Assembly (NCBI GenBank): GCA_008632985.1
Contig: QPGO01000080.1
Location: forward strand, 310,001-374,000
Reading direction: 5' to 3'
Source of the DNA: Psammoneis japonica
Lineage: Eukaryota
Length of the DNA stretch: 64,000 bases
Positions 1 through 64,000 of this stretch are shown one piece after another (position 1 is the first letter of the stretch; each line of letters starts with the position of its first letter). The translations under genes were made by a program, and so were the position numbers. The notes beneath the pieces are model-generated. The model was not told the origin of the DNA and made no database searches. It saw only the letters and a program-made list of their open reading frames with translations.

Positions 1-239
1 CTTTCACCGGTGCTGGGTGCAGTGAATTCGCGCCAATACTGTGCAGCAGTCAACGCAGCTGGCATTGTACTCTAGAAAGGGTGGAATGCATCTCGCATTT
101 GGAAAATAGGCTAGCTTCCGAATAAAGGCATATCCTTCAAAAAGTTGCAGATTTGGCATTTATCACAACGGCATCGCCATGCTGGGAACTGAAACAGCAC
201 AGCGGTAACAGCACACAGCCGCCGGCAGTGAAGCTTTTG

Positions 240-1125
240 TCAATTTTTGGACCGGTCTTGCAATGAATCGAGAATCAGTTCCAGCTTTGTCGAGACGTCA
301 TTCCACGTGTGATTCGTACGTTTGCGCCTTTCTTCGCTTGCGCGGTCCAAATCCAAGTGGCAAAAGGTTCCATTCCTATCAACCATGACTTGAAAGTCAA
401 ACGCTAGATCAGCATGCTCCGCAATCATGTCTGCTGTTCGTTTAACTTCCTCTTGGAATTTTAGCTGAAACGACTTTGGATTCACAATCAGGGGACGAAA
501 AGTTTCCAACTGACTCACGGTAAGTTCCAAGTTGGCTCCTACGGTTCCCACCAACAGGTTTGGCTCGGGGATGCGTCTCGTCTTTTGCAGCATAACAACC
601 GGATTTTCTCCAAAAGGCAAACGAACGGGCAAGCCAACAGTTTCTCGTTGGGGTTGGCGGACACAGGAATTCAGCACGGCCAGCTGTTTTTCGGCAAGCT
701 CAACCTTTTGTAGGGGCATTCCATTCCCAACTTTGTAATGCCGCAATTCGAACTCAACTCTTCTTCAAAGTGAAACGCCTTTGTCATGTCTTCATGGGAT
801 CTTCCGCCTGACACCAAATGTCCCAGTGCAGGGTTTGTGGCAGAATTAAAGTGGCACTTGTGACAGCCACAGATGCTTGCGCCAGCGCTCCAATCCATGT
901 CTGACCAAGGGTGACCCTCGAGTTTCATTGCTTGTTGGGCGTTCTCAACGTTTTTTGAAAGCTTTGCATCCAGCAAGTCGGACTGTGATTTGACAGGAGT
1001 TTCCTCCTCTGCACCGTCAACTTCGAAATGACGAGTCTTGCTCTCGAACGTTTCTGGGGTTTGAGCGACAAAATTGATGCCAAAGTCGTCAGTTTTCTTC
1101 AAAAAGGCCATCATGCAGAGCCATG
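240..1125 (-). pseudogene. Diatom-type host protein with C-terminal DFQ-x4-D-x2-G-x3-HLDLDR (kinase-like) motif; frameshifted near 730-746, 5' half appears TpA-converted
   Basis: ORFs 240..746 and 671..1390 overlap in different frames. The C-terminus DFQVMVDRNGTFCHLDLDR retains TA. The N-terminal part reads HPWS..CGCHKCHF..GHLV, a pattern consistent with Y->C/H. The start position is approximate. Confidence 0.55.
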
Positions 1126-2976
1126 CGTTTGCAAGCGAGAAAACAGAAAGCCTGAAGACAACAGAAACACACGCAGAGGCCGGCTTTGGGTGTGTTTTTA
1201 CTGACAGGTCCATCTTTTGATTGGCGATGAGGGATGAGGGGACGGGAAAAAGAAGAAGTGTGCGACCACTAAATTCGGCAAAATTGAGACGCAGTTTGTG
1301 GTCGGCATTTGGCAAGTCATCAAAAAGTGTGGGACACCCGCACCAGAAATGTCCATTTATGTCCCTGTTCACATGTGCGTAGAAGGTCATCTTTTAAGGA
1401 GCAACAAGCAATTGCACTCTATGTGCGATAAATGAAACGAATCGTGCATGTGTCACAAATTGGAAAATGTGTCAATTCTAAACATTCAGTGTTGTTGATT
1501 GTGTAAAATGTGTGGAACAAAAATGAGAATTGTCGCTGTGTCAAGCATGAGCAATCGTGCTGCAACATGGCACAAGAAAGAGAAACAAACAATGGAAAGA
1601 AATTTGGGCATGGCATCAATGGAGACGAGAATGGACAAGGCTCTGGAAGTTCTTTGCAAACAAAATGAAAACTTTGTGCAGAAACGTCAAAAGAAGCTCG
1701 CACTGCCAGCGACCAGGTGGCACAATGAGGAAACGACAAATGGCTTTGCAAGCAGAGCTTGTTGGGAAAAGGAGCGCCAATTGGAAGATGTGATGTGAAT
1801 GACAAAAGTGCAAATTTGAGTGATGCTCAATGTGAAGATGAAGAAGCAACAGATGCCAGCACAGCACATGGTCTCGGAGCAATCTGCGGCGGCGAAGGAA
1901 GTGAAAAAAATTTTGAGTGTGCCGCAGTTGCCATGGGACTCAAAATGGAGTGCAGGCTGAAAAACCATTGTGTGCGAGGGATGTGGGATTGCATGAAGTG
2001 TTGTCAGCCATTGTCAAAACCCGCTGGAAGTCCAGCAATTTAAAAGCAAGAGATGCTCAAGGCGAGGCAATGGCGGCTGTTTGTCATTGATGCCAAGCAG
2101 CTGATTGCACCACCCAAAATGAAAAAGGATCATTTGTTGAGCCAGCGCTGTTGGCAGCATGTGTTTGGCATGGATGCAAACTTTGGTGCTTGTTGTTGCA
2201 AGAATGGAAAATTTGGCAGATCAGCAAAATCTCTTGCAAATTCACAGAGTTTCAAAGGGTTGCTTTGACAAGCCCCAAAATCTCATTTTGCACAAGCATC
2301 ATTGGAAAGGGATGCATGAATGGATGCAACAAATGGAGCACAATGTTTGCTTTTGGTGCAAGCAACAGATGAAAAATGAAAGCAGAGCACCAGTTGTCAA
2401 ACATCTGTGGGGATGTTCAGAATTTCTTGACGAGGTGCAAGATGTTCCTTTCAACATCACCTTTGTGGATGGTTCCTCAATTGTGTGGACAAATGCACTT
2501 GTTTTGTGAGTGGTTGAAAGAAACCTGGTTTCCTTGCTGGCATTTGCAGAAATTTCTTGGATTCTGATCATGACACCTTGTTGAATGATTGCTGGCATTG
2601 TTTCCCCCATCTCTGGCATGCAAAGATGGCAAAGGACCAGTTGTGTTGAATTGCTGGTGTCATGATCAAAAACCAACAGACACACACATGTTCACATGCC
2701 AACAAATCTGACAGGGCCATTCATGTGTTCTTCATCAGATCAATTTGCTCCTGCAGTTTTGTGCCCAAAGAGCATTCGCACAGTTTGGTTTCATCAACAC
2801 AGCAATTCCTTCCAATTGAGTTGAATGGCATGTCATTGCAGAGGGGTTGATTCTGCAATGATGTGCAATGAAGGTGACTGCAATGTGGGCACAACATCAT
2901 TTCAAAGAATTGTGATGCACCATGCATTGCAGGACGAGATGATGTGAAAAATCATGCACGTTGCTTGGACAAGAAG

Positions 2977-3310
2977 TGCACTGTGCTCAAAGAACAAGCA
3001 CAAATGAAAGCAGAATCAAGCACGAAAAGTGAAAATTGTAAGATTTGTTTCTGCTCAATCATTTTGGGTTTCTCTGAACAAGCTCTCAATGGCCCAAAGC
3101 ATCTGCACTGTTCCTGTGGACAAGAGGCCTTTCGGAGAATGAGATCGTGACAACAGATTGTCCGGATGCGATTGACATTGACACACAAGATGTCAACATC
3201 ATCGCATGATCACACTTGCCATCAACCCACGATTGACGTGCAATTAGAGCACAAATTTGTTTGACATCTCAATGTGTGCATGTGCAATGCACACAACAAT
3301 GCATGTTGCA
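2977..3310 (-). repeat. 3' LTR of the older Gypsy element
   Basis: Homologous to 5131-5509 and 9900-10280 (tgcactgtgct...gcatgttgca), with an internal deletion. Confidence 0.85.
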
Positions 3311-5130
3311 CTCGCCTCCCCAGTTGCACATTGGAGTCAGTCGCCAAATGGCATGATCCGACGGACATTGACAGCATCAACAACGTCACCACATTTGATC
3401 TGCACTGTGCCATTGGCATGCACCGTTGTTGTCACATGTGGTCCAACATGGGGCTGTTCTAGTTTCTGCGAGTCTTTCTCAAGCAGTGTCTTTTCTCTTC
3501 TGCACGTGCAAGGAGTGCATCGAGTGTTTTCTCGAGAGTTGTTTTTGTTTAAAATTTTTTGTTTTTGCTGCTGGATGAATTTCCAGACTGCGACATGTTG
3601 GATGTTGAACATCATGTCAGTGTCAAAGACCAATTGTTGTCCAGGTGCAGCTTGCACAGCAGCATGATGCGCAGAACGCACTGCAAATGCTGCTGCTGAC
3701 AACATTCCAGCATGTCTTTCGAGAGTGTCTTGTTTGTCTCACGCTCTGTGCACATGTGTGGCATTGCGTCAAGCATTCTCTCTGACGTTTTTTTGTTCAT
3801 GTGGACAGCACAAGGACCAAATGTCCTGCTGTTCTTTCATGGTGTTGATTGTACACAGCATTTTGCCCAGTGCTCAATGCATGCTCCCAATTGTGGCGCT
3901 CACTTGCTCACTTGTGGATTTCGTGCAGTTTGGCGGGCTTGCTTCATGCACCACATTGCTCTGCTGCACTGCCACGTTTCTCAAGCAGCGATTGACGATG
4001 GTCAAGTGTGTGACCATTTCATCTTGACAATCAATCCTGTGATGGCTGTGAGTTCCATCATGGATTTTTTGCACTTCAGCCATCCATCAGTTGGATTTTA
4101 ATCGTCATTTGGACGTTTCTTTTTGACATGCTGGTGTCATTTTGTCATTCTGAAGGCACTGCTTTTGTGCACTGAGTGGACAAATGTCCATTTTTCTTTT
4201 CTTTTTCTGAATCTTTGGCACATCTCGTGTGTCGACATGATGCATGTTTTAATGTCTTGCCTCGTGCATTGCACAATGCAACCGTGTGGTGTTTGAGATT
4301 GTCTTTTGCCAGTGTGAAGTGGATGCTGTGCAATCGTGCACCAATCTGTCACAGAGTTTTTTCCAACCATCCTCATGCAAGACGATTTTATCCTTGTGAC
4401 ATGAGCATTTTTCAATCTTGCTCGCCTCCACGAAAAGTGTTTGCATGATGTGTCATTTCCAACAATTTGGAGGGAAATGTCTTTGTCCCATTTTAATGGC
4501 AGGACAGTGTTGCAGGATTCAATTTTCCACAGCAAGTCGGCTGATCACGTCTGTCACGATGATGTTCGCCTTGCCCTCAATTTGTTTTATTTTGGGACTG
4601 AAGTTTTCCATTGTAAGTTGCCAATGCATGACTTTGTCCATTGTGTCTTGTGATCCATGTGCACATTAATCTGTTGGACAAACAGCGTGTTTTGGAATTT
4701 CACAAGTTTTTTCACCATGGACAGAAGTTCTTTTTTCCGCTGCAATGTGCAATGTTGAAATTCGTGCATGATGACAACACAGTTTTTGATTTGATGCACT
4801 CCACATTTTTGGAGACTTTTCATTCTGCACTTGTCCTTTTGCCGTTTGACCTTTGTTGAGGTGAATCTGGCTGGCATTGCACAGGAGATCATTGAGACCA
4901 CATGTCTTGACAGTGTCAACGTGTGATGATGAGATGTCGCAGTGTTCTTTGCGTTTTTCTCAGCGTTGCGATTGCTTGAATTGCCTCCATTTTCTTTGCA
5001 ATCGATTGCATGTTGTTGCGTGTGGAAGTCTTGACAGTTCATTTCAAGTTAAATGGCGGAGTTTCTGTTGTCAACCTTCAAAGCGACTGCTCCAGTTGCC
5101 CAATGCTGTTTCAAGCTTTTCTTGTGCAGG

Positions 5131-5509
5131 TGCACTGTGCTTGAAGAACGAGCACAAACGAAAGCAGAGTCAAGTGTGAAAAGTGAAAATCATGAGATTC
5201 ATTTCTGTCCAATCATTTTGGGTTTCTCTGAATGAGTTCTCAATGGCCTGAGGCACTTGCACTGTTCCCACAGACAAGAGGCCTTTTGGAGATTAAGATT
5301 GTGACAACAGATTGTCCGGATGCAATTGATGTTGACACATGAGATGTCAACATCATCGCACGATTGCATTTGCCATTTTTGACATCCGATCAATTTTGTG
5401 TGATTGATCTGTCCTTCGTACGAACCCACGATTGATGTGCGATTGAAGTGCAAATTCACTTAACATCTTTGCATGTGCATGTGCAATGTGCGCAACAATG
5501 CATGTTGCA
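5131..5509 (-). repeat. 3' LTR of the full-length Gypsy
   Basis: Direct repeat of 9900-10280, TG...CA termini, adjacent PPT. Confidence 0.92.
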
Positions 5510-5539
5510 CTCGCCTCCCCAATTGCACATTGGAGTCAG

Positions 5540-8500
5540 TCATCAAACAGCGCAATTTGACGAATGTTGACAGTGTCAAGGACGTCACCGCATTTGATCT
5601 GCACTGTGCCATCAGTGTGTGCCGTTGTCATCACATGTGGTCCAATGCAGGGCTGTTCCAGTTTCTGTGAGTCTTTCTCGAGCAGCATCTTTTCTCCTGC
5701 TCTGTGTGTGCAAGGAGCACATCAAGCATTCTCTCGAGCATTGTTTTTATTTGCAATTTTTTGTTTTTGCTGCTGGATGAATTTCCAGTCTGCAACATGT
5801 TGGACGTCAAATGTCACGTCTCTGTTAAAGACCAATTGTCCAGGTGTGGCTTGCATGGCAGTGTGATGCACAGAACGTGCTGCAAGTGCCACTGCTGACA
5901 ATGATCCAGCAAAAGGATCTTCAGCATCCAGAGGTGCATGTTGTAAATCAAGTGTGTGGATCATGTTTCCCAACACTTGATGTGCGCATTCAACAATTGT
6001 GTTTGCTTGTGGATTTCGTGCAGTTGCAGGCTTGACTTCAATGCCGTGATCATCTTGCACCATGTCCTTAAATTGGTGTCCAATGAACTCACTTCCACGA
6101 TCACAAGTGATCAACGATGGCCAAGGACATCTGCTCAACCATGTCCATTCTAATGATCCAGCTGCAGTTGTGGATTCCTCATTTGGAATTTCCACAACTT
6201 CACACCATCCAGTTGCTGGATCAATCATTGTCGAACACTTCAGGGCTGGGGGTTTCTTCTTTCCCTTGCGATGCATTTTGTATGGTCCAACAAGATCCAC
6301 ACACAGTCATTCCCATGGCACTGATTCTGCACACTTGGGAGGTAAATGTCCGCATTTCTTGTGTTTCTTTTTGAATTTTTGGCACGCCTCACATCTTGAC
6401 ACGCATTTTTGCATGTCTTCACACAAGACAGACCACCACAAGTGTTGTGAGATTGTTTCTTCTGTTCGATTTATGCCAGGGTGAAGAAGGTGCGCATGAT
6501 GCCAATCCATCACTGCCTTTTGCAACGTCTTTGGAACGACGATTTTGTCCTTGTGACATGTGAGCAACCGGTCTTGCTCGCCTCCATGAAAAGTCTTCGC
6601 GTGAATGGTCTTGTTGGACAATTTGGTGAGAATGTCTTTGTCTCATTTTTGTTCAGCATCAAGAACTTTGCAGTTTAATGGAAAGACATTGTCTTGCAGG
6701 ATTTTGGTGGGACCTTCTCAGCCAACTCTTCTGTGCTGAGGTTTTCCACAGGTTCTGTTTTTTTCATCGTAAGTTGGCCAATTGCATCTGCGACAATGTT
6801 CGCCTTGCCCTCAAGGCACATTGTTTTGAGACTGCATTCTTCTGTCATTAAATGCCAACACATGACTGTGTCCGTTGTGAAATTTTTGTGAGATTTTTGT
6901 GGTCTGTGTGTGTGTTTGTCTGTTGGCCAAACAGCATGTTTTGGAACTCTTTCAACATCTCCACTGAGGACAATGGCTCTTTTTCCATTGCAGTGTAACG
7001 CATCTGCACTCCATTCAGCTTGCAGCTGCAGAAGGCAATTGGTCGGTTGTTCTGTGTGACAACCGCCCCCAATTGAGAATTGCTCGCATCAGCATGTCTC
7101 TCAAAGGGTGTGTTGAAATTCGGACATGACAATGGCACATCTTTGGAGATGATGCGCTTCATGTTTTTGAAGGCTTTTTGTTCTGTTTTGGTCCATTGCC
7201 AATTTGCTTGGTCTGAAGCAAGTTTGGCCAAAGGAGCTAGAACATGAGATCATCGAGGCCACATGTCTCGAAAGCAGTTGATCACGCCGATGAAGCGCCG
7301 CAATTCCTTGCGAGTTGCAGGAGTTGCAATCGCGTGAATCACTTCTACCTTCTTTGGAATGGGGCTGATGCCATTGTGGGTGACATGAAAGTCCAGATGG
7401 TCCACTTCGGGTTCAGTGAAAAAAGACGTTTTGGCATTGACCTTCAACCCGGCTTGTTCAAGGTGCAAAAACACCGTCTCAAGCTTCTTGAGGTGGTCTT
7501 GGAAATCACCTTTTGTCAGGCACAGTGTGTCGTTGACACAAGTCCTGACAAACTCCAGACCTGCCATGAGCTCACTCACGTGCTCTTGGAAAACATCTGG
7601 AGCTCCACAGATTCCCACGGGGAGTCCACAGCAGTCACATTTGCCCCAAGGCATGACAATCATGCACAAACGACGTGCACGCAGCATCAATTCAACATGA
7701 CAGCATCCCACATTTAAATCAAGGGATGTTGCACACATGAAACCTTCAACTTTCTGCAGCACATCCTGAACATTGGGCAGAGGAAATGGCGCACGCATTG
7801 ACCTCTTGTTCAGCTCACAAAAGTCGGATAAAAACCAAACTCAACCATTTTTCTTTGGTTGAACAAAGGTTGGAGCTGCCCATTCAGAACAATTTGTTTT
7901 TCTTGACACTTTTAATTTACACAGTTTTTCAACCTCCTTTCAAGCAGTCACCTCCAAGGCTTGTGGTGCGGGAAATGGTTTGGCATGACACGGACTCGCA
8001 CCCGATTTCAACTTTAAATCCATCAAAAAGGTTTTCAAATCTTTCTGAGAGGAAGTTTGGCTGCTTCTGCTCTTCTGGGGTTAGATGAGTTGCTGCTGCT
8101 GTCACATTGTCAAGGTCAGCAGCATGACAATCTGAGTCAAGGATCCAATTGACCCTGTCATTGAGGCTGATCACAGCATGAGATTCCTCAATGTGATTGG
8201 CAATCAACTTAAAAACATCGACATTGAAGAGTGCATCAACATTCTTCATGGGCGCAGTTGCATCCTCCCATTTGATCTCTTCATTCAAGAAGTCTAACAC
8301 TGTCCCAAGACTTGACATTAAAAGTCGCATCCCATGATCATGTCATGATGACTCGAAGAAGAAGGGGCATTGTCAACATGTGCCGTTGTTTCAATCATCT
8401 TGTGTTCATCAAATTCGGGCAAGGAGAATTGGGCTTTGCACCGACCATCAGTCGTAAAGTGCCCTCCTTTGGTTTCCCAAATTTTGGTGGCGGGTGTTTT

Positions 8501-8681
8501 TGTTCTGAGTTGGTTTCCACGTGAATTTGCGCAAAATTGTGGTTGACGATGTTCCGCTGTCAAGGAGAATGCGCAGAGGCTTGTTTTTCGCTTTGCCCAA
8601 TGAGGCACTCACACAAGCGACAACTGCTGGACTAGCACGAATTGCTTTGGCCCTTTTTCTGGGCTTCCCAATGTCCAGCAA
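5540..8681 (-). pseudogene. Gypsy pol (PR-RT-RNaseH-IN), broken by frameshifts and stops
   Basis: The RT catalytic Y-x-D-D motif reads CVND. KCDCCGLPVG replaces the usual KY.Y..LPMG. IAFCS replaces IAFYS. Confidence 0.9.
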
Positions 8682-8708
8682 TGCACGAGACCCCTCTTGC
8701 GGTGCAAG

Positions 8709-9850
8709 TCATTCGTCAGAATCGCTGTGCATCATTTTTTCAAATTGACAGTTCTCCTCATCAAGGGTGTCAGAGTCGCAATCTTTGCTCTTGCGCTTTT
8801 TTCCCTTGTTTGAGGAACTCGCTTTGAGTGTTTTTTGAACTGCCTGGACTGCCGTGGCATTCAACTCTTCCTTGCAAGAGGCATTTTCGTCATCGCAATG
8901 TGACCACGTGTGATTGCCATTTGAACGGCGCTGTTTTGGATCACGCTCAATGTTTCCACAGCATTCTTCTGCCAGCTTCTTAATCAACCAGCATTTGTCC
9001 GTGTTGTGAGTGGATTTTTCGCATGAAATGCACCACTTCTCGGACTGAGAATTTTCGGCACTGTGTTGGTGACCATTTTTGGAACCACGTTTGGCGCCAT
9101 TCTTGGCTTTCGATCCAGCACTGCCACTGGGATCAGCCTTGACATGAATGCTGTCAAATGCATCCTCTGCAACCTCTGGGCACTCCAGAAACTCAACCAA
9201 CCCATTGTGGGTGTGTTTCAAAATTTCGAGACCTTGGACGGTCGACTGATGCTGCCACTTTTGAGGTGCAAGATTAAAGAGGATGTTCTTGAGCTCATCC
9301 TCCTCGATCTTCTGATCCTCTCCAAAGGAAGGATGGAATTTGAGGTCTTCGTTGACTTCCTGCACCCAAGCAGCAATTTTGCAAACTTTCTTGGACTCTG
9401 TCTTCTTGAGATCGCGACGCAAACAACGTTTCTGAATCTGGAGTGCATTCTTGGGAAACACATGTCGCGCAAGGTGCTGCAGGCATTTCTCAAAGCTTCC
9501 TTCTTCAGATTCGTCTTCAACATTCGTTGCTCCATTCTCAAAAGCATGCAGAGCATCTCCTTGCAACAGCACACGCATGAGACGAAACTCATCCGCTTGC
9601 TTCTTGATGTTCTGGCCCACTGGAAGTTGATCGCAGCTCTTGAGAAATTCGATGCACTTGGGAACGCCCTGCTTCTTGTGGTGCTCGACATTGACAGTGC
9701 AGGTGTGACCATCCTTCTTCTTGGGATAAAAACACTGCTCCATCTTGAGACACTGACTTGGTTTGAGCATCTTCAGCTCAGAATTTGATTCCAACGGCTG
9801 AGGAACGATTTTCTCTTGCCTTGACAAAGTCTTGGCATTGGCTGCATGAG
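8709..9850 (-). pseudogene. Gypsy gag
   Basis: ORF 8709..9926 directly inside the 5' LTR, with a CCHC-type knuckle WCISCEKSTHNTDKC; one Tyr in 405 aa. Confidence 0.8.
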
Positions 9851-9899
9851 GTGAAAGCTTCATCTGCGACTTGTCACCTTCTGTGGTGTGCATGCACAA

Positions 9900-10280
9900 T
9901 GCACTGTGCTCGAAGAACAAGCACAAATGAAAGTGGAGTCAAGCATGAAAAGTGAAAATTACAAGATTTGTTTCCATCCAATCATTTTGGGTTTCTCCGA
10001 ATGAGCTCTCAATGGCCCAAGGCATTTGTGCTGTTCCCACAGACAAGAGGCCTTTCAAAGAATGAGATCGTGACAACAGATTGTCTGGGTGCGATTGACA
10101 TTGACACGTGGGATGTCAACATCATCGTGCGATCATGTTTGCCATTTTTGACATCTGATCAATTCTGTGTGTGATTGATCTGTCCTTTGTGCGAACCCAC
10201 GATTGACGTGCAATTGAAGTGCAAATTCATTTGATGTCTTCATGTGTGCACATGTGATGTGCATGACAATGCATGTTGCA
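9900..10280 (-). repeat. 5' LTR of the full-length Gypsy
   Basis: Direct repeat of 5131-5509, followed by TSD CAGG. Confidence 0.92.
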
Positions 10281-12448
10281 CAGGTGATGTTTTGAAGTCA
10301 CTTTTTGTCAGGCACAAACGATCATGTGTGGTTGTTCTGACAACTTCAAACCTGTCATGAGTTCACTCATGTGTTGCACAAAAATGTCTGGGGCTCTGTG
10401 GATTCTTGTTGGAAGTCTGCAGCACTTGTTTTTTCCCCACGGCATGACTTTTGTGTTGGCAAGACATGTGCTTTTTTAATTTGATGTGACAGTGTCCCAC
10501 ATTCAAATCGAGTGAGGTCATGTGCATGAAACCTCCTGGTTTCTGAAGCACATCCTGAACATTTGGTGGAGGATGTGGTGTGCATGCTGGCCTCTTGTTC
10601 AGTTCACGAAAGTTGGACAGAAACCGAGCTTTGACCATTTTTCTATTTTTTTTAAGGTTGGAGCTGTCCATTCAGAACAGCTCATTTTTCTTTGGGACTT
10701 TTAGCTCACAGAGCCTTTCAATCTCCTTGCAAGTCACCTCCAAGGCTTGTGGAAACAGGGAACCTTTCGCGTGATGCAGTTTCAAGCCAGATTTCACTGC
10801 AAGGTTTTCCAGTCCACTCGCCTGGAGAACCATCAAAAAGAGATTTAAATTTTTCAAAGGGAAGATCAACTGCTTCAGCTCCTCTGGAGCCAGACAAGTT
10901 GCCGCAGCTGTCACATTGTTGAGGTTGGCAGCATGACAATGTGAGTCGAGGACCATTGGTTCCATCATTGACTCCATTCACGGTGTCACATTTTTCAATG
11001 TGATTGGCACTCAGCTGGAAACATCGGCTTCGAAGAGTGGATCAACATTCTTCATAGATGCAGTTGCTTCTCCCTCTTTAATTTCTTCAGTTGCACAGTC
11101 CAATGTGATTTCAATGCTGGACATTAAGTCGTGTCTCATGATCGTGTCACATGGACTTGAAGAAGATGTTGTGTCATCAACATGTGCTGTTTGAACATCA
11201 GCATGTCTTAAATTTGCACAGTCAGAACTGAATTTGGTGTTTGCCAGCAGTTGCAAAGAGCTCACCCTTGGTTTCCCAAGTTTTTGGTGGCGGATTCTTG
11301 TGTTCTCAACTTTCGCATGAATTTGCGCAAAGTTGTGGTTGCTTGTTTCTCTCCTTCCCCAAGGAAGCATTCACGCAAATGATGACTCCTGGACCAGTGT
11401 GAATCATTTCTGCCTTTTTTCCAGGCTTCCCAATGTCCAGTGGAGCATGCAATTCGTGAACAGAGCCAAGTTGTTCTTCAGATTCACTCTGGATCATCCG
11501 ATCAACTTGGCAATTTTCTTCACTGAGGGTGTCAGAATCCAAATCTTTGCCCTCATGCTCTTTTTCTTTGTTCAAGGAACTCGCTTTGAGTGTTTTTTGT
11601 ACCGCCTGATCAATCATGACGTTCAACTCTTTTTTGCGAGCGGCATTTTTGTTGTCGCGATGCGACCACATGCGATTGCCATTTGAACGGTGCATTTTTG
11701 GGTCTCTTTCAGAGTCACTGAACAAATGCTGACACACTGTCACGAACACAGGCAGTTTATGTGCTGTTGGTGATTGGTCCACTTTTGCTCATTTAGTGGC
11801 CCCGGCAGCACAACATCTCACAATTCTGGAACCTGTTGATGCTGTTCAACACTCTGTCTTGTCTCACACCCAATTCTCAGCCATCATGGTGGCATTTGTT
11901 CACTTTGTCAGAGCCAACACACTGTGATGTTCATTGCCTGGAATGGGCATCACAAACGGTGTGACGGCATCGTTGCGATCGATCGATTTTTGTGGCTGGC
12001 ACCATGTTGGTCCCATGGTTGCTCACGCAATCGCTGAGTCCTTTGCATGTGTCAATGTTCATGGACATGAACGACATGCTCTTGGAGACCAGAGCTGAGA
12101 TCCATCAGACATGACATCAGTGGACGGAATGTTTGATCACGTGGATGGAACATGTTGGCCAAGGCACACAAACATTCGTGACAAAGACAACACAATGATT
12201 TGTGCATTGAGGTCTGTTGTTTGATCACACACATTTCATCAATCAGAGTGTGTTGTCAAACTGTTTGGACACTGCACATGTGGATGCATGTCTGTTGCTG
12301 ATTGTCACTCAGGAGTGACGCCGCCTGCTCGTGGGTTCGCCAAGTGGAAACCGCCAAATCGGCACGAGAACCACACATTTTTCTCACTTTTCCCCACTCA
12401 CACAAGTGGATGCTCACGCGTTGAAACGCGAATGTCTGCTGATGCACC

Positions 12449-13597
12449 ATGGCCACTGCCACAGCCTTTGCCGCTTGTCTTGCACATTGTGGATGCAATG
12501 CGCAGACGCGTGCCTGCACAGCCCATCAAGGCTTTGCTGCTGTTGAGGACTTGGAACAGGTCCCTTTGACAGAAATTGCTGACATGACCAAGGGCATCAT
12601 GAAAAGCATGGATGCCACTGCCAACCCCCAAGTCCGCTTCCCACACCTGGTGAATCGCAAGCTCAAGGCACCAGGTGCATGGATTGACCACCGCAGGGCC
12701 CAAAACCAAGAGCTGGCCACTGCTCTCTTCACTGGCGACGTTGTTGGAACATGGATGGCACGTCTCATGGAACTGGAACAATTCAAGTCAGCAGACTCAG
12801 ATGACAAATCGGCTGCCAAGTCGGCCATGGAGCTCAAGAATCCATGTGGCTGGCCCACCTTCCAAGAGTCACTGGAGACCAAACTGTGCAATCATCGCAG
12901 TGCCGTCACAGGCGTGCCCCTCATCTGCCTGACAAGGGAGCATGAAGACGTCACCGCCGAAATGTTGGCTGCCACCTGCACCGTCATTGACGAGGACCTC
13001 ATTGCCACTGCTCGACTTGCAGGAGCTCAGCACATGCAGGACAGGCAACGCCTGTGTGATCTCTTGAAGAAGTCAGTGACAGGGGGGCCCGGATGGGCTT
13101 TTGTCAAACCTTCCAATCGCAATCGCAATGGTTGCACTGCTTTCTTTGCACTTGAGAGGCAGGCAGAAGGATCGGCTGCCGCCACCACCCGAAAAAAACG
13201 TGCTGCTCATGCACAGATTGCCACTGCAAAGCACACTGGATGGGGTCGATTCACTTTCAACCAGTGCGTTCAATGCCATCAAAAGGCTCACAACAACTTG
13301 TCTGAGCTTGATGAACCAGCAGCCGAGACCAAGAAGGTCTCTGACTTTCCAAAGGGCATCTCCGACCCCAGGTTGGAAACTGGTGAGAGTGCAGTGGACG
13401 GTGACCCGATGAAGCTCACAGATTTCGAAGCATGCCAGCAGCACATGAAGACTCTGGCAGAAAATGCAAAGAACCACAATGCTGACACTTGTGGAATCGC
13501 GTCCATCAAACGCCACAACAACCGGTGCAGAAACCCTGGCGGAAAGCGCCAACCTAAAAAGGACAAGCCCAGGATCCGGGCAGGCCATTGTCCTGTT
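12449..13597 (+). pseudogene. Ty1/Copia (CoDi-like) gag fragment, truncated by a Gypsy fragment
   Basis: ORF 12449..13693 with diatom Copia gag-like motifs (GVPLICLTR ~ GVPL.YL.R; FTFNQCVQCHQKAHN; ETKKVSDF.KGISDPRL; PRIRAGHCP); no Tyr in 414 aa. Confidence 0.7.
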
Positions 13598-14577
13598 GAT
13601 CAAACCATCTGGTTGCTGGATCAATCATTGTCAAACATTTCAGGACTGGGGGTTTCTTCTTTCCCTCATGACACATTTTGTATGGTCCAATGAGATCCAC
13701 ACACAGTCGTTCCCATGGCACTGATTCTGCACACCCAGGAGGCAAATGTCCGCATTTCTTGTGTTTCTTTTTGAGTTTTTGGCACGTCTCACATCTCGAC
13801 ACGTGTTTTCGCATGTCTTCACGCAAGGTGGACCACCACAAGTGTTGTGAGATTGTTTCTTCTGTTTGATTTGTGCCAGGGTGAAGAAGGTGTGCATGAC
13901 ACCAATCTGTCACTGCCTTGCAACGTCTTTGGAATGACGATTTTATCCTTGTGACATGTGAGCACCTAGTCTCGCTTGCCTCCATGAAAAGTCTTTGTGT
14001 GAAATGTCTTGTTGGACAATTTGGAGAGAATGTCTTTTTCCCGTTTTTGTTCTGTGTCAAGAACTTTGCAATTTAATGGAAAGACATTGTCGCAGGATTT
14101 TGGCAGGACCTTCTCAGCCAACTCTTCTGTGCTGAGGTTTTCCATGGGTTCTGTTTTTTTCACAGCAAGTCAGCCAATCGCATCTGTGACAACATTTGCC
14201 TTGCCCTCAGGTGTGTCATTTCGGGACTGCACTCTTTTGTCATCAGACGCCAATGCACGACTCTGTCCGTTGTGAAATTTTTGTGTGTGAGATTTTTGTG
14301 GTCCGTGTGCACATTCATCTGTTGGCCAAACAAAGTGTTTCGGAACTCTTTTGATGTCTCCACTGTGGACAACAGCTCTTTTTCCATCACAGCACAATGT
14401 GTCTGCGCTCCATTCAGCTTGTGGCTGTAGAAGGCAATTGGTTGGTTGTTCTGTGTGACAACCACCCCCAATTGAGAATTGCTTGCATCAGCGTGTGTCT
14501 CAAAGGGTGTGTTGAAATTCGGATGTGACAACAGTGTGTCTTTAGAGACAATGAGCTTCTCATTTTTGAAGGCTTTT
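13598..14577 (-). mobile_element. Third Gypsy pol fragment (RNase H to start of integrase), same family
   Basis: Homologous to ~6205-7178; ORFs 14160..14531 and 13554..14060. Confidence 0.88.
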
Positions 14578-14772
14578 GCTGGATCAAAGCAAAGAATGGC
14601 AGAGGTGGACAGTGTGAGTTAGAGTTGGCAGTGATTTTGGGTGGTGGGCCGAACTCAGAAAATGCAGCACTTGTGACTCAATCCACTTCAAACTTGGCAA
14701 GTTGCTGTCAATCACAGTGACAAATTTTAACATTTTACTTCCCATTGTCCACACAAATTTCCTGCTTCACAA

Positions 14773-15313
14773 TCAGTCATCACGATGGAGCGCATCGTCG
14801 ACACTGTCTTGGGCATCCTGCTTCCACTTGTCACAGTTGCCCTGAATGCCCTCCTTCCAGTTGTCGGCACTGTCTTTCCAACCCTGCTTCTTGTCATTGA
14901 ACTTCTCCTTGGCTCCCTCCACAGCCTCATTGGCATCGTCCTTCCAGCCCTGTGTGGTCTCAGTCACCTGATCTTTCCAGCCCTGAGTGGCATCTTTGAT
15001 TGCGTCGTTCACACCTTGCTTGGCATCGTCCAATTTGCCTTCAATCGCCTCTGTAATTCAAAGATGTCATCAAGCAGGAAGGCACATGAATTGCAAAGCT
15101 GCCGAAAAGCCAAACCACCATGTGCTGCACATGCTGCGCACCTTTTCCACATTTGGCTGCAATTTCCTTTCCAGCATCATCGATCTCATCTTTGTGCCGG
15201 TCTCCCGCCTCTTGCAAATTTCCTTTAATCTCCTTGTTTGCGTCCTCTGCCTTGTTGTTCCACTCCTCCTTCTTGGTGGCGCAGTGCGATGCGAGATCAT
15301 CTCCAAAGCCCAT
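14773..15313 (-). pseudogene. Two-exon hydrophilic amphipathic-repeat (LEA/apolipoprotein-like) host gene, TpA-converted
   Basis: Repeats QGWKD/NWKE/KWKQ at 11-aa spacing. Exon 1 MGFGDDL...; intron ~15051-15141 with GT...TTACAG on the minus strand. Confidence 0.6.
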
Positions 15314-15604
15314 GGTTTGTTTGTTCACAATGCACTGTGCTGTTTGGATCTAGAGTGCGTGTTGCCACGAACGGTGACAGCTGCCGCAGATGATGTCAAT
15401 TTTGTGGTTGGAAGCTTCTGTGAGAACAATGATGATGTGGTCGTAAAAGATCGCGTGTCACGTGAGACTGGCTTGGAGGTGCACAAATCGTCTGTTGTCA
15501 CCCGATGCGCGCAAACGCGCAGTCGACAAAACGATGAGGTGGGTCACACGCGTAGATCTTCAACGTAAGATCTGTCACGATGTGCTGCACCCGCAAGAAA
15601 TTTC

Positions 15605-18600
15605 ATGGATCGAAATCCACGATTTCCCTCCAACGCAACGTTTCGGCACAACACACTCAGCATCCATGTTCTGTCACACCCAACAACATTGTCACTCGCA
15701 TTGACATCAGACTGTCTCCAAAACATGCCAAGGTCACAGTTGCTTGCATGTGATAAATGCCAGTGCAACTGGAGTGATTGCGAATTGTTTTGTAAAGAGA
15801 TCAGTCAGCACTGCATTGCCACCAACACCGCGCATCCGTTGTTGGGTTATTGTCAAGTTCCAGAAGGGAAAAAGCTGGGCACTGTTGCTTTGAGAGCTTC
15901 ATTCATTCGGTTGCTTGGACAGGGATTCAAGGGAAAAGGTGAAATGGTCATTGCGAGACACCATTTTTACCTCAAGTTGATGGAGAGGAGTGGAACAAAA
16001 AAATCCGCACGACTTGCTGCCAAGGATGGAGCGCAGATCGAGTTGGATCCGTTGCCTGGTGCCGGGGGTGCATTTCGAAATGTCACTGCTCCCATGGATT
16101 TGGATGCTGCGGAATCCAAGCGTGTGTTGCTGGAGGAAATGATGGATGGCACCAACAAGTGTGGATGTGTCCAAGCGCCGCTTGCCTCCAGAGGGGATGT
16201 GCAGGCCATCATAAACTCGTTTTCTTCAGATCGAGTGGCTTGTGCCGTCATCAGGAAATCTGTTGAAGGCAACAACATGGAAGAAGCAACCGAGGAGGAG
16301 GTTTCATCAGCAGCCGCCGGTTGGACTGGCCCATTGGTGCCTTCTGTTGTGCAGCTCACACACAAGCTGAGTGCCTTGCACACAGAAATGATCAACAACA
16401 GCAGTGACTCCACGGACAACAACAGTGATGAGGAGTTCATGTGCCATCCAGATGTTGTGGCTGTTGTGAAACTGTGCTGCAAGTGCTGTGACAAGAATGA
16501 TTTGGTGCCACTTGGAAAAAACAAAAAGAACATTCAAGCACACTTGTGCCCGTGTTCATCTCATTGTCTCAATGAGCACACAACAAATTGCACAATGTTT
16601 TCCCTTGTCCAAAGGAGAAAAACAGACACCGGTGACTGTGGGTCCTGTGGTGCATGCAACAAATCCGCAAAGTGTCGCAAGATGGATTCCAAGTGTGTGG
16701 GAGAGATTCACCCATCAACCCGACATGGCTGCTGTTCTCATGAGCAACTGGAGAACAAGATGTCAAGCTTGGCAACCAACTTGAGGAAAGTTAGAAGCAG
16801 ATTAAAGTCTTTGCAAAAACTCATGCACTCTGACAAGAGCCGGCTCTGCATTGGCTCAAATGATGACCGTCTGCGTGATTTGCTGTTTGACTCTGCAAAA
16901 TGCTGTGAAGACAACAAGAATGATGTCCACAAAAAGATCCCAGAGTGTGTGGTCAAGCACATTGCAGAAATGGAGGGTGCACTTTTGCCATCAAAGCAGG
17001 TGGAAGCCGAGGCATCACAGATGGTGGATGAGCTGCTGGGCGCCATTTGCAACTTTGCCAAGAGAGCCGCAGGAAAACCAAAACAATGCAGCTTCTCTCC
17101 CCGACTCATGCGGATGGCCTTGGCTTTGTGTGCTGAATCTCCAAAAGGCTGCAAACACTGGAGTGAGTCTGGAATCACACAATGCCTTCTGTGCCACATT
17201 TGAAGCGAGTCAAGAAAGCCATGGCACCCAAGGAGGGGATGTTCCCAAACATCTGCGGATGGGCTGCAGATGCATTCACAGGTGGCTGTCACAAGAAGGT
17301 GGTTGGCCAATTTTTTTTTTGATCAACTCAAGCTGAGATCTGACTTCTGCTTCAACCCAATGACCTCTGTCTGCACTGGCATTGTTGTTGCTCATGACCA
17401 AGACAGGATCCAGCTGGCTGATGAGGTTCTGGCATTGGTGAAGAAAACTGACAAGGAAATTGCCAACGTTGAGCCAGAAGACAACCTGGTTGAGCAAGAG
17501 AGTGCCAAGGACAGTGGCAAGGAGGAGAGCACAAAAGAGGCCAGCTTCAGCATCTCTCTCTACGTCAACCAGTTTTTTTTTGCGAGTCAGAGCAGCCTGA
17601 CAGGTGGAACAAAATGAATGTGAACTTGGTCAAGCAAGTCCTTCACTCTGACACAATCAATGAGCTCACAAACCACCTGTCTGAGGAGCTTCAAATTTTC
17701 CACCCAGAAGCTCAGTTTGCCAGCAGTGCAGACAAGACCATGGTGCAGACTGTGACCAATTTGAAGGACCAGTTTGTGAAGATTGATGCATCCACTGTGG
17801 CCAGCTCTCAGCTGCCTCAATTTGAGACAGCAATGTCAGACCCGTCGCACTCGTGGCAGAGGGGTGTAATTCGGGGTGTAACTTTGGGGTGTAAAAACGC
17901 GCGTCCCCTCAAAAAAAATTACAGCCAACAAATGGGCCTCCAGACGCACGCATTTTTTTCCTGTAATTTTCGTGCGAGAGCAGACCGCATTGGCGGCAGA
18001 AAACGCGCCGCGATCCGTTTCTCATTGTGTGTCCATCTAAAGACAAAAAGAAACGACTTGTGAGTCAACGACAGACTGCAGTGTCTGCAGATGCAAAGCT
18101 TGACTGCAACGTCTGTCAAGCATCATGAGTGCTGCGGCCTCCATGGAAGATTTTGATCTCTGTGTGATCATTTTGCTTCTGCAGTTTCTTCTTCTTGAAA
18201 TCAACACTTTGATGTTGAATGCAAAGCAAGCCCTTGATGAGTTGATTGAGGAAGAGCAACAAAGAAACCGAACCCCTGAACGAGAGAAAGATCGTCCATC
18301 ATGGAAATCTCTTTTCAAATCAACGAGCAACAGGGTGTTCCGTCGGATGTTTCGCATGAAAAAGAAATCATTCATGAAACTGTGCAATGAAGTTTGTGAC
18401 AAAGTGGGAAAAGACACGTTCTTGCCAGAAGATTGCATCAATGGCACGGAGCACAAGAAGAAGACAGATGCCGCGACAGCATTCAGGGGTGGTGCAATTC
18501 CTGGAGAGATGAAAATTGCCACGGTGCTTTTGTTGAAGCATGGCGGCGGCCGCACGAATCGCATCTTTGGGAGTGCGATTTTCCTGGTGCTTGCTCGTGG

Positions 18601-21146
18601 TGGAGTGCCAACAATTCTCAAGGTTCAAAATGACCATTGGGATCCCACCGTGCTCGTTGTTGTTCTGGAGCATGAAGACCTTGTCATTCTTTCCATGCTT
18701 CCAAAGGCTTGGGTGCACCTCAGTGCAGTCTGTGTGTTTCCCAGTGCGAACCAAAACCTTGGCAATGGCATCCTTGCTTCTTGTTTGGTTTGTTGGAAGG
18801 TTGGGAAACCTGTTGGCCTTCTGTTGCTTGCAAAGGGCAGTCAAAAACTTCCCCATTGCAATGTGCTTTAAGGTTTTTGCTTTGCTCTTTGCATCTTGAA
18901 CGCCTTCATCTTGAAGACTTGTCATCAGTGAGTGCAAAGTGGGGCACAGCTTCTTGTCTTGAGCTGCCTGGTGTGGCTCGGCCATGGCTAGAGAGCAGCT
19001 TGAGTTGAGCGGCAGTGTTGCAATGGTCTTGCAATGGATGACTCTCCACCTCAGCGCAATGTCCCCGTGAGGTGCATGTTGCAGTGACGAATTGCAGAGG
19101 ATGTTGTTGGCTGATGTGATTTCCTGCCAGCTGCTTTTTGAGGTTGGAGGGAGGTGGATTCTTGCAGAGGGGTGGTTTCACACTCTCGCACTCGTGCCAA
19201 AATCAGCTGCAATTTTGGGGTGTAAAATCGCGCGATGCACGTTTTTACACCCCCAAATTGCACCCCGAATTGCACCCCAATTTCCACGAGTGCGACGGGT
19301 CTCAGACGTGATGACTCTTGAGTTTGTCACACACATGACAAACATCTACACAGAAATGTTCATGAACAGGTTTGCATGAATCACCCCCAAGAACATTCAG
19401 AAGTGGAAGGACAAGGTGGCAGCGACACTTGAGCACCTTCATGATTGGCGCGCAGAGCAACTGAAGGGCAAAGAGGAGCTAAAGTTGAAAGACTCTGAGT
19501 CTAAAGAGTGGCAAAAGTGGTTTCCATCAAGTCAAACTTGCCACGCACTGCATGTGAGTGTTTGCGGTTTCATGGTTTGTGTGGAAACTGTGTGGAAGGT
19601 GGCGGGAGACAAGGTTTTCATCCCATTCTTGCACTCCAACACCAGCATTCTGGAAGCACTGTTTTCCCTTGTCCGGCAACACAAAGGTGACACGCTGCTG
19701 AGTTGCCTGAGCACAACAGGAATTGTGGACTCGCAAAAGGCATTTGCAGCCTTGGATGGAAATCCGATGTGCGACAGCGAAGATGTCACCAGAGCCAAGT
19801 CAACGGGCAATGACCTCACCAATCACACAGACAAACAAAGACACGCCATGGTGAACCAATGGCTGCAGGATCGGAGTGCCAGGAACTCAACTCACACCCT
19901 GGATTTGTCCACTGGACAACAAATCAAAACAAACAAATCAAAAGGCAGTCAAGGCGCAAAGTTGGTGCTGGACAGAATGAACACGGAAAGCAGGACATGG
20001 CATGACAACATGATGTTGAGCGACGTTGACTTCATGGAGCATGCCAAGTTGGCAGTTGGCACTGAAGAAGAACATTGCTTTCAAGCACTGTGTCGACTGA
20101 ACAAAGCTGAACAAAAAGCCTTCCATGAAGCCTGTCAGTGCCTTTGGGGAGAGATGGAAAAAGGATGTGAGAAGTTTGGAAGGCGCGGAGTTGAGCGGTC
20201 CTTCATGGTTCAAGTGTGCAAATTGCAAACAGACATGGAAAGGATGGGCACTCACCATTCCAGGCTCCCAAACACTCTGCAGGCAGAAACGGCAGAAGAT
20301 GGCAAGCCCAAAAAGCTGTCGGCATTCCACGTCCTGATTGTCAACTTCTTTGCCTCTTGGTTTGCAGAAGAATTCACACAAACTCTGGACAATGCCATGG
20401 AGGATGGAATCTTCCAAGAACCCAGAAGCGTTGATGAAGCAGTCGAGAAAGCCACAGCAAAAGACAACAAGAAATGGGAAGCAATTGCCTCATCTGCAAA
20501 TGCCATTTCTCAGGAGGACACAAACAAGGAGGTGACGTGGTTCCCAGGCTGGGCAACAGCGAACGCACGCAATCATTTTGAAGCAGACTCTGAGAGTGGA
20601 AAGAAAGCAGCAGCAATGCTTGATGAGATGGTGACAGACAAAATGGAGTTGAGAAATGCAGCGCCATCCATTCAAGAAATGGTGCATCCCAAGATGCTCA
20701 AGCTCAAAGACGAGTCTCGCGGCCGCGCCGGAAAAGAGGATTGCACGTTGGTGTCCCCCAAGTTTTTTGCATTCGGGTTGTGATTGCTTGCTGCAATTCG
20801 TGGTCACTTCAATGAAGCCACAACAAAGAAGCTGGGGGAGGACAGCGCAACTGCAGCATGCAACAAACTCACAGACGAGGCCGTGGAATTGCTGTGGAAT
20901 GACTTCGCAGAGTCGATTCCTGATGCAGTGTATGATGCTGCAAGCGATGATGAAGCCGTGCAGCAACTGTTCGTTTGCATTGTCCAAAAAACATTTGCAG
21001 CTCGAGCATCACGAGTGGTTGACTCGTTTCGGGAGGAACACACAAGCAGATGTGCATCAAAAGTGGTGGATGCTGCATTGCGGGAGGGACCAAAAGTCAT
21101 GGCAAAAAGGGGAAACAAAAAAGACGATGTCAGCAAAGAAGAACAA
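15605..21146 (+). mobile_element. Decayed P-superfamily (THAP9-like) DNA transposase gene, interrupted by a Harbinger element
   Basis: FSPRLMRMALALCAESPKGCK (family pattern ..ALALY..SP.GY), FFFDQLKLRSDFCFNP (FDEMKI motif), MNVNLVKQVLHS (MRVKLAAQV motif), HSNTSILEALFSLVR (NQ..LE.LFS.IR motif). Termini not identified. Confidence 0.65.
17839..19301 (+). mobile_element. Internally deleted PIF/Harbinger DNA transposon
   Basis: TIRs GACCCGTCGCACTCGTGG plus subterminal GGGGTGTAA repeats at both ends. 3-bp TSD TCA (17836-38, 19302-04). Harbinger transposase N-terminus FRRMFRMKKKSFMKLC..GGAIPGEMKIA (18125+). Second ORF remnant on the opposite strand (18368..18985). Confidence 0.88.
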
Positions 21147-22509
21147 ACAATGACAACAATGCACAGTTCAATCTTACCTTGCCATTCATTGTCACACATT
21201 AAGAAGCAACAAACGGCTGTCCAAACCATGCCACAGCTCATCCGCAAGAACAGCACAATGCTGCGGACGCCTGCTCACGACCACAAATGCACGATTGACG
21301 TTGGTTTTTGTCTTGTTGTGCTGCAAGCATTGTCCATGAGCATTGTCACGTCAAGCCTTGTTGACCACCCCCTTGTGTCGACATGGAGACAAGGCTGTGC
21401 AGCCACCAGCACCAGTCAAAACCACAATGCTCTTGCCTGCCCATCCCACTGCAGCTCCCGAAGCAACATCAGCTTGTGCCAAGGACAAAAGGCATTCTCA
21501 GTGCTGGCGGCATCTTGGCTGGAGCTCAAATTGTGCGTGTGACCATGGTGGCTGAGGAGACATCCCCCAGCTGTGTGCAAGCAACTGATTGTTTTAATGC
21601 ACTCAGGTGGGTGTTGTTGTTGGTGCATTGAAACATTTGCAAATGAGTGGAGCATTGTTTTCCAATCAACAGTGGTTTGATCACAAGTTGGTGAGACTGC
21701 ACGAAATTTGTGAAAATGTTGCCATTTTTAATGCACGTGTTCGCCTGTGGCTGGAGCATGTCAGCCATTGGGAAAAACAATCTGCTTGGGTGCCAAGTCT
21801 GATGGAATTGAGAGAGATGATTCCAAGAGCTCCTGGGTGCAGTCTTCTTTGAATTGATGATCTTTTGCACTGGGACGGTTGTTGAATTGCCCAAGGACAG
21901 ATGGTGCTCCTCCATCATCTCCATCATTTCCAGATTTCATTCACAGCATGTTGGCCCCTCCAAGTGTCAAGCCCCCTGTTGCTCCAGCTGCACTGGTTTT
22001 GGCTCCAGAGGGAAACCCAACTGCACCTGGATCACCTGAAGCAAAATTGGTTGTTGACAATGATGACCATTTTCCCAAACCTCCAGACTTGCTGGGTCCT
22101 GCTTGGATGTGCTCTTGTGGAGCTGTGCACATGCCAGATCATCATGGCAATGAAGGCAACAACCATCACAACTGTGACAGACACACCTTCAAAGGTGCTG
22201 CTTCTTTTGTTTTGAGCTCATCATGTTGGTTCAATGATTCATGCAATGTTTGCTGATCTCAACTTGCACATGCATCCTCCATTGGACATTTTTGTGAGCA
22301 ACAAGAAGACTCATGATCCTGATGTTTTTTTGCATCATAGAGCAATGGCAGGACTGCATGCCAAAGAGTTAAAAAAAGCTGTGAATTCAGAGGAGATCAA
22401 TGATTTAATGTGACACAGCTCATTTGCTCTGACACTGTGCATGTTGGTGCCTCCTCAGGGATCATGCCAATGTTTTGACCAGCACTTGGTGGGTGCCCAA
22501 GATCAAGAG

Positions 22510-22910
22510 ATGCCTTGATGGATGTGTCTCAAGAAGGCAGTGCTGCAAGTTTGCAGTGCAGGTTTTGCTGCTGGATTGTAGAGCTGCAAAGATCAAAATG
22601 ATCCAGCACATGTCAAGAGTCAGCCTGGCTCTGCATTTTGACCACTGGCAGAGCACAACCCAATGATTTGGGCTCCCAAGCTGCAAACTGAGATTTTGCA
22701 CTGTCCATGCTCCAGGCAGAGCACATCCCCTTGTCCAAGGTGATGTGAGTTCCACCAAAAATGAAAAAGAGCTCATCAAGGAAGTGGCTTTTTTGATGAG
22801 CATTGACAGGCTTGATGGGTGTGTCTCAAGAAGGCAGTGCAAGGTTGCAGCGCAGGTTTGCTGCTGGATTGTGAAGCTGTGAAGATCAAAATGATCCAGC
22901 ATGTGCCAAG
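22510..22910. repeat. ~100-bp diverged direct repeat pair
   Basis: cttgatggRtgtgtctcaagaaggcagtgc...aagatcaaaatgatccagca at ~22513-22618 and ~22810-22910. Confidence 0.8.
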
Positions 22911-25705
22911 CTTTTGGAATGGATTGAGGGCTTTGTGAACAATGCACCAGAATTCAACAATGATCCTGGTGCTTCCACACCACCACCCAGTGTGATTGTT
23001 GCACCCACAAGTGCTGATCATGGCCAAAACCTGCTCCGAGAAGCTGTGCTCTTCTTCTTCCACTTCAAGGGGGCATGGGTGTGTGGTCAAGTGTGAGAGG
23101 TTTGGCTTGGCAAAATTCATGACTCTAAGGACTCTTGTGACATTGTGGGTGACACAATTGTTGGAGAGCTGCAGAAAGAGCCGTGCAAAATTACAGCTGT
23201 GCCAGATGCCAATGACAGAGAAGCTCTTGTTTGCATGAGTGCCAATGAAGGAAAATGTTTCTGCAGGCGCATTGAGAGAAAGCAGAGAGAAGAATGGGAG
23301 CAGATGGATGAAGCTGGTGCTGGTGCATGTGTTCCTGAAGGAGGTCATGTGGACAAGGACCATGGCCCAACAAGGCTTGGGTTTGCAGTCATTGGGGACA
23401 TTGCTTTCTGCAAAACTGTCCTGGGTCAGGAAGGCACTCATGGGTTCTGTTGGAGATTGCTTTGGCAGCAAAACAAGCAAGTCAAAGATGGATGGAACAA
23501 TGTTGCTTGTGACATGAAGATGATGGAACAGATCATCAACATTGCATCCAACATTGTTGCAAATGGGGAAACAGCCAAAATGGAAGAGGGAGCTTGGCTT
23601 GAAGGAGAGGATCCATCCACCCAAATGAGAGGGAACATGGGGTGGACCATGGGTGTGCCAGTGAAGTGGTCAGTGGAAACACAGCTGTCAATGTCAACGC
23701 CATTTCCAACGCCATTCAACAATGGGTCAAGATGATCATCAATGCTGACAAAGGGAACCCTTGAATGTCTGCACCCCCTGCAAAGCTGGGAGTCATGGGA
23801 TGAACCCCAGCAGCCCACTCTCCAGCTTGCAATCCCAAAAAGCAGGATCCAGTGGCTGTGCTCCCCAAATGAGGAAAGAGCACACAATGTGCACCCCCCA
23901 GCACAGTTGTCAAAGGGTGCATCCACTGACATTGCTGCACCAACAGCACAAATGTGGGGCACAGGACAAACGCTGGCAATGACATCAGGAGAACTGTCAA
24001 AGAGTGTGGAAGGACTGACTGCACCCCTCACAAGCACAGGTGGCATGGCAGCATGATGGATGTCCCTCACACCACAACCATGAGGTGGTGCATTGCAGCT
24101 GCAGATGGACAATTCTGGATCTCCTGGCAGCAACTTCTTCATGACCCCACTGTTGGCTGCATTCAGACACTGTTTCTTTGATGGACAACAGTGGTGGTGG
24201 CTCCTCCATGCCTTTGAGCCACTGGAAGGGGACAAACGGCAATCCACGATGCACTGGAAAACAAAAAATGGGTGTGTGGAAATGTTGCTCTGTTGCCAAA
24301 ATAAAAAAGATGTCACAAAACAGACAAATTGTGAGTGAAATTTTGCTTCCCTTTTCCAACTGAATCAAACAAAATTTTTGGAGAGCATGGGAAAAACAGA
24401 GATTGCATTTGAGAAAAAAGATTGAGCATCACCAAAAGAGAGCTTGCAGCCAGCTGAGTGGCTGGATCATGTGCAGACACATGTGGCTGGGGTGTGACAA
24501 CTTGAACAATTTTGGAAAATGTGTCCTTTTCTGTTGGAGAAACACAAGTTGTGTTCAGGAATGGTCAATTGAAATCACACAGGAAATGGGTTCTCACAGC
24601 CTTTCTTCAACTCAAGGGTTTTCTGCCTTTTTTTCTCCATGTCAAGGGTTTCCTTTTCCTTCCTTGTGTTGGGTTCCCATGTCAGGGGTGCTTGGCATCC
24701 CAAGTGAGTTGTCCCCAAAATTCCCTTGAGTTGGCATCCCTCCATTTGGTTGCATCATGCCAGACATTTTTTGTTTGATGACAATTTCTTGATGTCACAT
24801 GATGTCATCACTGCCACAGTGTGAAGCACTCTTCTCACTGCTCTCACCCCAGCTGCTGATGTGACCATCACACTGTCAGACCATGATCACCACACTGTGG
24901 TGCCATCACAATGTGTTGGATGACATCGCTGGCACACTGTCAAATTCATTGCTGTTTTGTGGTCTGGCACTGCCAAAGACATCAGCACCATGTCATCAGA
25001 CATTTTCTTGCTCATCCACCTGGATGCATTGTTTCACATCAGCACCATCAATGTCGGCGCTGTCAAATTGCATTGCTCATTGCAGCAAGGCAATGGGAAC
25101 CTCCCTTGCTGGCTCAGTTTTCCTTGTTGATGCAACTCCCCAGCCCCAGTGTCATTTTGGGACAGACATCTGAGAAGCACTGTCTTTCACAATGGCAGGT
25201 TGACATGACATTTTGTGGTGTTGATGCCAAGTTGTTGAAGAAGCTCTTGACTGTCCTCCTCCAACTCCAGAGGAAACAGTCACTCTGGATCAGTGTCATG
25301 TGTGGTTGAGAAATGAAATTTCATGCAGAGAAAAAGAAACTTGGACTCATTTGCTGCACAAAGCCAACAAAAATGTCAAATCCAAAAACACGCACTTGTG
25401 CCAAGGCACTGTTGCTGAGTGTGTGAAGAAAAGAAGGGCTCACCATGCCAAATGTCACCATCATTGTTGACCAAGAATTGAGGAGGCAAAGATGAAGTCA
25501 AGCAAGTTTTTGGCCCCATTGGCAGCAACAGCCTCCAATGTGCAAAAACTTCTGCTGCACATGAGCCCCCAAAAGGGTGTTGCATGGCAGGGGAGAAGCA
25601 CAGGCAGGTGACACCAATGCTGAAAACAATGTGTTGTTGGTGGGCTTGAAGAGCATCCTGAATTTTATGATCCAACATCTGTCAAGAAAGATGAGATGCG
25701 TTTGC

Positions 25706-26381
25706 AGGATTCTGGGGGCTGTTGACCTTGAGGGGTGCCTTGTTGAAGAGCAATGCTGCCATTGATTCTTTGGTGGGATCAAGGGTTTCCAGTGGGATGA
25801 GTTCTGTGAAGATGCACTTTCTCAACAGATCAACAACATTGTCCTTGGATTGCGCATGTTGTGCATTGTCCAAAATTGATCTAGATCAATGACGATGCTG
25901 CCGCAAAGGGCATTGAAGATCTGAGTGGTGTCATCATTGCATCCGTGTGGTGCAAACACTGTGGAGATCTTGATGATGCCATCACAAGCCTGTTTCTTTG
26001 GAGTGTCAGGTGCCATGGTTGATGAGGTGCACAAAATGTTTGGTCACACAGGATTTTGGGGGCTGTCAACCTTGAGGGGTGTCTTGTTAAAGAGCAATGC
26101 AACCATCAATTCTTTGGTGGGATCAAGGGTTTCCAGTGGGATGAGTTCTGTGAAGATGCACTCCCTCAACAGATCAACAACACTGTCCTTGGATTGTGCA
26201 TGTTGTGCATTGTCCAAAAATTGATCCAGATCAATGATGACACCACCACAAAGGGCATTGAAGATCTGAGTGGTGTCATCATTGGTGCAAACACCATGAA
26301 GATCTTGCTGATGCCATCTTGAGCCTGTTTCTTTGGAGTGTCAGGTGCCATGGTTGATGAAGTGCACAAAATGTTTGGTCA
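25706..26381. repeat. ~340-bp tandem duplication in a decayed coding-like sequence
   Basis: ggattYtgggggctgt...gcacaaaatgtttggtca occurs twice (~25706-26046 and ~26051-26381); duplicated ORFs MCTSSTMAPDTPKKQ. Confidence 0.88.
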
Positions 26382-26517
26382 TGCACACGCAGAAACCTGG
26401 CATTGTTCTGCAGAGCCTGTGTGCTGATGAAAAAGTTGGGCTCAGGATCAAAAATGGTGGCCTGCTTGTTCAGCTCACAAACTGAACAAATCAAAATTGG
26501 GTTTTTGTTGCAGAGAA

Positions 26518-26813
26518 TGACAGGATTTGAACAGGATTTAGGTGCACGCGAAATGTCGTGCGCTGTTTGGTTTGCTGCGCACAGTTTTGTGTGCTTTGGT
26601 TCCGCGCGTTCGCACACAATGCAGTTTGCTTTCGAGCCACAAGGCTCACAAGAACAATGACAGTAGCCCGATTGTACCGACTTGCACGTCTTTCGGCTCC
26701 TGCAACGGTCTCTGAGCGGAGACTCATCTGCTGTTTAGACAGCAGCAAGGAGTTGTTGTTTGAACTCTTGCCATTTGCCTTCAATTTCTGTCAGAGAAAC
26801 AAGTGACCTGACA
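26518..26813 (+). repeat. Copia 5' LTR
   Basis: Colinear repeat of 35638-35933 at offset 9120. Confidence 0.92.
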
Positions 26814-26991
26814 ATGCCTTCAATTTCTGTCAGATTGACAGTCTTGCTCATTGTCAACCCATTGAGCAACCGCCATCGTCGTCGTTGATTTACCGACGAC
26901 GCCATTTCAATTCTGCGTGCACCTCCGTGTGTGTTCTACATGCATCGGCAAGTCTGCGCGCATTCAATGCCAGGCATCAGCAGGATTTTAA

Positions 26992-28922
26992 CGGGGACCC
27001 CCCGCAAGTCTGTACAACCATCCGATGGAGCATTTTTTGCGAGTTGAACGCAACTCTTCTCGTGTTGTCACCGCGGTGACCTTCCTTTGAAGTCTGTTGC
27101 ACACCAACCTTGTTGTGGCTGTCCTGCTGGCGATCCTTTTCGATGAATTGTTTGTTCCACTCCTGTTGCTGACATTTGGTGAAAAGGATCGCCAGCAGAA
27201 AGTGTTTTGCAACAACAACAATTGCGTCTCAATGTCACCGTCACCAATCAGCAGCGACACCCCAAACGCCTCCAAGCCAACTCAAATGGAAGAAAAAGCC
27301 GACAAGTGGAAGCATGCAATCCCGGCAGATGATGCATGGGGCCAGCATGGAAGAAAACCAGGGTTTCAGTGCCATGGGTGAGTCGCAAAATGTCAATGTT
27401 CCTTGTCAGTGTTGCATCAACGTCTCGCATCTCACAAACGTTTGTTTGGTCGTTGCAACTGTCCTGCTGTCAATGCTTTCACATAAGTCGTTTTTTCTGC
27501 TCCTGTTGGTGACATTTGATCGAAAGGATTGATGGCAGCAGGTGTTTTTATGACAACAATTGTTTGTCTCTATGTCGCCGTCGCCAAGCCAGCGACACAA
27601 AAAACGCCTCCACCAGGTCACCCAAATGGAAGGTAAAGCCGATGGAAAGAAATGAAGGAAGAGGCGCAAGCAAGAGACACAGAATGCCCCAAGCTGTTCC
27701 TTTGTTGACAGAGAAGTTTTGAACATGAAAATCACCACAAGCTCTGTCTTTTGTGGATTGGTGGCAACAAACAAACATGCATTCAGTCAGAGGCGCCGGA
27801 AACAAAAAAGGAAAGTCAAGATGTCTCCTGTGGGATGTTCACAATGCCTGCCCATCAGAGAATGACAGTTTGAGGGTTTGAAACATGGTCTGAGCTGGGA
27901 CAACTGCAACTAGAAACACTGCTGTTTGTCAGCATGCACAGCATTCGCCACAACTCTGCATTCCAGGTTTTGATTCTGTGGCTCTCATCCCAGGTTGTGT
28001 CCAACAGAAAGACTCCACAGAGTGTTACATTGGTGTCTTGTGATGGCAATTGCTACAGTGCTTGAGCAACTCCTGCACAGAGAAACACCCAACACACCAG
28101 TCGTGTTGCGTTCTCGCGGATGGGCTTGACTGTGGTCGTTGTCGAACAGAAACACTCTACAAAGCATTGCGTTGGTGTCTTGTGATCATGTGTGAACAGT
28201 TGTTGCTGTGCTCAAGCAACTCCCACACAGAGAAACCGCTCTCAAGCGTCATCCTGCCGTGTGCCGGCACGCAAGGGCATGCTGCTCCACCGCAGCTCAT
28301 TTGCAGAAGCAATCGACTGATCAACCAATTTCTTGCCCGATTCTTTGGATCCGCCATCATCAACAGTCTCGGAATCTGACTCAATGTGACGTGTTTCCGA
28401 ATTGCCAGAAGCATCGGGAGAAGCATGACCTTTGTTCTTCTTGCATGTGCGAGTGGCCTGCTTCTGACAAAGTCTGAATTGCCTCCACCACTGCTGCACC
28501 GTCCTTTTCCCTCGCGTTGCTGAGGAGATGTTTGTTCCCAATCCTTTGAGGAAGACACCCTTCAAAATTCTGTGCATCACAGCAACTGTGTTGGAGTTCT
28601 TCACCCGCCAGAGCAACAGCATGGTGGCACTTGCCTCTGCAGTCGTTTGCTGGGAGGGCAACTGAATTTGATGCGCCTTAGAGGCAGATGAGACATTGGA
28701 CTTGTGGAGTCCTGGAAAGCCACCAGATTGCAGTGACTTCAGCATGAGGTCACTGTCCATCCATGCACATGGAACCGCAGCTGGAAAAGCGGCAATAAGA
28801 AGCCACACGGCCTCGACAATCTCCACAGTTGGTTTGCTGTTTTTGTGATTAAAAAAACATCACGCAGCAACCACGGAGCTGAAGGAGCTACGGACAACGT
28901 ACAGACTTACGGGGGGTCCCCG
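26992..28922. mobile_element. Non-autonomous TIR DNA transposon with TTAA target-site duplication (superfamily uncertain, piggyBac/Kolobok-type target)
   Basis: 24-bp TIR CGGGGACCCCCCG(C/T)AAGTCTGTAC; TTAA at 26988-91 and 28923-26; inserted in the Copia 5' UTR; internal diverged duplications; no transposase recognised. Confidence 0.85.
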
Positions 28923-29703
28923 TTAACGTCACCGTCAAGTCTCCTTGCCGCTGGACATCTGGATTGATTGTGCTGCCTTTTGTCGCTGAAGACATGCATT
29001 CAACGGTCATGTCCAAGTCTATCCTTGATCCTCATCCCTTGACATGCCCATTCAACGGTTAACGGTCAAGAACCCCACATGTTCAAGGATCTTCGTCGCT
29101 GAAGACATGCACACACACATGTCTTCACGGCCAAGAACTTGCACCGACTCTTTGGACTGCGGCTTTGCTGCCACTCTACAAGCACACCAAGTCCACTGCA
29201 CCTGATCTGCCCCGGACCACTGGTGCTCTGCAGTTCTGCCAGGTCCACGAGGACGACTGTGAGAGCAAGCAGCCGTGGTTGCAGCCTGCATTGGGGCGAG
29301 GGTGTTTTCCCACGTTTGTTCGTTCGTCCACAGTGCCTGGCGCCTGCATCAACTGGCCAGCCTGATTGGGAAATCCAACCAACATAAAACAAGAATGGTT
29401 CGGGGGTCTTGTCCACCTCTGGTCAGCTCACCTGCAGGGGTTTGCAACCCGCCACTCCGCTCGCAAGCAACCCAAAGCGCCGCTGGCTGCGGGTTCGGAC
29501 GTGCCGGCACAACTCTGCAGACCGGATGGGAAGTTTAGCACTCAACAACGAATGGGGTGACACAGCCCGGCGACTTCTGATTTTAAGATAGTTCAAGATT
29601 TCAAGTCAAGTCCATTTCAAGTCAAGTCCATTCTCACCCAAGTTTCAAGTCCACCTTCGCGTCCCAACCAGAATCGCTTGTTCTGACACCGCTTTTGTCT
29701 GCC

Positions 29704-32700
29704 ATGGTTCTCACTTGTCAGCAACAAACTGATGGTTTCAAGCACCTTGTTGGAACCGTGCTTGCCCAAGGTGCTGGAAGCCCTCTTGGTTTGGCTTTGA
29801 CCCACGACGGCACGGACTCGCATCAAGAACTCTTCACGTTCACACCGCCCCAAATCGACTCGCTTGAGTGCGACAACGGCGCTGATGTGATCCCTTTGCC
29901 CCGTGGTTGTAAGAACATGTTAGCAGCTCTAGTTAGTCTGTACATTGTCAAAGCACACAAAGGTCTTGATGTTGCCAATGACTCCTCGTTGTTCACGCAT
30001 GAGGATTTCCTTGCCTGCTGCCTCAGCCCCGACTGCATGTCTTCTGTGTCCGTCGGCAGCTCGCCTCTTGCACCTCCGCACGTCACCAACCCGACCAAGG
30101 CACGTGACCTGGTGTGAGACTTCAAGCGAGGTGTCAAGCGTGACCCCACTGCTTTCACGGCTCTCAAATCCGACAAGCAGTGGCACACTTGGCACACCTC
30201 ACTTGTGGCACAAGCCCGTGCCCAAGACGTTGAGTGCATTCTAGACTCGTCGTACAAACCGACCAGCCCCAAAGACAAACTGCTCTTTGCTGAACAGCAA
30301 AAGCACATGTTCGCCGTCTTCGAACGCATCCTTCTCACTGACAAGGGCAAGGCTCTCATTCGCGAAAATGTGGGGTCTTCTGACGCCCAGACCGTCTGCC
30401 GCGCCTTGTCCGAGCATGCGCTCGCCTCCACCCGCGCATCCATCGAGTCCTCCACCTTGCTCACGCACCTCACCACCGCACGTCTTGGTGATGGCACTTG
30501 GAAAGGTCTGACCCACGGGTTCATCCTTCATTGGCAGGATCAGTTGCGCAAGTGCGAGGCACTCATCCCGGCCAGTGACCACTTCTCTGAAGGACAGAAG
30601 CGTGTCATGCTCGAGAATGCCGCACATCCTGTCGAGGAACTCCGCGCCGTCAAGAACCAAGCTGATCAGCATTGCACGCAGAGTGGCAAGAGCCTCACAC
30701 ATGATCAACATTGTGGCTTGCTCCTCTCCGCGGCGGCCCAATGCAACAGCACGTTTCAACCCAAGACGACACCTCGAGCTCCCCAACGCGCCATGTGCGC
30801 ACATGACGTCTGCTCCGAGGAACCATCCGATGATGTGTTCTGTGACATCGACAGTGACATTGACGTCCTTCAGGCTGGCGCTGCCCACACTCGCGGTCCC
30901 AGCCTCACCGGTGACCAATGGAAACGTCTCCCCCCCGACCACCAACGGATTTGGGATTCGTTGCCCCATTCCTCCAAGGCGATCATCCTTGAGCATTCTC
31001 GTCTGCCTCCCCGCAACCCGCGAGCCAGCAACTGCCATGAGTCCGTTGCGGCCAACCTTCACGACCAACGACTTGGGAGTGACGGTGATGTCAACTTGTC
31101 CAACACGACTCCTGCTGACTCTGGTGACCCCGCTCCAAATGTGGATGCCACTTCAGATGATCCCATCCTGGCGCACCTCACCAAGTGCAAGCCACTGCCA
31201 CCCGGTGATCTGCACCGCCTGTTGTCTCCTAACCAAGCCTCCAACGCCAGTCGACCGGGCCCATCCACCACTCCCTCTACCTTGCCTGCTCCCACAGATG
31301 ACACAGAACTTAACGGCCACACTTGCCGCCACGTCAATGACCACAATGTCGTTTGCTCTGCCTCCGCTCATCGCTCCACCTCTCGCCAAGTCGACGTTCA
31401 GGGCATTGACGACCATCAATTGGTGGACATCCCCATTGTCACCACTGGTGCTGTCATTGAGACACAGCGTGGTCCCGTCATCGCCATCCTCCATCAGTGC
31501 GCATGCACGGGAAAGGGCAAGACCATTCACTCCTGCGGCCAGCTCGAATGGCACAAACATGATGTCAACGATCGCTCTGTCAAGGTGCCCAACGGCTTGC
31601 AATGTGTCGCCACCCCTGATGGCTGTGTCACCCCAATTGACATCAAGGGCAGCCTGCCTTGTGTTGCCATGTGACCCTGCACTGACGCCGAATGGGACAC
31701 CCTGCCCCATGTCATCCTTGCCGGTGATGACACATGGGACCCTTCCATCCTTGATCACTCTGTCGCTGACGACAACCAGTGGTGCGACGTGATCTCTGAC
31801 CTGCAGGACGATCCCACTGCTGACCTGTTTGACGAATGCAGCAACTGCCATCACCGTGTCGTTGTCAACAAGGCCATCATGTCTGCCACCTTCTCTGCCA
31901 ATCACGCGTCCGCCCTCGATGACCACCTCATTCCGAATGACGACGTGTTCTGCGAGTGTCATCTACACGCGATTGACCCCAAGGATGACAACGTTCCAAC
32001 CCCGGAGCGCACTGTGCAGCCCAAGGACCCCCCATGCGAGTCTCTTCGGCCTTGCTTTGGTTTCCAACCTGCCGATGCGGTTCGTCGCACTTTTGACTGC
32101 ACCACGCAGTGCGCCCGCATGCCCGCCGGTGCTCACCTTAAGAAGGCCTGAAATTCGCCCAACCCTGCCCTTAATGTCCACCGCCGCAACGAGCCTGTCG
32201 CCACTGACACCATCTGTGCCGACACCCCGGCTGTCGACTCTGGTTGCACCAGCGCCCAACTGTTTGTTGGCACTGAGTCTGCTGTCACTGACGTCTGCGG
32301 CACCAAAACGGACAAAGAGTTTGTCAACACACTCAAGGATCAGATCCGTGAGTGTGGTGCTCCATCCAAACTCATCAGCGACCGTGCTCAAGTTGAGATC
32401 AGCAACAAGGTGCTCGGGATCCTGCGAGCCCTCTTTGTCTCCAGCTGGCAAAGTGAGCCTCACCAGCAACACCAAAACTTTGCCGAACGTTGATGCCAGA
32501 CCGTGAAGCGCATGGCGAACACTGTCATGGACTGTTTCGGTTTGCCTGCCCACACATGGCTGCTGGCGCTCATGCACGTGTGCTTCATGCTCAACCACAC
32601 AGCGTCCCCACGTCTCCACTGGCGCACGCCCCTCGAGACTCTCACTGGCTCGACCCGGACATCAGCCCATTGCTTCGCTTTCACTGGTGGGAACCCGTGT

Positions 32701-35630
32701 GCTTCCACCTCGATGACTCCGGTTGGCCGTCTGAATCCCGTGAGTTGCGTGGACGCTTTGTTGGCATTGCTGAGCACGTCGGCCACCAGATGACCTTCAA
32801 GATTCTCTCTGACGACACTCAGAAGATCCTCTGCCAGTCCAACGTATGATCCGCTGCCACCGATCCTGCCGTTCGAAACCTGCATCTTGATCCTCCTGAT
32901 GGGGAGCCACCTGAACCCATCATCAAATCTCGCCATGACGACAACCCCGTCGATTCACCCGATGGGGAGATCAGGACACCCAAGATGCCAGTTTTCGATC
33001 CGCAAGACATCATCGGACGCACCTTCCTCATGCAGCCACAAGAGGACGGACAACGCCACAGAGCTTGCATCGTCAAGGCCGTCGAAGACCACGAATGGAA
33101 AGTGAACGGCAACCCTGAGCTCACTGGGTTCATCTGCTCTGTCAACAACGACGAATGCGAGGAAGTCCTGGCCCACAACGACATCATGAATCACATTGAG
33201 CAAGAAGACGAAGACACCACTGTTTGGAAATTTCGATGCATTGTGTCACACGAAGGACCTCTGAAGCCTCATGACCCAACCTGGAAAGGCTCAAGCTACA
33301 ACATCATGCTTGAATGGGAAAGTGGGGAGATCACGTCCGAGCCTCTTGCCATCATCGCCAAGGACGACCCTGTCACCTGTGCCATCTGTGCACGAGAGAA
33401 CGGACTTCTCGACACTGATGGCTGGAAGCGGTTCCGCACCATCGCGAGGCGCCAGAAGAAGCCACTCCGCATGGCCAACCAAGCCAAGCTTCACTCCTTC
33501 CACACTGCACCTCGCTACAAGCACGGATGCGAAGTTCCCCGGAACTGCAAACACGCCATGTCACTAGATGAACACAACGGCAACCGCAAATGGGGAGACG
33601 CAACTAATCTCGAGATGGACCAACTCGATGAATATGAAGTCTTTCATGACTGCGGGCCCTCCGAGTCTTCCACTCCTCCTGCGGGACACAAGAAGATCCG
33701 AGTGCACCCAGTGTGCGACGTGAAACACGACGGCCACCACAAGGCACGACTCGCAGCCGATGGGCACCTCACGGACGCACCCATCGACAGTGTCTACTCC
33801 GGAGCAGTCTCCCTCCGTGGCCTTCGGCTGATGGACGCGTTCCAGGTCTAGGTGGGACCACGCACTGCTGAACTGTGACATCGATGGTTTTTTGAATCGC
33901 GTCGTATGTCGCGCACGTACATTTCTACGTGATTTTGGCGAAATTTTGCATCATTTTACAGTGCAATTGTCAGGCGATCCATTCAACAACTTTTAACATT
34001 TTTTTCTTCTACGCCATTCTCGAGTGTCTCAAGAATGGTGCAGGGCAGGCGCATTGTCCAAAACTTCGAGTACGAACAGAGATGTGTGCACTGCAAACTT
34101 GGCCGTTTGTTTTGTGTCAAAGACAAATGCATCCATTAACCAGAGTGCGAACTACAGAGCTCGCACGCAGAATTCTACGGGGCAAATGTCACAAAAAGTC
34201 CCACCTGGGACTGGAACCCGTCGATGATTTTCCTGGCCGAACTCAACGAGTTGGAGACATGGGCCACCGACATTGGCAATGCCCACCTTGAAGCCACCAC
34301 CAAGGAGAAGCTGTGCATCGTAGCTGGACCCAAATTTGGCAAACTCGAAGGCCACATTCTTGTCATCCACAAGGCCCTGTGTGGACTGCGCAGCTCCGGC
34401 CTCTGCTGGCATGAGCGCTTCGCCGACTGCCTGTGAGCTGAAGGTTTCTTCCCCTGCCGCGCCAAACCCGACATTTGGATGCGCAGGAACGGCGACCACT
34501 GCGAACACATTGCCGTTTATGTGGATGACCTCGCCATTGCCATGAAGGATCCTCAATCTTTCATTGATGCTCTCACGGAAAAGCACAAGTTCAAGCTTGA
34601 GGGTGCGGGATCGATTGAGTTCCATCCAGGCTGCGACTTTTCCCAGGATCCTGACGGCACCTTGTGCCTGTCTCCGCGCAAGCACATTGAACGTATGGTC
34701 GACAGCTGCACACGACTGTTTGGGGAGAAACCTGCCACCAACACCCTGTCACCTCTGGAGAAGGGTGACCACCCCGAACTGGACACTTCCGAACTGCTGG
34801 GGCCCGATGGCATTCAACAGTTCCAGTCTCTTGTTGGTTCACTCCAATGGGCAGTGTCCCTTGGTCGAATTGACATTGCCACGGCCGTCATGTCACTCTC
34901 TAGCTTCCGAGCTGCACCCCGTCAAGGCCACTTGGATCGTGCCAAATGCGTCTGTGGGCACCTCTCCAAGATGCGACACGGCGCTCTCCGCGTTTGCACG
35001 GAAGAGCCCGACCATTCGGATCCCCCTGCTCCAGCCCATGAATGGATGCATTCCGTGCACAGCAAGGCAGAAGAGATGATCCCGAAGGATGCTCCACCGC
35101 CCCTTGGCAAGTTCGTCACTGCCACCCACTACGTCGATGCAAACTTGTGCCATTGCATGCTCACCGGACGCTCTGTCATGGGAATGCTCCACTTCCTCAA
35201 CAAATTCCCGGCTGATTGGTTCTCTAAGAAGCAAGCCACCGTGGAGACTGCGACCCACGGGTCTGAATTTGTTGCCGCAAGGACTTGTGTCGAGCAGATC
35301 ATCGACCTGCGCATCACCCTGCACTGCCTCGGCATCCCGATCCGTGACATCAGTCACATGTTCGGTGACAACAAGTTGGTTGTAGACAGTGCCACCATCC
35401 CGCACTCCAAGTTACACAAGCGACACACCGCACTGTCATTCCACCGTGTGCGCGAGGCAATTGCCTCTGGTTGCCTTGAGTTCCACTTCATCAAAGGATC
35501 CCGCAACCCTGCTGACATTCTCAGCAAGCATTGGGGTTGCTCCCAAGTCTGGGACCTTCTCCACCCCCTCATGTTCTGGAACTTCATTCCATCCAAAGTC
35601 GAATCTGTTTCTGTGACTCCTCAAGCAAAC
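29704..35630 (+). pseudogene. Copia gag-pol, with stops, frameshifts and pervasive Y->C/H substitutions
   Basis: ORFs 29695.., 30205..31674, 31789.., 32985..33851, 34224..34436 and 34479..35780 are colinear with a Copia polyprotein. Confidence 0.9.
33834..34222. mobile_element. 389-bp MITE with ~25-bp imperfect TIRs and a 4-bp TSD (possibly Sola-type) inserted in Copia RT
   Basis: Left GACGCGTTCCAGGTCTAGGTGGGAC; right (reverse complement) GACGGGTTCCAGTCCCAGGTGGGAC; TSD GATG at 33830-33 and 34223-26. Removing it restores GLRLM-IFLAELN. Confidence 0.9.
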
Positions 35631-35637
35631 TGGGGAG

Positions 35638-35933
35638 TGACAGGATTTGAACAGGATTTGGGTGCGCGCGAAATGTCGCACGCTGTTCAGTTCACCGCGC
35701 ACAGTTTTGTGTGCTTTAGTTCCGCGCGTTCGCGCGCAATGCAGTTTGCTTTCGAGCCACAAGGCTCACAAGAACAATGACAGCAGCCCCATTGTGCTGA
35801 CTTGCACGTCTTTCAGCTCCTGTGATGGTCTCTGAGCGGAGACTCATCTGCTGTTTAGACAGCAGCAAGGAGTTGTTGTTTGAACTCTTGCCATTTGCCT
35901 TCAATTTCTGTCAGAGAAACAAGTGACCTGACA
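35638..35933 (+). repeat. Copia 3' LTR
   Basis: Follows the PPT; matches the 5' LTR. Confidence 0.92.
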
Positions 35934-38280
35934 ATGCCAAAACCCATCAGAGTGCTGATGGCATGAGCAATGTGCCAAAGAGCTCACTGCAAACAATGAC
36001 AGTGGACAACACATGTGCCAGCAAGAAAGAGCGAGAGAAGATCTCATGGAGATCATCTTGTCCATCTAAAAGAGTCTGACCATCATCCACACACAGTCTG
36101 CCCATGTGTCCTGCACAGAGCAGGCTGACAGAAATCCAGGAGAAAGGAGTGCCTTGCATCAAGTGTGGACTCAAGAACCACAAGAAATGCTTGTTGTGCT
36201 TGGACAATGGCGGCCACAGGTGCTTTGATTGTTGCAGACACAATGAAAAGCAAACCATCAAAAGCTGCATGGCAGCAAGGAGCACAACCACACAAAGCTT
36301 TCACACTTCAGACTGTGTGACACACTGCACCAGGAGCACGTCAATTTGAAGTGCCATGAGTGCAACATCAAGTGGAACAAGAACAACTGCAGAGTGGGTC
36401 ATTTGTGCAATGCAAAAAACCAAAGATGGAGAGTTGCAGGCAGAGGTGCATTGCCAGAAGAAGCAAAAGAAGGACTCTTGAGATGCTTCACAGAGAACAG
36501 GAGGGCAGTGGTTTTGTTTGTGTGGATTCAACTTCAGCTTGTGTGGCATTGCCAGTGATGTTGGCTGAAAAGCATGTGCAGTGGCAACAGCAGAGCAAAC
36601 ATGGCAGTGTTCACAACAGCAAACACAGCACAGTGACTGTTGTTGTGCTTGTGATTTGACATTGAAACAGGCAATGTCAAGTTGCACAACAGGCCCTTGC
36701 ACAGGGAAACAGCGCAAAGGCCAGATCCGCAACCCCAGGTGTGACGTCTGCAAAACGCAGACAACAATGACCAAATTCTCTGACCTTGCTGCTGTGGTGG
36801 TGTTTCCATGATGAGAAAAGATTCTGATGTTGTGAGATGATGTGACACAATGGCATCAAGGTTGTCAATGTTGTTGGAATGTGCATTGTGGAGTGATGTC
36901 ATGGAAAACCAAGTCAAGCAAACAGCCTCAAGATGGAAGCGCACTTGACATGAGATGAAATCAGCAAAAAACTCTCAAGTTGAGGTGTGTCCTCTCTCTG
37001 CATGTGCAGGTGGAGGGATGCTGGACAAATCAGACAAGGGCCGTGAAGAGGGTCCCTTGTGATGGGCCTCATCTTGGGGGGAACGAATTTTCTTTGCAGC
37101 CATCCTGCACGAGTCATGAAGGCATTGCAGGATTCATGCAGGTTGGCATGAACAAAATGCAGATTTGTCACATCAGATGCAGACCATCCTGTGCTGCAGG
37201 CAGGTCAACCCAATGCAGTGATGCAAAACCTGTGTGGAGTTCTTCTCTGACATGGCAGCACAACCAAACACAACAGAGGACAAAGCTGGTGGCTCAGGGT
37301 TGTCAGCACCAGCATCAGGAAAATGGCGCCAGTGACAGTGGCACAAAAAGCATGGGGGGCATCGTTGTGAGTCCAAAGAATGGAACAGGCAAGCAGGGAG
37401 CATGGCAGAAGCTTGTTTGGAAACATGGGAGGGGCTGCAGGGGAGCAAGATGACTCGGCACTCTGCCCACACTGTCAACAACTGGCTCCCGATGGAAGAC
37501 AACTTGGTGTGTCAGAGGCTGGAGTTTCTGTGCACAACATGGCAGTGCCAACAAGGGGCTGGAAGCATGTTCTCAACTTTTGGAGCAATGTTGATGAAAA
37601 GAAAAGGGAAAAAAGGGTGGAGCCCTGGTGGAAAACTTGGCACACCTGCTCCAAATGCAACCCCGCTTTTTGCCATGATTGCCAGCGCAGCGGCGCTTCC
37701 TGGTTTTGTGGGGCAAATGTGCTGAGAAGGATGCTTCACCCACCCTCCACCTGCTGAGGGCTAAAAAAAAAGTGAGGTGGCTTGTGATGGAATGTGTTGC
37801 AACACCGCATGTCTGTCGTGGCAGGTGAGTTTGTTTTTTGTTTGTTTGAGTGTTGAGTGGGAGGTGCGGGTGTCTCAACTGACCATTTTTTCGAATTCCG
37901 AGCGTTGGGTTCAAATTTTCATTGATTCATCATTCAAAGAAATAACACATGAAATTGTTTCATTGATGTCAACCATGACATAAATTTATGCTGATGTTCA
38001 TCTCATAAGACTGTCCAGAAAGGCGCGAAGAACACATTCGATGCTGTACGTGCTGCATCATACAGCAGGTACTGTACTGTACCGTACGGTAGATCCAACG
38101 CTTCAAAAAATTCAAAATTGTTCTTTCAACGCACCGTAGAATCTACAGGATCCCTCATACATTTCTGTCAACGCACGCGAAGTCGAGCACCTTTCAAAAT
38201 TGATCCGGTCGAGTTTGGCAAAGCAAATAATCTTCTCACAAATTGCAAAAATTACAAGAACGCAAACAACGACAAAGGCA

Positions 38281-39349
38281 ATGAAAGCAACTATGACTCT
38301 TGTGAAGGCCCTTGTGGTCGCCAGTGCCATGCTGTGCTTCTCATCTGTCCACGCTGGCATCAGCAACCTACCGGCACCGAAGGAGCTTGATGACCTAGTG
38401 GTGAGTGCTACTCTCGCGCCCTGAAAAGCACTAGATGTACGACGATGTACGGTACTCACCATGTTCACGTGTCTATGTTTTCCTGCAGCTTGAAAGCGGA
38501 GGTCGGGCACTCAATGGTGCTGGTGTTGAGCTGGATCCTCAGGATTTTGGGTTGAAACGTACACTGGGTGGTAAAAGGTCCAAGAGCGGCAAAGGCAAGG
38601 GTGGCAACAGATCTTCAAGCACCACCAAAAGCAAGAGCAGCAAGGGCAAGGGCAAGGGTGGCAAAAGATCTTCAAGCGAAAGCGACAGCTTCCTCCCAGT
38701 TTGTGATGAAAGCGTGGACCCCCACACAAAAGTTGGTGGATTCACTCTGGGTGAACTCCAGCTCCGTTGGTGGAACTGGAACATTTGTGAGCAAGCTTTT
38801 GCTTCGGCTGATGGATCGTGTGCAAGCCAAGACCAGGTGCCTAGCGGGTGGCTCTTCCTTGCTGGGGGTGGCGGCGACTGTGACGCCGACATTTTACAGC
38901 GTGCTTGTGACATCCCAGAGGGGACGTACAATGCATTCTTCCCCGTCGTCAATGTTGTTTGCGCTGACTATGATGATGATGTCTGCCAAGATCCAGAGAC
39001 TGGAAGAATGAATTGTGCTGGCCTTGCCGACATTCTCCAACCCAAAAGTGGCTACTCCGAGCTCTTTGCCAGGGAAGATAATAAACTGTTGGATATCTTC
39101 TACCTTTTCGATGACACTGAGCGCTACTTTGAGGCATGCCTTAATGGATATGAAGAATGTGATGATTGCGACGAAATTGAATGCACTAGTCTTGATGGAA
39201 TGGATGCTCACCCCAGTTTTGGTTGGTGGGCACTTGTAGAGGATGTCGAAATCAAGGCAGGAGATACCAAGACCTTTGATGAAGGAGCCAATCTCTTAGC
39301 TGCTGATTTCTGCCCTCGAGTCAAGTACACTCTGACCGGTGTCGTTTAG
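38281..39349 (+). CDS. Secreted protein: signal peptide, K/S/G-rich linker (GKGKGG repeats), acidic Cys-rich domain (WWNW..WLFLAG..C.IP.G..FFPVVN)
   Basis: Exon 1 38281-38400 (MKATMTLVKALVVASAMLCFSSVHAG), intron 38401-38488 (GTGAGT...CTGCAG), exon 2 in frame to TAG at 39349; normal Tyr content. Confidence 0.85.
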
Positions 39350-39869
39350 GAGAGCCGTTTAAGGAGGTGAGTATATTGAGACATTACACGTCATTCAAAT
39401 GGTCACGCATTGAACTCACACCACCTACCCTAACAGGCGACTTTAGGAACATTGTCCATGTGTTATTGTTAACGCGCATACGGCTAACCAGATTGAAATT
39501 ATGGCTGCCGGGCCCTCCTACTGGGAGTAAAACAAATTTAGAAAAAGTATTCATAGTAATGCGTGTTGTAATTTGTGGACAAATGAATACCGGTATAGTC
39601 TTCAGTTCGTACCATTTACTTTCTAGCATCATCTATTAGTAAGTCTCATTTGCTCAGCCACTCTCGACTAAACACACGTCTATCCTTACAAGAAAGCCAG
39701 AAAGAGTTGGGCGGGGTTTTTCACGAAGTAAATTGAATGCAAACAAGGCTTGTTGCAAGTTTTTGTGCATATATCCAGCGGACGCCAAATAACAATTTTA
39801 CCAGAAATCTACGCACGCTAGACTTTGTACTTGTGTTTCATGCATTTTACTCATCGTTTCGGTTTCTCC

Positions 39870-40530
39870 CAAAGTGCTTCAGCTTATAGTGAAAGCCATG
39901 GCATTGACATTGTCTCCAATAGAATGCGTTAGAAAGGCAGAGCGATATTCAATGGGATCAACGGGAGCATTGGTGGGTGGGGACGCAATTGTGCCGGCTT
40001 TTCATGGGCCGAGAGGGTTATTCCAAATTGCGGAAATAATGCAGCTGAATGCTTGGCTTTGATAAAGAATTACAAACGAATGCAGGCATACACAGCAAGA
40101 AAACATCCTTCTCACCTTTGATAGCCTTCATGCTTCAAAATCTTGACGGTGCAGCCACGAATTCCGGAATAGGCAAGTTCGCCCTCTCGTGTTATAACTT
40201 GAAGGCGCGTATTTACTACATCCGCAGGAGTTGTCAAAAATGCAGCTAGTGAAAGTAGTATGGAAACAAATGATGATGGGTCGACAAATGCCATGACATT
40301 GGAAGAAGCTGAATCTTCGTTTGGCGAACAAACTTATACCAGGAACACCAGCAGAGGCTCCCGCGACAAGTAGGTTTGCGGTAGACGGTTCTTGCTGGAC
40401 CCTTCTTGTTCTCAGTTCCATGAGATAGTCCTTGAACCACGCGTACGCGGAAAAGTAAATGGCAGAAAAGGAAAATCGCGAAACAGACACGCTGCCGCAC
40501 CCTTGTAGAGCCCCTGGTAAGCGCTAACTG
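39870..40530 (-). pseudogene. C-terminal fragment of a mitochondrial carrier (SLC25, aspartate/glutamate carrier-like)
   Basis: GLYKGAAACLFRD/FSAIYFSAYAWFK, LLVAGASAGVP [intron] AAFLTTPADVVNTRLQV (Px[D/E]xx[K/R]xR-like), PQFGITL. Frameshifted; the N-terminal repeats are absent. Confidence 0.75.
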
Positions 40531-40699
40531 CAGCTTTGGCATGGATTACCTTTTCTTTCAACATGCTAGCCGTCTTTTCATGGACTTGTATACGATTTTT
40601 TTTGTGATTTCCGAGGGATTAGTCACCAACACTTTCAACTTGACATACTCCAGCACGACCGCCCCTCAAGATTTGAAAGAAAAGTCTATCTGGTTGAGA

Positions 40700-41140
40700 C
40701 AACTGGGTTGTTGATGGTACATCATTGGGACCCGCACTCGGAACTAATGAAGGTGTGGTTGAGGGTACCGTTGAAGGCGTCAAGGATGGCACATCCCTTA
40801 CCAAATGGTTGAGACGACGGGGTTGCTGATGGTACATCACTGGGAGCCGCCCTCGTCAGTGACGAGGGTGTGACTGAGGGTATCGTTGAAGGCGTCAAGG
40901 ACGGGACATCACTTAGTTCAGACGACGGGGTTGTCGATGGTACATCACTGGGAGCCGAACTTGGTCCGCCTGATACAATACTCGACGGTAAGTCACTTGG
41001 AGCAGCACTCGGAACTGTACTCGGCTGATCAGATGGACTACTCGACGGTACGTCACTAGGAACAGCAGCCGGAACTGCCGAAGGTGTTGCTGATGACACA
41101 TTTGATGGCGTCAAGGACGGCACATTACTGGGTTCAGGAC
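40700..41140 (-). repeat. Coding-type Pro/Ser repeat tract (PSDVPS..PS), fragment of a mucin-like surface protein
   Basis: ORFs 40722..41345 and 40619..40840 with PSxxPS tetrapeptide periodicity. Confidence 0.7.
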
Positions 41141-41159
41141 TATGGAGATGTCGATAGAC

Positions 41160-41345
41160 AAATGCTCCGACCGTGGCAACCCCAAGTCCCACAACACTAG
41201 CACCGACACGACCTCCGACACTAGCACCCACCCTGGAACCGACGCCTGAACATACAGTGAATCCCACCGGGAACCCCACTCGTTGGCCTACACTAGGTCC
41301 TACCGAACCAGTTACAAGCTCGCCTTCTCTGTCAATGAAACCCAA
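41160..41345 (+). repeat. Coding-type Pro/Thr repeat tract (PTxAPT)
   Basis: APTVATPSPTTLAPTRPPTLAPTLEPT..PTGNPTRWPTLGPT on the plus strand. Confidence 0.65.
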
Positions 41346-43064
41346 GCCCCTACAGCAGATCCCACAGCAACAGTTGTTCCGACTCCGCCAATTCTTGTTG
41401 TGGTGCTGCCTCGGTGGAGATATCCTGCCACCTCCAACTTAAGCTCCTAGACCACTCAAGCCCGGCAAATCTTTTGTGACACCACCGCCAACGCCGCAGC
41501 GAACTCTGCCTTGTCAAACAGCACCTCCATAAAAACCAGCGTCAACCCCGGCAACTCCAACAGTGCCAAAACCGACACCAACTCCTATCTAACACCTCCT
41601 CCCTCCCACGTTTCCACCAACACCTTCTCTGCATCCACCAACGCCCTTGCCAAGTCCCGAGCTCATGCTATTGCCGACTCCTCCATTCCGCTCCAGCCAT
41701 GTCCTGTACTTTCTGCCCATTCTCAGCAAAACCCTGCTTGACAACACGGCGAATTTTAACCACTGTTTTCAGATCATGTTCATGACACCCGCAGCCCACT
41801 GCAAGTCGGTACCCATCTCGGAAACTGAAAAAATGACAGGCAAAATGAAAATGTGAGGGGAACCACGTACACAATAACAATCCACTGAGGCCACATATCA
41901 CAGTATTACTCACTATGATAGCTTCCAGAGGTAGTTCTGAGACACCCTACATAGTTTTAAGGCCCCAAGTACCACCAGCGGTTCGTGGCATCCGAGCATC
42001 CAAGAGGAGGCGAGGAGCCCGGCAGTGCAAGCCTCCACCTCTCCATTTTACCCGGTGCAAAGCCTGGACTAGTCGGCACACTACCAAGATCTCCCAAAAT
42101 AATGTGGACAATATTGTGTCTTCGAAAATGAAGAGAATCGATTGTAGAGTAGGAAAAAAGGCTCATCATAGACCAGATACCTGCACGCGTGAACGAGACG
42201 CACAAAAAAAGGCTCGTGAGGTATACGACTTTCGTCAAAACGACTCTAAAACTCAATCAATCACAATATACTCACAGTTTTACCTTCTTTAGAGTAATTC
42301 AAGTCTGTCTGACAAATACCAACGTCATAAGTATCCCCGAGGCTCCATCGCGTCGTTTTGTTCCCACGGTGCGCACTTTTCAGAAATTGTGACGGCCAAA
42401 AAACGACATGAAGTGATTACGAGCCGACCAAGACCCCTCCAAGCAAATCAAACACGTCACAACACCACCCTAATATGTATCTTAATATGTATAATAGGTT
42501 CACCAAAGGATGTAGAGTGGGATGAAGCATAAAGCTCCTTAACGGATACGCTTTGGTGGCGCCGACGACTTGGAAAACATGCCAACAAAACAGACACCAT
42601 AATCGACCGTACGGGACGATCCATCCACCTTTCAAACTGTAACAAAATGCAACAATGATCTTTAGTGAGTAGGAAAACGATATAAAAGGGATAAACACAG
42701 AAAGAACTTACCGCCGCAACGTTGTCGACCATTCAGGTGTTACCCGTAGAGCGTGCAACAGTTGAGTCACGAGTCGAGTCACTCCACAGTCTCTACCGCC
42801 GTGTGTCGCAACCGAAGCCTCCCCCCAGAAATCAAACCAATGTATCAGCCTCTTTACAACAACGATAGAAAAAAAGATCCCCCATGAAAGATACGTCGAC
42901 CCAACGATGTTTGCCATGTCGAGGCACTTCAAAGTGCAACATGCCGTTTTTCATGCCAAATCGGGAACGTTTGAGTCCAATCGAATTATTCGACTGTCGT
43001 ACTTCACCTGGTGAAATTTCAGTCACGGACGCCGCCGGGAACCTTGCCGCTGTTCCGATTTTAA

Positions 43065-43554
43065 GGTGGTACGGGTACAAAAGTGGGCCAGATTCTACTC
43101 ACGTAGAGCTTAGTGTGTTTTCTACACAAATCGGCAAAGTCGGCTCGCCAGCTTGAACCCTCTCCAGGACGATGGAAACTTGGACATTTCACACAACAAA
43201 GTGTTTGGACTGCTCAACTGCACTCCCCTCGACTTGTTTGTGAAGAGAAGTTGCAAGCTTCCATGGGTTTCTCATTTTGCATGGCTCTCCAAAATTCGAA
43301 CGTCGCGATTTCGGCACCTTTCTGATTAGACTCGTTGTGTGTCCTCAGAAACCTGTGAAAACTTGTAACTTCTCTCCCTGAACAAGTCGAGGAGAGTGCA
43401 ATTGAGCAGTCGAAGCACTTTGTTGTGTGAAATGTCCAAGTTTCCATCATCCTGGAGAGGGTTCAAGCTGGCGAGCCGACTTTGGTGATTTGTGTAGAAA
43501 ACACACTAAGCTCTACGTGCGTAGAATCTGGCCCACTTTTGCACCCGCACCACC
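43065..43554. mobile_element. Foldback MITE with ~205-bp inverted arms, Kolobok-like (TTAA|GGTGG terminus)
   Basis: 43065-~43272 is the reverse complement of ~43346-43554; left flank TTAA (43061-64), right flank TTGG (43555-58). Confidence 0.8.
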
Positions 43555-46063
43555 TTGGGCACACAGTTGTGCGGACACGTCGGGTGCATGTCCCTGCTTG
43601 TTTTTCACGAGCTCTAATTTGCACAGAAGCCACATGTTGGTTTCTGTGCATTTACGTGGATTTTGCACCAATCACATCGTAGAGGTGTGTTGTTCGCCGG
43701 CCCTGACGAACTCTTTCTCAGACGCAACACAATTTTCACGATGGCCGGCACATGACTGCCGGCTCGGTGGGCACGTTTCAAGATCTTTTCACGTGGATCT
43801 TGCCGCAGACGCACAGCACTCAGATTTTTTCGGCACAAATCTACGCAGCTTTGTCGCAGATGGCACAGAAACCCGTGGCAAGGTTCTGTGCCATCGAAAA
43901 TGCACAGGACCTTGCTGCGCATTTCTGTGCATGAGCAGGGACATGCATCACTTGCACAAGCCCACACCCACATGCCACAGCGGTTTCACCGCGCGGTTTC
44001 GGGGCGAACAGTGAATTGTGCTCATTGCCCAAGCTCTCACCTCTTTTATCATCTCCGCCTGCTGTCATGTCACCATGACAATGGCAAAGGACCGAGACAA
44101 TGAGAGTGTTGTTTTTACATTCTTTTGTCATTTGTGAGTCGCATTGCATGTGGTTGATGCACACTGGGCTTGTCCCCTCAAAATTCGATTCAGAAGTGAG
44201 GTTTTGCCCATGCACAACGCATCGGAGCAGCATCTTCCGTTTGTTGTGACAGACAGCAGCTCGTTCGAGGTGCGGGAGGCTTCCGGTGATGCAAGTTGGA
44301 GTGCACATTTTCTCTTTGCTGTTCATGATGCCAGTGATGGTCTCAAGTGTCACCGTTTCTGTTGGAAGCCGAAACTGGTCACGTGTTTGTTGGATCGGAG
44401 AATGCAGTTTTCGCAAGGGTTCAAGCACCACCCAGAATCATGGTGCGATCGAGCTGCTGAGTGTTGCAGGCTGCAGGTGCATGGAACCAAGTTTTCTCGG
44501 TCTTGGTCTTCTCTGTCATTAGAGTGGTTCTGCACTCACAGCCGCCGTTTCTCAGTTGTGCACCAGAGGCCACCTTTGGGTCGGAAGCGCGTTCCACTTT
44601 TTACCGCGCTTCGCAGAGCTTGCCTCTTGTGGTCGTGTTGACAACCTTTCCGACAAGGACACTCGCTTTGCTCACCTTTGACGCATTCCATGATGTGCAA
44701 AAGACTCCCGGATGAGGTGTTGCAGACGCAGTTGGTCATTGAGCACACCAGAGACTCCAACAAGCATTGCACGCACCAATGTTGTCGCAGTCTATCTGAA
44801 GCTGTGCCGACGGGGTGACAAAATGCCCAAGACAACAATCCACCACCTGATTGAGTTCCTCAACACCATGTTGCACATGGCGCACACAGTCCAAAGTTGG
44901 CGAGAAAGGTCATTCTCAAATGCCAGGTGCCTGGCCTTCTCACACTGTTGCAAGCAGCAACTCAAACAATGCACCTTGCTTGCACACACCTGCAGTGGCA
45001 TTTGAGAGTTGCAATCTTTGAAGACTGCCCTTGCAAGCATCAGATGTCTTCACCAAGTGTGCAGATTTCTCATCAATTCATCATCAGAGTCAAGCTGCTT
45101 GCTGGACAGAGTTTGCCATGGCTCAATGTCGTCCTGTTTGTGGGCGAGTCGGAAGACTTTGGATTCGCCTGCAAACAGCTGTGAAAGTGACCTTCTTGCA
45201 GCAAGATTCTAATGTCACAGTCTGTGAGCATCTCCTTCATCACAAAGAAGTCAAAATCACTGAGGTCCTGCGATTGAATCGCCTGGATCCTTGATCTGTT
45301 CGGCCGACAGTGGATTTCTCGACAACAAATCGCATGGTTGATCCGAGTGGTTTTGAAAAACCAAATTTTTGGTCTGCGCGACTCCACTCAGGAAATGACA
45401 CCACACAATGCGGCAGTTCAACATGTTGGGGAACCGATGGATGCAAGGCACTTCAAGCATGACACCGAGCAAACAACTGAGATCGACGGAGTTGCAACCG
45501 CGGCATTGATGCTGCCAAGAAATTTGATGCCAACAACTGGCACATTCTTTGCATGGAATTCCACACAGATGAACTGGGAGAAACGCGGCAAGCAAGATTC
45601 CATCCGCCATTGTCAGCCACATCGATGATGACAACATCATCAGCACAACCCAGACCCAGGAAACAATGACACATCACCTCAGTGACACCATGAAGTGCAA
45701 CACATCTCATTTTTTCCTGGGTCTGGGGGGATTGCATGAAATGCAGTTCACGTTCGTCACCTCATGTTGACGACCATTCTGTGAAAGAAAACATTTTTGT
45801 GCGGTGACACCGCCCGTGCATTTTTCACAGATCTTCCGTTTGACAAATTCCCAATTCCTCACATTTGTGATGCACCTGATTGTTTTTTACACAGACAAAC
45901 ACGCTCACCGTTTTCTCGTGCAAACCGCTGTGATGCGTGCGCACAGCGCAGCGGCACGAAGCCGTCTTGCTTCGGCAGTCTCACTTCTCCAGTTGCATCG
46001 CCTGCAACAAGCACAGCAGCCAACAACGAGCAAGAAAGCAAAGACAGACGATGCTGAGGGCTT

Positions 46064-46920
46064 GATGGGGGGAACGGCCACGGAAATGGACCTGGAAGAA
46101 GAAGCAGCGGCCGCAATGACAACTCGTTCTGGCACGAGAGATGCTCCAAAGCATGACGACATTCCGGACAACCTTCCCTCTGTGGAAGGGATTCAATTTC
46201 AATCCCGCGACATTGTGTGAGTGTGTCTGATTGTTCGAGGCCCCACCAGCCTCAACGGGCAGTCAGTGCGGAGCGAGACTCACCATCTCCTCTGTGGGGT
46301 TCAAACAATTGAAGAAAAATCCCCCTCCGAAAGGGGTGGGCTAGAGCTGATCTCCGGGTGCGATCCCCGGGCATTCCGAGACTCGTGGTTCGAGTCCATT
46401 TGGGTGCGCTTCTTTTTCTGTCATCTCATGTTCCCACACATTGGCTCGGCAGCCCTCAGACCGTTGTTTGGTTGTTTTGACCTGTCGGCGGGGAGTCAGA
46501 TTGTCAGCCTGGAAAAAATGCTGCCCCCCTGAAATTGGCGGACAACGAATTCCTGCCGGGTCAAATCTACATCCGTGATTGCATGAAGGGGACACTTGGG
46601 TGTTTCCGTCAAGACACGCTCAAAAGGAATTCAAACCGTGCTCTGCTTGGTTCTCCAGGCATTGGAGCATCAGCGCCATTTTTTGTCGGCACCCTTTGCA
46701 AGGCAGAGATGCTGGAATGCCCCATCGCACACTTTCGGAAAACCCGAGAAGAGAAGAGCACTTCGGTTTTTGTCATGTTCCGCACGGCGGGTGGAGTGCG
46801 TGCATTCAGTGATCGTCGCGTGCAAAAAGATCAGCCCAGAACTGTCGCCCAGCTCAGGAGAGCCATCATCAGTGGTTTCTGAAAAGAGTTCATCTCTGGT
46901 GTCCTGAAGGCACAAGCTCT
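46064..46920 (+). pseudogene. Crinkler/RHS-type P-loop protein remnant
   Basis: IYIRDCM...ALLGSPGIGAS (degenerate Walker A)...FRKTREE..SVFVM in ORF 46535..46882; interrupted and truncated. Confidence 0.5.
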
Positions 46921-47375
46921 CCTGCTCAAGATCTGGCTCCTCATGGCTTGTGCCACAGCCAACCAGCAAGCTTTGCAGGGAGTGCACCAGCAGCCACAAC
47001 AGAGAAGAAGGGAGGAGGGAGTGAAAGAGGGCAGCCGCCATCAGGCAATGGTGCGGCGCAGAATTGGAGGCCATCAAGAGAGAGTGGTTTGTGCCTCCCC
47101 TGCTCACGCAGGGGTTCTTCGCTCATGAGCTGTTCCCGTGTCGGACGACTGATTTGGAAGCAGTGCACCACAAGTCACCAGAACGAGCCTCTGCTGGCTC
47201 ACTGTTCTTCTCTCTTCGTCAACGGCGCTCCGTCTCCGGGTCCCCTGAAGGTGCAGCGAGCGACACAACAAAAACAAAACCGGCCCTACACCCTGTAAAT
47301 ACTATTGCGATTGGCTTTACCGGTATTCTACACCTCCTGCATGGTGCCGACAGTGCTGTCTTTGACGTTGTCGTG

Positions 47376-49652
47376 ATGCAACTACAACTCTGGAGCTCCA
47401 CAATGTTGCTGTTGTTGTTGCTCAAATGTCAGCAGAGAGCTGCTGCATCGTATGTGATTCAATCGTGTTGCAAAAGATCTTTTATAAATCGTCGCAGCAG
47501 CACGTCAGTTTTTAGCTCCAGAAAAGAGCAAGACGATCCAGTCGACAATGTCAAGTTGCGTCATGCTGCCTTTGATGCTTTGATTTTTGAAGACGCCAGT
47601 TCATTACAAAAGAATAGCGAGAGCAACAAGAACAACGTTCCGAAAGCTTCTTCTTCGTTCTTACCAGAAGACGACGTCGTTATGGATTCGCCTTTTGATT
47701 TTGGAGACTTGGAGGAGGACATTGACCTTGTATCGAACACAGTGACACCAATAAAAGAGGATGTGAGTAACTCTGCTGTCAGCCGCTTTACAGACGATCA
47801 TCCCCAACCCAATCAAGAAGAGCACGATGTTGTTTTGCCCTTTGACGTTGAGGATTTGCAACCACGAGATCCGCAAATAACTTCCATACGCTCGACAACT
47901 CCCAAGGTGGTTTACAGTCTAAGTGATTATGTGTCCCAACAAGAAAAATCAAAAGCAAACAAGCCACTTGCCTCTGTTGCACCGCAAATACTCGATGGAA
48001 ACAGCCCAACGCGTTCACCAGAAGTCGATATATTTCAACCGACTAAACCAATACCCACCTCATCGATTACTCCAGAAACACTGCGTTCTGATCCACAACA
48101 ACGAAAGCTGTCTAATGCAGAAGTCATGAAGCGAGGGTCGTCGGGCAACGGTGTCACGACGGAACTAGATGTTCTACAATCTCGTCTGGAGAAATTGAAG
48201 TCAGAAATTTATGCCATGAACAATAACAAGGAATTCAATGTCAACAGTCCGAAACAGGTTTCGCAAGTACTCTTTGGTGCTGATTCCAAACAAAGCACAA
48301 ACAAGGAGACTCTTGAAGCCATGGGGCCGCAGGCAATGTCTTGGCTGACTTGATTTTGCAGTGGCGTGCGTGCTCTCGTTCCATCAAGCGAATTCAAAAG
48401 AAACCGAAAGAGCGTGTTGTCAATGTTATGGAGTCATCGGCGGGAGTAAAAGACAAGGATTCGGCTAATGGGATGCCTTGCTCTTGGTTGATGCATCAGC
48501 CTACATCTTTCGTGCTTATTATAGCATGCCTCCTCTTCATCGAGCCGATGGAATGCCTGTAGGAGGTGAGAAGGATCATTTCTCTTGCTTCATGGGACTA
48601 CATAATTGGCTCACTCACTCGCTTCTATGCTTTCATTCTTAGCTGTTCTTGGCTTTTGTAACATGCTCAATCGATTGGTAATGCAACGACTGCTGGACGG
48701 AGAATGTCCACGCATTGTATTGGTTTTTGACGCCAAGGGCAAGACTTTTCGGCACGATTTGTACCGAGATTACAAGGCCAACCGCAAGGAATGTCCCATG
48801 GACTTGATTCCACAGTTTGATTTGATTCGAGACGTTGCCACTGCCTATGGTATTCAACAACTCGAGGCCAACTCATACGAAGCAGACGATGTCATTGCGA
48901 CTCTTGCCACCATGGCAATCAACGATGGTATCAATGTCAACATCTTGTCGGGCGACAAGGATCTCATGCAGCTTGTGACACCAAAGTGAGTATTGCTGTT
49001 TATTTTGTGCATTAATCTCGTTCTCTACCTGCTCTTTCTCAACTCTATCTCCTCGCCCATTCCATAGGAACGCCTCGCCACGTGTCATCATGATTGATCC
49101 AATGACAATGGCTCGTATTGACCATGATGCCGTCGTGGAAAAGTGGGGAGTGTCACCCGAAAAGGTGGGAGATTTACTTGCTCTGGCGGGGGATTCATCC
49201 GATAATATATTCCGGGTGTGCCTGGCATTGGACCCAAGATTGCGTCACAGCTTTTGCAGCAGTTTGGGTCTTTGGAAAATCTCTTGAAACGAGCTGAAAC
49301 AATTCCGCAGACGGCACGACGAGAAAAGATTGTGAACAACATCGATAAGGCCTTGTTGTCGAGAAAGCTAGTGGAATTGGAACGCCAGATCCCCGTGCAC
49401 AACATGACATTTCCCCAGAATGCAAGAGTTGCCGATCTAAGGATAGAACCAATAGACACGGAAAGGCTTACAGCGTTGTACGAAACAATGGGCTTGAAGG
49501 ACTTGAAGCGGAGGTTTCAGGATCGGGTAACACAGCGCAATCGACAGCAAAAAGCTGCAACGTCAATGTCACCAAGAAAATCTCGTACCTACAACAAACG
49601 GCCAATAGCGGAGATACCGAAACCGCAGGACTACGACGACGTTCCATTCTAG
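47376..49652 (+). CDS. DNA polymerase I-type 5'-3' exonuclease (flap endonuclease) without a polymerase domain, probably organelle-targeted
   Basis: LLLVDASAYIFRAYY, VFDAKGKTFRHDLYRDYKANR, YEADDVIATLA, SGDKDLMQL, LAGDSSDNI-PGVPGIGPK (HhH). Introns 48566-48642 and 48986-49067. Apparent frameshifts near 48325, 48470 and 49207 may be consensus errors. Confidence 0.88.
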
Positions 49653-49940
49653 AGGTTGCCTTCTAGCTTAAAAATTTCTCTCTTCATAGAAACATATCAT
49701 TCTTTCACCGGTGCTGGGTGCAGTGAATTCGCGCCAATACTGTGCAGCAGTCAACGCAGCTGGCATTGTACTCTAGAAAGGGTGGAATGCATCTCGCATT
49801 TGGAAAATAGGCTAGCTTCCGAATAAAGGCATATCCTTCAAAAAGTTGCAGATTTGGCATTTATCACAACGGCATCGCCATGCTGGGAACTGAAACAGCA
49901 CAGCGGTAACAGCACACAGCCGCCGGCAGTGAAGCTTTTG

Positions 49941-50826
49941 TCAATTTTTGGACCGGTCTTGCAATGAATCGAGAATCAGTTCCAGCTTTGTCGAGACGTC
50001 ATTCCACGTGTGATTCGTACGTTTGCGCCTTTCTTCGCTTGCGCGGTCCAAATCCAAGTGGCAAAAGGTTCCATTCCTATCAACCATGACTTGAAAGTCA
50101 AACGCTAGATCAGCATGCTCCGCAATCATGTCTGCTGTTCGTTTAACTTCCTCTTGGAATTTTAGCTGAAACGACTTTGGATTCACAATCAGGGGACGAA
50201 AAGTTTCCAACTGACTCACGGTAAGTTCCAAGTTGGCTCCTACGGTTCCCACCAACAGGTTTGGCTCGGGGATGCGTCTCGTCTTTTGCAGCATAACAAC
50301 CGGATTTTCTCCAAAAGGCAAACGAACGGGCAAGCCAACAGTTTCTCGTTGGGGTTGGCGGACACAGGAATTCAGCACGGCCAGCTGTTTTTCGGCAAGC
50401 TCAACCTTTTGTAGGGGCATTCCATTCCCAACTTTGTAATGCCGCAATTCGAACTCAACTCTTCTTCAAAGTGAAACGCCTTTGTCATGTCTTCATGGGA
50501 TCTTCCGCCTGACACCAAATGTCCCAGTGCAGGGTTTGTGGCAGAATTAAAGTGGCACTTGTGACAGCCACAGATGCTTGCGCCAGCGCTCCAATCCATG
50601 TCTGACCAAGGGTGACCCTCGAGTTTCATTGCTTGTTGGGCGTTCTCAACGTTTTTTGAAAGCTTTGCATCCAGCAAGTCGGACTGTGATTTGACAGGAG
50701 TTTCCTCCTCTGCACCGTCAACTTCGAAATGACGAGTCTTGCTCTCGAACGTTTCTGGGGTTTGAGCGACAAAATTGATGCCAAAGTCGTCAGTTTTCTT
50801 CAAAAAGGCCATCATGCAGAGCCATG
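49941..50826 (-). pseudogene. Duplicate of the 240-1125 host gene
   Basis: Identical ORFs 49941..50447 and 50372..50815, with the same frameshift. Confidence 0.55.
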
Positions 50827-52676
50827 CGTTTGCAAGCGAGAAAACAGAAAGCCTGAAGACAACAGAAACACACGCAGAGGCCGGCTTTGGGTGTGTTTTA
50901 CTGACAGGTCCATCTTTTGATTGGCGATGAGGGATGAGGGGACGGGAAAAAGAAGAAGTGTGCGACCACTAAATTCGGCAAAATTGAGACGCAGTTTGTG
51001 GTCGGCATTTGGCAAGTCGTCAAAAAGTGTGGGACACCCGCACCAGAAATGTCCATTTATGTCCCTGTTCACATGTGCGTAGAAGGTCATCTTTTAAGGA
51101 GCAACAAGCAATTGCACTCTATGTGCGATAAATGAAACGAATCGTGCATGTGTCACAAATTGGAAAATGTGTCAATTCTAAACATTCAGTGTTGTTGATT
51201 GTGTAAAATGTGTGGAACAAAAATGAGAATTGTCGCTGTGTCAAGCATGAGCAATCGTGCTGCAACATGGCACAAGAAAGAGAAACAAACAATGGAAAGA
51301 AATTTGGGCATGGCATCAATGGAGACGAGAATGGACAAGGCTCTGGAAGTTCTTTGCAAACAAAATGAAAACTTTGTGCAGAAACGTCAAAAGAAGCTCG
51401 CACTGCCAGCGACCAGGTGGCACAATGAGGAAACGACAAATGGCTTTGCAAGCAGAGCTTGTTGGGAAAAGGAGCGCCAATTGGAAGATGTGATGTGAAT
51501 GACAAAAGTGCAAATTTGAGTGATGCTCAATGTGAAGATGAAGAAGCAACAGATGCCAGCACAGCACATGGTCTCGGAGCAATCTGCGGCGGCGAAGGAA
51601 GTGAAAAAAATTTTGAGTGTGCCGCAGTTGCCATGGGACTCAAAATGGAGTGCAGGCTGAAAAACCATTGTGTGCGAGGGATGTGGGATTGCATGAAGTG
51701 TTGTCAGCCATTGTCAAAACCCGCTGGAAGTCCAGCAATTTAAAAGCAAGAGATGCTCAAGGCGAGGCAATGGCGGCTGTTTGTCATTGATGCCAAGCAG
51801 CTGATTGCACCACCCAAAATGAAAAAGGATCATTTGTTGAGCCAGCGCTGTTGGCAGCATGTGTTTGGCATGGATGCAAACTTTGGTGCTTGTTGTTGCA
51901 AGAATGGAAAATTTGGCAGATCAGCAAAATCTCTTGCAAATTCACAGAGTTTCAAAGGGTTGCTTTGACAAGCCCCAAAATCTCATTTTGCACAAGCATC
52001 ATTGGAAAGGGATGCATGAATGGATGCAACAAATGGAGCACAATGTTTGCTTTTGGTGCAAGCAACAGATGAAAAATGAAAGCAGAGCACCAGTTGTCAA
52101 ACATCTGTGGGGATGTTCAGAATTTCTTGACGAGGTGCAAGATGTTCCTTTCAACATCACCTTTGTGGATGGTTCCTCAATTGTGTGGACAAATGCACTT
52201 GTTTTGTGAGTGGTTGAAAGAAACCTGGTTTCCTTGCTGGCATTTGCAGAAATTTCTTGGATTCTGATCATGACACCTTGTTGAATGATTGCTGGCATTG
52301 TTTCCCCCATCTCTGGCATGCAAAGATGGCAAAGGACCAGTTGTGTTGAATTGCTGGTGTCATGATCAAAAACCAACAGACACACACATGTTCACATGCC
52401 AACAAATCTGACAGGGCCATTCATGTGTTCTTCATCAGATCAATTTGCTCCTGCAGTTTTGTGCCCAAAGAGCATTCGCACAGTTTGGTTTCATCAACAC
52501 AGCAATTCCTTCCAATTGAGTTGAATGGCATGTCATTGCAGAGGGGTTGATTCTGCAATGATGTGCAATGAAGGTGACTGCAATGTGGGCACAACATCAT
52601 TTCAAAGAATTGTGATGCACCATGCATTGCAGGACGAGATGATGTGAAAAATCATGCACGTTGCTTGGACAAGAAG

Positions 52677-55600
52677 TGCACTGTGCTCAAAGAACAAGCA
52701 CAAATGAAAGCAGAATCAAGCACGAAAAGTGAAAATTGTAAGATTTGTTTCTGCTCAATCATTTTGGGTTTCTCTGAACAAGCTCTCAATGGCCCAAAGC
52801 ATCTGCACTGTTCCTGTGGACAAGAGGCCTTTCGGAGAATGAGATCGTGACAACAGATTGTCCGGATGCGATTGACATTGACACACAAGATGTCAACATC
52901 ATCGCATGATCACACTTGCCATCAACCCACGATTGACGTGCAATTAGAGCACAAATTTGTTTGACATCTCAATGTGTGCATGTGCAATGCACACAACAAT
53001 GCATGTTGCACTCGCCTCCCCAGTTGCACATTGGAGTCAGTCGCCAAATGGCATGATCCGACGGACATTGACAGCATCAACGACGTCACCACATTTGATC
53101 TGCACTGTGCCATTGGCATGCACCGTTGTTGTCACATGTGGTCCAACATGGGCTGTTCTAGTTTCTGCGAGTCTTTCTCAAGCAGTGTCTTTTCTCTTCT
53201 GCACGTGCAAGGAGTGCATCGAGTGTTTTCTCGAGAGTTGTTTTTGTTTAAAATTTTTTGTTTTTGCTGCTGGATGAATTTCCAGACTGCGACATGTTGG
53301 ATGTTGAACATCATGTCAGTGTCAAAGACCAATTGTTGTCCAGGTGCAGCTTGCACAGCAGCATGATGCGCAGAACGCACTGCAAATGCTGCTGCTGACA
53401 ACATTCCAGCATGTCTTTGAGAGTGTCTTGTTTGTCTCACGCTCTGTGCACATGTGTGGCATTGCGTCAAGCATTCTCTCTGACGTTTTTTGTTCATGTG
53501 GACAGCACAAGGACCAAATGTCCTGCTGTTCTTTCATGGTGTTGATTGTACACAGCATTTTGCCCAGTGCTCAATGCATGCTCCCAATTGTGGCGCTCAC
53601 TTGCTCACTTGTGGATTTCGTGCAGTTTGGCGGGCTTGCTTCATGCACCACATTGCTCTGCTGCACTGCCACGTTTCTCAAGCAGCGATTGACGATGGTC
53701 AAGTGTGTGACCATTTCATCTTGACAATCAATCCTGTGATGGCTGTGAGTTCCATCATGGATTTTTTGCACTTCAGCCATCCATCAGTTGGATTTTAATC
53801 GTCATTTGGACGTTTCTTTTTGACATGCTGGTGTCATTTTGTCATTCTGAAGGCACTGCTTTTGTGCACTGAGTGGACAAATGTCCATTTTTCTTTTCTT
53901 TTTCTGAATCTTTGGCACATCTCGTGTGTCGACATGATGCATGTTTAATGTCTTGCCTCGTGCATTGCACAATGCAACCGTGTGGTGTTTGAGATTGTCT
54001 TTTGCCAGTGTGAAGTGGATGCTGTGCAATCGTGCACCAATCTGTCACAGAGTTTTTCCAACCATCCTCATGCAAGACGATTTTATCCTTGTGACATGAG
54101 CATTTTTCAATCTTGCTCGCCTCCACGAAAAGTGTTTGCATGATGTGTCATTTCCAACAATTTGGAGGGAAATGTCTTTGTCCCATTTTAATGGCAGGAC
54201 AGTGTTGCAGGATTCAATTTTCCACAGCAAGTCGGCTGATCACGTCTGTCACGATGATGTTCGCCTTGCCCTCAATTTGTTTTATTTTGGGACTGAAGTT
54301 TTCCATTGTAAGTTGCCAATGCATGACTTTGTCCATTGTGTCTTGTGATCCATGTGCACATTAATCTGTTGGACAAACAGCGTGTTTTGGAATTTCACAA
54401 GTTTTTTCACCATGGACAGAAGTTCTTTTTTCCGCTGCAATGTGCAATGTTGAAATTCGTGCATGATGACAACACAGTTTTTGATTTGATGCACTCCACA
54501 TTTTTGGAGACTTTTCATTCTGCACTTGTCCTTTTGCCGTTTGACCTTTGTTGAGGTGAATCTGGCTGGCATTGCACAGGAGATCATTGAGACCACATGT
54601 CTTGACAGTGTCAACGTGTGATGATGAGATGTCGCAGTGTTCTTTGCGTTTTTCTCAGCGTTGCGATTGCTTGAATTGCCTCCATTTTCTTTGCAATCGA
54701 TTGCATGTTGTTGCGTGTGGAAGTCTTGACAGTTCATTTCAAGTTAAATGGCGGAGTTTCTGTTGTCAACCTTCAAAGCGACTGCTCCAGTTGCCCAATG
54801 CTGTTTCAAGCTTTTCTTGTGCAGGTGCACTGTGCTTGAAGAACGAGCACAAACGAAAGCAGAGTCAAGTGTGAAAAGTGAAAATCATGAGATTCATTTC
54901 TGTCCAATCATTTTGGGTTTCTCTGAATGAGTTCTCAATGGCCTGAGGCACTTGCACTGTTCCCACAGACAAGAGGCCTTTTGGAGATTAAGATTGTGAC
55001 AACAGATTGTCCGGATGCAATTGATGTTGACACATGAGATGTCAACATCATCGCACGATTGCATTTGCCATTTTTGACATCCGATCAATTTTGTGTGATT
55101 GATCTGTCCTTCGTACGAACCCACGATTGATGTGCGATTGAAGTGCAAATTCACTTAACATCTTTGCATGTGCATGTGCAATGTGCGCAACAATGCATGT
55201 TGCACTCGCCTCCCCAATTGCACATTGGAGTCAGTCATCAAACAGCGCAATTTGACGAATGTTGACAGTGTCAAGGACGTCACCGCATTTGATCTGCACT
55301 GTGCCATCAGTGTGTGCCGTTGTCATCACATGTGGTCCAATGCAGGGCTGTTCCAGTTTCTGTGAGTCTTTCTCGAGCAGCATCTTTTCTCCTGCTCTGT
55401 GTGTGCAAGGAGCACATCAAGCATTCTCTCGAGCATTGTTTTTATTTGCAATTTTTTGTTTTTGCTGCTGGATGAATTTCCAGTCTGCAACATGTTGGAC
55501 GTCAAATGTCACGTCTCTGTTAAAGACCAATTGTCCAGGTGTGGCTTGCATGGCAGTGTGATGCACAGAACGTGCTGCAAGTGCCACTGCTGACAATGAT

Positions 55601-58600
55601 CCAGCAAAAGGATCTTCAGCATCCAGAGGTGCATGTTGTAAATCAAGTGTGTGGATCATGTTTCCCAACACTTGATGTGCGCATTCAACAATTGTGTTTG
55701 CTTGTGGATTTCGTGCAGTTGCAGGCTTGACTTCAATGCCGTGATCATCTTGCACCATGTCCTTAAATTGGTGTCCAATGAACTCACTTCCACGATCACA
55801 AGTGATCAACGATGGCCAAGGACATCTGCTCAACCATGTCCATTCTAATGATCCAGCTGCAGTTGTGGATTCCTCATTTGGAATTTCCACAACTTCACAC
55901 CATCCAGTTGCTGGATCAATCATTGTCGAACACTTCAGGGCTGGGGGTTTCTTCTTTCCCTTGCGATGCATTTTGTATGGTCCAACAAGATCCACACACA
56001 GTCATTCCCATGGCACTGATTCTGCACACTTGGGAGGTAAATGTCCGCATTTCTTGTGTTTCTTTTTGAATTTTGGCACGCCTCACATCTTGACACGCAT
56101 TTTTGCATGTCTTCACACAAGCAGACCACCACAAGTGTTGTGAGATTGTTTCTTCTGTTCGATTTATGCCAGGGTGAAGAAGGTGCGCATGATGCCAATC
56201 CATCACTGCCTTTTGCAACGTCTTTGGAACGACGATTTTGTCCTTGTGACATGTGAGCAACCGGTCTTGCTCGCCTCCATGAAAAGTCTTCGCGTGAATG
56301 GTCTTGTTGGACAATTTGGTGAGAATGTCTTTGTCTCATTTTTGTTCAGCATCAAGAACTTTGCAGTTTAATGGAAAGACATTGTCTTGCAGGATTTTGG
56401 TGGGACCTTCTCAGCCAACTCTTCTGTGCTGAGGTTTTCCACAGGTTCTGTTTTTTTCATCGTAAGTTGGCCAATTGCATCTGCGACAATGTTCGCCTTG
56501 CCCTCAAGGCACATTGTTTTGAGACTGCATTCTTCTGTCATTAAATGCCAACACATGACTGTGTCCGTTGTGAAATTTTTGTGAGATTTTTGTGGTCTGT
56601 GTGTGTGTTTGTCTGTTGGCCAAACAGCATGTTTTGGAACTCTTTCAACATCTCCACTGAGGACAATGGCTCTTTTTCCATTGCAGTGTAACGCATCTGC
56701 ACTCCATTCAGCTTGCAGCTGCAGAAGGCAATTGGTCGGTTGTTCTGTGTGACAACCGCCCCCAATTGAGAATTGCTCGCATCAGCATGTCTCTCAAAGG
56801 GTGTGTTGAAATTCGGACATGACAATGGCACATCTTTGGAGATGATGCGCTTCATGTTTTTGAAGGCTTTTTGTTCTGTTTTGGTCCATTGCCAATTTGC
56901 TTGGTCTGAAGCAAGTTTGGCCAAAGGAGCTAGAACATGAGATCATCGAGGCCACATGTCTCGAAAGCAGTTGATCACGCCGATGAAGCGCCGCAATTCC
57001 TTGCGAGTTGCAGGAGTTGCAATCGCGTGAATCACTTCTACCTTCTTTGGAATGGGGCTGATGCCATTGTGGGTGACATGAAAGTCCAGATGGTCCACTT
57101 CGGGTTCAGTGAAAAAAGACGTTTTGGCATTGACCTTCAACCCGGCTTGTTCAAGGTGCAAAAACACCGTCTCAAGCTTCTTGAGGTGGTCTTGGAAATC
57201 ACCTTTTGTCAGGCACAGTGTGTCGTTGACACAAGTCCTGACAAACTCCAGACCTGCCATGAGCTCACTCACGTGCTCTTGGAAAACATCTGGAGCTCCA
57301 CAGATTCCCACGGGGAGTCCACAGCAGTCACATTTGCCCCAAGGCATGACAATCATGCACAAACGACGTGCACGCAGCATCAATTCAACATGACAGCATC
57401 CCACATTTAAATCAAGGGATGTTGCACACATGAAACCTTCAACTTTCTGCAGCACATCCTGAACATTGGGCAGAGGAAATGGCGCACGCATTGACCTCTT
57501 GTTCAGCTCACAAAAGTCGGATAAAAACCAAACTCAACCATTTTTCTTTGGTTGAACAAAGGTTGGAGCTGCCCATTCAGAACAATTTGTTTTTCTTGAC
57601 ACTTTTAATTTACACAGTTTTTCAACCTCCTTTCAAGCAGTCACCTCCAAGGCTTGTGGTGCGGGAAATGGTTTGGCATGACACGGACTCGCACCCGATT
57701 TCAACTTTAAATCCATCAAAAAGGTTTTCAAATCTTTCTGAGAGGAAGTTTGGCTGCTTCTGCTCTTCTGGGGTTAGATGAGTTGCTGCTGCTGTCACAT
57801 TGTCAAGGTCAGCAGCATGACAATCTGAGTCAAGGATCCAATTGACCCTGTCATTGAGGCTGATCACAGCATGAGATTCCTCAATGTGATTGGCAATCAA
57901 CTTAAAAACATCGACATTGAAGAGTGCATCAACATTCTTCATGGGCGCAGTTGCATCCTCCCATTTGATCTCTTCATTCAAGAAGTCTAACACTGTCCCA
58001 AGACTTGACATTAAAAGTCGCATCCCATGATCATGTCATGATGACTCGAAGAAGAAGGGGCATTGTCAACATGTGCCGTTGTTTCAATCATCTTGTGTTC
58101 ATCAAATTCGGGCAAGGAGAATTGGGCTTTGCACCGACCATCAGTCGTAAAGTGCCCTCCTTTGGTTTCCCAAATTTTGGTGGCGGGTGTTTTTGTTCTG
58201 AGTTGGTTTCCACGTGAATTTGCGCAAAATTGTGGTTGACGATGTTCCGCTGTCAAGGAGAATGCGCAGAGGCTTGTTTTTCGCTTTGCCCAATGAGGCA
58301 CTCACACAAGCGACAACTGCTGGACTAGCACGAATTGCTTTGGCCCTTTTCTGGGCTTCCCAATGTCCAGCAATGCACGAGACCCCTCTTGCGGTGCAAG
58401 TCATTCGTCAGAATCGCTGTGCATCATTTTTTCAAATTGACAGTTCTCCTCATCAAGGGTGTCAGAGTCGCAATCTTTGCTCTTGCGCTTTTTTCCCTTG
58501 TTTGAGGAACTCGCTTTGAGTGTTTTTTGAACTGCCTGGACTGCCGTGGCATTCAACTCTTCCTTGCAAGAGGCATTTTCGTCATCGCAATGTGACCACG

Positions 58601-61402
58601 TGTGATTGCCATTTGAACGGCGCTGTTTTGGATCACGCTCAATGTTTCCACAGCATTCTTCTGCCAGCTTCTTAATCAACCAGCATTTGTCCGTGTTGTG
58701 AGTGGATTTTTCGCATGAAATGCACCACTTCTCGGACTGAGAATTTTCGGCACTGTGTTGGTGACCATTTTTGGAACCACGTTTGGCGCCATTCTTGGCT
58801 TTCGATCCAGCACTGCCACTGGGATCAGCCTTGACATGAATGCTGTCAAATGCATCCTCTGCAACCTCTGGGCACTCCAGAAACTCAACCAACCCATTGT
58901 GGGTGTGTTTCAAAATTTCGAGACCTTGGACGGTCGACTGATGCTGCCACTTTTGAGGTGCAAGATTAAAGAGGATGTTCTTGAGCTCATCCTCCTCGAT
59001 CTTCTGATCCTCTCCAAAGGAAGGATGGAATTTGAGGTCTTCGTTGACTTCCTGCACCCAAGCAGCAATTTTGCAAACTTTCTTGGACTCTGTCTTCTTG
59101 AGATCGCGACGCAAACAACGTTTCTGAATCTGGAGTGCATTCTTGGGAAACACATGTCGCGCAAGGTGCTGCAGGCATTTCTCAAAGCTTCCTTCTTCAG
59201 ATTCGTCTTCAACATTCGTTGCTCCATTCTCAAAAGCATGCAGAGCATCTCCTTGCAACAGCACACGCATGAGACGAAACTCATCCGCTTGCTTCTTGAT
59301 GTTCTGGCCCACTGGAAGTTGATCGCAGCTCTTGAGAAATTCGATGCACTTGGGAACGCCCTGCTTCTTGTGGTGCTCGACATTGACAGTGCAGGTGTGA
59401 CCATCCTTCTTCTTGGGATAAAAACACTGCTCCATCTTGAGACACTGACTTGGTTTGAGCATCTTCAGCTCAGAATTTGATTCCAACGGCTGAGGAACGA
59501 TTTTCTCTTGCCTTGACAAAGTCTTGGCATTGGCTGCATGAGGTGAAAGCTTCATCTGCGACTTGTCACCTTCTGTGGTGTGCATGCACAATGCACTGTG
59601 CTCGAAGAACAAGCACAAATGAAAGTGGAGTCAAGCATGAAAAGTGAAAATTACAAGATTTGTTTCCATCCAATCATTTTGGGTTTCTCCGAATGAGCTC
59701 TCAATGGCCCAAGGCATTTGTGCTGTTCCCACAGACAAGAGGCCTTTCAAAGAATGAGATCGTGACAACAGATTGTCTGGGTGCGATTGACATTGACACG
59801 TGGGATGTCAACATCATCGTGCGATCATGTTTGCCATTTTTGACATCTGATCAATTCTGTGTGTGATTGATCTGTCCTTTGTGCGAACCCACGATTGACG
59901 TGCAATTGAAGTGCAAATTCATTTGATGTCTTCATGTGTGCACATGTGATGTGCATGACAATGCATGTTGCACAGGTGATGTTTTGAAGTCACTTTTTGT
60001 CAGGCACAAACGATCATGTGTGGTTGTTCTGACAACTTCAAACCTGTCATGAGTTCACTCATGTGTTGCACAAAAATGTCTGGGGCTCTGTGGATTCTTG
60101 TTGGAAGTCTGCAGCACTTGTTTTTTCCCCACGGCATGACTTTTGTGTTGGCAAGACATGTGCTTTTTTAATTTGATGTGACAGTGTCCCACATTCAAAT
60201 CGAGTGAGGTCATGTGCATGAAACCTCCTGGTTTCTGAAGCACATCCTGAACATTTGGTGGAGGATGTGGTGTGCATGCTGGCCTCTTGTTCAGTTCACG
60301 AAAGTTGGACAGAAACCGAGCTTTGACCATTTTTCTATTTTTTTTAAGGTTGGAGCTGTCCATTCAGAACAGCTCATTTTTCTTTGGGACTTTTAGCTCA
60401 CAGAGCCTTTCAATCTCCTTGCAAGTCACCTCCAAGGCTTGTGGAAACAGGGAACCTTTCGCGTGATGCAGTTTCAAGCCAGATTTCACTGCAAGGTTTT
60501 CCAGTCCACTCGCCTGGAGAACCATCAAAAAGAGATTTAAATTTTTCAAAGGGAAGATCAACTGCTTCAGCTCCTCTGGAGCCAGACAAGTTGCCGCAGC
60601 TGTCACATTGTTGAGATTGGCAGCATGACAATGTGAGTCGAGGACCATTGGTTCCATCATTGACTCCATTCACGGTGTCACATTTTTCAATGTGATTGGC
60701 ACTCAGCTGGAAACATCGGCTTCGAAGAGTGGATCAACATTCTTCATAGATGCAGTTGCTTCTCCCTCTTTAATTTCTTCAGTTGCACAGTCCAATGTGA
60801 TTTCAATGCTGGACATTAAGTCGTGTCTCATGATCGTGTCACATGGACTTGAAGAAGATGTTGTGTCATCAACATGTGCTGTTTGAACATCAGCATGTCT
60901 TAAATTTGCACAGTCAGAACTGAATTTGGTGTTTGCCAGCAGTTGCAAAGAGCTCACCCTTGGTTTCCCAAGTTTTTGGTGGCGGATTCTTGTGTTCTCA
61001 ACTTTCGCATGAATTTGCGCAAAGTTGTGGTTGCTTGTTTCTCTCCTTCCCCAAGGAAGCATTCACGCAAATGATGACTCCTGGACCAGTGTGAATCATT
61101 TCTGCCTTTTTTCCAGGCTTCCCAATGTCCAGTGGAGCATGCAATTCGTGAACAGAGCCAAGTTGTTCTTCAGATTCACTCTGGATCATCCGATCAACTT
61201 GGCAATTTTCTTCACTGAGGGTGTCAGAATCCAAATCTTTGCCCTCATGCTCTTTTTCTTTGTTCAAGGAACTCGCTTTGAGTGTTTTTTGTACCGCCTG
61301 ATCAATCATGACGTTCAACTCTTTTTTGCGAGCGGCATTTTTGTTGTCGCGACGCGACCACATGCGATTGCCATTTGAACGGTGCATTTTTGGGTCTCTT
61401 TC
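52677..61402 (-). mobile_element. Duplicate of the older Gypsy element (host of the nested copy)
   Basis: Copy of 2977-11710. Confidence 0.85.
54826..59972 (-). mobile_element. Duplicate of the full-length Gypsy element
   Basis: Copy of 5131-10280 with the CAGG TSD on both sides. Confidence 0.93.
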
Positions 61403-62140
61403 AGAGTCACTGAACAAATGCTGACACACTGTCACGAACACAGGCAGTTTATGTGCTGTTGGTGATTGGTCCACTTTTGCTCATTTAGTGGCCCCGGCAG
61501 CACAACATCTCACAATTCTGGAACCTGTTGATGCTGTTCAACACTCTGTCTTGTCTCACACCCAATTCTCAGCCATCATGGTGGCATTTGTTCACTTTGT
61601 CAGAGCCAACACGCTGTGATGTTCATTGCCTGGAACGGGCATCACAAACGGTGTGACGGCATCGTTGCGATCGATCGATTTTTGTGGCTGGCACCATGTT
61701 GGTCCCATGGTTGCTCACGCAATCGCTGAGTCCTTTGCATGTGTCAATGTTCATGGACATGAACGACATGCTCTTGGAGACCAGAGCTGAGATCCATCAG
61801 ACATGACATCAGTGGACGGAATGTTTGATCACGTGGATGGAACATGTTGGCCAAGGCACACAAACATTCGTGACAAAGACAACACAATGATTTGTGCATT
61901 GAGGTCTGTTGTTTGATCACACACATTTCATCAATCAGAGTGTGTTGTCAAACTGTTTGGACACTGCACATGTGGATGCATGTCTGTTGCTGATTGTCAC
62001 TCAGGAGTGACGCCGCCTGCTCGTGGGTTCGCCAAGTGGAAACCGCCAAATCGGCACGAGAACCACACATTTTTCTCACTTTTCCCCACTCACACAAGTG
62101 GATGCTCACGCGTTGAAACGCGAATGTCTGCTGATGCACC

Positions 62141-63290
62141 ATGGCCACTGCCACAGCCTTTGCCGCTTGTCTTGCACATTGTGGATGCAATGCGCAGACG
62201 CGTGCCTGCACAGCCCATCAAGGCTTTGCTGCTGTTGAGGACTTGGAACAGGTCCCTTTGACAGAAATTGCTGACATGACCAAGGGCATCATGAAAAGCA
62301 TGGATGCCACTGCCAACCCCCAAGTCCGCTTCCCACACCTGGTGAATCGCAAGCTCAAGGCACCAGGTGCATGGATTGACCACCGCAGGGCCCAAAACCA
62401 AGAGCTGGCCACTGCTCTCTTCACTGGCGACGTTGTTGGAACATGGACGGCACGTCTCATGGAACTGGAACAATTCAAGTCAGCAGACTCAGATGACAAA
62501 TCGGCTGCCAAGTCGGCCATGGAGCTCAAGAATCCATGTGGCTGGCCCACCTTCCAAGAGTCACTGGAGACCAAACTGTGCAATCATCGCAGTGCCGTCA
62601 CAGGCGTGCCCCTCATCTGCCTGACAAGGGAGCATGAAGACGTCACCGCCGAAATGTTGGCTGCCACCTGCACCATCATTGACGAGGACCTCATTGCCAC
62701 TGCTCGACTTGCAGGAGCTCAGCACATGCAGGACAGGCAACGCCTGTGTGATCTCTTGAAGAAGTCAGTGACAGGGGGGCCCGGATGGGCTTTTGTCAAA
62801 CCTTCCAATCGCAATCGCAATGGTTGCACTGCTTTCTTTGCACTTGAGAGGCAGGCAGAAGGATCGGCTGCCGCCACCACCCGAAAAAAACGTGCTGCTC
62901 ATGCACAGATTGCCACTGCGGAAGCACACTGGATGGGGTCGATTCACTTTCGACCAGTGCGTTCAACGCCATCAAAAGGCTCACAACAACTTGTCTGAGC
63001 TTGATGAACCAGCAGCCGAGACCAAGAAGGTCTCTGACTTTCCAAAGGGCATCTCCGACCCCAGGTTGGAAACTGGTGAGAGTGCAGTGGACGGTGACCC
63101 GATGAAGCTCACAGATTTCGAAGCATGCCAGCAGCACATGAAGACTCTGGCAGAAAATGCAAAGAACCACAATGCTGACACTTGTGGAATCGCGTCCATC
63201 AAACGCCACAACAACCGGTGCAGAAACCCTGGCGGAAAGCGCCAACCTAAAAAGGACAAGCCCAGGATCCGGGCAGGCCATTGTCCTGTT
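62141..63290 (+). pseudogene. Duplicate of the Copia gag fragment
   Basis: Copy of 12449-13597 with one extra frameshift near 62920. Confidence 0.7.
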
Positions 63291-64000
63291 GATCAAACCA
63301 TCCGGTTGCTGGATCAATCATTGTCAAACATTTCAGGACTGGGGATTTCTTCTTTCCCTCATGACACATTTTGTATGGTCCAATGAGATCCACACACAGT
63401 CGTTCCCATGGCACTGATTCTGCACACCCAGGAGGCAAATGTCCGCATTTCTTGTGTTTCTTTTTGAGTTTTTGGCACGTCTCACATCTCGACACGTGTT
63501 TTCGCATGTCTTCACGCAAGGTGGACCACCACAAGTGTTGTGAGATTGTTTCTTCTGTTTGATTTGTGCCAGGGTGAAGAAGGTGTGCATGACACCAATC
63601 TGTCACTGCCTTGCAACGTCTTTGGAATGACGATTTTATCCTTGTGACATGTGAGCACCTAGTCTCGCTTGCCTCCATGAAAAGTCTTTGTGTGAAATGT
63701 CTTGTTGGACAATTTGGAGAGAATGTCTTTTTCCCGTTTTTGTTCTGTGTCAAGAACTTTGCAATTTAATGGAAAGACATTGTCGCAGGATTTTGGCAGG
63801 ACCTTCTCAGCCAACTCTTCTGTGCTGAGGTTTTCCATGGGTTCTGTTTTTTTCACAGCAAGTCAGCCAATCGCATCTGTGACAACATTTGCCTTGCCCT
63901 CGAGGTGTGTCATTTCGGGACTGCACTCTTTTGTCATCAGATGCCAATGCACGACTCTGTCCGTTGTGAAATTTTTGTGTGTGAGATTTTTGTGGTCCGT
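63291..64000 (-). mobile_element. Duplicate of the third Gypsy pol fragment (runs off the window)
   Basis: Copy of 13598-14306. Confidence 0.85.

Follow-up and report, generated by a model that had tools for sequence, protein, structure and literature searches.

Why should TA dinucleotides be nearly missing, and TG and CA abundant, in the transposon DNA of this locus while the neighbouring host genes retain them? The preliminary description had reported such a contrast, and a per-kb observed/expected (o/e) scan of the window (the whole 64-kb stretch of DNA analysed here) reproduced it. The pooled depleted domains, 751–37750 and 43751–47250 (40.5 kb), gave a TpA o/e of 0.08, with CG at 0.54, TG at 1.65 and CA at 1.67; the pooled host islands, a small baseline of 7.25 kb containing 11 TTAA, gave 0.59 for TA, 0.88 for CG, 1.27 for TG and 1.19 for CA. 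Per-kb TpA o/e values were 0.00–0.23 across 1001–38000, 0.03–0.08 at 44001–47000, 0.00–0.12 at 51001–64000 and 0.64–0.75 at 39001–43000, with 638 TA in the whole window. The longest TA-free runs measured 1761 nt (11794–13555, found again in the duplicate), 1695 nt (36067–37762), 1429 nt and 1364 nt, lengths not attainable by chance when host DNA has ∼41 TA per kb. The depleted blocks have boundaries sharper than 250 nt; at one edge there is no TA across 46568–47287, followed by seven within 45 nt. The GC content of the depleted domains is 43–50% over most of their length, i.e. they are not GC-rich overall, and AT, AA and TT are unchanged relative to the host islands.

The main depleted domain (751–37750, TA o/e ∼0.08, TG/CA ∼1.65) is a sea of transposon sequence. 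The second (43751–47250), of low copy depth and ending sharply at 47287, contains no recognisable TE protein, and a further tract, 50451–64000, is the depleted part of the second copy of a 14.3-kb duplicate and corresponds to 751–14306. TpA is normal in two host islands. Island B (37751–43000) carries an expressed gene at 39.6–42.9 kb (minus strand) with three short GT-AG introns, and island A (47251–50450, plus strand) carries an expressed exon from 47369–48000 and beyond, with exons resembling a 5′–3′ exonuclease/PolA at 48.2–49.65 kb. The sole conserved host gene of the window is closest to diatoms and bolidophytes (68–71% to named proteins), and this one gene suggests that the host is a diatom-like ochrophyte.

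Loss of TA has also distorted the reading frames. Stop triplets number 219 (TAA) and 132 (TAG) vs 1506 (TGA), and Tyr counts in the four long ORFs singled out previously were as described: none in 12449–13693 and 19416–20783, and one each in 8709–9926 and 30205–31674. Since TAA and TAG are nearly gone together with the other TA, long ORFs free of Tyr are a trivial outcome. Several of the long ‘TE proteins’ have no match in Pfam or PDB and, in DNA so poor in stops, may not be genes.

The majority of the recognisable elements in the window are LTR retrotransposons. A Gypsy element at 5131–10281 (minus strand), in which integrase, RNase H and RT accompany a gag-side ORF, is bounded by LTRs at 5131–5510 and 9900–10281. 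Also on the minus strand are a partial copy of the same family (2976–3712; LTR and adjoining internal part), a further Gypsy pol/gag fragment (10300–11800) paralogous to 7698–8939, and an integrase zinc-domain and RNase H fragment (13557–14618) with 86% identity to 6200–7178. A very high copy Copia-like element occupies 28668–35938 on the plus strand (RVT_2 domain at 34140–35777); its terminal repeat, 35635–35938, shares 93% identity with 26515–26818, and its conserved residues, Tyr excepted, are almost intact. Within it lies a 393-nt segment (33830–34222, plus strand) that most other copies of the family lack, as seen from the 33829/34223 joint in contigs of an independent run, X1; this later insertion is less mutated, as it still retains 11 TA. 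The case for class II elements being affected consists of one candidate non-autonomous TIR (DNA-transposon-like) element of ∼1.46 kb (17838–19302, TCA at both flanks), whose arms differ by TA vs CA and CG vs TG/CA, and one foldback, MITE-like inverted repeat (43063–43556, 210-nt arms, 91%), where depletion is no more than partial (TA o/e 0.36) and the arms differ twice by GTAC vs GTGC. Of the families previously listed as affected, Gypsy and Copia are upheld, but the P-like and Harbinger identities found no confirmation in Pfam and PDB; all that points to them is a weak Atlas lead and the one TIR element.

The direction of change was deduced from conserved tyrosines. A column was counted if no fewer than 10 homologues covered it and Tyr was present in at least 70% of them, using 51 Gypsy and 143 of 150 Copia homologues (seven with less than 2% Tyr were dropped). 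Of the 58 window codons obtained, 52 have lost the conserved Tyr, 44 of them to Cys or His; the full tally is Cys 23, His 21, Tyr 6, Phe 4 and other 4, and homologues elsewhere contain 3.8–4.0% Tyr. Other conserved residues were largely retained, both in Copia (A 20/21, D 21/23, G 36/40, P 26/26, W 11/11) and in Gypsy (F 33/36, W 20/24). The five peptides quoted earlier as examples of this replacement are all present: CVND (7529–7540, minus strand) and, on the plus strand, CGLRSSG (34380–34400), NAHLEA (34278–34295), KHWGC (35526–35540) and VCDVKHDG (33711–33734). Cys and His occur at similar frequency (23:21, p = 0.88), as expected for the two strand outcomes of one change; the o/e values of CA and TG are balanced too (1.67 and 1.65). 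Judged from these aligned codons, the ancestral state is settled as TA and the direction as A:T to G:C at TpA, giving TpG or CpA. As to the earlier term ‘adenine-directed’, whether A or T is attacked cannot be read from the sequence, since TpA is its own complement and a change of A to G on one strand is T to C on the other. Three of the 150 Copia library homologues likewise have 0–0.5% Tyr and 9–11% Cys+His, and two related Copia loci on metagenome contigs have a TA o/e of 0.06 (L001) and 0.37 (L002).

The LTR pair of the 5131–10281 Gypsy element was used to examine timing. Over 376 aligned nt (85.9% identity) the LTRs differ by 52 transitions and one transversion, and discordant CA/TG sites are divided 7:7 between the two orientations. 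The LTRs therefore diverged after integration and symmetrically, which supports the first proposal that neither RT error nor RNA editing is the source, and demonstrates, on this alignment, that mutation is post-integration and affects both strands equally. Ten paralogue pairs gave 465 transitions and 74 transversions. The transitions comprise 228 in 114 CA/TG double mismatches, 98 at CG vs TG or CA, 34 at TA vs TG or CA and ∼105 elsewhere in context. CpG is another potential source of the double mismatches, whose ancestry may be mixed: a simple homogeneous two-copy model, calculated by hand, predicts only ∼48 of the 114, and a triple alignment found TA as the third state at two CA/TG sites and CG at two.

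Segments 1–14306 and 49702–64000 are a real duplicate (14.3 kb, 99.825% identity). Among 13 substitutions between the copies none is at TpA and 11 are CpG vs TpG/CpA; 10 of the 25 differences are single-base homopolymer indels. Comparison of the two 14.3-kb copies thus revealed no de novo TpA event in the window, and ongoing activity is suggested by intermediate states only. The earlier label ‘repeat-targeted’ or ‘RIP-like’ finds no support here: 36.0–37.7 kb is TA-free at single-copy depth (X1, at least 90% likeness), the duplicate shows 0/13 at TpA, and the 750 nt of host DNA inside it have normal TA. Targeting would appear to track silent chromatin or small RNA, not sequence duplication.

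Survival of TA depends strongly on its flanking bases. The ratio of NTAN density in depleted to host DNA was 0.014 for ATAT (bootstrap CI 0.003–0.044), 0.026 for ATAC, 0.046 for ATAG, 0.085 for GTAC, 0.10 for ATAA, 0.14 for CTAC and CTAG, 0.145 for GTAA, 0.22 for CTAA and 0.81 for TTAA (CI 0.45–1.7). An additive two-strand model, calculated by hand with k of 2.35 (T), 1.26 (C), 1.0 (G) and 0.11 (A), fits closely in four of the six mixed classes and over-predicts survival of CTAA (0.33 predicted vs 0.21 observed) and GTAA (0.25 vs 0.14). Tyr codons ending in T became Cys 16 and His 8 times, and those ending in C 7 and 13 times (p = 0.07). Furthermore, at 24 paralogue sites an A came next after the unchanged A in 14 and after the changed A in six. 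The assignment of which neighbour matters comes from such comparisons at p ∼0.04–0.07. On these densities and alignments, the target on each strand reads as the A of 5′-T-A-B-3′ (B = T > C or G >> A) or, equivalently, the T of 5′-V-T-A-3′.

CpG is also being lost from the same DNA. The young, high-copy Copia has TA at 0.05–0.23 with CpG at 0.75–0.97, and relics at 22–26 kb and 36–37.7 kb have TA at 0.01–0.06 with CpG at 0.02–0.15; in Gypsy, 24 of 63 conserved Arg columns read Cys, His or Gln. As seen in these compositions and codons, a second process, CpG to TpG/CpA, the ordinary fate of methylated cytosine, demonstrably acts in the same DNA and more slowly than TpA loss. Because young Copia keeps its CpG, TA loss need not await CpG decay, and as the two processes combine, old elements drift towards TG/CA-rich, stop-poor, Tyr-free sequence. 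Decay of methylated CpG (5mC deamination) resembles the TpA process in yielding TpG/CpA in transposon DNA, and is active here too, but it removes CpG rather than TpA and is the slower of the two.

Contigs assembled independently from X1 (word depth ∼110) agree with the window, although X1 may be the data set that polished the assembly. A 1539-nt contig matches 35999–37537, inside the 1695-nt TA-free run, with 0 differences; contigs match 46773–47332 with 0 differences and 44482–45078 with no substitutions and one 1-nt gap. Among the best 40 of 467 X1 differences in the Copia region, eight set TA in other copies against CA/TG in the window, or the reverse, and in 20 the other copies have CG at a TG/CA of the window. 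At the eight TA sites, the share of copies with TA or the alternative ranges from 15% to 96%, and five adjacent double sites are split between CA and TG at ∼40–50%.

Taken together, a host-driven process acting at the DNA level and rewriting TpA to TpG/CpA in integrated mobile DNA is very probably responsible for these patterns. This process converts A:T to G:C specifically at TpA, acts after integration on both strands equally, is confined to blocks of mobile-element DNA and outpaces background substitution by some two to three orders of magnitude. An assembly artefact, in which a long-read basecaller misreads a modified base at TpA as TG/CA, would be in keeping with an assembly that looks long-read, with the homopolymer indels making up 10 of 25 duplicate differences and with the single-base indels seen between X1 and the window. 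It is nevertheless most improbable, as X1 reproduces the TA-free 35999–37537 exactly, misreading would not make LTRs choose CA vs TG 7:7 or erase ATAT yet spare TTAA, and a metagenome contig from elsewhere shows like depletion. Editing during retrotransposition, by an ADAR-like enzyme on RNA or a deaminase on cDNA, with each copy already mutated on arrival (cf. APOBEC3G/HIV), would suit both the predominance of LTR retrotransposons and a pattern individual to each copy, but we regard it as very unlikely: editing of sense RNA yields TG (Cys) only, yet His is found 21 times vs Cys 23; editing of cDNA predicts one orientation, and the LTRs show 7:7; non-coding relics, the TIR element, the foldback and the later 393-nt insertion are also hit, in graded fashion. 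Moreover, a preprint on Bigelowiella natans describes the signature appearing in integrated, resident DNA of mitotically growing cells (Mettrop et al., bioRxiv 10.64898/2026.01.13.699255).

Error-prone repair synthesis at methylated or heterochromatic DNA, whether of the Pol-eta type (WA to WG, a candidate named at the outset) or a Pol-iota-like insertion of G opposite T, is also unlikely. The heavy CpG decay in this DNA makes T:G mismatches, to which patch repair could be drawn, and A:T to G:C is the main outcome of Pol-eta/Pol-iota-type polymerases. Against this, ApA is undepleted (AA o/e 1.20 vs 1.12), A/G differences number 18 after A and 14 after G vs 254 transition bases at TpA-type sites, young Copia lost TA with CpG still at 0.75–0.97, and polymerase error spectra do not resemble so near-total an erasure under a strict dinucleotide rule. 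That no special process exists, with TG/CA coming from methylated-CpG decay in elements TA-poor from the start, is hardly credible. CpG decay is evident (24/63 Gypsy Arg columns, 11/13 in the duplicate, 20 of the best 40 of 467 X1 differences), but it cannot remove TA, conserved Tyr is lost in 52/58 columns (44 to Cys/His) where homologues have 3.8–4.0% Tyr, and sister Copia copies keep TA where the window has CA/TG. As sole explanation CpG decay is refuted by the Tyr columns and the Copia copies; it stands as an additive second process. Equally hard to credit is GC-biased gene conversion, or a general AT to GC drive in recombining repeats: the net change is AT to GC and the DNA is repetitive, but the domains are mostly 43–50% GC, and one dinucleotide is affected under a flank rule, with AT, AA and TT unchanged.

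For the host-driven rewriting of TpA, we infer a chemistry of enzymatic base modification. A polynucleotide adenine deaminase (A to hypoxanthine) is the leading candidate, at slightly less than an even chance; a good deal less probable is that a TET/JBP-type enzyme oxidises thymine at TpA and the product then mispairs or is faultily repaired, and a specialised error-prone repair polymerase and some other chemistry are each rather unlikely, to the same degree.

Among known systems, fungal RIP is likewise a post-integration, dinucleotide-specific transition hypermutation of DNA that wrecks transposons and leaves the same type of composition footprint and copy-to-copy divergence. It is, as previously noted, the reverse in direction: RIP changes C to T mostly at CpA and makes TpA, whereas the process here destroys TpA and raises GC. 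Both duplication of the sequence and passage through a sexual phase are also required for RIP, and duplication dependence is not seen in the window's duplicate; nor is the window fungal. Animal editing-based restriction by AID/APOBEC and ADAR similarly disables invaders through deamination-type transitions. APOBEC makes strand-biased C to T/G to A changes on cDNA and ADAR acts on dsRNA, disfavouring a 3′ U, whereas here resident dsDNA is hit on both strands equally with a 3′ T as the best context. In tRNA, the U33-A34 context places a U before the edited A. Both ADAR and TadA/ADAT prefer U before the edited A (cited in 10.64898/2026.01.13.699255).

Dinoflagellates, within SAR like the window's probable lineage, offer a parallel in 5-hydroxymethyluracil (5hmU), where a TET/JBP enzyme modifies the T of an A:T pair; the mark is enriched on repeats and needed for transposon silencing (PMC11572971, PMC11071213). 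In C. cohnii it replaces T preferentially at TA and TC dinucleotides, and a base-resolution map in B. minutum gave no motif (PMC11572971, PMC11071213). In these accounts 5hmU is an epigenetic mark with no mutagenic effect reported, and it is known from dinoflagellates, not from the window's host.

The closest likeness is to B. natans. Although the preliminary description knew of no such system, the phenomenon is already in print: the 2026 preprint reports exactly this signature, as de novo TpA to TpG/CpA hypermutation of integrated viruses (10.64898/2026.01.13.699255). Two viral inserts received 231 of 302 de novo mutations, 230 of them A to G or T to C and all at TpA, at ∼1000 times the background rate, and low-TpA coding sequences are enriched in reverse transcriptase and DDE domains (Mettrop et al., 10.64898/2026.01.13.699255). 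As in the window, the change described is exclusively A:T to G:C at TpA with both TpG and CpA outcomes, is limited to foreign or mobile DNA at orders of magnitude over background, and leaves a lasting footprint in which TpA is low and CpA+TpG is high. The abstract, Introduction, Results and Discussion of the preprint contain neither a rule for flanking bases nor a test on LTRs or Tyr, and ‘trinucleotide’ and ‘flank’ do not occur in its main text; the flanking rule, with ATAT almost erased and TTAA nearly untouched, is new here. De novo events are shown in B. natans and not in the window, and in the preprint the B. natans inserts have remained rich in TA (Rho 0.45; 3.3% and 9.2% TpA), with footprint clusters scored from a minimum of three 1-kb windows, vs 37 kb continuous at 0.08 here. 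By analogy, the window appears to record the same kind of process, saturated over LTR retrotransposons. As B. natans is a chlorarachniophyte (Rhizaria) and the host here probably an unrelated alga, a diatom-like ochrophyte, the window would represent a second lineage and a saturated, transposon-wide case.

In 1-kb windows, the observed/expected (o/e) ratio of TpA lies between 0.00 and 0.23 at 1–38 kb, between 0.03 and 0.08 at 44–47 kb and between 0.00 and 0.12 from 51 kb to the window end, against 0.64–0.75 at 39–43 kb. Across the two TpA-poor blocks (751–37750 and 43751–47250, together 40.5 kb; hereafter the depleted domains), the o/e values are 0.08 for TA, 0.54 for CG, 1.65 for TG and 1.67 for CA, compared with 0.59, 0.88, 1.27 and 1.19 in the 7.25 kb of host islands. 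The remaining dinucleotides have similar ratios in both compartments, with AA, AT and TT unchanged. Only 638 TA dinucleotides are present in the whole window, and the longest TA-free runs measure 1761, 1695, 1429 and 1364 nt. These values bear out the preliminary description, which had noted near-absence of TA with abundant TG and CA in transposon DNA and normal TA in the host-gene islands; its tyrosine counts and all five peptide strings that it quoted also proved correct when re-checked. The edges of the depletion, at about 750, 37.8 kb, 43.75 kb and 47.29 kb, are sharp and the adjoining host DNA is spared; at one boundary the TA count is zero from 46568 to 47287, followed by seven TA within 45 nt. 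Just outside a depleted domain, short tandem arrays with a 5-nt period and GTAC in each unit (38070–38090 and 38438–38453) keep all of their TA.

Homopolymer indels between the copies of a duplicated segment suggest that the assembly is probably long-read based. In contigs built independently from a DNA run of the same sample (X1, library type not on record), the stretch 35999–37537, which lies inside the 1695-nt TA-free run, was recovered with 0 differences from the window, and two more depleted stretches were matched without substitutions. The absence of TA holds in these independent reads and the depletion is not an artefact, the library type of X1 remaining as a caveat.

Pfam searches located Gypsy integrase, RNase H and reverse transcriptase (RT) pieces at 5.7–7.8 kb and 13.5–14.6 kb on the minus strand, and a Copia RVT_2 domain at 34.1–35.8 kb on the plus strand. 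One Gypsy element (5131–10281) is delimited by 380-nt LTRs at 5131–5510 and 9900–10281. In the DNA run, the depth of the Copia-like element exceeds that of single-copy sequence by a factor of several hundred to more than 1000 (word depth 3×10^4 to 2×10^5, against about 110). Contigs from a further run, X3 (0.16 million letters), covered the Copia element alone (28001–36004), at 90–95% likeness. A 1.46-kb element at 17838–19302 carries terminal inverted repeats of roughly 65 nt (17838–17905 and 19234–19302) with three copies of a subrepeat resembling GGGGTGTAA, two of which read GTGCAA in one arm. TCA stands at both flanks; one might speculate that it marks a target duplication of 3 nt, as for a PIF/Harbinger-type element. 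At 43063–43556 lies a foldback whose arms measure 210 nt.

The host DNA includes an expressed gene on the minus strand (39606–42919) with short GT-AG introns at 41825–41913, 42179–42273 and 42637–42711. These introns were detected as joints in contigs of run X2, which thus behaves like RNA, though it carries no RNA label; a weak PT-repeat hit is the sole Pfam match of the gene product. Host exons on the plus strand at 48174–49649 encode the N-terminal and SAM-fold domains of a 5′–3′ exonuclease, with a weak DNA_pol_A match upstream, and the product is probably an organelle-type PolI-like protein. The best named relatives of the exonuclease exon are from Triparma (68–71%) and from the diatoms Seminavis, Fistulifera, Cyclotella and Leptocylindrus (60–71%); the top hit overall shows 81% identity, and an identical protein is not on record. 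Judged by this one gene, the window derives from a diatom-like ochrophyte rather than from Bigelowiella natans.

The stop triplets of the window comprise 219 TAA and 132 TAG, against 1506 TGA. With TAA and TAG nearly absent, long open frames appear spontaneously, and frames of 400–540 codons, such as those at about 12443–13693, 15569–17203 and 19380–20783, arise without being genes. Most of the long ‘transposon proteins’ are without a Pfam hit. Ten long, Tyr-free ORFs (12443–13690, 15569–17200, 19380–20780 and seven others) matched no Pfam family even at E≤10, and a PDB sequence search with the three named frames gave 0, 0 and 2 chance-level hits, nothing meaningful. For an ORF of 442 aa at 47025–48350, a comparison with proteins of 243–774 residues gave no relative at E≤0.001. 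For 15569–17200, Atlas leads pointed to P-element transposase families, all of them sub-threshold (scores 0.76–0.85; recognition 1650), and the earlier assignment of a P-like element found no confirmation there, in Pfam or in PDB. Automatic gene callers run on such DNA would yield predicted Tyr-free, Cys/His-rich ‘orphan proteins’.

The direction of change was examined by tblastn against the window, with 51 Gypsy polyprotein homologues and, once 7 of the 150 Copia homologues had been dropped for a Tyr content below 2%, the other 143. Window codons were kept as conserved columns if a minimum of 10 homologues was represented and 70% or more of them agree. The 43 conserved Tyr columns of Gypsy read Cys in 19 cases, His in 13, Tyr in 4, Phe in 3 and another residue in 4; the 15 of Copia read Cys in 4, His in 8, Tyr in 2 and Phe in 1, with none in the remaining class. 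Conserved Tyr has therefore become Cys or His in 44 of 58 columns. Other residues are largely kept, both in Copia (A 20/21, D 21/23, G 36/40, P 26/26, W 11/11) and in Gypsy (F 33/36, W 20/24), and the homologues themselves contain 3.8–4.0% Tyr. Taken together, these observations indicate that TAY>TGY and TAY>CAY are real changes away from TA, the direction proposed in the preliminary description. In the Gypsy alignment, 24 of 63 conserved Arg columns read Cys, His or Gln, a sign of CpG decay, a second process with the same products.

The two strand outcomes occur in equal measure: Cys and His replace conserved Tyr in a ratio of 23:21 (p = 0.88), and CA and TG are equally enriched in the depleted domains. 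By the established mechanism of reverse transcription, the two LTRs of one element are identical at integration. Those of the Gypsy element at 5131–10281 now differ by 52 transitions and 1 transversion over 376 aligned nt, and their CA-versus-TG discordant sites are divided 7:7 between the two orientations; a repeat pair on the Copia side differs by 20 transitions and 1 transversion. ADAR or retrotransposition-coupled editing, whether of sense RNA or of a single cDNA strand, predicts a sense-strand bias and LTRs that are identical or discordant one way only. Neither pattern is seen, and what is seen would not be expected from such editing, in agreement with the preliminary description. Ten paralogue pairs yielded 465 transitions and 74 transversions. 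Among these transitions, 228 fall in 114 CA/TG double mismatches, 98 are CG against TG or CA and 34 are TA against TG or CA. Such double mismatches may descend from TpA or from CpG; under a homogeneous two-copy model, calculated by hand, about 48 of the 114 would be expected. In a three-copy alignment, with few informative sites, the third state at CA/TG sites was TA in 2 and CG in 2. The LTR and paralogue pattern is that expected if each copy had lost TA independently, on either strand.

Polymorphism within the high-copy Copia family is consistent with this. Among the best 40 of 467 differences between X1 contigs and the window in the Copia region, 8 set TA in other copies against CA or TG in the window, or vice versa, with shares at these 8 sites of 15% to 96%. 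The same 40 differences include five adjacent double sites split about 40–50% between CA and TG, and 20 sites at which the window has TG or CA and other copies CG. TA, TG and CA hence all coexist among copies of one family.

The loss of TA is graded with the age of the elements and is much faster than CpG decay, as judged from the series running from the young, high-copy Copia element (TA o/e 0.05–0.23; CpG o/e 0.75–0.97) through the Gypsy cluster (about 0.1 and about 0.5) to the unrecognisable stretches at 22–26 kb and 36–37.7 kb (0.01–0.06 and 0.02–0.15). The last of these (22001–26000 and 36001–37750), in which no protein is recognisable, look like very old, fully decayed elements. A 393-nt piece that is missing from most other Copia copies, as a contig joint reveals, has 11 TA left, of which none is in ATA context and one in TAT context, and the foldback has a TA o/e of 0.36. 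A hand estimate of about 87% of TA lost per one LTR transversion in 376 nt would give, on the basis of that single transversion, a rate roughly 100–1000 times background. Counting reads at ≥90% likeness, 36.0–37.7 kb has single-copy depth; copies driven to about 85% would go uncounted, so this depth is no proof that the stretch was never repeated.

The segment 1–14306 recurs at 49702–64000 as a direct duplicate 49.7 kb apart, with 99.825% identity. Of the 25 differences, homopolymer indels of a single base account for 10, other single-base gaps for 2 and substitutions for 13. Eleven of the substitutions are CpG against TpG or CpA, and TpA is involved in none; the 14.3-kb duplicate includes 750 nt of host DNA, which keep normal TA. 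Duplication as a trigger, as the idea of repeat targeting had implied, finds no backing in these copies, which may have arisen by recent segmental duplication or, alternatively, may be a tandem assembly of two haplotypes or an overlap in the assembly. The mark that directs the process to mobile DNA would instead be silent chromatin or small RNA.

Survival of TA depends on the flanking bases. The ratio of densities, depleted domains to host islands, differs between NTAN classes: it is lowest for ATAT (0.014; bootstrap CI 0.003–0.044), followed by ATAC (0.026), ATAG (0.046), GTAC (0.085), ATAA (0.10), CTAC and CTAG (both 0.14), GTAA (0.145) and CTAA (0.22), and reaches 0.81 for TTAA (bootstrap CI 0.45–1.7). 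A model fitted by hand to these ratios, in which a single neighbouring base determines the rate on each strand (2.35 for T, 1.26 for C, 1.0 for G and 0.11 for A), comes close for four of the six mixed classes (e.g. ATAA, 0.085 predicted and 0.10 observed; ATAC, 0.027 and 0.026) and over-predicts survival for CTAA (0.33 vs 0.21 observed) and GTAA (0.25 vs 0.14). Survival fits the neighbour 3′ of the changed A and the neighbour two bases 5′ alike, and it is the outcomes that discriminate. Tyr codons ending in T have become Cys in 16 cases and His in 8, those ending in C Cys in 7 and His in 13 (p = 0.07). Among 24 sites at which TA survives in one of two paralogues, A follows the unchanged A in 14 and the changed A in 6. 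Both tests lend moderate support to the 3′ neighbour, with a putative target 5′-T-A-B-3′ in which T is best; read from the thymine, the same rule would, with equally moderate support, be 5′-V-T-A-3′ with A best.

That the feature is real, and the direction and timing of the change, are established, and host DNA-level TpA>TpG/CpA hypermutation of integrated mobile DNA is probably the explanation at the level of the phenomenon. What the sequence shows is that, on resident DNA, the A:T pair of TpA is altered strand-symmetrically. Of the adenine-directed process originally proposed, the A:T>G:C change at TpA stands and adenine as the attacked base is one of two readings, since sequence alone cannot discriminate between the two bases. 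Error-prone repair of the Pol-eta type (WA>WG), the other candidate put forward, would affect ApA in addition to TpA; its signature is not supported, as ApA is untouched (AA o/e 1.20 vs 1.12 in host DNA) and A/G differences occur 18 times following A, compared with 14 times following G.

ADAR and ADAT tRNA targets are not known to have a 3′ T preference or TAA immunity. Adenine deamination at TpA fits the 5′ T, but the 3′ T preference and TAA immunity seen here are unlike such targets, which is a mild strike against it. In the chlorarachniophyte Bigelowiella natans, adenine deamination is the explanation offered in the available text of a preprint, with an ADAT2 homologue named as candidate (Mettrop et al., bioRxiv 10.64898/2026.01.13.699255). 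A serious rival is a route in which T at TpA is oxidised. Oxidised thymines can mispair with G. In dinoflagellates, the consulted parts of two articles describe a TET/JBP enzyme that makes 5hmU, which is enriched on repeats and silences transposons and, by one passage, preferentially replaces T in TA and TC dinucleotides (PMC11572971, PMC11071213). Returning to hypermutation by the host, we would tentatively, and at slightly less than even chances, see in it a dedicated DNA-editing defence of at least two SAR branches (Rhizaria and Stramenopila). Such a defence would recognise silenced mobile or viral DNA and change A:T to G:C at TpA on resident double-stranded DNA under a strict rule (TAT best, TAA immune), by means of an enzyme of a not-yet-characterised kind, either a natural adenine deaminase acting on double-stranded DNA or one that modifies thymine mutagenically. 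If this is true, the footprint could be used to find the enzyme by comparative genomics.

The footprint is probably widespread. On metagenome contigs, two related Copia loci have TA o/e values of 0.06 (L001, 1–1348) and 0.37 (L002), and 3 of the 150 library Copia homologues (P0197, P0220 and P0234) are Tyr-free, with 0–0.5% Tyr and 9–11% Cys+His. The first locus and these three proteins indicate that hypermutated elements of such a kind are present in environmental data, and the metagenome footprint suggests that the process is common in marine protists. A saturated footprint on LTR retrotransposons in a diatom-like alga implies that the process is not peculiar to one species or to viral inserts. 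It can erase almost all of its target sites, and since Tyr codons and the TAA and TAG stops go with them, long false ORFs arise that mislead gene prediction. The flanking-base rule constrains any candidate enzyme, two distant hosts make a comparative search for it feasible, and a natural enzyme for A:T>G:C in double-stranded DNA would be of interest for base-editing work.

To our knowledge, fungal RIP (C>T) was until 2026 the only genome defence known to rewrite resident DNA, and for a TpA-specific A:T>G:C process there is a single report, from one chlorarachniophyte. Fungal RIP changes C:G to T:A, converts CpA to TpA and raises TpA and AT, whereas in the window, as the preliminary description had recognised, the opposite holds: TpA is destroyed and the GC content is 43–58%. 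RIP is also triggered by duplication as such, unlike the duplicate here with its 0 of 13 substitutions at TpA, a weak contrast given the possible assembly or haplotype artefact. A full-text literature search (subscription journals outside its scope) returned the signature in the B. natans preprint only, and none for diatoms. The idea in the preliminary description is thus right in substance, and the system, of which it knew no description, no longer counts as undescribed. By the available text of the preprint, two viral integrations hold 231 of the 302 mutations that arose in mutation-accumulation lines of B. natans, 230 of these 231 being A>G or T>C and all at TpA, with a viral-region rate of about 6×10^-7 per site per generation, in some lines only (bioRxiv 10.64898/2026.01.13.699255). 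The same text reports 124 small TpA-poor clusters in the genome and enrichment of RT and DDE domains among low-TpA coding sequences (bioRxiv 10.64898/2026.01.13.699255). Common to B. natans and the window are the near-exclusive A:T>G:C transitions (transition to transversion counts of 52:1 and 20:1 in the LTR pairs here), the restriction to TpA with TpG and CpA as the two strand outcomes, and a reach limited to foreign or mobile DNA, the host DNA next to it being spared. The window case belongs to a kind known from a single 2026 preprint, to which it adds a further and distant lineage of hosts, a footprint that is saturated across transposons, the flanking-base rule, and the demonstration, by LTRs and by polymorphism among copies, that both strands are affected once the elements have integrated.

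Follow-up and report, generated by a model that had tools for sequence, protein, structure and literature searches.

The flank preference of a mutator is the usual handle for finding its enzyme; known signatures include TC for APOBEC3, WRC for AID and CpA for RIP. RIP, which is triggered by duplicated sequence and requires RID/DIM-2, turns CpA into TpA by cytosine chemistry with a known flank preference, the mutagenesis motif of Pol eta is WA, and in the natural tRNA substrate of TadA/ADAT2 a U precedes the edited A34. As given in the accessible parts of their sources, the sequence contexts are 5'ACG for TadA/ADAT2 (PMC10661471, Table 1), 5'UAG for ADAR (PMC10661471) and 5'GAA for amphioxus BjADAT2 acting on DNA, which prefers hairpin loops in single-stranded DNA (PMC10354150). 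Closest to the process described here is a hypermutation restricted to TpA that affects viral DNA integrated into the genome of Bigelowiella natans (Mettrop et al., bioRxiv 10.64898/2026.01.13.699255), the only prior description of TpA hypermutation among the literature matches listed. According to the available portion of that preprint, the changes are almost only A>G and T>C, all at TpA and yielding TpG or CpA, they affect only foreign or mobile DNA, which carries clusters poor in TpA and rich in CpA and TpG, and an adenine deaminase is proposed. The present locus shares this pattern, and here too an adenine deaminase is proposed. In Bigelowiella the hypermutation was in addition measured as an ongoing, line-specific process, with 231 de novo mutations. 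The chlorarachniophyte inserts are viral and have a TpA rho of 0.45, whereas here retrotransposon relics are affected and the corresponding value is about 0.05-0.1. TpA hypermutation as such is already described in Bigelowiella; a flank rule or sequence context is absent from the available preprint text (bioRxiv 10.64898/2026.01.13.699255). RIP of Neurospora and other ascomycetes (PMC7296669) is likewise a DNA-level mutator of repeated or mobile DNA that acts on a single dinucleotide on both strands and ruins reading frames, but it makes TpA from CpA by C>T change, whereas the process here destroys TpA, and the chemistry must differ, with cytosine as the substrate of RIP and presumably adenine here.

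The window, the whole 64,000-nucleotide stretch of Psammoneis japonica DNA that was analysed, is sharply divided in TA content. TA is nearly absent from 1501-38000 and 43501-47000, where 203 remain in 40,000 bp (5.1/kb), compared with 343 in 9,701 bp of unmutated window DNA (35.4/kb); for 80 intact relatives of the resident gypsy element the density is 57.2/kb. The main TA-erased domain (1501-38000), which is made of transposon relics and contains the interval 2000-35600 used for context counts, has a TA observed/expected ratio of 0.0-0.2 per 2 kb; in the second (43501-47000) there are 1-7 TA per 500 bp where 25-34 are expected, and 16 TA are left. Across TA-erased DNA the ratio for CA and TG is 1.5-2.1. 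The within-window baseline comes from 38001-43500, where most bins hold 18-33 TA per 500 bp, and from 47001-49701, part of an unmutated stretch (47001-50500) whose remainder repeats positions 1-800 and which carries a split gene with 5'-3' exonuclease domains (Pfam PF02739, E 3e-37 at 48606-48986; PF01367, E 5e-19 at 49206-49649). A protein search with the 442-aa frame at 47025-48350 gave no match at E 1e-5. The gypsy and copia relics lie in the TA-erased domains and the two stretches flanking the second domain retain TA, so that the loss is confined to mobile DNA. Positions 50501-64000 are a near-identical second copy of 800-14306 and were excluded from all counts as non-independent; 1-14306 and 49702-64000 are 99.8% identical, and none of the 14 substitutions between these 14-kb copies is at a TA.

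Several retrotransposons can still be recognized in the erased DNA. A Ty3/gypsy relic on the minus strand (5131-10281, by tblastn and Pfam) retains both LTRs (5131-5510 and 9900-10281), a tblastn match to polyprotein P0130 spanning 5539-8479, and RVT_1, RNase H and integrase domains; its LTRs are 84% alike, and 60 of their 61 differences are transitions. Three further gypsy pieces lie on the same strand: a partial copy at 2976-5023 (LTR-like sequence at 2976-3712, integrase C-terminus at 3340-3711, RNase H piece at 4525-5023), a more diverged fragment of the protease-RT part at 10291-11704 (68-71% DNA identity to 7499-8942; tblastn 10294-11148), and a fragment of the RNase H-integrase part at 13599-14577 (85-86% identity to 6200-7178; tblastn E 2e-74). 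A copia-type relic occupies 26515-35938 on the plus strand, with LTRs (26515-26818 and 35635-35938) that are 93% alike and a polyprotein remnant at 29704-35606 that tblastn matches to residues 1-1880 of P0243 (1881 aa). Pfam searches of 127 stop-to-stop frames returned only gypsy, copia and exonuclease domains, which leaves 15-26 kb and 36-38 kb unclassified.

The direction of change, from TA to TG or CA, can be read from codons. Among 51 columns of the gypsy relics where Tyr is conserved in 70% or more of the intact homologues, 21 are now Cys (TGY), 14 His (CAY), 4 Tyr, 4 Phe and 8 something else, and the 14 conserved Tyr columns of the copia relic have become 4 Cys, 6 His, 2 Tyr and 2 Phe. 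Conserved Tyr has been replaced by Cys or His in 45 of these 65 columns (25 Cys, 20 His), and Tyr makes up 0.3% of the RT-RNase H relic compared with 3.3-4.9% in the 12 homologues listed. Of 40 listed places at which contigs of other copies from the source sample differ from the window, 7 have TA opposite its TG or CA and 3 show the opposite; these 40 places, from a total of 521 that differ, were used for direction and not for context statistics. Among sequencing runs the stretch is present only in four, all from one sample that is probably the source of the assembly, and no RNA run is listed among them. Paralog pairs within the window contribute 160 CA/TG double differences and 43 sites with TA in one copy and TG or CA in the other. 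The change postdates insertion: the LTRs of one element have diverged from each other, and the Cys or His outcome is discordant in 7 of 12 Tyr columns common to two copies (a hand count). At 50 of 57 surviving TA the paralogous partner is TA, TG or CA, and the survivors therefore represent ancestral TA.

Which TA survive? A sequence-only reading of 2000-35600 had held that residual TA is dominated by YTAR, chiefly TTAA and CTAG, and had proposed TAY as the target. All 19 sites that it named (10 TTAA, 9 CTAG) are present within 1 base, and the 179 TA of this interval fall into TTAA (47), CTAA/TTAG (23), CTAG (13), GTAA/TTAC (31), CTAC/GTAG (24), ATAA/TTAT (18), GTAC (10), ATAC/GTAT (6), ATAG/CTAT (6) and ATAT (1). 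These residual NTAN proportions differ from those of unmutated DNA (chi2 83.0, 9 df, p 4e-14) and of the intact relatives (chi2 131.4, p 6e-24), and residual context counts against the two baselines gave chi2 values of 83.6 and 123.6 (9 df). YTAR is clearly enriched, at 83 of 179 (46%) compared with 65 of 343 (19%; odds ratio 3.7, p 1e-10) in unmutated window DNA and 5103 of 21332 (24%; odds ratio 2.75, p 9e-11) in the 80 relatives, but 46% is no majority, and "dominated by" was therefore too strong for an observation that is otherwise real. The main carrier of the signal is TTAA, at 26% of survivors against 4.1% in host DNA and 7.4% in intact relatives. CTAG by itself is barely enriched (7.3% against 6.1% and 4.5%), and with TTAA removed CTAG plus CTAA/TTAG account for 36 of 132 TA compared with 51 of 329 (odds ratio 2.0, p 0.005). 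The 47 surviving TTAA run from 2040-2043 to 34136-34139; 35 of them are TTAAA/TTTAA, and their hexamers (ATTAAA 17, GTTAAA 7, CTTAAA 6, TTTAAA 5) show flanks that vary from site to site. The remark that some TTAG of the LTRs had changed was also borne out: 26539 and 35717 are TTAG in one copia LTR and TTGG in the other.

Modelling the survivors by half-sites, in which each strand is read as 5'-T-A-N1-N2, resolves these preferences into a graded ranking. A uniform model fits poorly (deviance 123-156), as do two-level models (46-60), and the division of TAY from TAR in particular is rejected (57-60, 8 df), whereas the data agree with a four-level additive model (9.9-11.1, 6 df) in which susceptibility runs TAT > TAC ~ TAG >> TAA. 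Per-strand survival relative to TAA is 0.16-0.20 for T, 0.32-0.55 for C and 0.48-0.61 for G. The proposal of TAY as target holds in that TAA is a worse substrate than TAT or TAC, but not as a purine/pyrimidine split, G at +1 resembling C and not A. A baseline-free estimator from paralog pairs gives the same ranking as the model, with survival of 0.20 for TTAA, 0.14 for CTAA and for GTAA, 0.06 for CTAC, 0.05 for GTAC, 0.04 for ATAA, 0.03 for ATAG and 0 for ATAC and ATAT. T at +1 is depleted among survivors in every subdomain (6-11% against 24-27%). Equally important is N2, two positions 3' of the A (likelihood-ratio chi2 91.8, 3 df): in each of the four subdomains an A at +2 is protective, being present at 42-57% of survivors compared with 26-30% in baselines, while the +3 position had no effect on survival in the four subdomains against the baselines. 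Flanking bases may themselves be products, as in TATA>TACA, and with exclusion as the only control, dropping such flanks leaves a chi2 of 46.5 for the second base. Flanks matter, as the earlier reading had it, but the tetramer is not supported as the full target, and the interpretation of the flanks given in that reading is partly supported. Absolute survival of TTAA is uncertain, with estimates of 0.81, 0.28 and 0.20-0.45, because the baselines (host genes, and relatives at 53-66% protein identity) are only proxies; where a TTAA survives, the paralog is also TA in 3 of 17 cases, no higher than the 5 of 33 for other contexts.

The identity of the product adds a strand to the rule. Of 48 informative sites, 35 carry the product (TG or CA) expected from the neighbour of the altered base pair (p 0.002): 23 of 33 among Tyr codons and 12 of 15 among paralog comparisons, with one or a few sites counted in both sets. 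In composition, all six asymmetric tetramer classes are shifted in the expected direction relative to the 80 intact relatives, a baseline used in place of the window's own unmutated DNA, on which a composition-only product test was too noisy, with gains and losses unbalanced. This agreement supports a per-strand T-A-N-N target, and if the A is the edited base the effect sits 3' of it on the same strand, as had been supposed; the mirror model, with the -2 base in control, is out (log-likelihood -42.4, compared with -30.0 for the adjacent flank).

Could the context of the duplex, rather than of either strand, be what is read? In such a model the rate of attack depends on how the TA step is shaped, or how flexible it is, in the context of its hexamer, and which base pair changes is random. 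Owing to the symmetry of the additive model, survival data by themselves do not discriminate between this and a per-strand rule, and the margin of the per-strand over the strand-blind rule is just 2.2-3.3 log-likelihood units. TTAY Tyr codons have become 4 Cys and 3 His where a strong per-strand rule predicts mostly Cys, and for the Tyr set alone with window-based rates the two log-likelihoods are equal (-22.89 and -22.87). However, the pooled products match the adjacent flank and give -33.3 for a model with no strand rule, and the asymmetric classes agree without exception. Duplex stability as the cause fails on the ranking itself: G/C flanks stack more strongly, by nearest-neighbour energies, and are nevertheless less protective than A. 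Random choice within a duplex context is on these grounds unlikely. It is less likely still that a mutator without flank preference was kept from TTAA(A) by a bound protein or by a modified base, for example methylated adenine at TTAA. TTAA does stand apart from every other class, but the ten classes form a graded ranking that the additive half-site model fits with no special TTAA term, shielding leaves the depletion of T at +1 in all subdomains unaccounted for, and TTAA does convert, as 14 of 17 paralog partners attest.

A third reading, that the survivors mirror transposon composition or are new TA from later ordinary mutation, is very improbable. Tetramer use does differ between transposon and host, TTAA being the higher in the intact relatives. 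Against the family's own baseline, however, TTAA still makes up 41% of gypsy-zone survivors (28 of 68) and 23% overall (chi2 123.6-125.0), and most survivors are ancestral by their paralogs. Back-mutation as the source of TTAA is rejected both by that ancestry and by the supply of precursors, which for ATAA/TTAT is double that for TTAA. Least credible of all is an origin in error-prone synthesis by a polymerase like Pol eta (WA>WG), or in ADAR editing of RNA before reverse transcription, even though both yield A>G changes and prefer a T or W on the 5' side. The excess of AA>AG that Pol eta predicts, and which the sequence-only reading had offered as a check on that alternative, is absent: AA/AG differences (67 of 975) and GA/GG differences (49 of 713) are both at 6.9%, and AA is not depleted (observed/expected 1.0-1.4 in both domains), so that Pol eta is unsupported. 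ADAR hyper-editing resembles the present pattern in its A>G clusters in repeats and its 5' U preference, but it needs double-stranded RNA and its changes are fixed before integration. Here LTRs of one element diverged after insertion and both DNA strands are affected, Cys and His products both occurring, and together these exclude editing of an RNA intermediate; in addition, the 3' G of ADAR is not preferred, TAG being favoured over neither TAT nor TAC. TadA/ADAT2 would share with the process here the A to I chemistry (I being read as G) and does share the 5' U or T before the edited A, since only TpA is affected and AA/AG and GA/GG remain at background. The 5'ACG of TadA/ADAT2 and the 5'GAA of BjADAT2, as given in the accessible source text, are unlike the obligatory 5' T found here, and the 3' order is T > C ~ G >> A, not C then G. 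The likeness to TadA that had been drawn does not extend beyond the 5' T: TAC is a poorer target than TAT, and TACG half-sites survive comparatively well, with a 1.5-fold enrichment among survivors for which CpG decay is a confounder.

The reading that probably accounts best for these data, which come from a single 64-kb window and comprise 203 survivors and 48 sites informative on the product, is a mutator acting on DNA after insertion, which converts TA to TG or CA on each strand at a rate set by the two outer bases. Transposon DNA would be attacked once inserted, with A:T to G:C change at the TpA step on both strands, and each base pair of the step would change at a rate fixed by the two bases that adjoin it on the outside. 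On the strand that undergoes A>G the target would be 5'-T-A-N1-N2, with N1 ranked T > C ~ G >> A, N2 = A protecting and the next base without effect. A TA would survive only if both strands were spared, and survivors would therefore gather where both half-sites are poor: at TTAA, foremost TTAAA/TTTAA, then at [C/G]TAA and TA[A/G]A, with ATAT, ATAC and ATAG gone. The data themselves show the direction of the change and that it postdates insertion, the order of the flanks, the influence of N2 and the tie between product and neighbouring base. The chemistry may well be deamination of adenine, yielding hypoxanthine, by an enzyme that reads sequence over about four bases on each strand, and the mutator may be aimed at repeats or silent chromatin.

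Such a rule would set a sequence-reading enzyme apart from unspecific damage or polymerase error; it corrects the simpler TAY idea and effectively rules out the Pol-eta reading. For annotators it predicts which TA remain in mutated repeats, a guide for tuning detectors, and it picks the oligonucleotides for assays of candidate deaminases (TATT or TACT versus TAAA). It is also a testable signature for the Bigelowiella mutation list and for other algae. More tentatively, the rule might be the substrate fingerprint of a not-yet-known DNA adenine deaminase that reads about four bases of one strand and is aimed at transposons, with the same fingerprint in the de novo TpA mutations of Bigelowiella. 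If true, this would join the stramenopile and rhizarian systems in one enzyme family and provide a natural sequence-selective A-to-G DNA editor.

Transposon relics make up most of the 64-kb window, which is eukaryotic DNA. Three stretches have lost nearly all their TA steps (1501-38000, 43501-47000 and 50500-64000; TA observed/expected 0.0-0.2, CA and TG each 1.5-2.1), and two keep them (38001-43500, and 47001-50500, which recurs as 1-1500). Within the erased DNA lie a Ty3/gypsy element that retains both LTRs (5131-10281, minus strand), three more gypsy fragments and a copia-type element (26515-35938, plus strand). In unmutated DNA at 47025-49649 (plus strand) lies a fragmented host gene, in which the N- and C-domains of a 5'-3' exonuclease (E 3e-37 and 5e-19) are recognised together with a weak match to DNA polymerase A; its 442-aa frame, searched against proteins, gave no relatives comparable in length. 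The TA-erased segments 15000-26500 and 36000-38000 lack any Pfam domain, and their many long open frames exist because TAA and TAG stops were destroyed. At 2001-3000, 22001-26500 and 36001-37500 CpG is nearly gone too (0-5 per 500 bp vs about 25 expected), while it is merely halved in the remaining mutated domain; these sub-stretches may represent repeats of greater age or heavier methylation. An inverted repeat (43063-43556; 210-nt arms, 91% complementary, 74 nt between) sits at an unmutated/mutated border, and a tandem pair of roughly 340-bp units (25705-26381; 89-92% alike, differing mostly by transitions) lies immediately upstream of the copia LTR.

The copia family is abundant in the source-sample genome, since contigs from that sample match 26500-36000 in thousands, at 90-99% likeness and very high summed depth. 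Transitions of all four types predominate among their differences (A>G at 107 places, T>C at 116, C>T at 112 and G>A at 85; run X1). A 393-bp piece (33830-34222) is skipped by these contigs in all four runs and interrupts the match to polyprotein P0243, which reaches residue 1420 at 33833 and continues from 34224. It keeps 11 TA vs 27.5 expected, more than its flanks (3-5 vs 22-26), and resembles either an insertion that came later into the copia copy or a less-targeted piece.

Intact relatives reveal the direction of change. Protein searches gave 613 and 626 gypsy matches at the thresholds applied, the best 120 of each being used, and at least 150 copia proteins; 80 metagenome loci formed a nucleotide set, in which TA observed/expected is 0.51-1.33 (median 0.72) and no locus is TA-poor. 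Alignment columns with tyrosine in at least 70% of relatives number 51 in the gypsy relics, which now read Cys (TGY) at 21, His (CAY) at 14, Tyr at 4, Phe at 4 and something else at 8; the 14 copia columns give 4 Cys, 6 His, 2 Tyr and 2 Phe. TA was therefore ancestral and turned into TG or CA. The gypsy LTRs, identical at insertion, are now separated by 61 differences, of which 60 are transitions; paralog pairs have CA in one copy and TG in the other at 160 sites, and Tyr columns spanned by two copies are Cys in one and His in the other in 7 of 12 cases. The changes therefore arose in DNA after insertion, on both strands and in each copy independently. They were accompanied by CpG decay (Arg to Cys, His, Gln, Trp or stop; Thr to Met). 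The TA steps that remain in the relics (survivors) are old, not new: in 50 of 57 the paralog carries TA, TG or CA.

Positions 1-14306 recur at 49702-64000 as a direct duplication (99.8% identity, period about 49.7 kb), which may reflect genuine tandem duplication, a pair of haplotypes or the assembly itself; the second copy is excluded from all counts. Of the 25 differences, 11 are indels of one base, most of them within homopolymers; the other 14 are substitutions, which exchange CpG with TpG or CpA in 11 cases and in no case fall at TA. CpG decay is the sole process visible since this duplication.

Which TA steps survive? The sequence-only reading took residual TA at 2000-35600 to be dominated by YTAR, pointing to a TAY target, and all 19 of its listed sites are correct. 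Of 179 TA left there, 83 (46%) are YTAR (47 TTAA, 23 CTAA/TTAG, 13 CTAG) and 17 (9.5%) RTAY, vs 19% and 29% in the window's unmutated DNA (343 TA) and 24% and 27% in the 80 intact relatives. The ten-class NTAN distributions differ from both baselines (chi-squared 83.0 and 131.4, 9 df), so the match to unmutated proportions that would speak against a target motif is not found. The observation is thus partly confirmed: YTAR is enriched, but "dominated" overstates this, and the signal is uneven. TTAA makes up 26% of survivors (41% in the gypsy zone, 28/68) vs 4.1% in unmutated window DNA and 7.4% in relatives, and CTAG 7.3% vs 6.1% and 4.5%.

In log-linear survival models offset by either baseline, uniform survival (deviance 123-156, 9 df), the number of TAY strands (57-60, 8 df) and the number of TAA strands (46-55, 8 df) are all rejected; only a four-level additive model with one factor per half-site (here the per-strand T-A with the next base 3') fits (9.9-11.1, 6 df). 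With TAA set to 1, per-strand survival is 0.16-0.20 when the next base is T, 0.32-0.55 when it is C and 0.48-0.61 when it is G. G thus resembles C, not A, and the axis is A vs T with C and G intermediate, not the purine/pyrimidine division of a TAY target. The ranking is independent of the baselines: survival estimated from paralog pairs alone, by way of the ratio of TA/converted to CA/TG sites in each context, is 0.27 for CTAG (5 sites only), 0.20 for TTAA, 0.14 for CTAA and GTAA, 0.06 for CTAC, 0.05 for GTAC, 0.04 for ATAA, 0.03 for ATAG and 0 for ATAC and ATAT. Absolute TTAA survival is 0.81 against host DNA, 0.28 against relatives and 0.20-0.45 from paralogs, and hence uncertain.

The second base after the A is about as important as the first. 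Among survivors, the TAAA and TAGA half-sites are raised 2.9- and 2.3-fold, and TACT, TATT and TAGG are reduced to 0.14-0.26. Adding this position to the model gains 91.8 in chi-squared (3 df), and 46.5 with all possible-product flanks (CA, TG, CG, TA) dropped; A occupies it in 42-57% of survivors when four subdomains are taken one by one, vs 26-30% in the baselines. Comparing survivors with baselines, no effect is seen at the third base. TTAAA/TTTAA accounts for 35 of the 47 TTAA survivors, whose wider flanks vary by site, so a single copied motif does not account for them.

Survival alone cannot separate a rule on the base after A from one on the base two before it, because the predicted survivors are identical. 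Products can: in N1-TA-N2, TG records change in the pair adjoining N2 and CA in the pair adjoining N1. Across Tyr codons (Cys vs His) and paralog sites with TA kept in one copy, the product matches the adjacent flank at 35 of 48 informative sites (23/33 and 12/15; p 0.002). The log-likelihood is -30.0 for this adjacent-flank model and -42.4 for the mirror model, which is out. A strand-blind rule, giving products without strand preference, accommodates the TTAY codons (4 Cys, 3 His) but is disfavoured by the 35/48 and by its log-likelihood of -33.3. In 9.7 kb of gypsy DNA compared with the 80 relatives, all six asymmetric classes agree with the adjacent flank; ATAA, for example, becomes mainly ACAA.

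Other mechanisms fit less well. Pol eta predicts raised AA>AG change, but paralog AA/AG (67/975) and GA/GG (49/713) differences stand at 6.9% each (14.3% at CpG sites), and AA is not depleted. ADAR editing of an RNA intermediate is excluded by the post-insertion LTR divergence, and no preference for G on the 3' side is seen. Shielding of TTAA, by a modification or a bound protein, is a candidate, but it would leave unexplained both the graded ranking and the loss of TAT across all subdomains. The tRNA substrate of TadA/ADAT2 has a 5' T as its sole feature in common with the pattern here. A review table gives the TadA/ADAT2 context as 5'ACG (PMC10661471), and amphioxus ADAT2 on DNA is described as preferring 5'GAA (PMC10354150); as stated there, both mismatch T-A-(T > C ~ G >> A)-(not A), and the proposed TadA likeness falls.

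The earlier interpretation thus finds partial support: it was right in placing a per-strand rule on the 3' side, but that rule is not purine/pyrimidine, not limited to one base and not TadA-like. From one window and modest counts, we regard T-A-(T > C ~ G >> A)-(not A) as somewhat probable, and we infer both adenine deamination as the chemistry and the targeting of the mutator. Among the literature matches listed, a TA-erasing process is described once, for viral inserts of Bigelowiella natans (Mettrop et al., bioRxiv 10.64898/2026.01.13.699255), in a preprint whose main text, as distinct from its supplementary site list, does not treat flanking bases. Set against that main text, the flank rule adds new detail to a kind of system that has been described recently.

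Follow-up and report, generated by a model that had tools for sequence, protein, structure and literature searches.

In a 64-kb stretch of the Psammoneis japonica genome (hereafter, the window), the two long terminal repeats (LTRs) of a Ty1/Copia element differ from each other at TA, TG, CA, and CG dinucleotides. The LTRs of one insertion are identical at integration. Which process produced these differences, and when did it act? A repeat search yielded one 300-nt direct repeat with 93% identity and a spacing of 9120 nt (26515-26814 and 35635-35934), of which blastn found no third copy in the 64-kb window. The repeats are the LTRs of one Ty1/Copia insertion, which has the structural marks of such an element, namely direct LTRs, TG...CA inverted ends, a 5-bp target-site duplication (TSD), and a polypurine tract (Table 1). 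The initial annotation had reported no TSD and had drawn the LTR end at about 35933, but the GAGAA duplication is found at 26513-26517 and 35914-35918, and the LTR proper stops at 26793/35913 (CTGTCA). A perfect TSD and TG...CA ends mark one insertion and, therefore, LTRs that were identical when it took place. The segment that follows the 5' LTR (26794-26832) is absent from other copies of the family, in which the LTR end is joined straight to the internal region (loose ends at 26815 and 35915). Its 25-nt part is identical to 35914-35938, a 20-nt repeat is found at 26776-26795 and 26815-26834, and 26707-26818 matches 35827-35938 over 112 nt with no differences; we read the segment as a trace left by repair or gene conversion with the 3' LTR and its flank as template. 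This is a family of many copies (summed depth of 37,000-150,000, against about 100 in the flanks), with the exception of a stretch of the leader (27335-28668) where depth falls to 688-1082 and which is probably a nested insert. The polyprotein remnant consists of pieces at 29704-32655, 32655-33833, and 34224-35600, with a frame shift at about 32653, and full-length homologues align across its whole length (29704-35600). The homologues listed (n at least 120; E-values down to 1.9e-184) carry PF07727. The Pfam RVT_2 match to the Copia copy itself is weak (21.3 bits, below the 31.6-bit cut-off), no integrase domain was called in this mutated copy, and an order with integrase before reverse transcriptase is predicted from collinearity with the homologues. 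Contigs of all four sequencing runs jump from 33829 to 34223, across the 390-bp insertion.

Table 1. Features of the Copia insertion and of the surrounding window (obs/exp, observed/expected).
Feature	Position	Strand	Basis
Ty3/Gypsy element, LTRs 5131-5510 and 9900-10281	5131-10281	-	Pfam and LTR pair
TSD, 5' copy, GAGAA	26513-26517	+	Same as 35914-35918; abuts the TG...CA LTR ends
5' LTR, 276 nt, TGACAG start, CTGTCA end	26518-26793	+	Aligned to 35638-35913, 20 differing bases
Span with 8 informative sites	26539-26704		Site table
39 nt private to the Copia copy	26794-26832	+	25-nt copy of 3' flank, then last 14 LTR nt again
Low-copy segment within 2.9-kb leader, TpA obs/exp 0.09	27335-28668		Depth and composition
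Copia polyprotein remnant, three pieces	29704-35600	+	tblastn, three full-length homologues (1857-1918 aa)
390-bp insertion private to the Copia copy, TpA obs/exp 0.40, 11 TA	33834-34223		Read contigs and composition
Polypurine tract GGGGAG, directly 5' of 3' LTR	35632-35637	+	Read from sequence
3' LTR, 276 nt	35638-35913	+	LTR alignment
TSD, 3' copy, GAGAA	35914-35918	+	Same as 26513-26517
TpA-normal island, obs/exp 0.6-0.8 in 9/10 500-bp bins	38001-43000		500-bp map
Second TpA-normal island, with 5'-3' exonuclease/PolI-like host gene	47001-50300	+	Pfam and composition
5'-3' exonuclease/PolI-like host gene	48606-49649	+	5_3_exonuc_N E = 2.8e-37, 5_3_exonuc E = 5.1e-19

Along their 276 nt, the two LTRs differ by 20 bases at 16 sites, a divergence of 7.2%, or 10.6% without the converted tail. 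All but one of the differences are transitions (19/20), and every one falls at a pyrimidine-purine (YR) dinucleotide position (20/145, against 0/131 elsewhere; Fisher p = 1.5e-6). Four sites have TA in one LTR (5'/3' states): 26539-26540 (TA/TG, differing base 26540), 26597-26598 (TG/TA, 26598), 26664-26665 (TA/CA, 26664), and 26675-26676 (TA/TG, 26676). Four others are reciprocal, with TG/CA at 26559-26560, 26568-26569, and 26573-26574 and CA/TG at 26703-26704. The eight TA, TG, and CA differences listed in the initial annotation are thus all present, at positions within 1 nt, and the site-by-site alignment bears out its statement that TA is kept in one LTR at four of them. Nearly all other differences had been described as CG against TG or CA; we find seven such sites (26546, 26576, 26614, 26616, 26678, 26695, and 26706), plus the sole transversion, G/C at 26670, itself within a CpG. 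At 26664, the family depth of sequencing run X1 is 69% T (TA) and 31% C. That LTRs flanked by a perfect 5-bp TSD and bounded by canonical TG...CA ends, hence from one insertion, nevertheless differ agrees with the original proposal that the changes took place after integration.

The direction of change can be read from the polyprotein, with homologues serving as outgroup in 691 columns, each covered by at least 50 of them and conserved in at least 80%. At 35 conserved Tyr columns, the Copia copy has Cys 15 times, His 11, Phe 3, Trp 1, and Tyr 5. These changes depend on context: A to G at codon position 2 is found in 15/35 cases after T but in 4/182 after A, G, or C, and T to C at codon position 1 in 11/35 cases before A but in 0/90 before T, C, or G. 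The reverse change, from Trp, Cys, His, or Gln to a TA-containing codon, amounts to 0/75 (p from 2e-7 to 6e-18 for the context and direction comparisons). The direction first put forward, from TA to TG or CA, is therefore upheld, with His or Cys at 26/35 Tyr columns, and the absence of TG or CA to TA changes implies that the four TA states in the LTRs must be ancestral. Both strands were affected, as had also been claimed, sense-strand T to C (His, 11) and A to G (Cys, 15) being balanced (binomial p = 0.56). In this element TA is lost faster than CG, at 26/31 (0.84) against 14/47 (0.30) for CGN Arg codons (p = 2.7e-6). TTAA is almost immune to the loss of TA, and the most vulnerable sites are those in which the second base upstream of the target adenine is A (ATAT/ATAC). 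Among the 40 of 1592 variant rows listed for the sequencing runs, 19 have CA or TG in this copy and TA elsewhere in the family, 3 have CA or TG against CG, and 9 are transversions, two pairs of rows in the TA and CG counts having been reclassified by hand; none of the four reciprocal sites is among these 40. The four runs come from one sample, possibly the assembly's own source, and thus do not confirm the sequence independently.

We consider it very probable that this pattern records one Copia insertion in which each LTR independently underwent, after integration, a TpA-specific transition and CpG decay, followed by a conversion from the 3' LTR. Two LTRs identical at integration would have been exposed separately to two chromosomal mutation processes. 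The faster one, confined to transposon and repeat DNA, would change TA to TG (A to G on one strand) or to CA (A to G on the opposite strand), and the slower would be ordinary CpG decay (CG to TG or CA). Alteration of one LTR would leave TA/TG, TA/CA, CG/TG, or CG/CA sites, and alteration of both on opposite strands TG/CA sites. A later repair or conversion event would have copied the 3' LTR end with 25 nt of flank onto the 5' LTR, erasing differences in the last 87 nt. As to chemistry, TA loss would most likely be due to an enzyme that deaminates adenine to inosine in DNA at 5'-TA-3', a mechanism proposed for Bigelowiella natans. RNA or cDNA might instead have been edited before integration by an ADAR- or APOBEC-like enzyme, the Copia copy inheriting the marks; editing of retroelements by deaminases at that stage is known (described, e.g., in PMC5391955), and many variants are indeed common to several family copies. 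However, one intermediate would carry marks on one strand, whereas both are marked here, as the His and Cys counts attest. In addition, the LTRs of this TSD-flanked insertion differ at 16 sites, and depletion is equally strong in the low-copy, probably nested insert and in the low-depth flank, all of which makes editing before integration highly improbable.

The element's own rates predict 5.2 reciprocal sites from TA and 1.0 from CG, with 4 observed. Computed from these rates, and not read site by site, about three of the four would descend from TA and about one from CG, so that most of the four would probably go back to TA, an expectation for the set rather than for any one site. Three neighbouring reciprocal sites (26559-26574) have CpGs densely around them and stand beside a CG/TG site altered in the same way in the 5' LTR, a setting that CG ancestors would also fit. 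Could methyl-CpG deamination alone have produced all four reciprocal sites from CG, the four TA sites being secondary or due to chance? It accords with the CpGs surrounding 26559-26574, with the seven LTR differences that are plain CG against TG or CA, and with the CpG-type substitutions that dominate a recent duplicate (see below). Nevertheless, the LTR estimate (CG/CG = 11, CG/x = 7) gives 0.56 reciprocal sites, or 1.0 with the interior rate, against the 4 observed; no CpG decay leads from Tyr codons to those for His or Cys; and the TA states are, as argued above, ancestral. Two Ty3/Gypsy copies carry the same TpA-loss signature as the Copia copy. One of them has minus-strand Pfam rve, Integrase_H2C2, RT_RNaseH, and RVT_1 domains in Gypsy order within 5131-10281, and its LTRs differ by 60 transitions and 1 transversion, with 18 CA/TG sites. 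At its 11 Tyr-majority columns we find Cys 7 times, His 1, Phe 2, and Tyr 1 (controls, 0/95), and at the 4 such columns of the second copy His 2 and Cys 2. A three-copy Gypsy LTR set contains 23 mixed TG/CA sites, whereas about 2 would be expected from CG decay (estimated by hand under a star-tree model fitted to the observed counts). CpG decay as the sole cause is thus very unlikely.

Some or all of the LTR differences could also have been imported by ectopic gene conversion from family copies that were already mutated. The high repetition of the family favours such an origin, as do the LTR-LTR conversion or repair footprint in this very copy (26794-26832 and the 112-nt identical block) and the four adjacent sites at 26559-26576, all of which differ in one sense. 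Yet imported variants would themselves be derived from TA or CG, and hence from the same process, and non-YR positions show no differences at all, although family transversions exist (the 9 listed above). We therefore regard import as unlikely, and changes acquired in place, independently in each LTR, as the better account.

The TA loss acts on DNA, by region. TpA obs/exp is 0.15 for the whole window; over repeats it is 0.02-0.2, whereas two gene-like islands have 0.5-0.8, the domain edges being sharp and lying at about 38.0, 44, and 47 kb. At the left edge, the ratio, 0.00-0.11 as far as 38000, becomes 0.63 from 38001 on, with 0-4 TA per 500 bp before and 22 in 38001-38500; the exception in the first island is the bin at 38501-39000 (0.22). 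The flank at 35939-38000 is depleted (0.04) though its depth is near that of the adjoining single-copy stretch, and the 390-bp insertion, a later arrival, is depleted only in part. The named relatives of the host gene in the second island are ochrophytes. A recent 14.3-kb duplicate (1-14306 and 49702-64000, 99.8% identity), in which 11/14 substitutions are CpG-type, has no TA changes at 92 shared TA sites, where about 12 are expected at the Copia rate ratio. Therefore, the TA process is episodic, or no longer acts there, or the TAs that are left resist it. The 11 indels of this duplicate, 6 of which are one T in a run of at least 4 T, suggest a long-read assembly, and a modified base at TA miscalled in long reads could in principle mimic a TA loss that is not real. 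Against such an artefact, X1 contigs with a word depth of about 100 are identical to 35999-37537 (TpA obs/exp about 0.03) and show 4 differences from 37508-41854, X1 being possibly the assembly's own data; TA and TG/CA variants are present as distinct copies within one run; and miscalls would not stop at sharp domain borders beside TpA-normal DNA. We consider it extremely improbable.

The initial annotation had also warned that LTR dating would overestimate element age, and the data sustain this, all 20 differences being at TA- or CG-type sites and none at the 131 other positions. Because the divergence lies wholly at hypermutable sites, standard dating would make the Copia insertion, possibly a very young one, appear many times older; for dating in the P. 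japonica genome, only non-YR positions should be used. Over entire Copia and Gypsy elements the signature is almost complete, apparently in a different algal lineage from B. natans, which speaks for an anti-transposon system of general reach and against a single-species curiosity. We tentatively suggest, as a serious possibility short of a favoured one, that it reflects a transposon-directed, TpA-specific adenine-editing defence, the mirror image of RIP (repeat-induced point mutation), in a second, distant algal lineage (an ochrophyte, B. natans being a rhizarian). If true, this defence would be ancient or occur widely in SAR protists and its enzyme a natural sequence-specific DNA adenine deaminase, for whose discovery the context footprint (TTAA immune, ATAT/ATAC most vulnerable) would provide a handle and whose dinucleotide specificity would be of interest to base-editor builders.

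Our literature search on TpA hypermutation found a single account, a preprint of 2026 (Mettrop et al., bioRxiv 10.64898/2026.01.13.699255). It deals with two viruses integrated in B. natans and describes TpA hypermutation of integrated viral DNA arising de novo in mutation-accumulation lines. According to this preprint, the changes are, as here, almost only A to G or T to C, only at TpA, giving TpG or CpA by strand, and limited to foreign or selfish DNA beside a normal genome; reverse-transcriptase and DDE domains are over-represented in the TpA-depleted coding sequences, and the process is not constitutive, in line with our recent duplicate without TA changes. By contrast, its targets are giant-virus and virophage inserts, whereas LTR retrotransposons and other repeats are targeted here, in a host whose one gene has ochrophytes as its named relatives. 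Depletion is near saturation here (obs/exp 0.02-0.2) versus a Rho of 0.45 in the B. natans NCLDV region. De novo mutations were seen in B. natans, whereas our signature is known from sequence comparison alone; conversely, the LTR/TSD evidence and TTAA sparing belong to this locus, the terms "LTR", "retrotransposon", and "TTAA" occurring 0 times in the preprint's main text. Like fungal RIP as described in PMC2621366, the process causes transitions at a specific dinucleotide in the chromosome, on either strand, that ruin repeats or mobile DNA and inflate copy divergence. RIP itself was rejected as a candidate, since it changes CpA to TpA and enriches TpA, while here TpA is destroyed (0.15 in the window) and CA or TG to TA is 0/75. 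RIP also targets duplications, which is not evident here, the 14.3-kb duplicate being unhit and a flank at about single-copy depth depleted. Methyl-CpG deamination, powerless on TA, accounts for the 7 CG-type LTR differences, the 14/47 CGN Arg codons, and the 11/14 duplicate substitutions, and is the slower process in the Copia element (0.30 versus 0.84 loss). Finally, as with APOBEC3 and ADAR, this would be deaminase-type hypermutation against selfish elements; those enzymes, as far as the sources cited describe them, edit RNA or cDNA ahead of integration, on one strand, whereas here both strands are changed after integration. The B. natans preprint quotes a preference of ADAR for a 5' U, and the 5'-T preference at this locus agrees with an adenosine deaminase.

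The two LTRs of the Ty1/Copia element belong to a direct repeat pair detected by a repeat search of the window (26515-26814 and 35635-35934, 93% identity, spacing 9120). The initial annotation had seen no target-site duplication (TSD), but the sequence GAGAA adjoins both outer LTR ends, so that the pair corresponds to a single insertion with a Copia-type TSD. The mismatches at 26511-12 (CA/TG), 26514 and 26517 (A/G) oppose host flank and TSD to the polypurine tract and lie outside the LTRs, and the identity continuing to 26818/35938 is not LTR sequence either. No third copy of the LTR repeat was found by blastn within the window, megablast of the LTR against plasmids gave no match, and a 35-mer taken from the conserved tail of the LTR had 0 exact matches in metagenome contigs. 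Immediately upstream of the insertion, two tandem units of ~340 bp (25705-26381, 89-92% identity) also differ from each other mainly at CA/TG, CG/x and TA/x positions.

Coordinates of the main features of the Copia and Gypsy elements
Feature	Coordinates	Strand	Length	Description
5' LTR	26518-26793		276 nt	TGACAG start, CTGTCA end, perfect inverted end
3' LTR	35638-35913		276 nt	same TGACAG...CTGTCA ends; GGGGAG immediately before
TSD GAGAA	26513-26517 and 35914-35918		5 bp	adjoins both outer LTR ends
Private segment after 5' LTR	26794-26832		39 nt	25-nt copy of 3' host flank, then repeat of the last 14 LTR nt
Copia polyprotein remnant	29704-32655, 32655-33833 (after frame shift), 34224-35600	+		tblastn
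Insertion	33834-34223		390 bp	bypassed by contigs of all four sequencing runs
Ty3/Gypsy element	5131-10281	-		rve, Integrase_H2C2, RT_RNaseH, RVT_1

As parts of one insertion, the two LTRs differ at 16 sites, in agreement with the original proposal that mutation took place after integration. A site-by-site table reproduced every LTR difference that had been listed. Four sites retain TA in one LTR only (26540, 26598, 26664 and 26676), and four, the reciprocal sites, have TG in one LTR and CA in the other (26559-60, 26568-69, 26573-74 and 26703-04). The rest, previously described as mostly of CG type, comprises seven CG versus TG/CA sites and one G/C transversion within a CpG. Differing bases occupy 20 of 145 pyrimidine-purine (YR) positions versus 0 of 131 positions elsewhere (p = 1.5e-6). 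With interior rates, and the 11 CG/CG and four TA/x sites that the 189 unconverted nt contain, 5.2 reciprocal sites were expected from TA and 1.0 from CG (0.56 from CG in an LTR-only estimate), against four observed; TA was therefore the probable ancestor of most of these sites and CG perhaps that of one, an ancestry deduced from rates. CG stays a candidate ancestor for the three sites at 26559-26574 because of their CpG-dense setting and the neighbouring CG to TG change in the same LTR. The chance probability of three same-sense reciprocal sites in an LTR is 1/4.

All 16 variable sites lie within the first 189 nt of the LTR (chance ~6e-4 if they were evenly spread), and 26707-26818 shares all of its 112 nt with 35827-35938, two patterns for which we propose templated repair or conversion as the cause. 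The private segment behind the 5' LTR, whose 25-nt flank copy sits at a TGCC microhomology, can be read as the product of LTR-to-LTR repair or conversion with the 3' LTR and adjoining flank as template, an event that reset the final 87 nt of the LTR. In other copies of the Copia family the LTR end directly abuts the internal region, as seen from loose ends at 26815 and 35915, and one extra base is present at 32653.

Because two copies alone do not give the direction of change, we used protein outgroups. Of 6740 scored candidates, 1665 were homologues of the RT/RNase H ORF (P0001); the best 120 of the 1665 (56-70% identity, many of ~1850-1900 aa) were aligned to the Copia element by tblastn, yielding 691 conserved columns (agreement of at least 80% among at least 50 homologues). 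At the 35 Tyr columns, the window copy encodes Cys 15 times, His 11, Phe three, Trp once and Tyr only five, which bears out the earlier claim of TA hits on both strands. Comparable changes outside TA are rare: A to G at the second codon position when preceded by A, G or C (Asn, Lys, Asp, Glu, Gln and His) in 4 of 182 cases, and T to C at the first codon position when followed by T, C or G (Phe, Ser, Cys and Trp) in 0 of 90; the reverse change, in which a codon with TA replaces Trp, Cys, His or Gln, was found in 0 of 75 (p from 2e-7 to 6e-18 for the column comparisons). The 50 Arg columns comprise 35 Arg, seven Cys, three His, two Gln, two stops and one Thr, with CGN codons kept in 33 cases and lost in 14. 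TA loss (26/31 = 0.84) thus exceeds CGN loss (0.30; p = 2.7e-6). Judged from these conserved-column counts and loss rates, the change in the Copia element is TA to TG and TA to CA, on both strands, and faster than CpG decay. GC-biased gene conversion was rejected as an explanation because A/T to G/C changes are so rare outside TA. So was selection against TA, since conserved Tyr residues have been destroyed in a copy otherwise damaged by two Arg to stop changes, a frameshift and an insertion. Among the best 120 homologues, the lowest Tyr retention is 24 of 35 (with three His and no Cys in that homologue), so the metagenomic relatives among the matches listed are not hypermutated, in a score ranking that is biased against mutated copies.

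His and Cys replacements do not fall into strand-coordinated tracts along the polyprotein (14 runs versus 13.7 expected, by hand count, thus no clustering), and a sense-strand bias over the three elements is not significant (Cys 24 versus His 14, p = 0.14). TG exceeds CA on the coding strands of both Copia 29704-32655 (+) and Gypsy 5500-9900 (-), with 1.78 versus 1.41 in Copia. There may be a weak, non-significant bias toward the non-template strand.

Other copies of the Copia family were recovered from one sample with four coded runs, whose contigs were aligned to the window at a likeness of at least 80%. Across 36.0-41.3 kb the contigs reach a summed depth of 85-365, compared with 37,000-150,000 for most of the Copia element, which we read as a highly repeated family, summed depth not being a copy number. 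Variant places in X1, one of the runs, comprise 1233 transitions and 342 transversions. We classified 40 of 1592 variant rows, of which only 26659 and 26664 lie within the LTR; two row pairs were reclassified. The window copy has CA/TG where other copies have TA in 19 of the 40 rows, and where they have CG in three; two rows with family TG, at 29218/29219, form one reciprocal site. The window has TA against CA in other copies in two rows (one being LTR site 26664, where T makes up 69% of X1 depth) and CG against CA in one; three rows are other transitions and ten are transversions or complex changes, 28981/28982 being complex. In most rows of the three small runs, whose assemblies contain only the high-copy element, the alternative letter accounts for all or nearly all depth, so that the family majority is TA where the window copy has TG/CA, among these 40 of 1592 rows. 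At 29110-29116, a (CA)n stretch of the window copy is (TA)n in 25-34% of family depth, as if a TA microsatellite had been rewritten into a CA microsatellite.

The Gypsy LTRs, whose comparison the initial annotation had suggested, have the same character: the pair of the 5131-10281 element differs by 60 transitions and one transversion, with 18 CA/TG sites. A protein comparison with 150 homologues from a representative search gave, at Tyr-majority columns of this element, seven Cys, one His, two Phe and one Tyr (controls 0/66 and 0/29), and two His and two Cys at the four Tyr columns of a second Gypsy fragment (13.3-15.0 kb). A three-copy Gypsy LTR alignment contains 23 TG/CA mixed sites, two CA/TA/TG and two CA/CG/TG sites; a star-tree fit to CG-bearing patterns predicts ~2 CG-derived mixed sites, a rough hand calculation as the copies do not form a star tree.

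Over the whole window, observed/expected ratios are 0.15 for TpA, 1.64 for CpA, 1.59 for TpG and 0.59 for CpG. TpA ranges from 0.02 to 0.2 in repeats and is mostly 0.4-0.8 in two islands (38.0-43.0 and 47.0-50.3 kb) with edges sharp at 500-bp resolution. X1 contigs show 0 differences from 35999-37537, where TpA is ~0.03, and four from 37508-41854. This match backs the TA-poor sequence as real rather than artefactual, as support and not independent proof since the assembly may derive from this very sample. The flank at 35939-38000 (depth near that of the neighbouring single-copy stretch; TpA 0.04, CpG 0.21), the nested low-copy segment 27335-28668 (TpA 0.09) and the later 390-bp insertion (TpA 0.40) are consistent with chromosomal DNA being altered over time by a process that reaches beyond the retroelement cycle. 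The regions 22001-26000 and 36001-37500 (TpA 0.00-0.05, CpG 0.06-0.20, TG/CA up to ~1.9) look like the end state of both processes; Pfam searches gave no match for the ORFs tested in 22-26 kb and, in 36.0-37.5 kb, a sole weak match below cut-off (RECK-like_N, 20.2 bits). The 41300-44000 region, which contains a 210-nt inverted repeat (43063-43272/43347-43556, 91%), has a summed depth of 1100-2660 versus ~100 in unique flank, yet normal TpA (0.53) and CpG (0.89). Not every repeat is therefore hypermutated, and this moderately repeated DNA may be young or unmarked for silencing.

The 47.0-50.3 kb island carries a 5'-3' exonuclease/PolI-like gene. Upstream of the exonuclease domains (48606-49649) there is an ORF (47025-48350) with a short DNA_pol_A match, a domain order inverse to that of usual PolI, and the exonuclease itself occupies three different frames; introns, assembly indels or gene decay could explain this layout of 47025-49649. 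Among the 120 matches listed for the exonuclease exon, the best is 81% identical and carries no name, and all named ones are ochrophytes (Triparma, Seminavis, Fistulifera, Leptocylindrus and Cyclotella, 60-72%). No self-match turned up for this exon, whereas a gene of B. natans, whose proteome is in NCBI, would be expected to match itself; it is therefore unlikely that the window comes from B. natans. Of the Atlas clusters, the one nearest to the Copia protein has a Bacillariophyta label for one member. A homologue search with ORF 38435-39346 gave no match.

TA sites that persist in depleted DNA (2001-38000 and 44001-46000) were set against those of TpA-normal islands (38001-44000 and 48001-49701), assuming that the repeats began with island composition. 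Density relative to the islands is 0.87 for TTAA (1.24 versus 1.43 per kb), 0.22 for CTAA/TTAG, 0.17 for GTAA/TTAC, 0.15 for CTAG, 0.135 for ATAA/TTAT, 0.11 for CTAC/GTAG, 0.06 for GTAC, 0.04 for ATAG/CTAT, 0.03 for ATAC/GTAT and 0.01 for ATAT (0.03 versus 2.34 per kb). The sole TA retained in both Copia LTRs (26736) and two of the four half-retained ones are TTAG, which fits this context rule.

Block 1-14306 recurs at 49702-64000, 49.7 kb apart and with 99.8% identity, so that either a large segment was duplicated recently or the assembly contains it twice in error. The two copies differ by 14 substitutions, all transitions and 11 of CpG type, and by 11 indels, six of them one T within a run of at least four T, which look like long-read errors. 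The 92 shared TA sites carry 0 substitutions, against ~12 expected from the Copia rate ratio and 2.4 under equal rates. Either the TA process is episodic or has ceased in this duplicate, or the surviving TA sites are refractory.

The TA hits in the Copia LTRs are thus real, and the interpretation first proposed from the LTR pair is right in the main, a reading strengthened by the TSD, the protein and family outgroups and the two further elements, and weakened only at the four reciprocal sites, whose ancestor is rate-based. A search of the full-text literature for TpA-directed hypermutation found only the work of Mettrop et al. (bioRxiv 10.64898/2026.01.13.699255), and a process of this type has thus been described since 2026. 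According to that preprint, B. natans mutation-accumulation lines gained 302 new point mutations, 231 of them within two integrated viral regions; all but one of the 231 were A to G or T to C (NCLDV 210/211, virophage 20/20), all of these changes at TpA and only in some lines. TpA-depleted B. natans coding sequences are enriched in reverse transcriptase and DDE domains, and the enzyme proposed is an ADAT2-like adenosine deaminase (bioRxiv 10.64898/2026.01.13.699255). The preprint's main text does not contain the terms 'LTR', 'retrotransposon' or 'TTAA', and the TTAA-sparing rule comes from our window. Whereas integrated viral regions are mutated in B. natans, according to that text, the window has retrotransposons near saturation, in what is probably a different lineage; to the known process it adds an LTR-pair proof of post-integration change, this near-saturation of retrotransposons and a TTAA-sparing context rule.

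What the first reader, a model, noticed from the sequence alone, without database searches (positions are those of the whole stretch)
29700..35600. TpA loss outruns CpG loss: the Copia is CpG-rich but TA-poor
The Copia interior keeps abundant CG (e.g. 30361-30480) but almost no TA. Older sequence at ~22300-26400 and ~35950-37500 has lost both CG and TA. Inference: two processes converge on TG/CA, a fast near-saturating TA conversion and a slower 5mC deamination clock. This argues for an active or episodic mechanism rather than passive drift.
Basis: partly seen in the sequence, partly recalled or inferred. Interest (0 to 1): 0.7.

Follow-up and report, generated by a model that had tools for sequence, protein, structure and literature searches.

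The report
TA loss outpaces CpG loss
A dead jumping gene in this algal genome has had about five in six of its TA steps, but only about one in three of its CG steps, rewritten to TG or CA, so two separate mutation processes act on silent DNA and the TA-directed one works faster.

Summary
Observation confirmed; interpretation partly supported. The Copia is an LTR element (LTRs 26515-26818 and 35635-35938; polyprotein remnant 29704-35780) nested in an older repeat. Its coding DNA has 28 TA where 259.5 are expected (o/e 0.11) but 345 CG (o/e 0.80). The host repeat (21750-26514, 35940-37800) has TA 0.02-0.03 and CG 0.08-0.17.

Measured against 40 intact relatives, 37 of 44 conserved Tyr codons are now Cys or His (84% of TA converted). 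Only 21 of 62 conserved CGN Arg codons are now Cys, His, Gln or stop (34% of CG converted). So the element is "CpG-rich" only because it began richer.

The LTR pair shows the changes came after integration: about 78% of TA and 23% of CG per LTR. CpG loss tracks other substitutions at about 75-125 times their rate. TA loss is front-loaded.

Among 80 metagenomic relatives the two conversions are uncorrelated: three show TA conversion with little CG loss, ten the reverse. A 393-bp MITE inside the Copia is barely TA-depleted.

"Episodic" is suggested but not shown, because residual TA still falls with age and TTAA-type contexts resist.

This scan has already reported the TA-erasing process on other pieces of this genome. 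One 2026 preprint describes it in another alga.

The parts
26515..26818 (+). 5' LTR of the Copia-type element. By eye the LTR proper begins at TGACAGG, 26518.
   Evidence: It aligns over 304 bp at 93.1% with 35635-35938. The 21 mismatches are 4 TG/CA sites, 4 TA/x, 7 CG/x, 1 other transition and 1 transversion.
35635..35938 (+). 3' LTR, preceded by a purine run (GGGGAG) at the end of the pol frame
27042..28949 (+). Low-copy stretch inside the Copia leader. It is not part of the high-copy family. TA o/e is 0.12 and CG 0.59.
   Evidence: Summed contig depth is 500-8300 here, against 45000-168000 on the rest of the element. Composition.
29704..33833 (+). Copia polyprotein remnant, first part (residues 1-1392 of relative P0001)
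   Evidence: tblastn. Tyr and Arg codon counts.
33834..34223 (.). MITE-like insertion of about 390 bp with terminal inverted repeats. It holds 11 TA (o/e 0.40) and CG o/e 1.05.
   Evidence: There is a gap in the protein alignment. Inverted arms lie at 33831-33858 and 34198-34225. Three contigs join 33829 to 34223, skipping 393 bases. Composition. P(>=11 TA) = 2.5e-4 if the insertion were depleted like its host.
34224..35780 (+). Copia polyprotein remnant, RT/RNase H part
   Evidence: tblastn gives 71% identity to P0001. RVT_2 scores 18-21 bits on two collinear ORFs. P0001 itself scores 104 bits for RVT_2.
21750..26514 (.). Older host repeat, left of the insertion. Both TA (0.03) and CG (0.08) are nearly erased.
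   Evidence: No Pfam family matched any of its ORFs.
35940..37800 (.). Older host repeat, right of the insertion (TA 0.02, CG 0.17)
43600..46900 (.). Second TA-poor but CpG-rich block (TA 0.07, CG 0.73), unidentified
1..14306 (+). First copy of a 14.3-kb near-identical duplicate, used as the youngest time slice
   Evidence: It is 99.8% identical to 49702-64000. The 14 mismatches are 11 CG/x, 0 TA/x and 3 other. There are 11 one-base indels, 7 of them in homopolymers.
49702..64000 (+). Second copy of the 14.3-kb duplicate
5131..5510 (-). Probable LTR of a Gypsy-type copy, paired with 9900-10281 and used as an older in-place pair
   Evidence: The pair is 83.8% identical. Classes are TG/CA 18, TA/x 4, CG/x 13, same CG 4 and other 8 of 380. 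rve, RNase H and RVT_1 lie between the two arms on the minus strand.
9900..10281 (-). Probable partner LTR of the Gypsy-type copy
38000..43000 (.). Gene island used as unmutated control (TA 0.65, CG 0.83)
47100..50300 (.). Gene island used as unmutated control (TA 0.47, CG 0.93). It includes a split 5'-3' exonuclease gene.

Best explanation
A Ty1/copia-type LTR retrotransposon inserted into an older repeat. After integration, two separate transition processes changed its DNA, and both end in TG/CA.

(1) A repeat-directed A:T-to-G:C change confined to TpA, acting on either strand. It has converted about 80-85% of the element's TA.

(2) C-to-T change at CpG, most simply deamination of 5-methylcytosine in silenced DNA. 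It has converted about 23-34% of its CG.

Per site, the TA process ran about 4-6 times faster in this element. The element is therefore TA-poor while still CpG-rich, having started at a CpG o/e of about 1.0-1.2. The older host repeat has lost both.

CpG loss behaves like a clock at about 75-125 times the rate of other substitutions.

Shown here: the conversions, that they happened after integration, their order, and their independence across copies. Inferred: the chemistry (adenine deamination, cytosine methylation) and the tempo (bursts or continuous).
For: Conversion in the coding part:
- At 907 columns conserved in 40 relatives, the 48 Tyr columns read C 20, H 17, Y 7, F 3, W 1. That is 37/44 converted, on both strands.
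- The 67 Arg columns read 41 CGN kept, 2 AGR, 21 changed to Cys/His/Gln/stop, and 3 other. That is 21/62 converted.
- Over all single-step changes there are 50 TA-type, 33 CG-type and 7 other transitions. Fisher P = 2e-7.

LTR pair:
- It shows 4 TG/CA discordant sites, 4 TA/x and 1 shared TA, against 7 CG/x and 12 shared CG, with 2 other changes in 304 bp.
- This gives p = 0.78 and q = 0.23 per LTR.

Polarity of the CG-type changes:
- Of the 40 best-supported private differences from the family majority, 25 are window TG/CA against family CG.

Nesting order:
- Host repeat: TA 0.02-0.03, CG 0.08-0.17.
- Copia: TA 0.11, CG 0.80.
- MITE: TA 0.40, CG 1.05.

Rate of CpG loss relative to other change:
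- It is 126x, 78x and 92x in three in-place pairs.

Relatives:
- Intact relatives have coding TA o/e with a median of 0.66 and CG up to 1.18.
- L007 is 18/19 against 2/18, L012 is 8/21 against 1/21, and L031 is 4/15 against 3/19.
- Ten loci have q >= 0.24 with p <= 0.07. Spearman is -0.02 over 80 of 80 loci.

Literature:
- TpA-only A>G/T>C hypermutation of foreign DNA has been measured directly in Bigelowiella natans (10.64898/2026.01.13.699255; abstract, Results and Discussion read).
- Loss of DNMT5a depletes methylation and de-represses young TEs in a diatom (PMC9998398, abstract only).
Against: - One element and one nest carry most of the argument, and the counts in the LTRs are small.
- CpG o/e is not a pure clock. 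The low-copy stretch inside the Copia has lower CG (0.59) than the Copia itself (0.80).
- Some CG-type differences may be consensus errors. The duplicate's 11 indels are all single bases, 7 of them in homopolymers. At 17 of the 40 listed places, no contig of the run shows the window's letter.
- The 40 places shown are the tool's selection out of 662 and favour sites where the family is uniform, so they cannot be used to compare TA with CG.
- The hosts of the metagenomic relatives are unknown. 'CG-only' copies may simply sit in hosts that lack the TA process. The loci were also picked by two intact peptide patterns.
- Neither methylation nor any deaminase was observed.
Confidence: 0.8

Rival explanations
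1. Strict burst model. TA conversion happens in one or a few short episodes soon after insertion and then stops, while CpG decay ticks on.
For: - The MITE inside the heavily converted Copia keeps 11 TA, where 2.9 would be expected at its host's level (P = 2.5e-4).
- The 14.3-kb duplicate shows 11 CG-type and 0 TA-type differences among 92 shared TA. A constant-ratio model expects 3.5-8.4 (P = 0.03 to 2e-4).
- L007 is 95% TA-converted with only 11% CG loss.
- In B. natans, only 11 of 15 lines mutated.
Against: - Residual non-TTAA TA keeps falling with CpG across 9 blocks, from 0.16 to 0.02 (Spearman 0.83).
- Relatives show intermediate conversion of 27% and 38%.
- Of the 72 residual TA in the mutated part of the duplicate, 28 are TTAA and 30 are half-flanked resistant contexts.
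- The duplicate may carry assembly noise.
- The MITE may simply be very recent.
Confidence: 0.35
2. The CpG contrast between the Copia and its host repeat reflects different methylation targeting or different starting composition, not age.
For: - Relatives range from CG o/e 0.07 to 1.18 with normal TA.
- The nested low-copy stretch has lower CG than the Copia around it.
Against: - The insertion order is fixed by nesting, and the CpG steps fall exactly at the LTR ends.
- CpG loss is demonstrably under way in the Copia itself, at 21/62 Arg codons and 7 of 19 LTR CpG sites.
- CG-type change scales with other change in three pairs.
Confidence: 0.2
3. One machine does both. A single deaminase system converts A at TpA and C at CpG in the same silenced tracts, with different efficiency.
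For: - Both products are TG/CA, and both are confined to the same tracts in this window.
- The preprint's text cites ADAT2-type enzymes that deaminate both A and C in DNA.
Against: - The two conversions are uncorrelated over 80 relatives, and each occurs without the other.
- The near-identical duplicate shows CG-type change only.
- In B. natans, 230 of 231 hypermutations were A>G or T>C.
Confidence: 0.1
4. RNA-level A-to-I editing of Copia transcripts (ADAR-like) copied into DNA by reverse transcription.
For: A 5' U preference is known for ADAR (as stated in the preprint's Discussion).
Against: - The two LTRs differ at 8 TA-derived sites, 4 of them TG in one and CA in the other. Those changes therefore came after integration.
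- Both strands are hit about equally, 28 TG to 22 CA.
- The non-retroelement host DNA and the low-copy stretch are equally depleted.
Confidence: 0.03

Closest known systems
TpA-restricted hypermutation of integrated viral DNA in Bigelowiella natans (Mettrop et al., bioRxiv 10.64898/2026.01.13.699255; abstract, Results and Discussion read)
   Same: Changes are A>G or T>C only at TpA, on either strand. They are confined to foreign or repeat DNA beside normal genes. TpA-depleted, CpA+TpG-enriched tracts are enriched for reverse-transcriptase and DDE domains. The process is not always active.
   Different: That work measures new mutations in mutation-accumulation lines of a chlorarachniophyte, where TA is only about halved (Rho 0.45). 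It does not address CpG decay. Here the evidence is a fossil record in another lineage, with near-saturation (TA o/e 0.02-0.11), a measured ratio to CpG loss, and a context effect (TTAA).
Repeat-induced point mutation (RIP) of Neurospora and other ascomycetes (recalled knowledge; also cited in the preprint's Discussion)
   Same: It is a DNA-level, repeat-directed, transition-only process that riddles transposons with stops and missense changes.
   Different: RIP changes C to T, mainly at CpA, and so creates TpA. Here TpA is destroyed and the G+C share rises. No link to duplication or to a sexual stage is shown.
CpG decay by deamination of 5-methylcytosine in methylated transposons (vertebrates, plants; diatom TE methylation by DNMT5a, PMC9998398, abstract)
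   Same: The polarity is CG to TG/CA. The change is roughly proportional to other substitutions and is restricted to silent repeat DNA.
   Different: Methylation was not observed here. The rate relative to other change (about 75-125x) is higher than the roughly tenfold figure I recall for mammals.

Membership tests
Ty1/copia LTR retrotransposon | Copia-type reverse transcriptase (Pfam RVT_2) | tested here: met
   The window's ORFs score only 18 and 21 bits, below the 31.6 cut-off, but they are collinear on the profile. The whole frame is collinear with P0001 over residues 1-1850, and P0001 scores 104 bits for RVT_2.
Ty1/copia LTR retrotransposon | Direct long terminal repeats flanking the coding region | tested here: met
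   The 304-bp repeats are 93% identical and lie 9120 bp apart. The 3' one directly follows the end of pol and a purine run.
Ty1/copia LTR retrotransposon | Target-site duplication | tested here: not met
   No matching 4-6 bp flank could be read at either candidate LTR boundary. The flanks are themselves heavily mutated.
Ty1/copia LTR retrotransposon | Integrase upstream of the reverse transcriptase | tested here: inconclusive
   Pfam finds no integrase family in P0001 at E <= 0.001 or in the window's ORFs.
TpA-restricted hypermutation (B. natans type) | Changes are A>G or T>C at TpA, on either strand | tested here: met
   There are 28 TA>TG and 22 TA>CA against 7 other non-CpG transitions at conserved columns. 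37 of 44 Tyr codons are converted.
TpA-restricted hypermutation (B. natans type) | Confined to foreign or repeat DNA, with neighbouring genes spared | tested here: met
   TA o/e is 0.02-0.16 in 9 repeat blocks, against 0.47-0.65 in two gene islands.
TpA-restricted hypermutation (B. natans type) | Acts on integrated DNA | tested here: met
   LTR discordances. Two Gypsy copies and a probable Gypsy LTR pair also show many TG/CA discordant sites.
TpA-restricted hypermutation (B. natans type) | New mutations seen in real time; activity not constitutive | not testable with these tools
   This needs mutation-accumulation lines or dated strains. Only one study's run holds the stretch.
RIP (Neurospora type) | C>T at CpA giving excess TpA | tested here: not met
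   TpA is depleted to 0.02-0.16, and TG and CA are in excess.
5-methylcytosine deamination decay | Polarity CG to TG/CA | tested here: met
   25 of the 40 best-supported private differences are window TG/CA against family CG. Four in-frame TGA codons sit at conserved Arg columns.
5-methylcytosine deamination decay | CpG in these tracts is methylated | not testable with these tools
   No methylation data are available.

The most novel reading that the evidence does not exclude
The TpA mutator is a fast, insertion-triggered genome defence. It disables a new transposon copy by converting 80-95% of its TA sites before the methylation clock has removed a tenth to a third of its CpG. It works in bursts, perhaps tied to a life-cycle stage or to element activity, and is blind to TTAA. 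This would be an adenine-directed counterpart of RIP in stramenopile algae. CpG loss would then serve as a built-in clock to date each hit.
Probability: 0.3. Interest if true: 0.8.

Novelty: new member of a known kind. Interest (0 to 1): 0.6.

Why it matters
If TA erasure is faster than CpG decay and independent of it, each repeat carries two clocks. CpG loss dates the copy, and TA loss shows whether and how hard the mutator struck. That makes the tempo and the trigger of a barely described adenine-directed genome defence testable from sequence alone. It also warns that TE dating, TE annotation and protein searches in such genomes are distorted: Tyr becomes Cys or His, Arg becomes Cys, His or stop, and Pfam scores fall below their cut-offs.

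Tried and rejected
I used 80 metagenomic relatives instead.
- Pfam gave nothing for 0 of 48 ORFs in 14.3-26.5, 35.9-38.0 and 43.0-47.1 kb.
- No target-site duplication could be read.
- I first treated 6200-7178 and 13600-14577 as an LTR pair. Pfam shows they are the coding parts of two Gypsy copies, so I dropped them as an in-place clock. I also dropped the 72-80% identical internal repeats.
- The runs test for strand-coherent TG/CA tracts over 50 sites gave P = 0.26. Only a post-hoc longest-run test stands out (12 TG in a row, P = 0.006).
- Which flank (-2 T or +1 A) protects TA could not be told. The product counts are confounded by CpG decay.
- Sequencing runs: no RNA holder is listed, and all 4 rows come from one study, possibly the source sample.
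- The MITE has no look-alike in earlier notes.
- The protein atlas gave the family (5'-3' exonuclease) but no taxon. I did not verify that the organism is a diatom; that label comes from earlier notes.
- Literature searches listed no paper on TpA loss in diatom repeats. The one diatom/hypermutation hit (PMC9258296) is unrelated (passages read).
- bioRxiv supplements of the B. natans preprint could not be seen.
Full report
**1. What is there**

The window is repeat-rich. Overall TpA o/e is 0.15 and TG/CA about 1.6. Two gene islands (about 38.0-43.0 and 47.1-50.3 kb) keep TA at 0.65 and 0.47 and CG at 0.83 and 0.93. No whole genome is held. Earlier notes of this scan, from other pieces of the same genome, call it a diatom and have already reported the TA-erasing process many times. 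I did not test the taxon.

**2. Anatomy of the flagged region**

- Two 304-bp direct repeats at 26515-26818 and 35635-35938 are 93.1% identical.
- The second follows a purine run at the end of a long frame.
- That frame is collinear with an intact 1859-residue relative, P0001: residues 1-997 map to 29704-32655, 998-1392 to 32655-33833, and 1392-1850 to 34224-35600.
- P0001 carries Pfam RVT_2 at 104 bits. The window's own ORFs reach only 18-21 bits.
- No target-site duplication could be read.

Two later additions sit inside it.
- A roughly 390-bp MITE-like insertion with inverted ends lies at 33834-34223. Three contigs of a public run join 33829 to 34223 directly, which is the empty site in other copies.
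- A low-copy stretch lies at 27042-28949. Summed contig depth there is 500-8300, against 45000-168000 on the rest.

In 250-bp bins the CpG count jumps from 0-4 to 13-16 at the outer end of the 5' LTR and drops from 15 to 3 at the outer end of the 3' LTR. The element therefore lies inside an older repeat, at 21750-26514 and 35940-37800.

**3.

| Segment | TA observed / expected (o/e) | CG observed / expected (o/e) |
|---|---|---|
| Copia coding DNA without the MITE | 28 / 259.5 (0.11) | 345 / 433.8 (0.80) |
| Host repeat, left | 10 (0.03) | 20 (0.08) |
| Host repeat, right | 2 (0.02) | 19 (0.17) |

In 500-bp windows over the non-duplicated part, TA o/e is bimodal: 75 of 99 windows lie under 0.2 and 14 at or above 0.4. 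CG o/e in the TA-poor windows spreads from under 0.1 to 0.9.

**4. Conversion relative to a consensus**

I aligned the window's frame (stops as X) with 40 relatives. These were the first 40 by id of the 67 proteins of 1800-1950 residues, taken from the 120 listed. I kept the 907 columns where at least 70% of the relatives agree.

- The 48 Tyr columns read Cys 20, His 17, Tyr 7, Phe 3 and Trp 1. Leaving out the 4 Phe/Trp columns, 37 of 44 (84%; 95% CI 70-93%) are TA>TG or TA>CA, about evenly on the two strands.
- The 67 Arg columns read 41 CGN kept, 2 AGR, 21 changed (Cys 9, His 6, TGA stop 4, Gln 2) and 3 other. That is 21 of 62 (34%; CI 22-47%).
- Fisher's test on the two fractions gives P = 2e-7.
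- Over all single-step differences there are 50 TA-type, 33 CG-type, 7 other transitions and 37 transversions, plus 44 multi-step differences and 5 ambiguous ones. The transversions and multi-step differences probably include ordinary family divergence.

So the Copia is "CpG-rich" only because it started richer. Intact relatives reach CG o/e 1.0-1.18 and have a median TA o/e of 0.66. This fits 0.80/0.66 = 1.2 for the starting CG, and an 84% loss of TA.

**5. The changes came after integration**

The LTR pair differs at 21 positions.
- TA-derived: 4 sites are TG in one LTR and CA in the other, 4 are TA against TG or CA, and 1 TA is shared.
- CG-derived: 7 sites are CG against TG or CA, and 12 CG are shared.
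- Other: 1 other transition and 1 transversion.

A simple two-copy model gives p = 0.78 of TA and q = 0.23 of CG converted per LTR, a per-site ratio of 5.9. The coding part gives 4.4. This rules out editing of the RNA before reverse transcription.

The polarity of the CG-type changes comes from laying the contigs of run X1 on the element. Of the 40 best-supported places where nearly all depth disagrees with the window, 25 have TG or CA in the window and CG in the family. Two caveats apply. The tool shows 40 of 662 places and favours sites where the family is uniform. At 17 of the 40, no contig shows the window's letter at all, so some may be consensus errors.

**6. Tempo**

Three in-place pairs give time slices.

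| Pair | CG-type | TA-type | Other | Estimates |
|---|---|---|---|---|
| 14.3-kb duplicate (1-14306 / 49702-64000, 99.8%) | 11 | 0 (92 shared TA, 413 shared CG) | 3 | q = 0.013 |
| Copia LTRs | 7 | 8 sites | 2 of 304 | p = 0.78, q = 0.23 |
| Probable Gypsy LTR pair (5131-5510 / 9900-10281) | 13 CG/x, 4 shared CG | 18 TG/CA discordant (about 5 of them CpG-derived) plus 4 TA/x | 8 of 380 | p = 0.93, q = 0.62 |

CpG loss divided by other change is 126x, 78x and 92x, so it is roughly clock-like. The TA-to-CG ratio is 0, 5.9 and 2.7, so TA loss is front-loaded.

The zero in the duplicate is weak evidence.
- Of the 72 residual TA in its mutated part, 28 are TTAA and 30 carry one resistant flank. The expectation under a constant ratio is therefore 3.5-8.4 (P = 0.03 to 2e-4).
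- The duplicate's 11 indels are single bases, 7 of them in homopolymers, so part of its differences may be assembly noise.

The MITE is a better pointer. It has 11 TA where 2.9 would be expected at its host's level (P = 2.5e-4), and it fits the gene-island level. It may, however, simply be recent.

Against a clean step, two things stand out. Across 9 TA-depleted blocks, residual non-TTAA TA o/e falls from 0.16 to 0.02 as CG o/e falls from 0.85 to 0.08 (Spearman 0.83, P = 0.005). I drew the block limits partly after seeing the CpG profile.

**7.

A scan of metagenome contigs returned 80 loci that encode relatives of the RT/RNase H part. All 80 had at least 8 conserved Tyr and 8 conserved Arg columns. 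At codon level:

| Locus | TA converted | CG converted |
|---|---|---|
| L007 | 18/19 | 2/18 |
| L012 | 8/21 | 1/21 |
| L031 | 4/15 | 3/19 |
| L050 | 0/34 | 22/34 |

- Ten loci, L050 among them, have CG conversion of at least 0.24 with TA conversion of at most 0.07.
- The two fractions are uncorrelated (Spearman -0.02, P = 0.86).
- L007 has 3 TA in 2766 bp.

The fractions therefore do not scale together. In all four copies with clear TA conversion (the three above and the window's copy) TA leads CG, and TA can approach saturation while CpG is nearly untouched. The caveats are that the hosts are unknown, the loci were found through two intact peptide patterns, and DNA identity to the window's element is only 71-80%.

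**8. Mechanism**

Shown:
- The TA process is a DNA-level change that acts on either strand and is confined to TpA.
- It is aimed at repeats.
- It is separable from CG>TG/CA decay.

Inferred:
- Adenine deamination. The only description I found, for Bigelowiella natans, proposes an ADAT2-like enzyme and reports that only 11 of 15 lines mutated.
- Deamination of methylated cytosine for the CpG decay. Diatom TEs are methylated through DNMT5a (PMC9998398, abstract).

The TA process has a context effect. TTAA makes up 76 of 276 residual TA in depleted DNA, against 11 of 322 in the gene islands. Its density, 1.24 per kb, is about that of the genes, 1.34 per kb, while other contexts fall to 0-0.25 of the gene level. 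Pairs show that TTAA is not fully immune.

**9. Novelty**

Searches listed no paper on TpA loss in diatom repeats. The B. natans preprint describes the same signature, so this is a new member of a known kind. The scan had already found it on other pieces of this genome.

What this finding adds is the measured lead of TA over CpG loss, the independence of the two processes across copies, the roughly 100-fold CpG clock, and the nested three-step chronology.

Noticed in passing
window 1-14306 and 49702-64000: A 14.3-kb stretch at the window's start recurs at its end at 99.8% identity (14 mismatches, 11 one-base indels, 7 of them in homopolymers), with a period of 49.7 kb. It is either a recent large duplication or an assembly artefact. 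It may extend beyond the window.
   Followed up: partly
all TA-depleted parts of the window (e.g. 1001-37700): Residual TA is strongly enriched for TTAA: 76 of 276, against 11 of 322 in gene islands. ATAC and ATAT are almost absent. TTAA density equals that of the genes. Which flank protects TA could not be resolved.
   Followed up: partly
window 30743-32437: Twelve consecutive TA-derived changes are all of the TG type, which looks like a strand-coherent tract of about 1.7 kb. The post-hoc longest-run test gives P = 0.006, although the overall runs test is not significant (P = 0.26).
   Followed up: partly
window 33834-34223: A MITE-like element of about 390 bp with roughly 17-28 nt inverted ends lies inside the Copia. 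It is little TA-depleted. Other contigs of the run show internal deletions of it, so it belongs to a multi-copy family.
   Followed up: partly
window 27042-28949: A low-copy stretch lies inside the Copia leader. It is TA-depleted (0.12) and has lower CpG (0.59) than the surrounding element. Its origin is unknown, and no Pfam family matched.
   Followed up: partly
L007 (whole locus, 2766 bp); L012; L031:1-1200: Environmental contigs carrying related Copia elements show the same TA erasure. L007 has 3 TA in 2766 bp. L012 is patchy. L031 is depleted only in its first 1.2 kb. The process therefore occurs in wild populations, in one or more unidentified hosts.
   Followed up: partly
L050 (12084 bp), L040, L013: Related Copia loci have CpG almost erased (o/e 0.07-0.16) but normal TA. 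These appear to be hosts with CpG decay only.
   Followed up: partly
window 43063-43272 and 43347-43556: A 210-bp inverted repeat (91% identical arms) lies at the edge of a gene island. It is partly TA-converted, with 4 shared TA, 3 TA/TG and 2 TG/CA sites.
   Followed up: no
window 5725-7840 and 13557-14618, minus strand: Two Gypsy-type copies carry rve, RNase H, RVT_1 and Integrase_H2C2 and are 85% alike. Many TG/CA discordant sites separate them.
   Followed up: partly
window 26400-36000: At 17 of the 40 best-supported differing places, no contig of run X1 shows the window's letter (for example 28055, 30115, 33635). These may be consensus errors in the assembly, or a difference between strains.
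   Followed up: no
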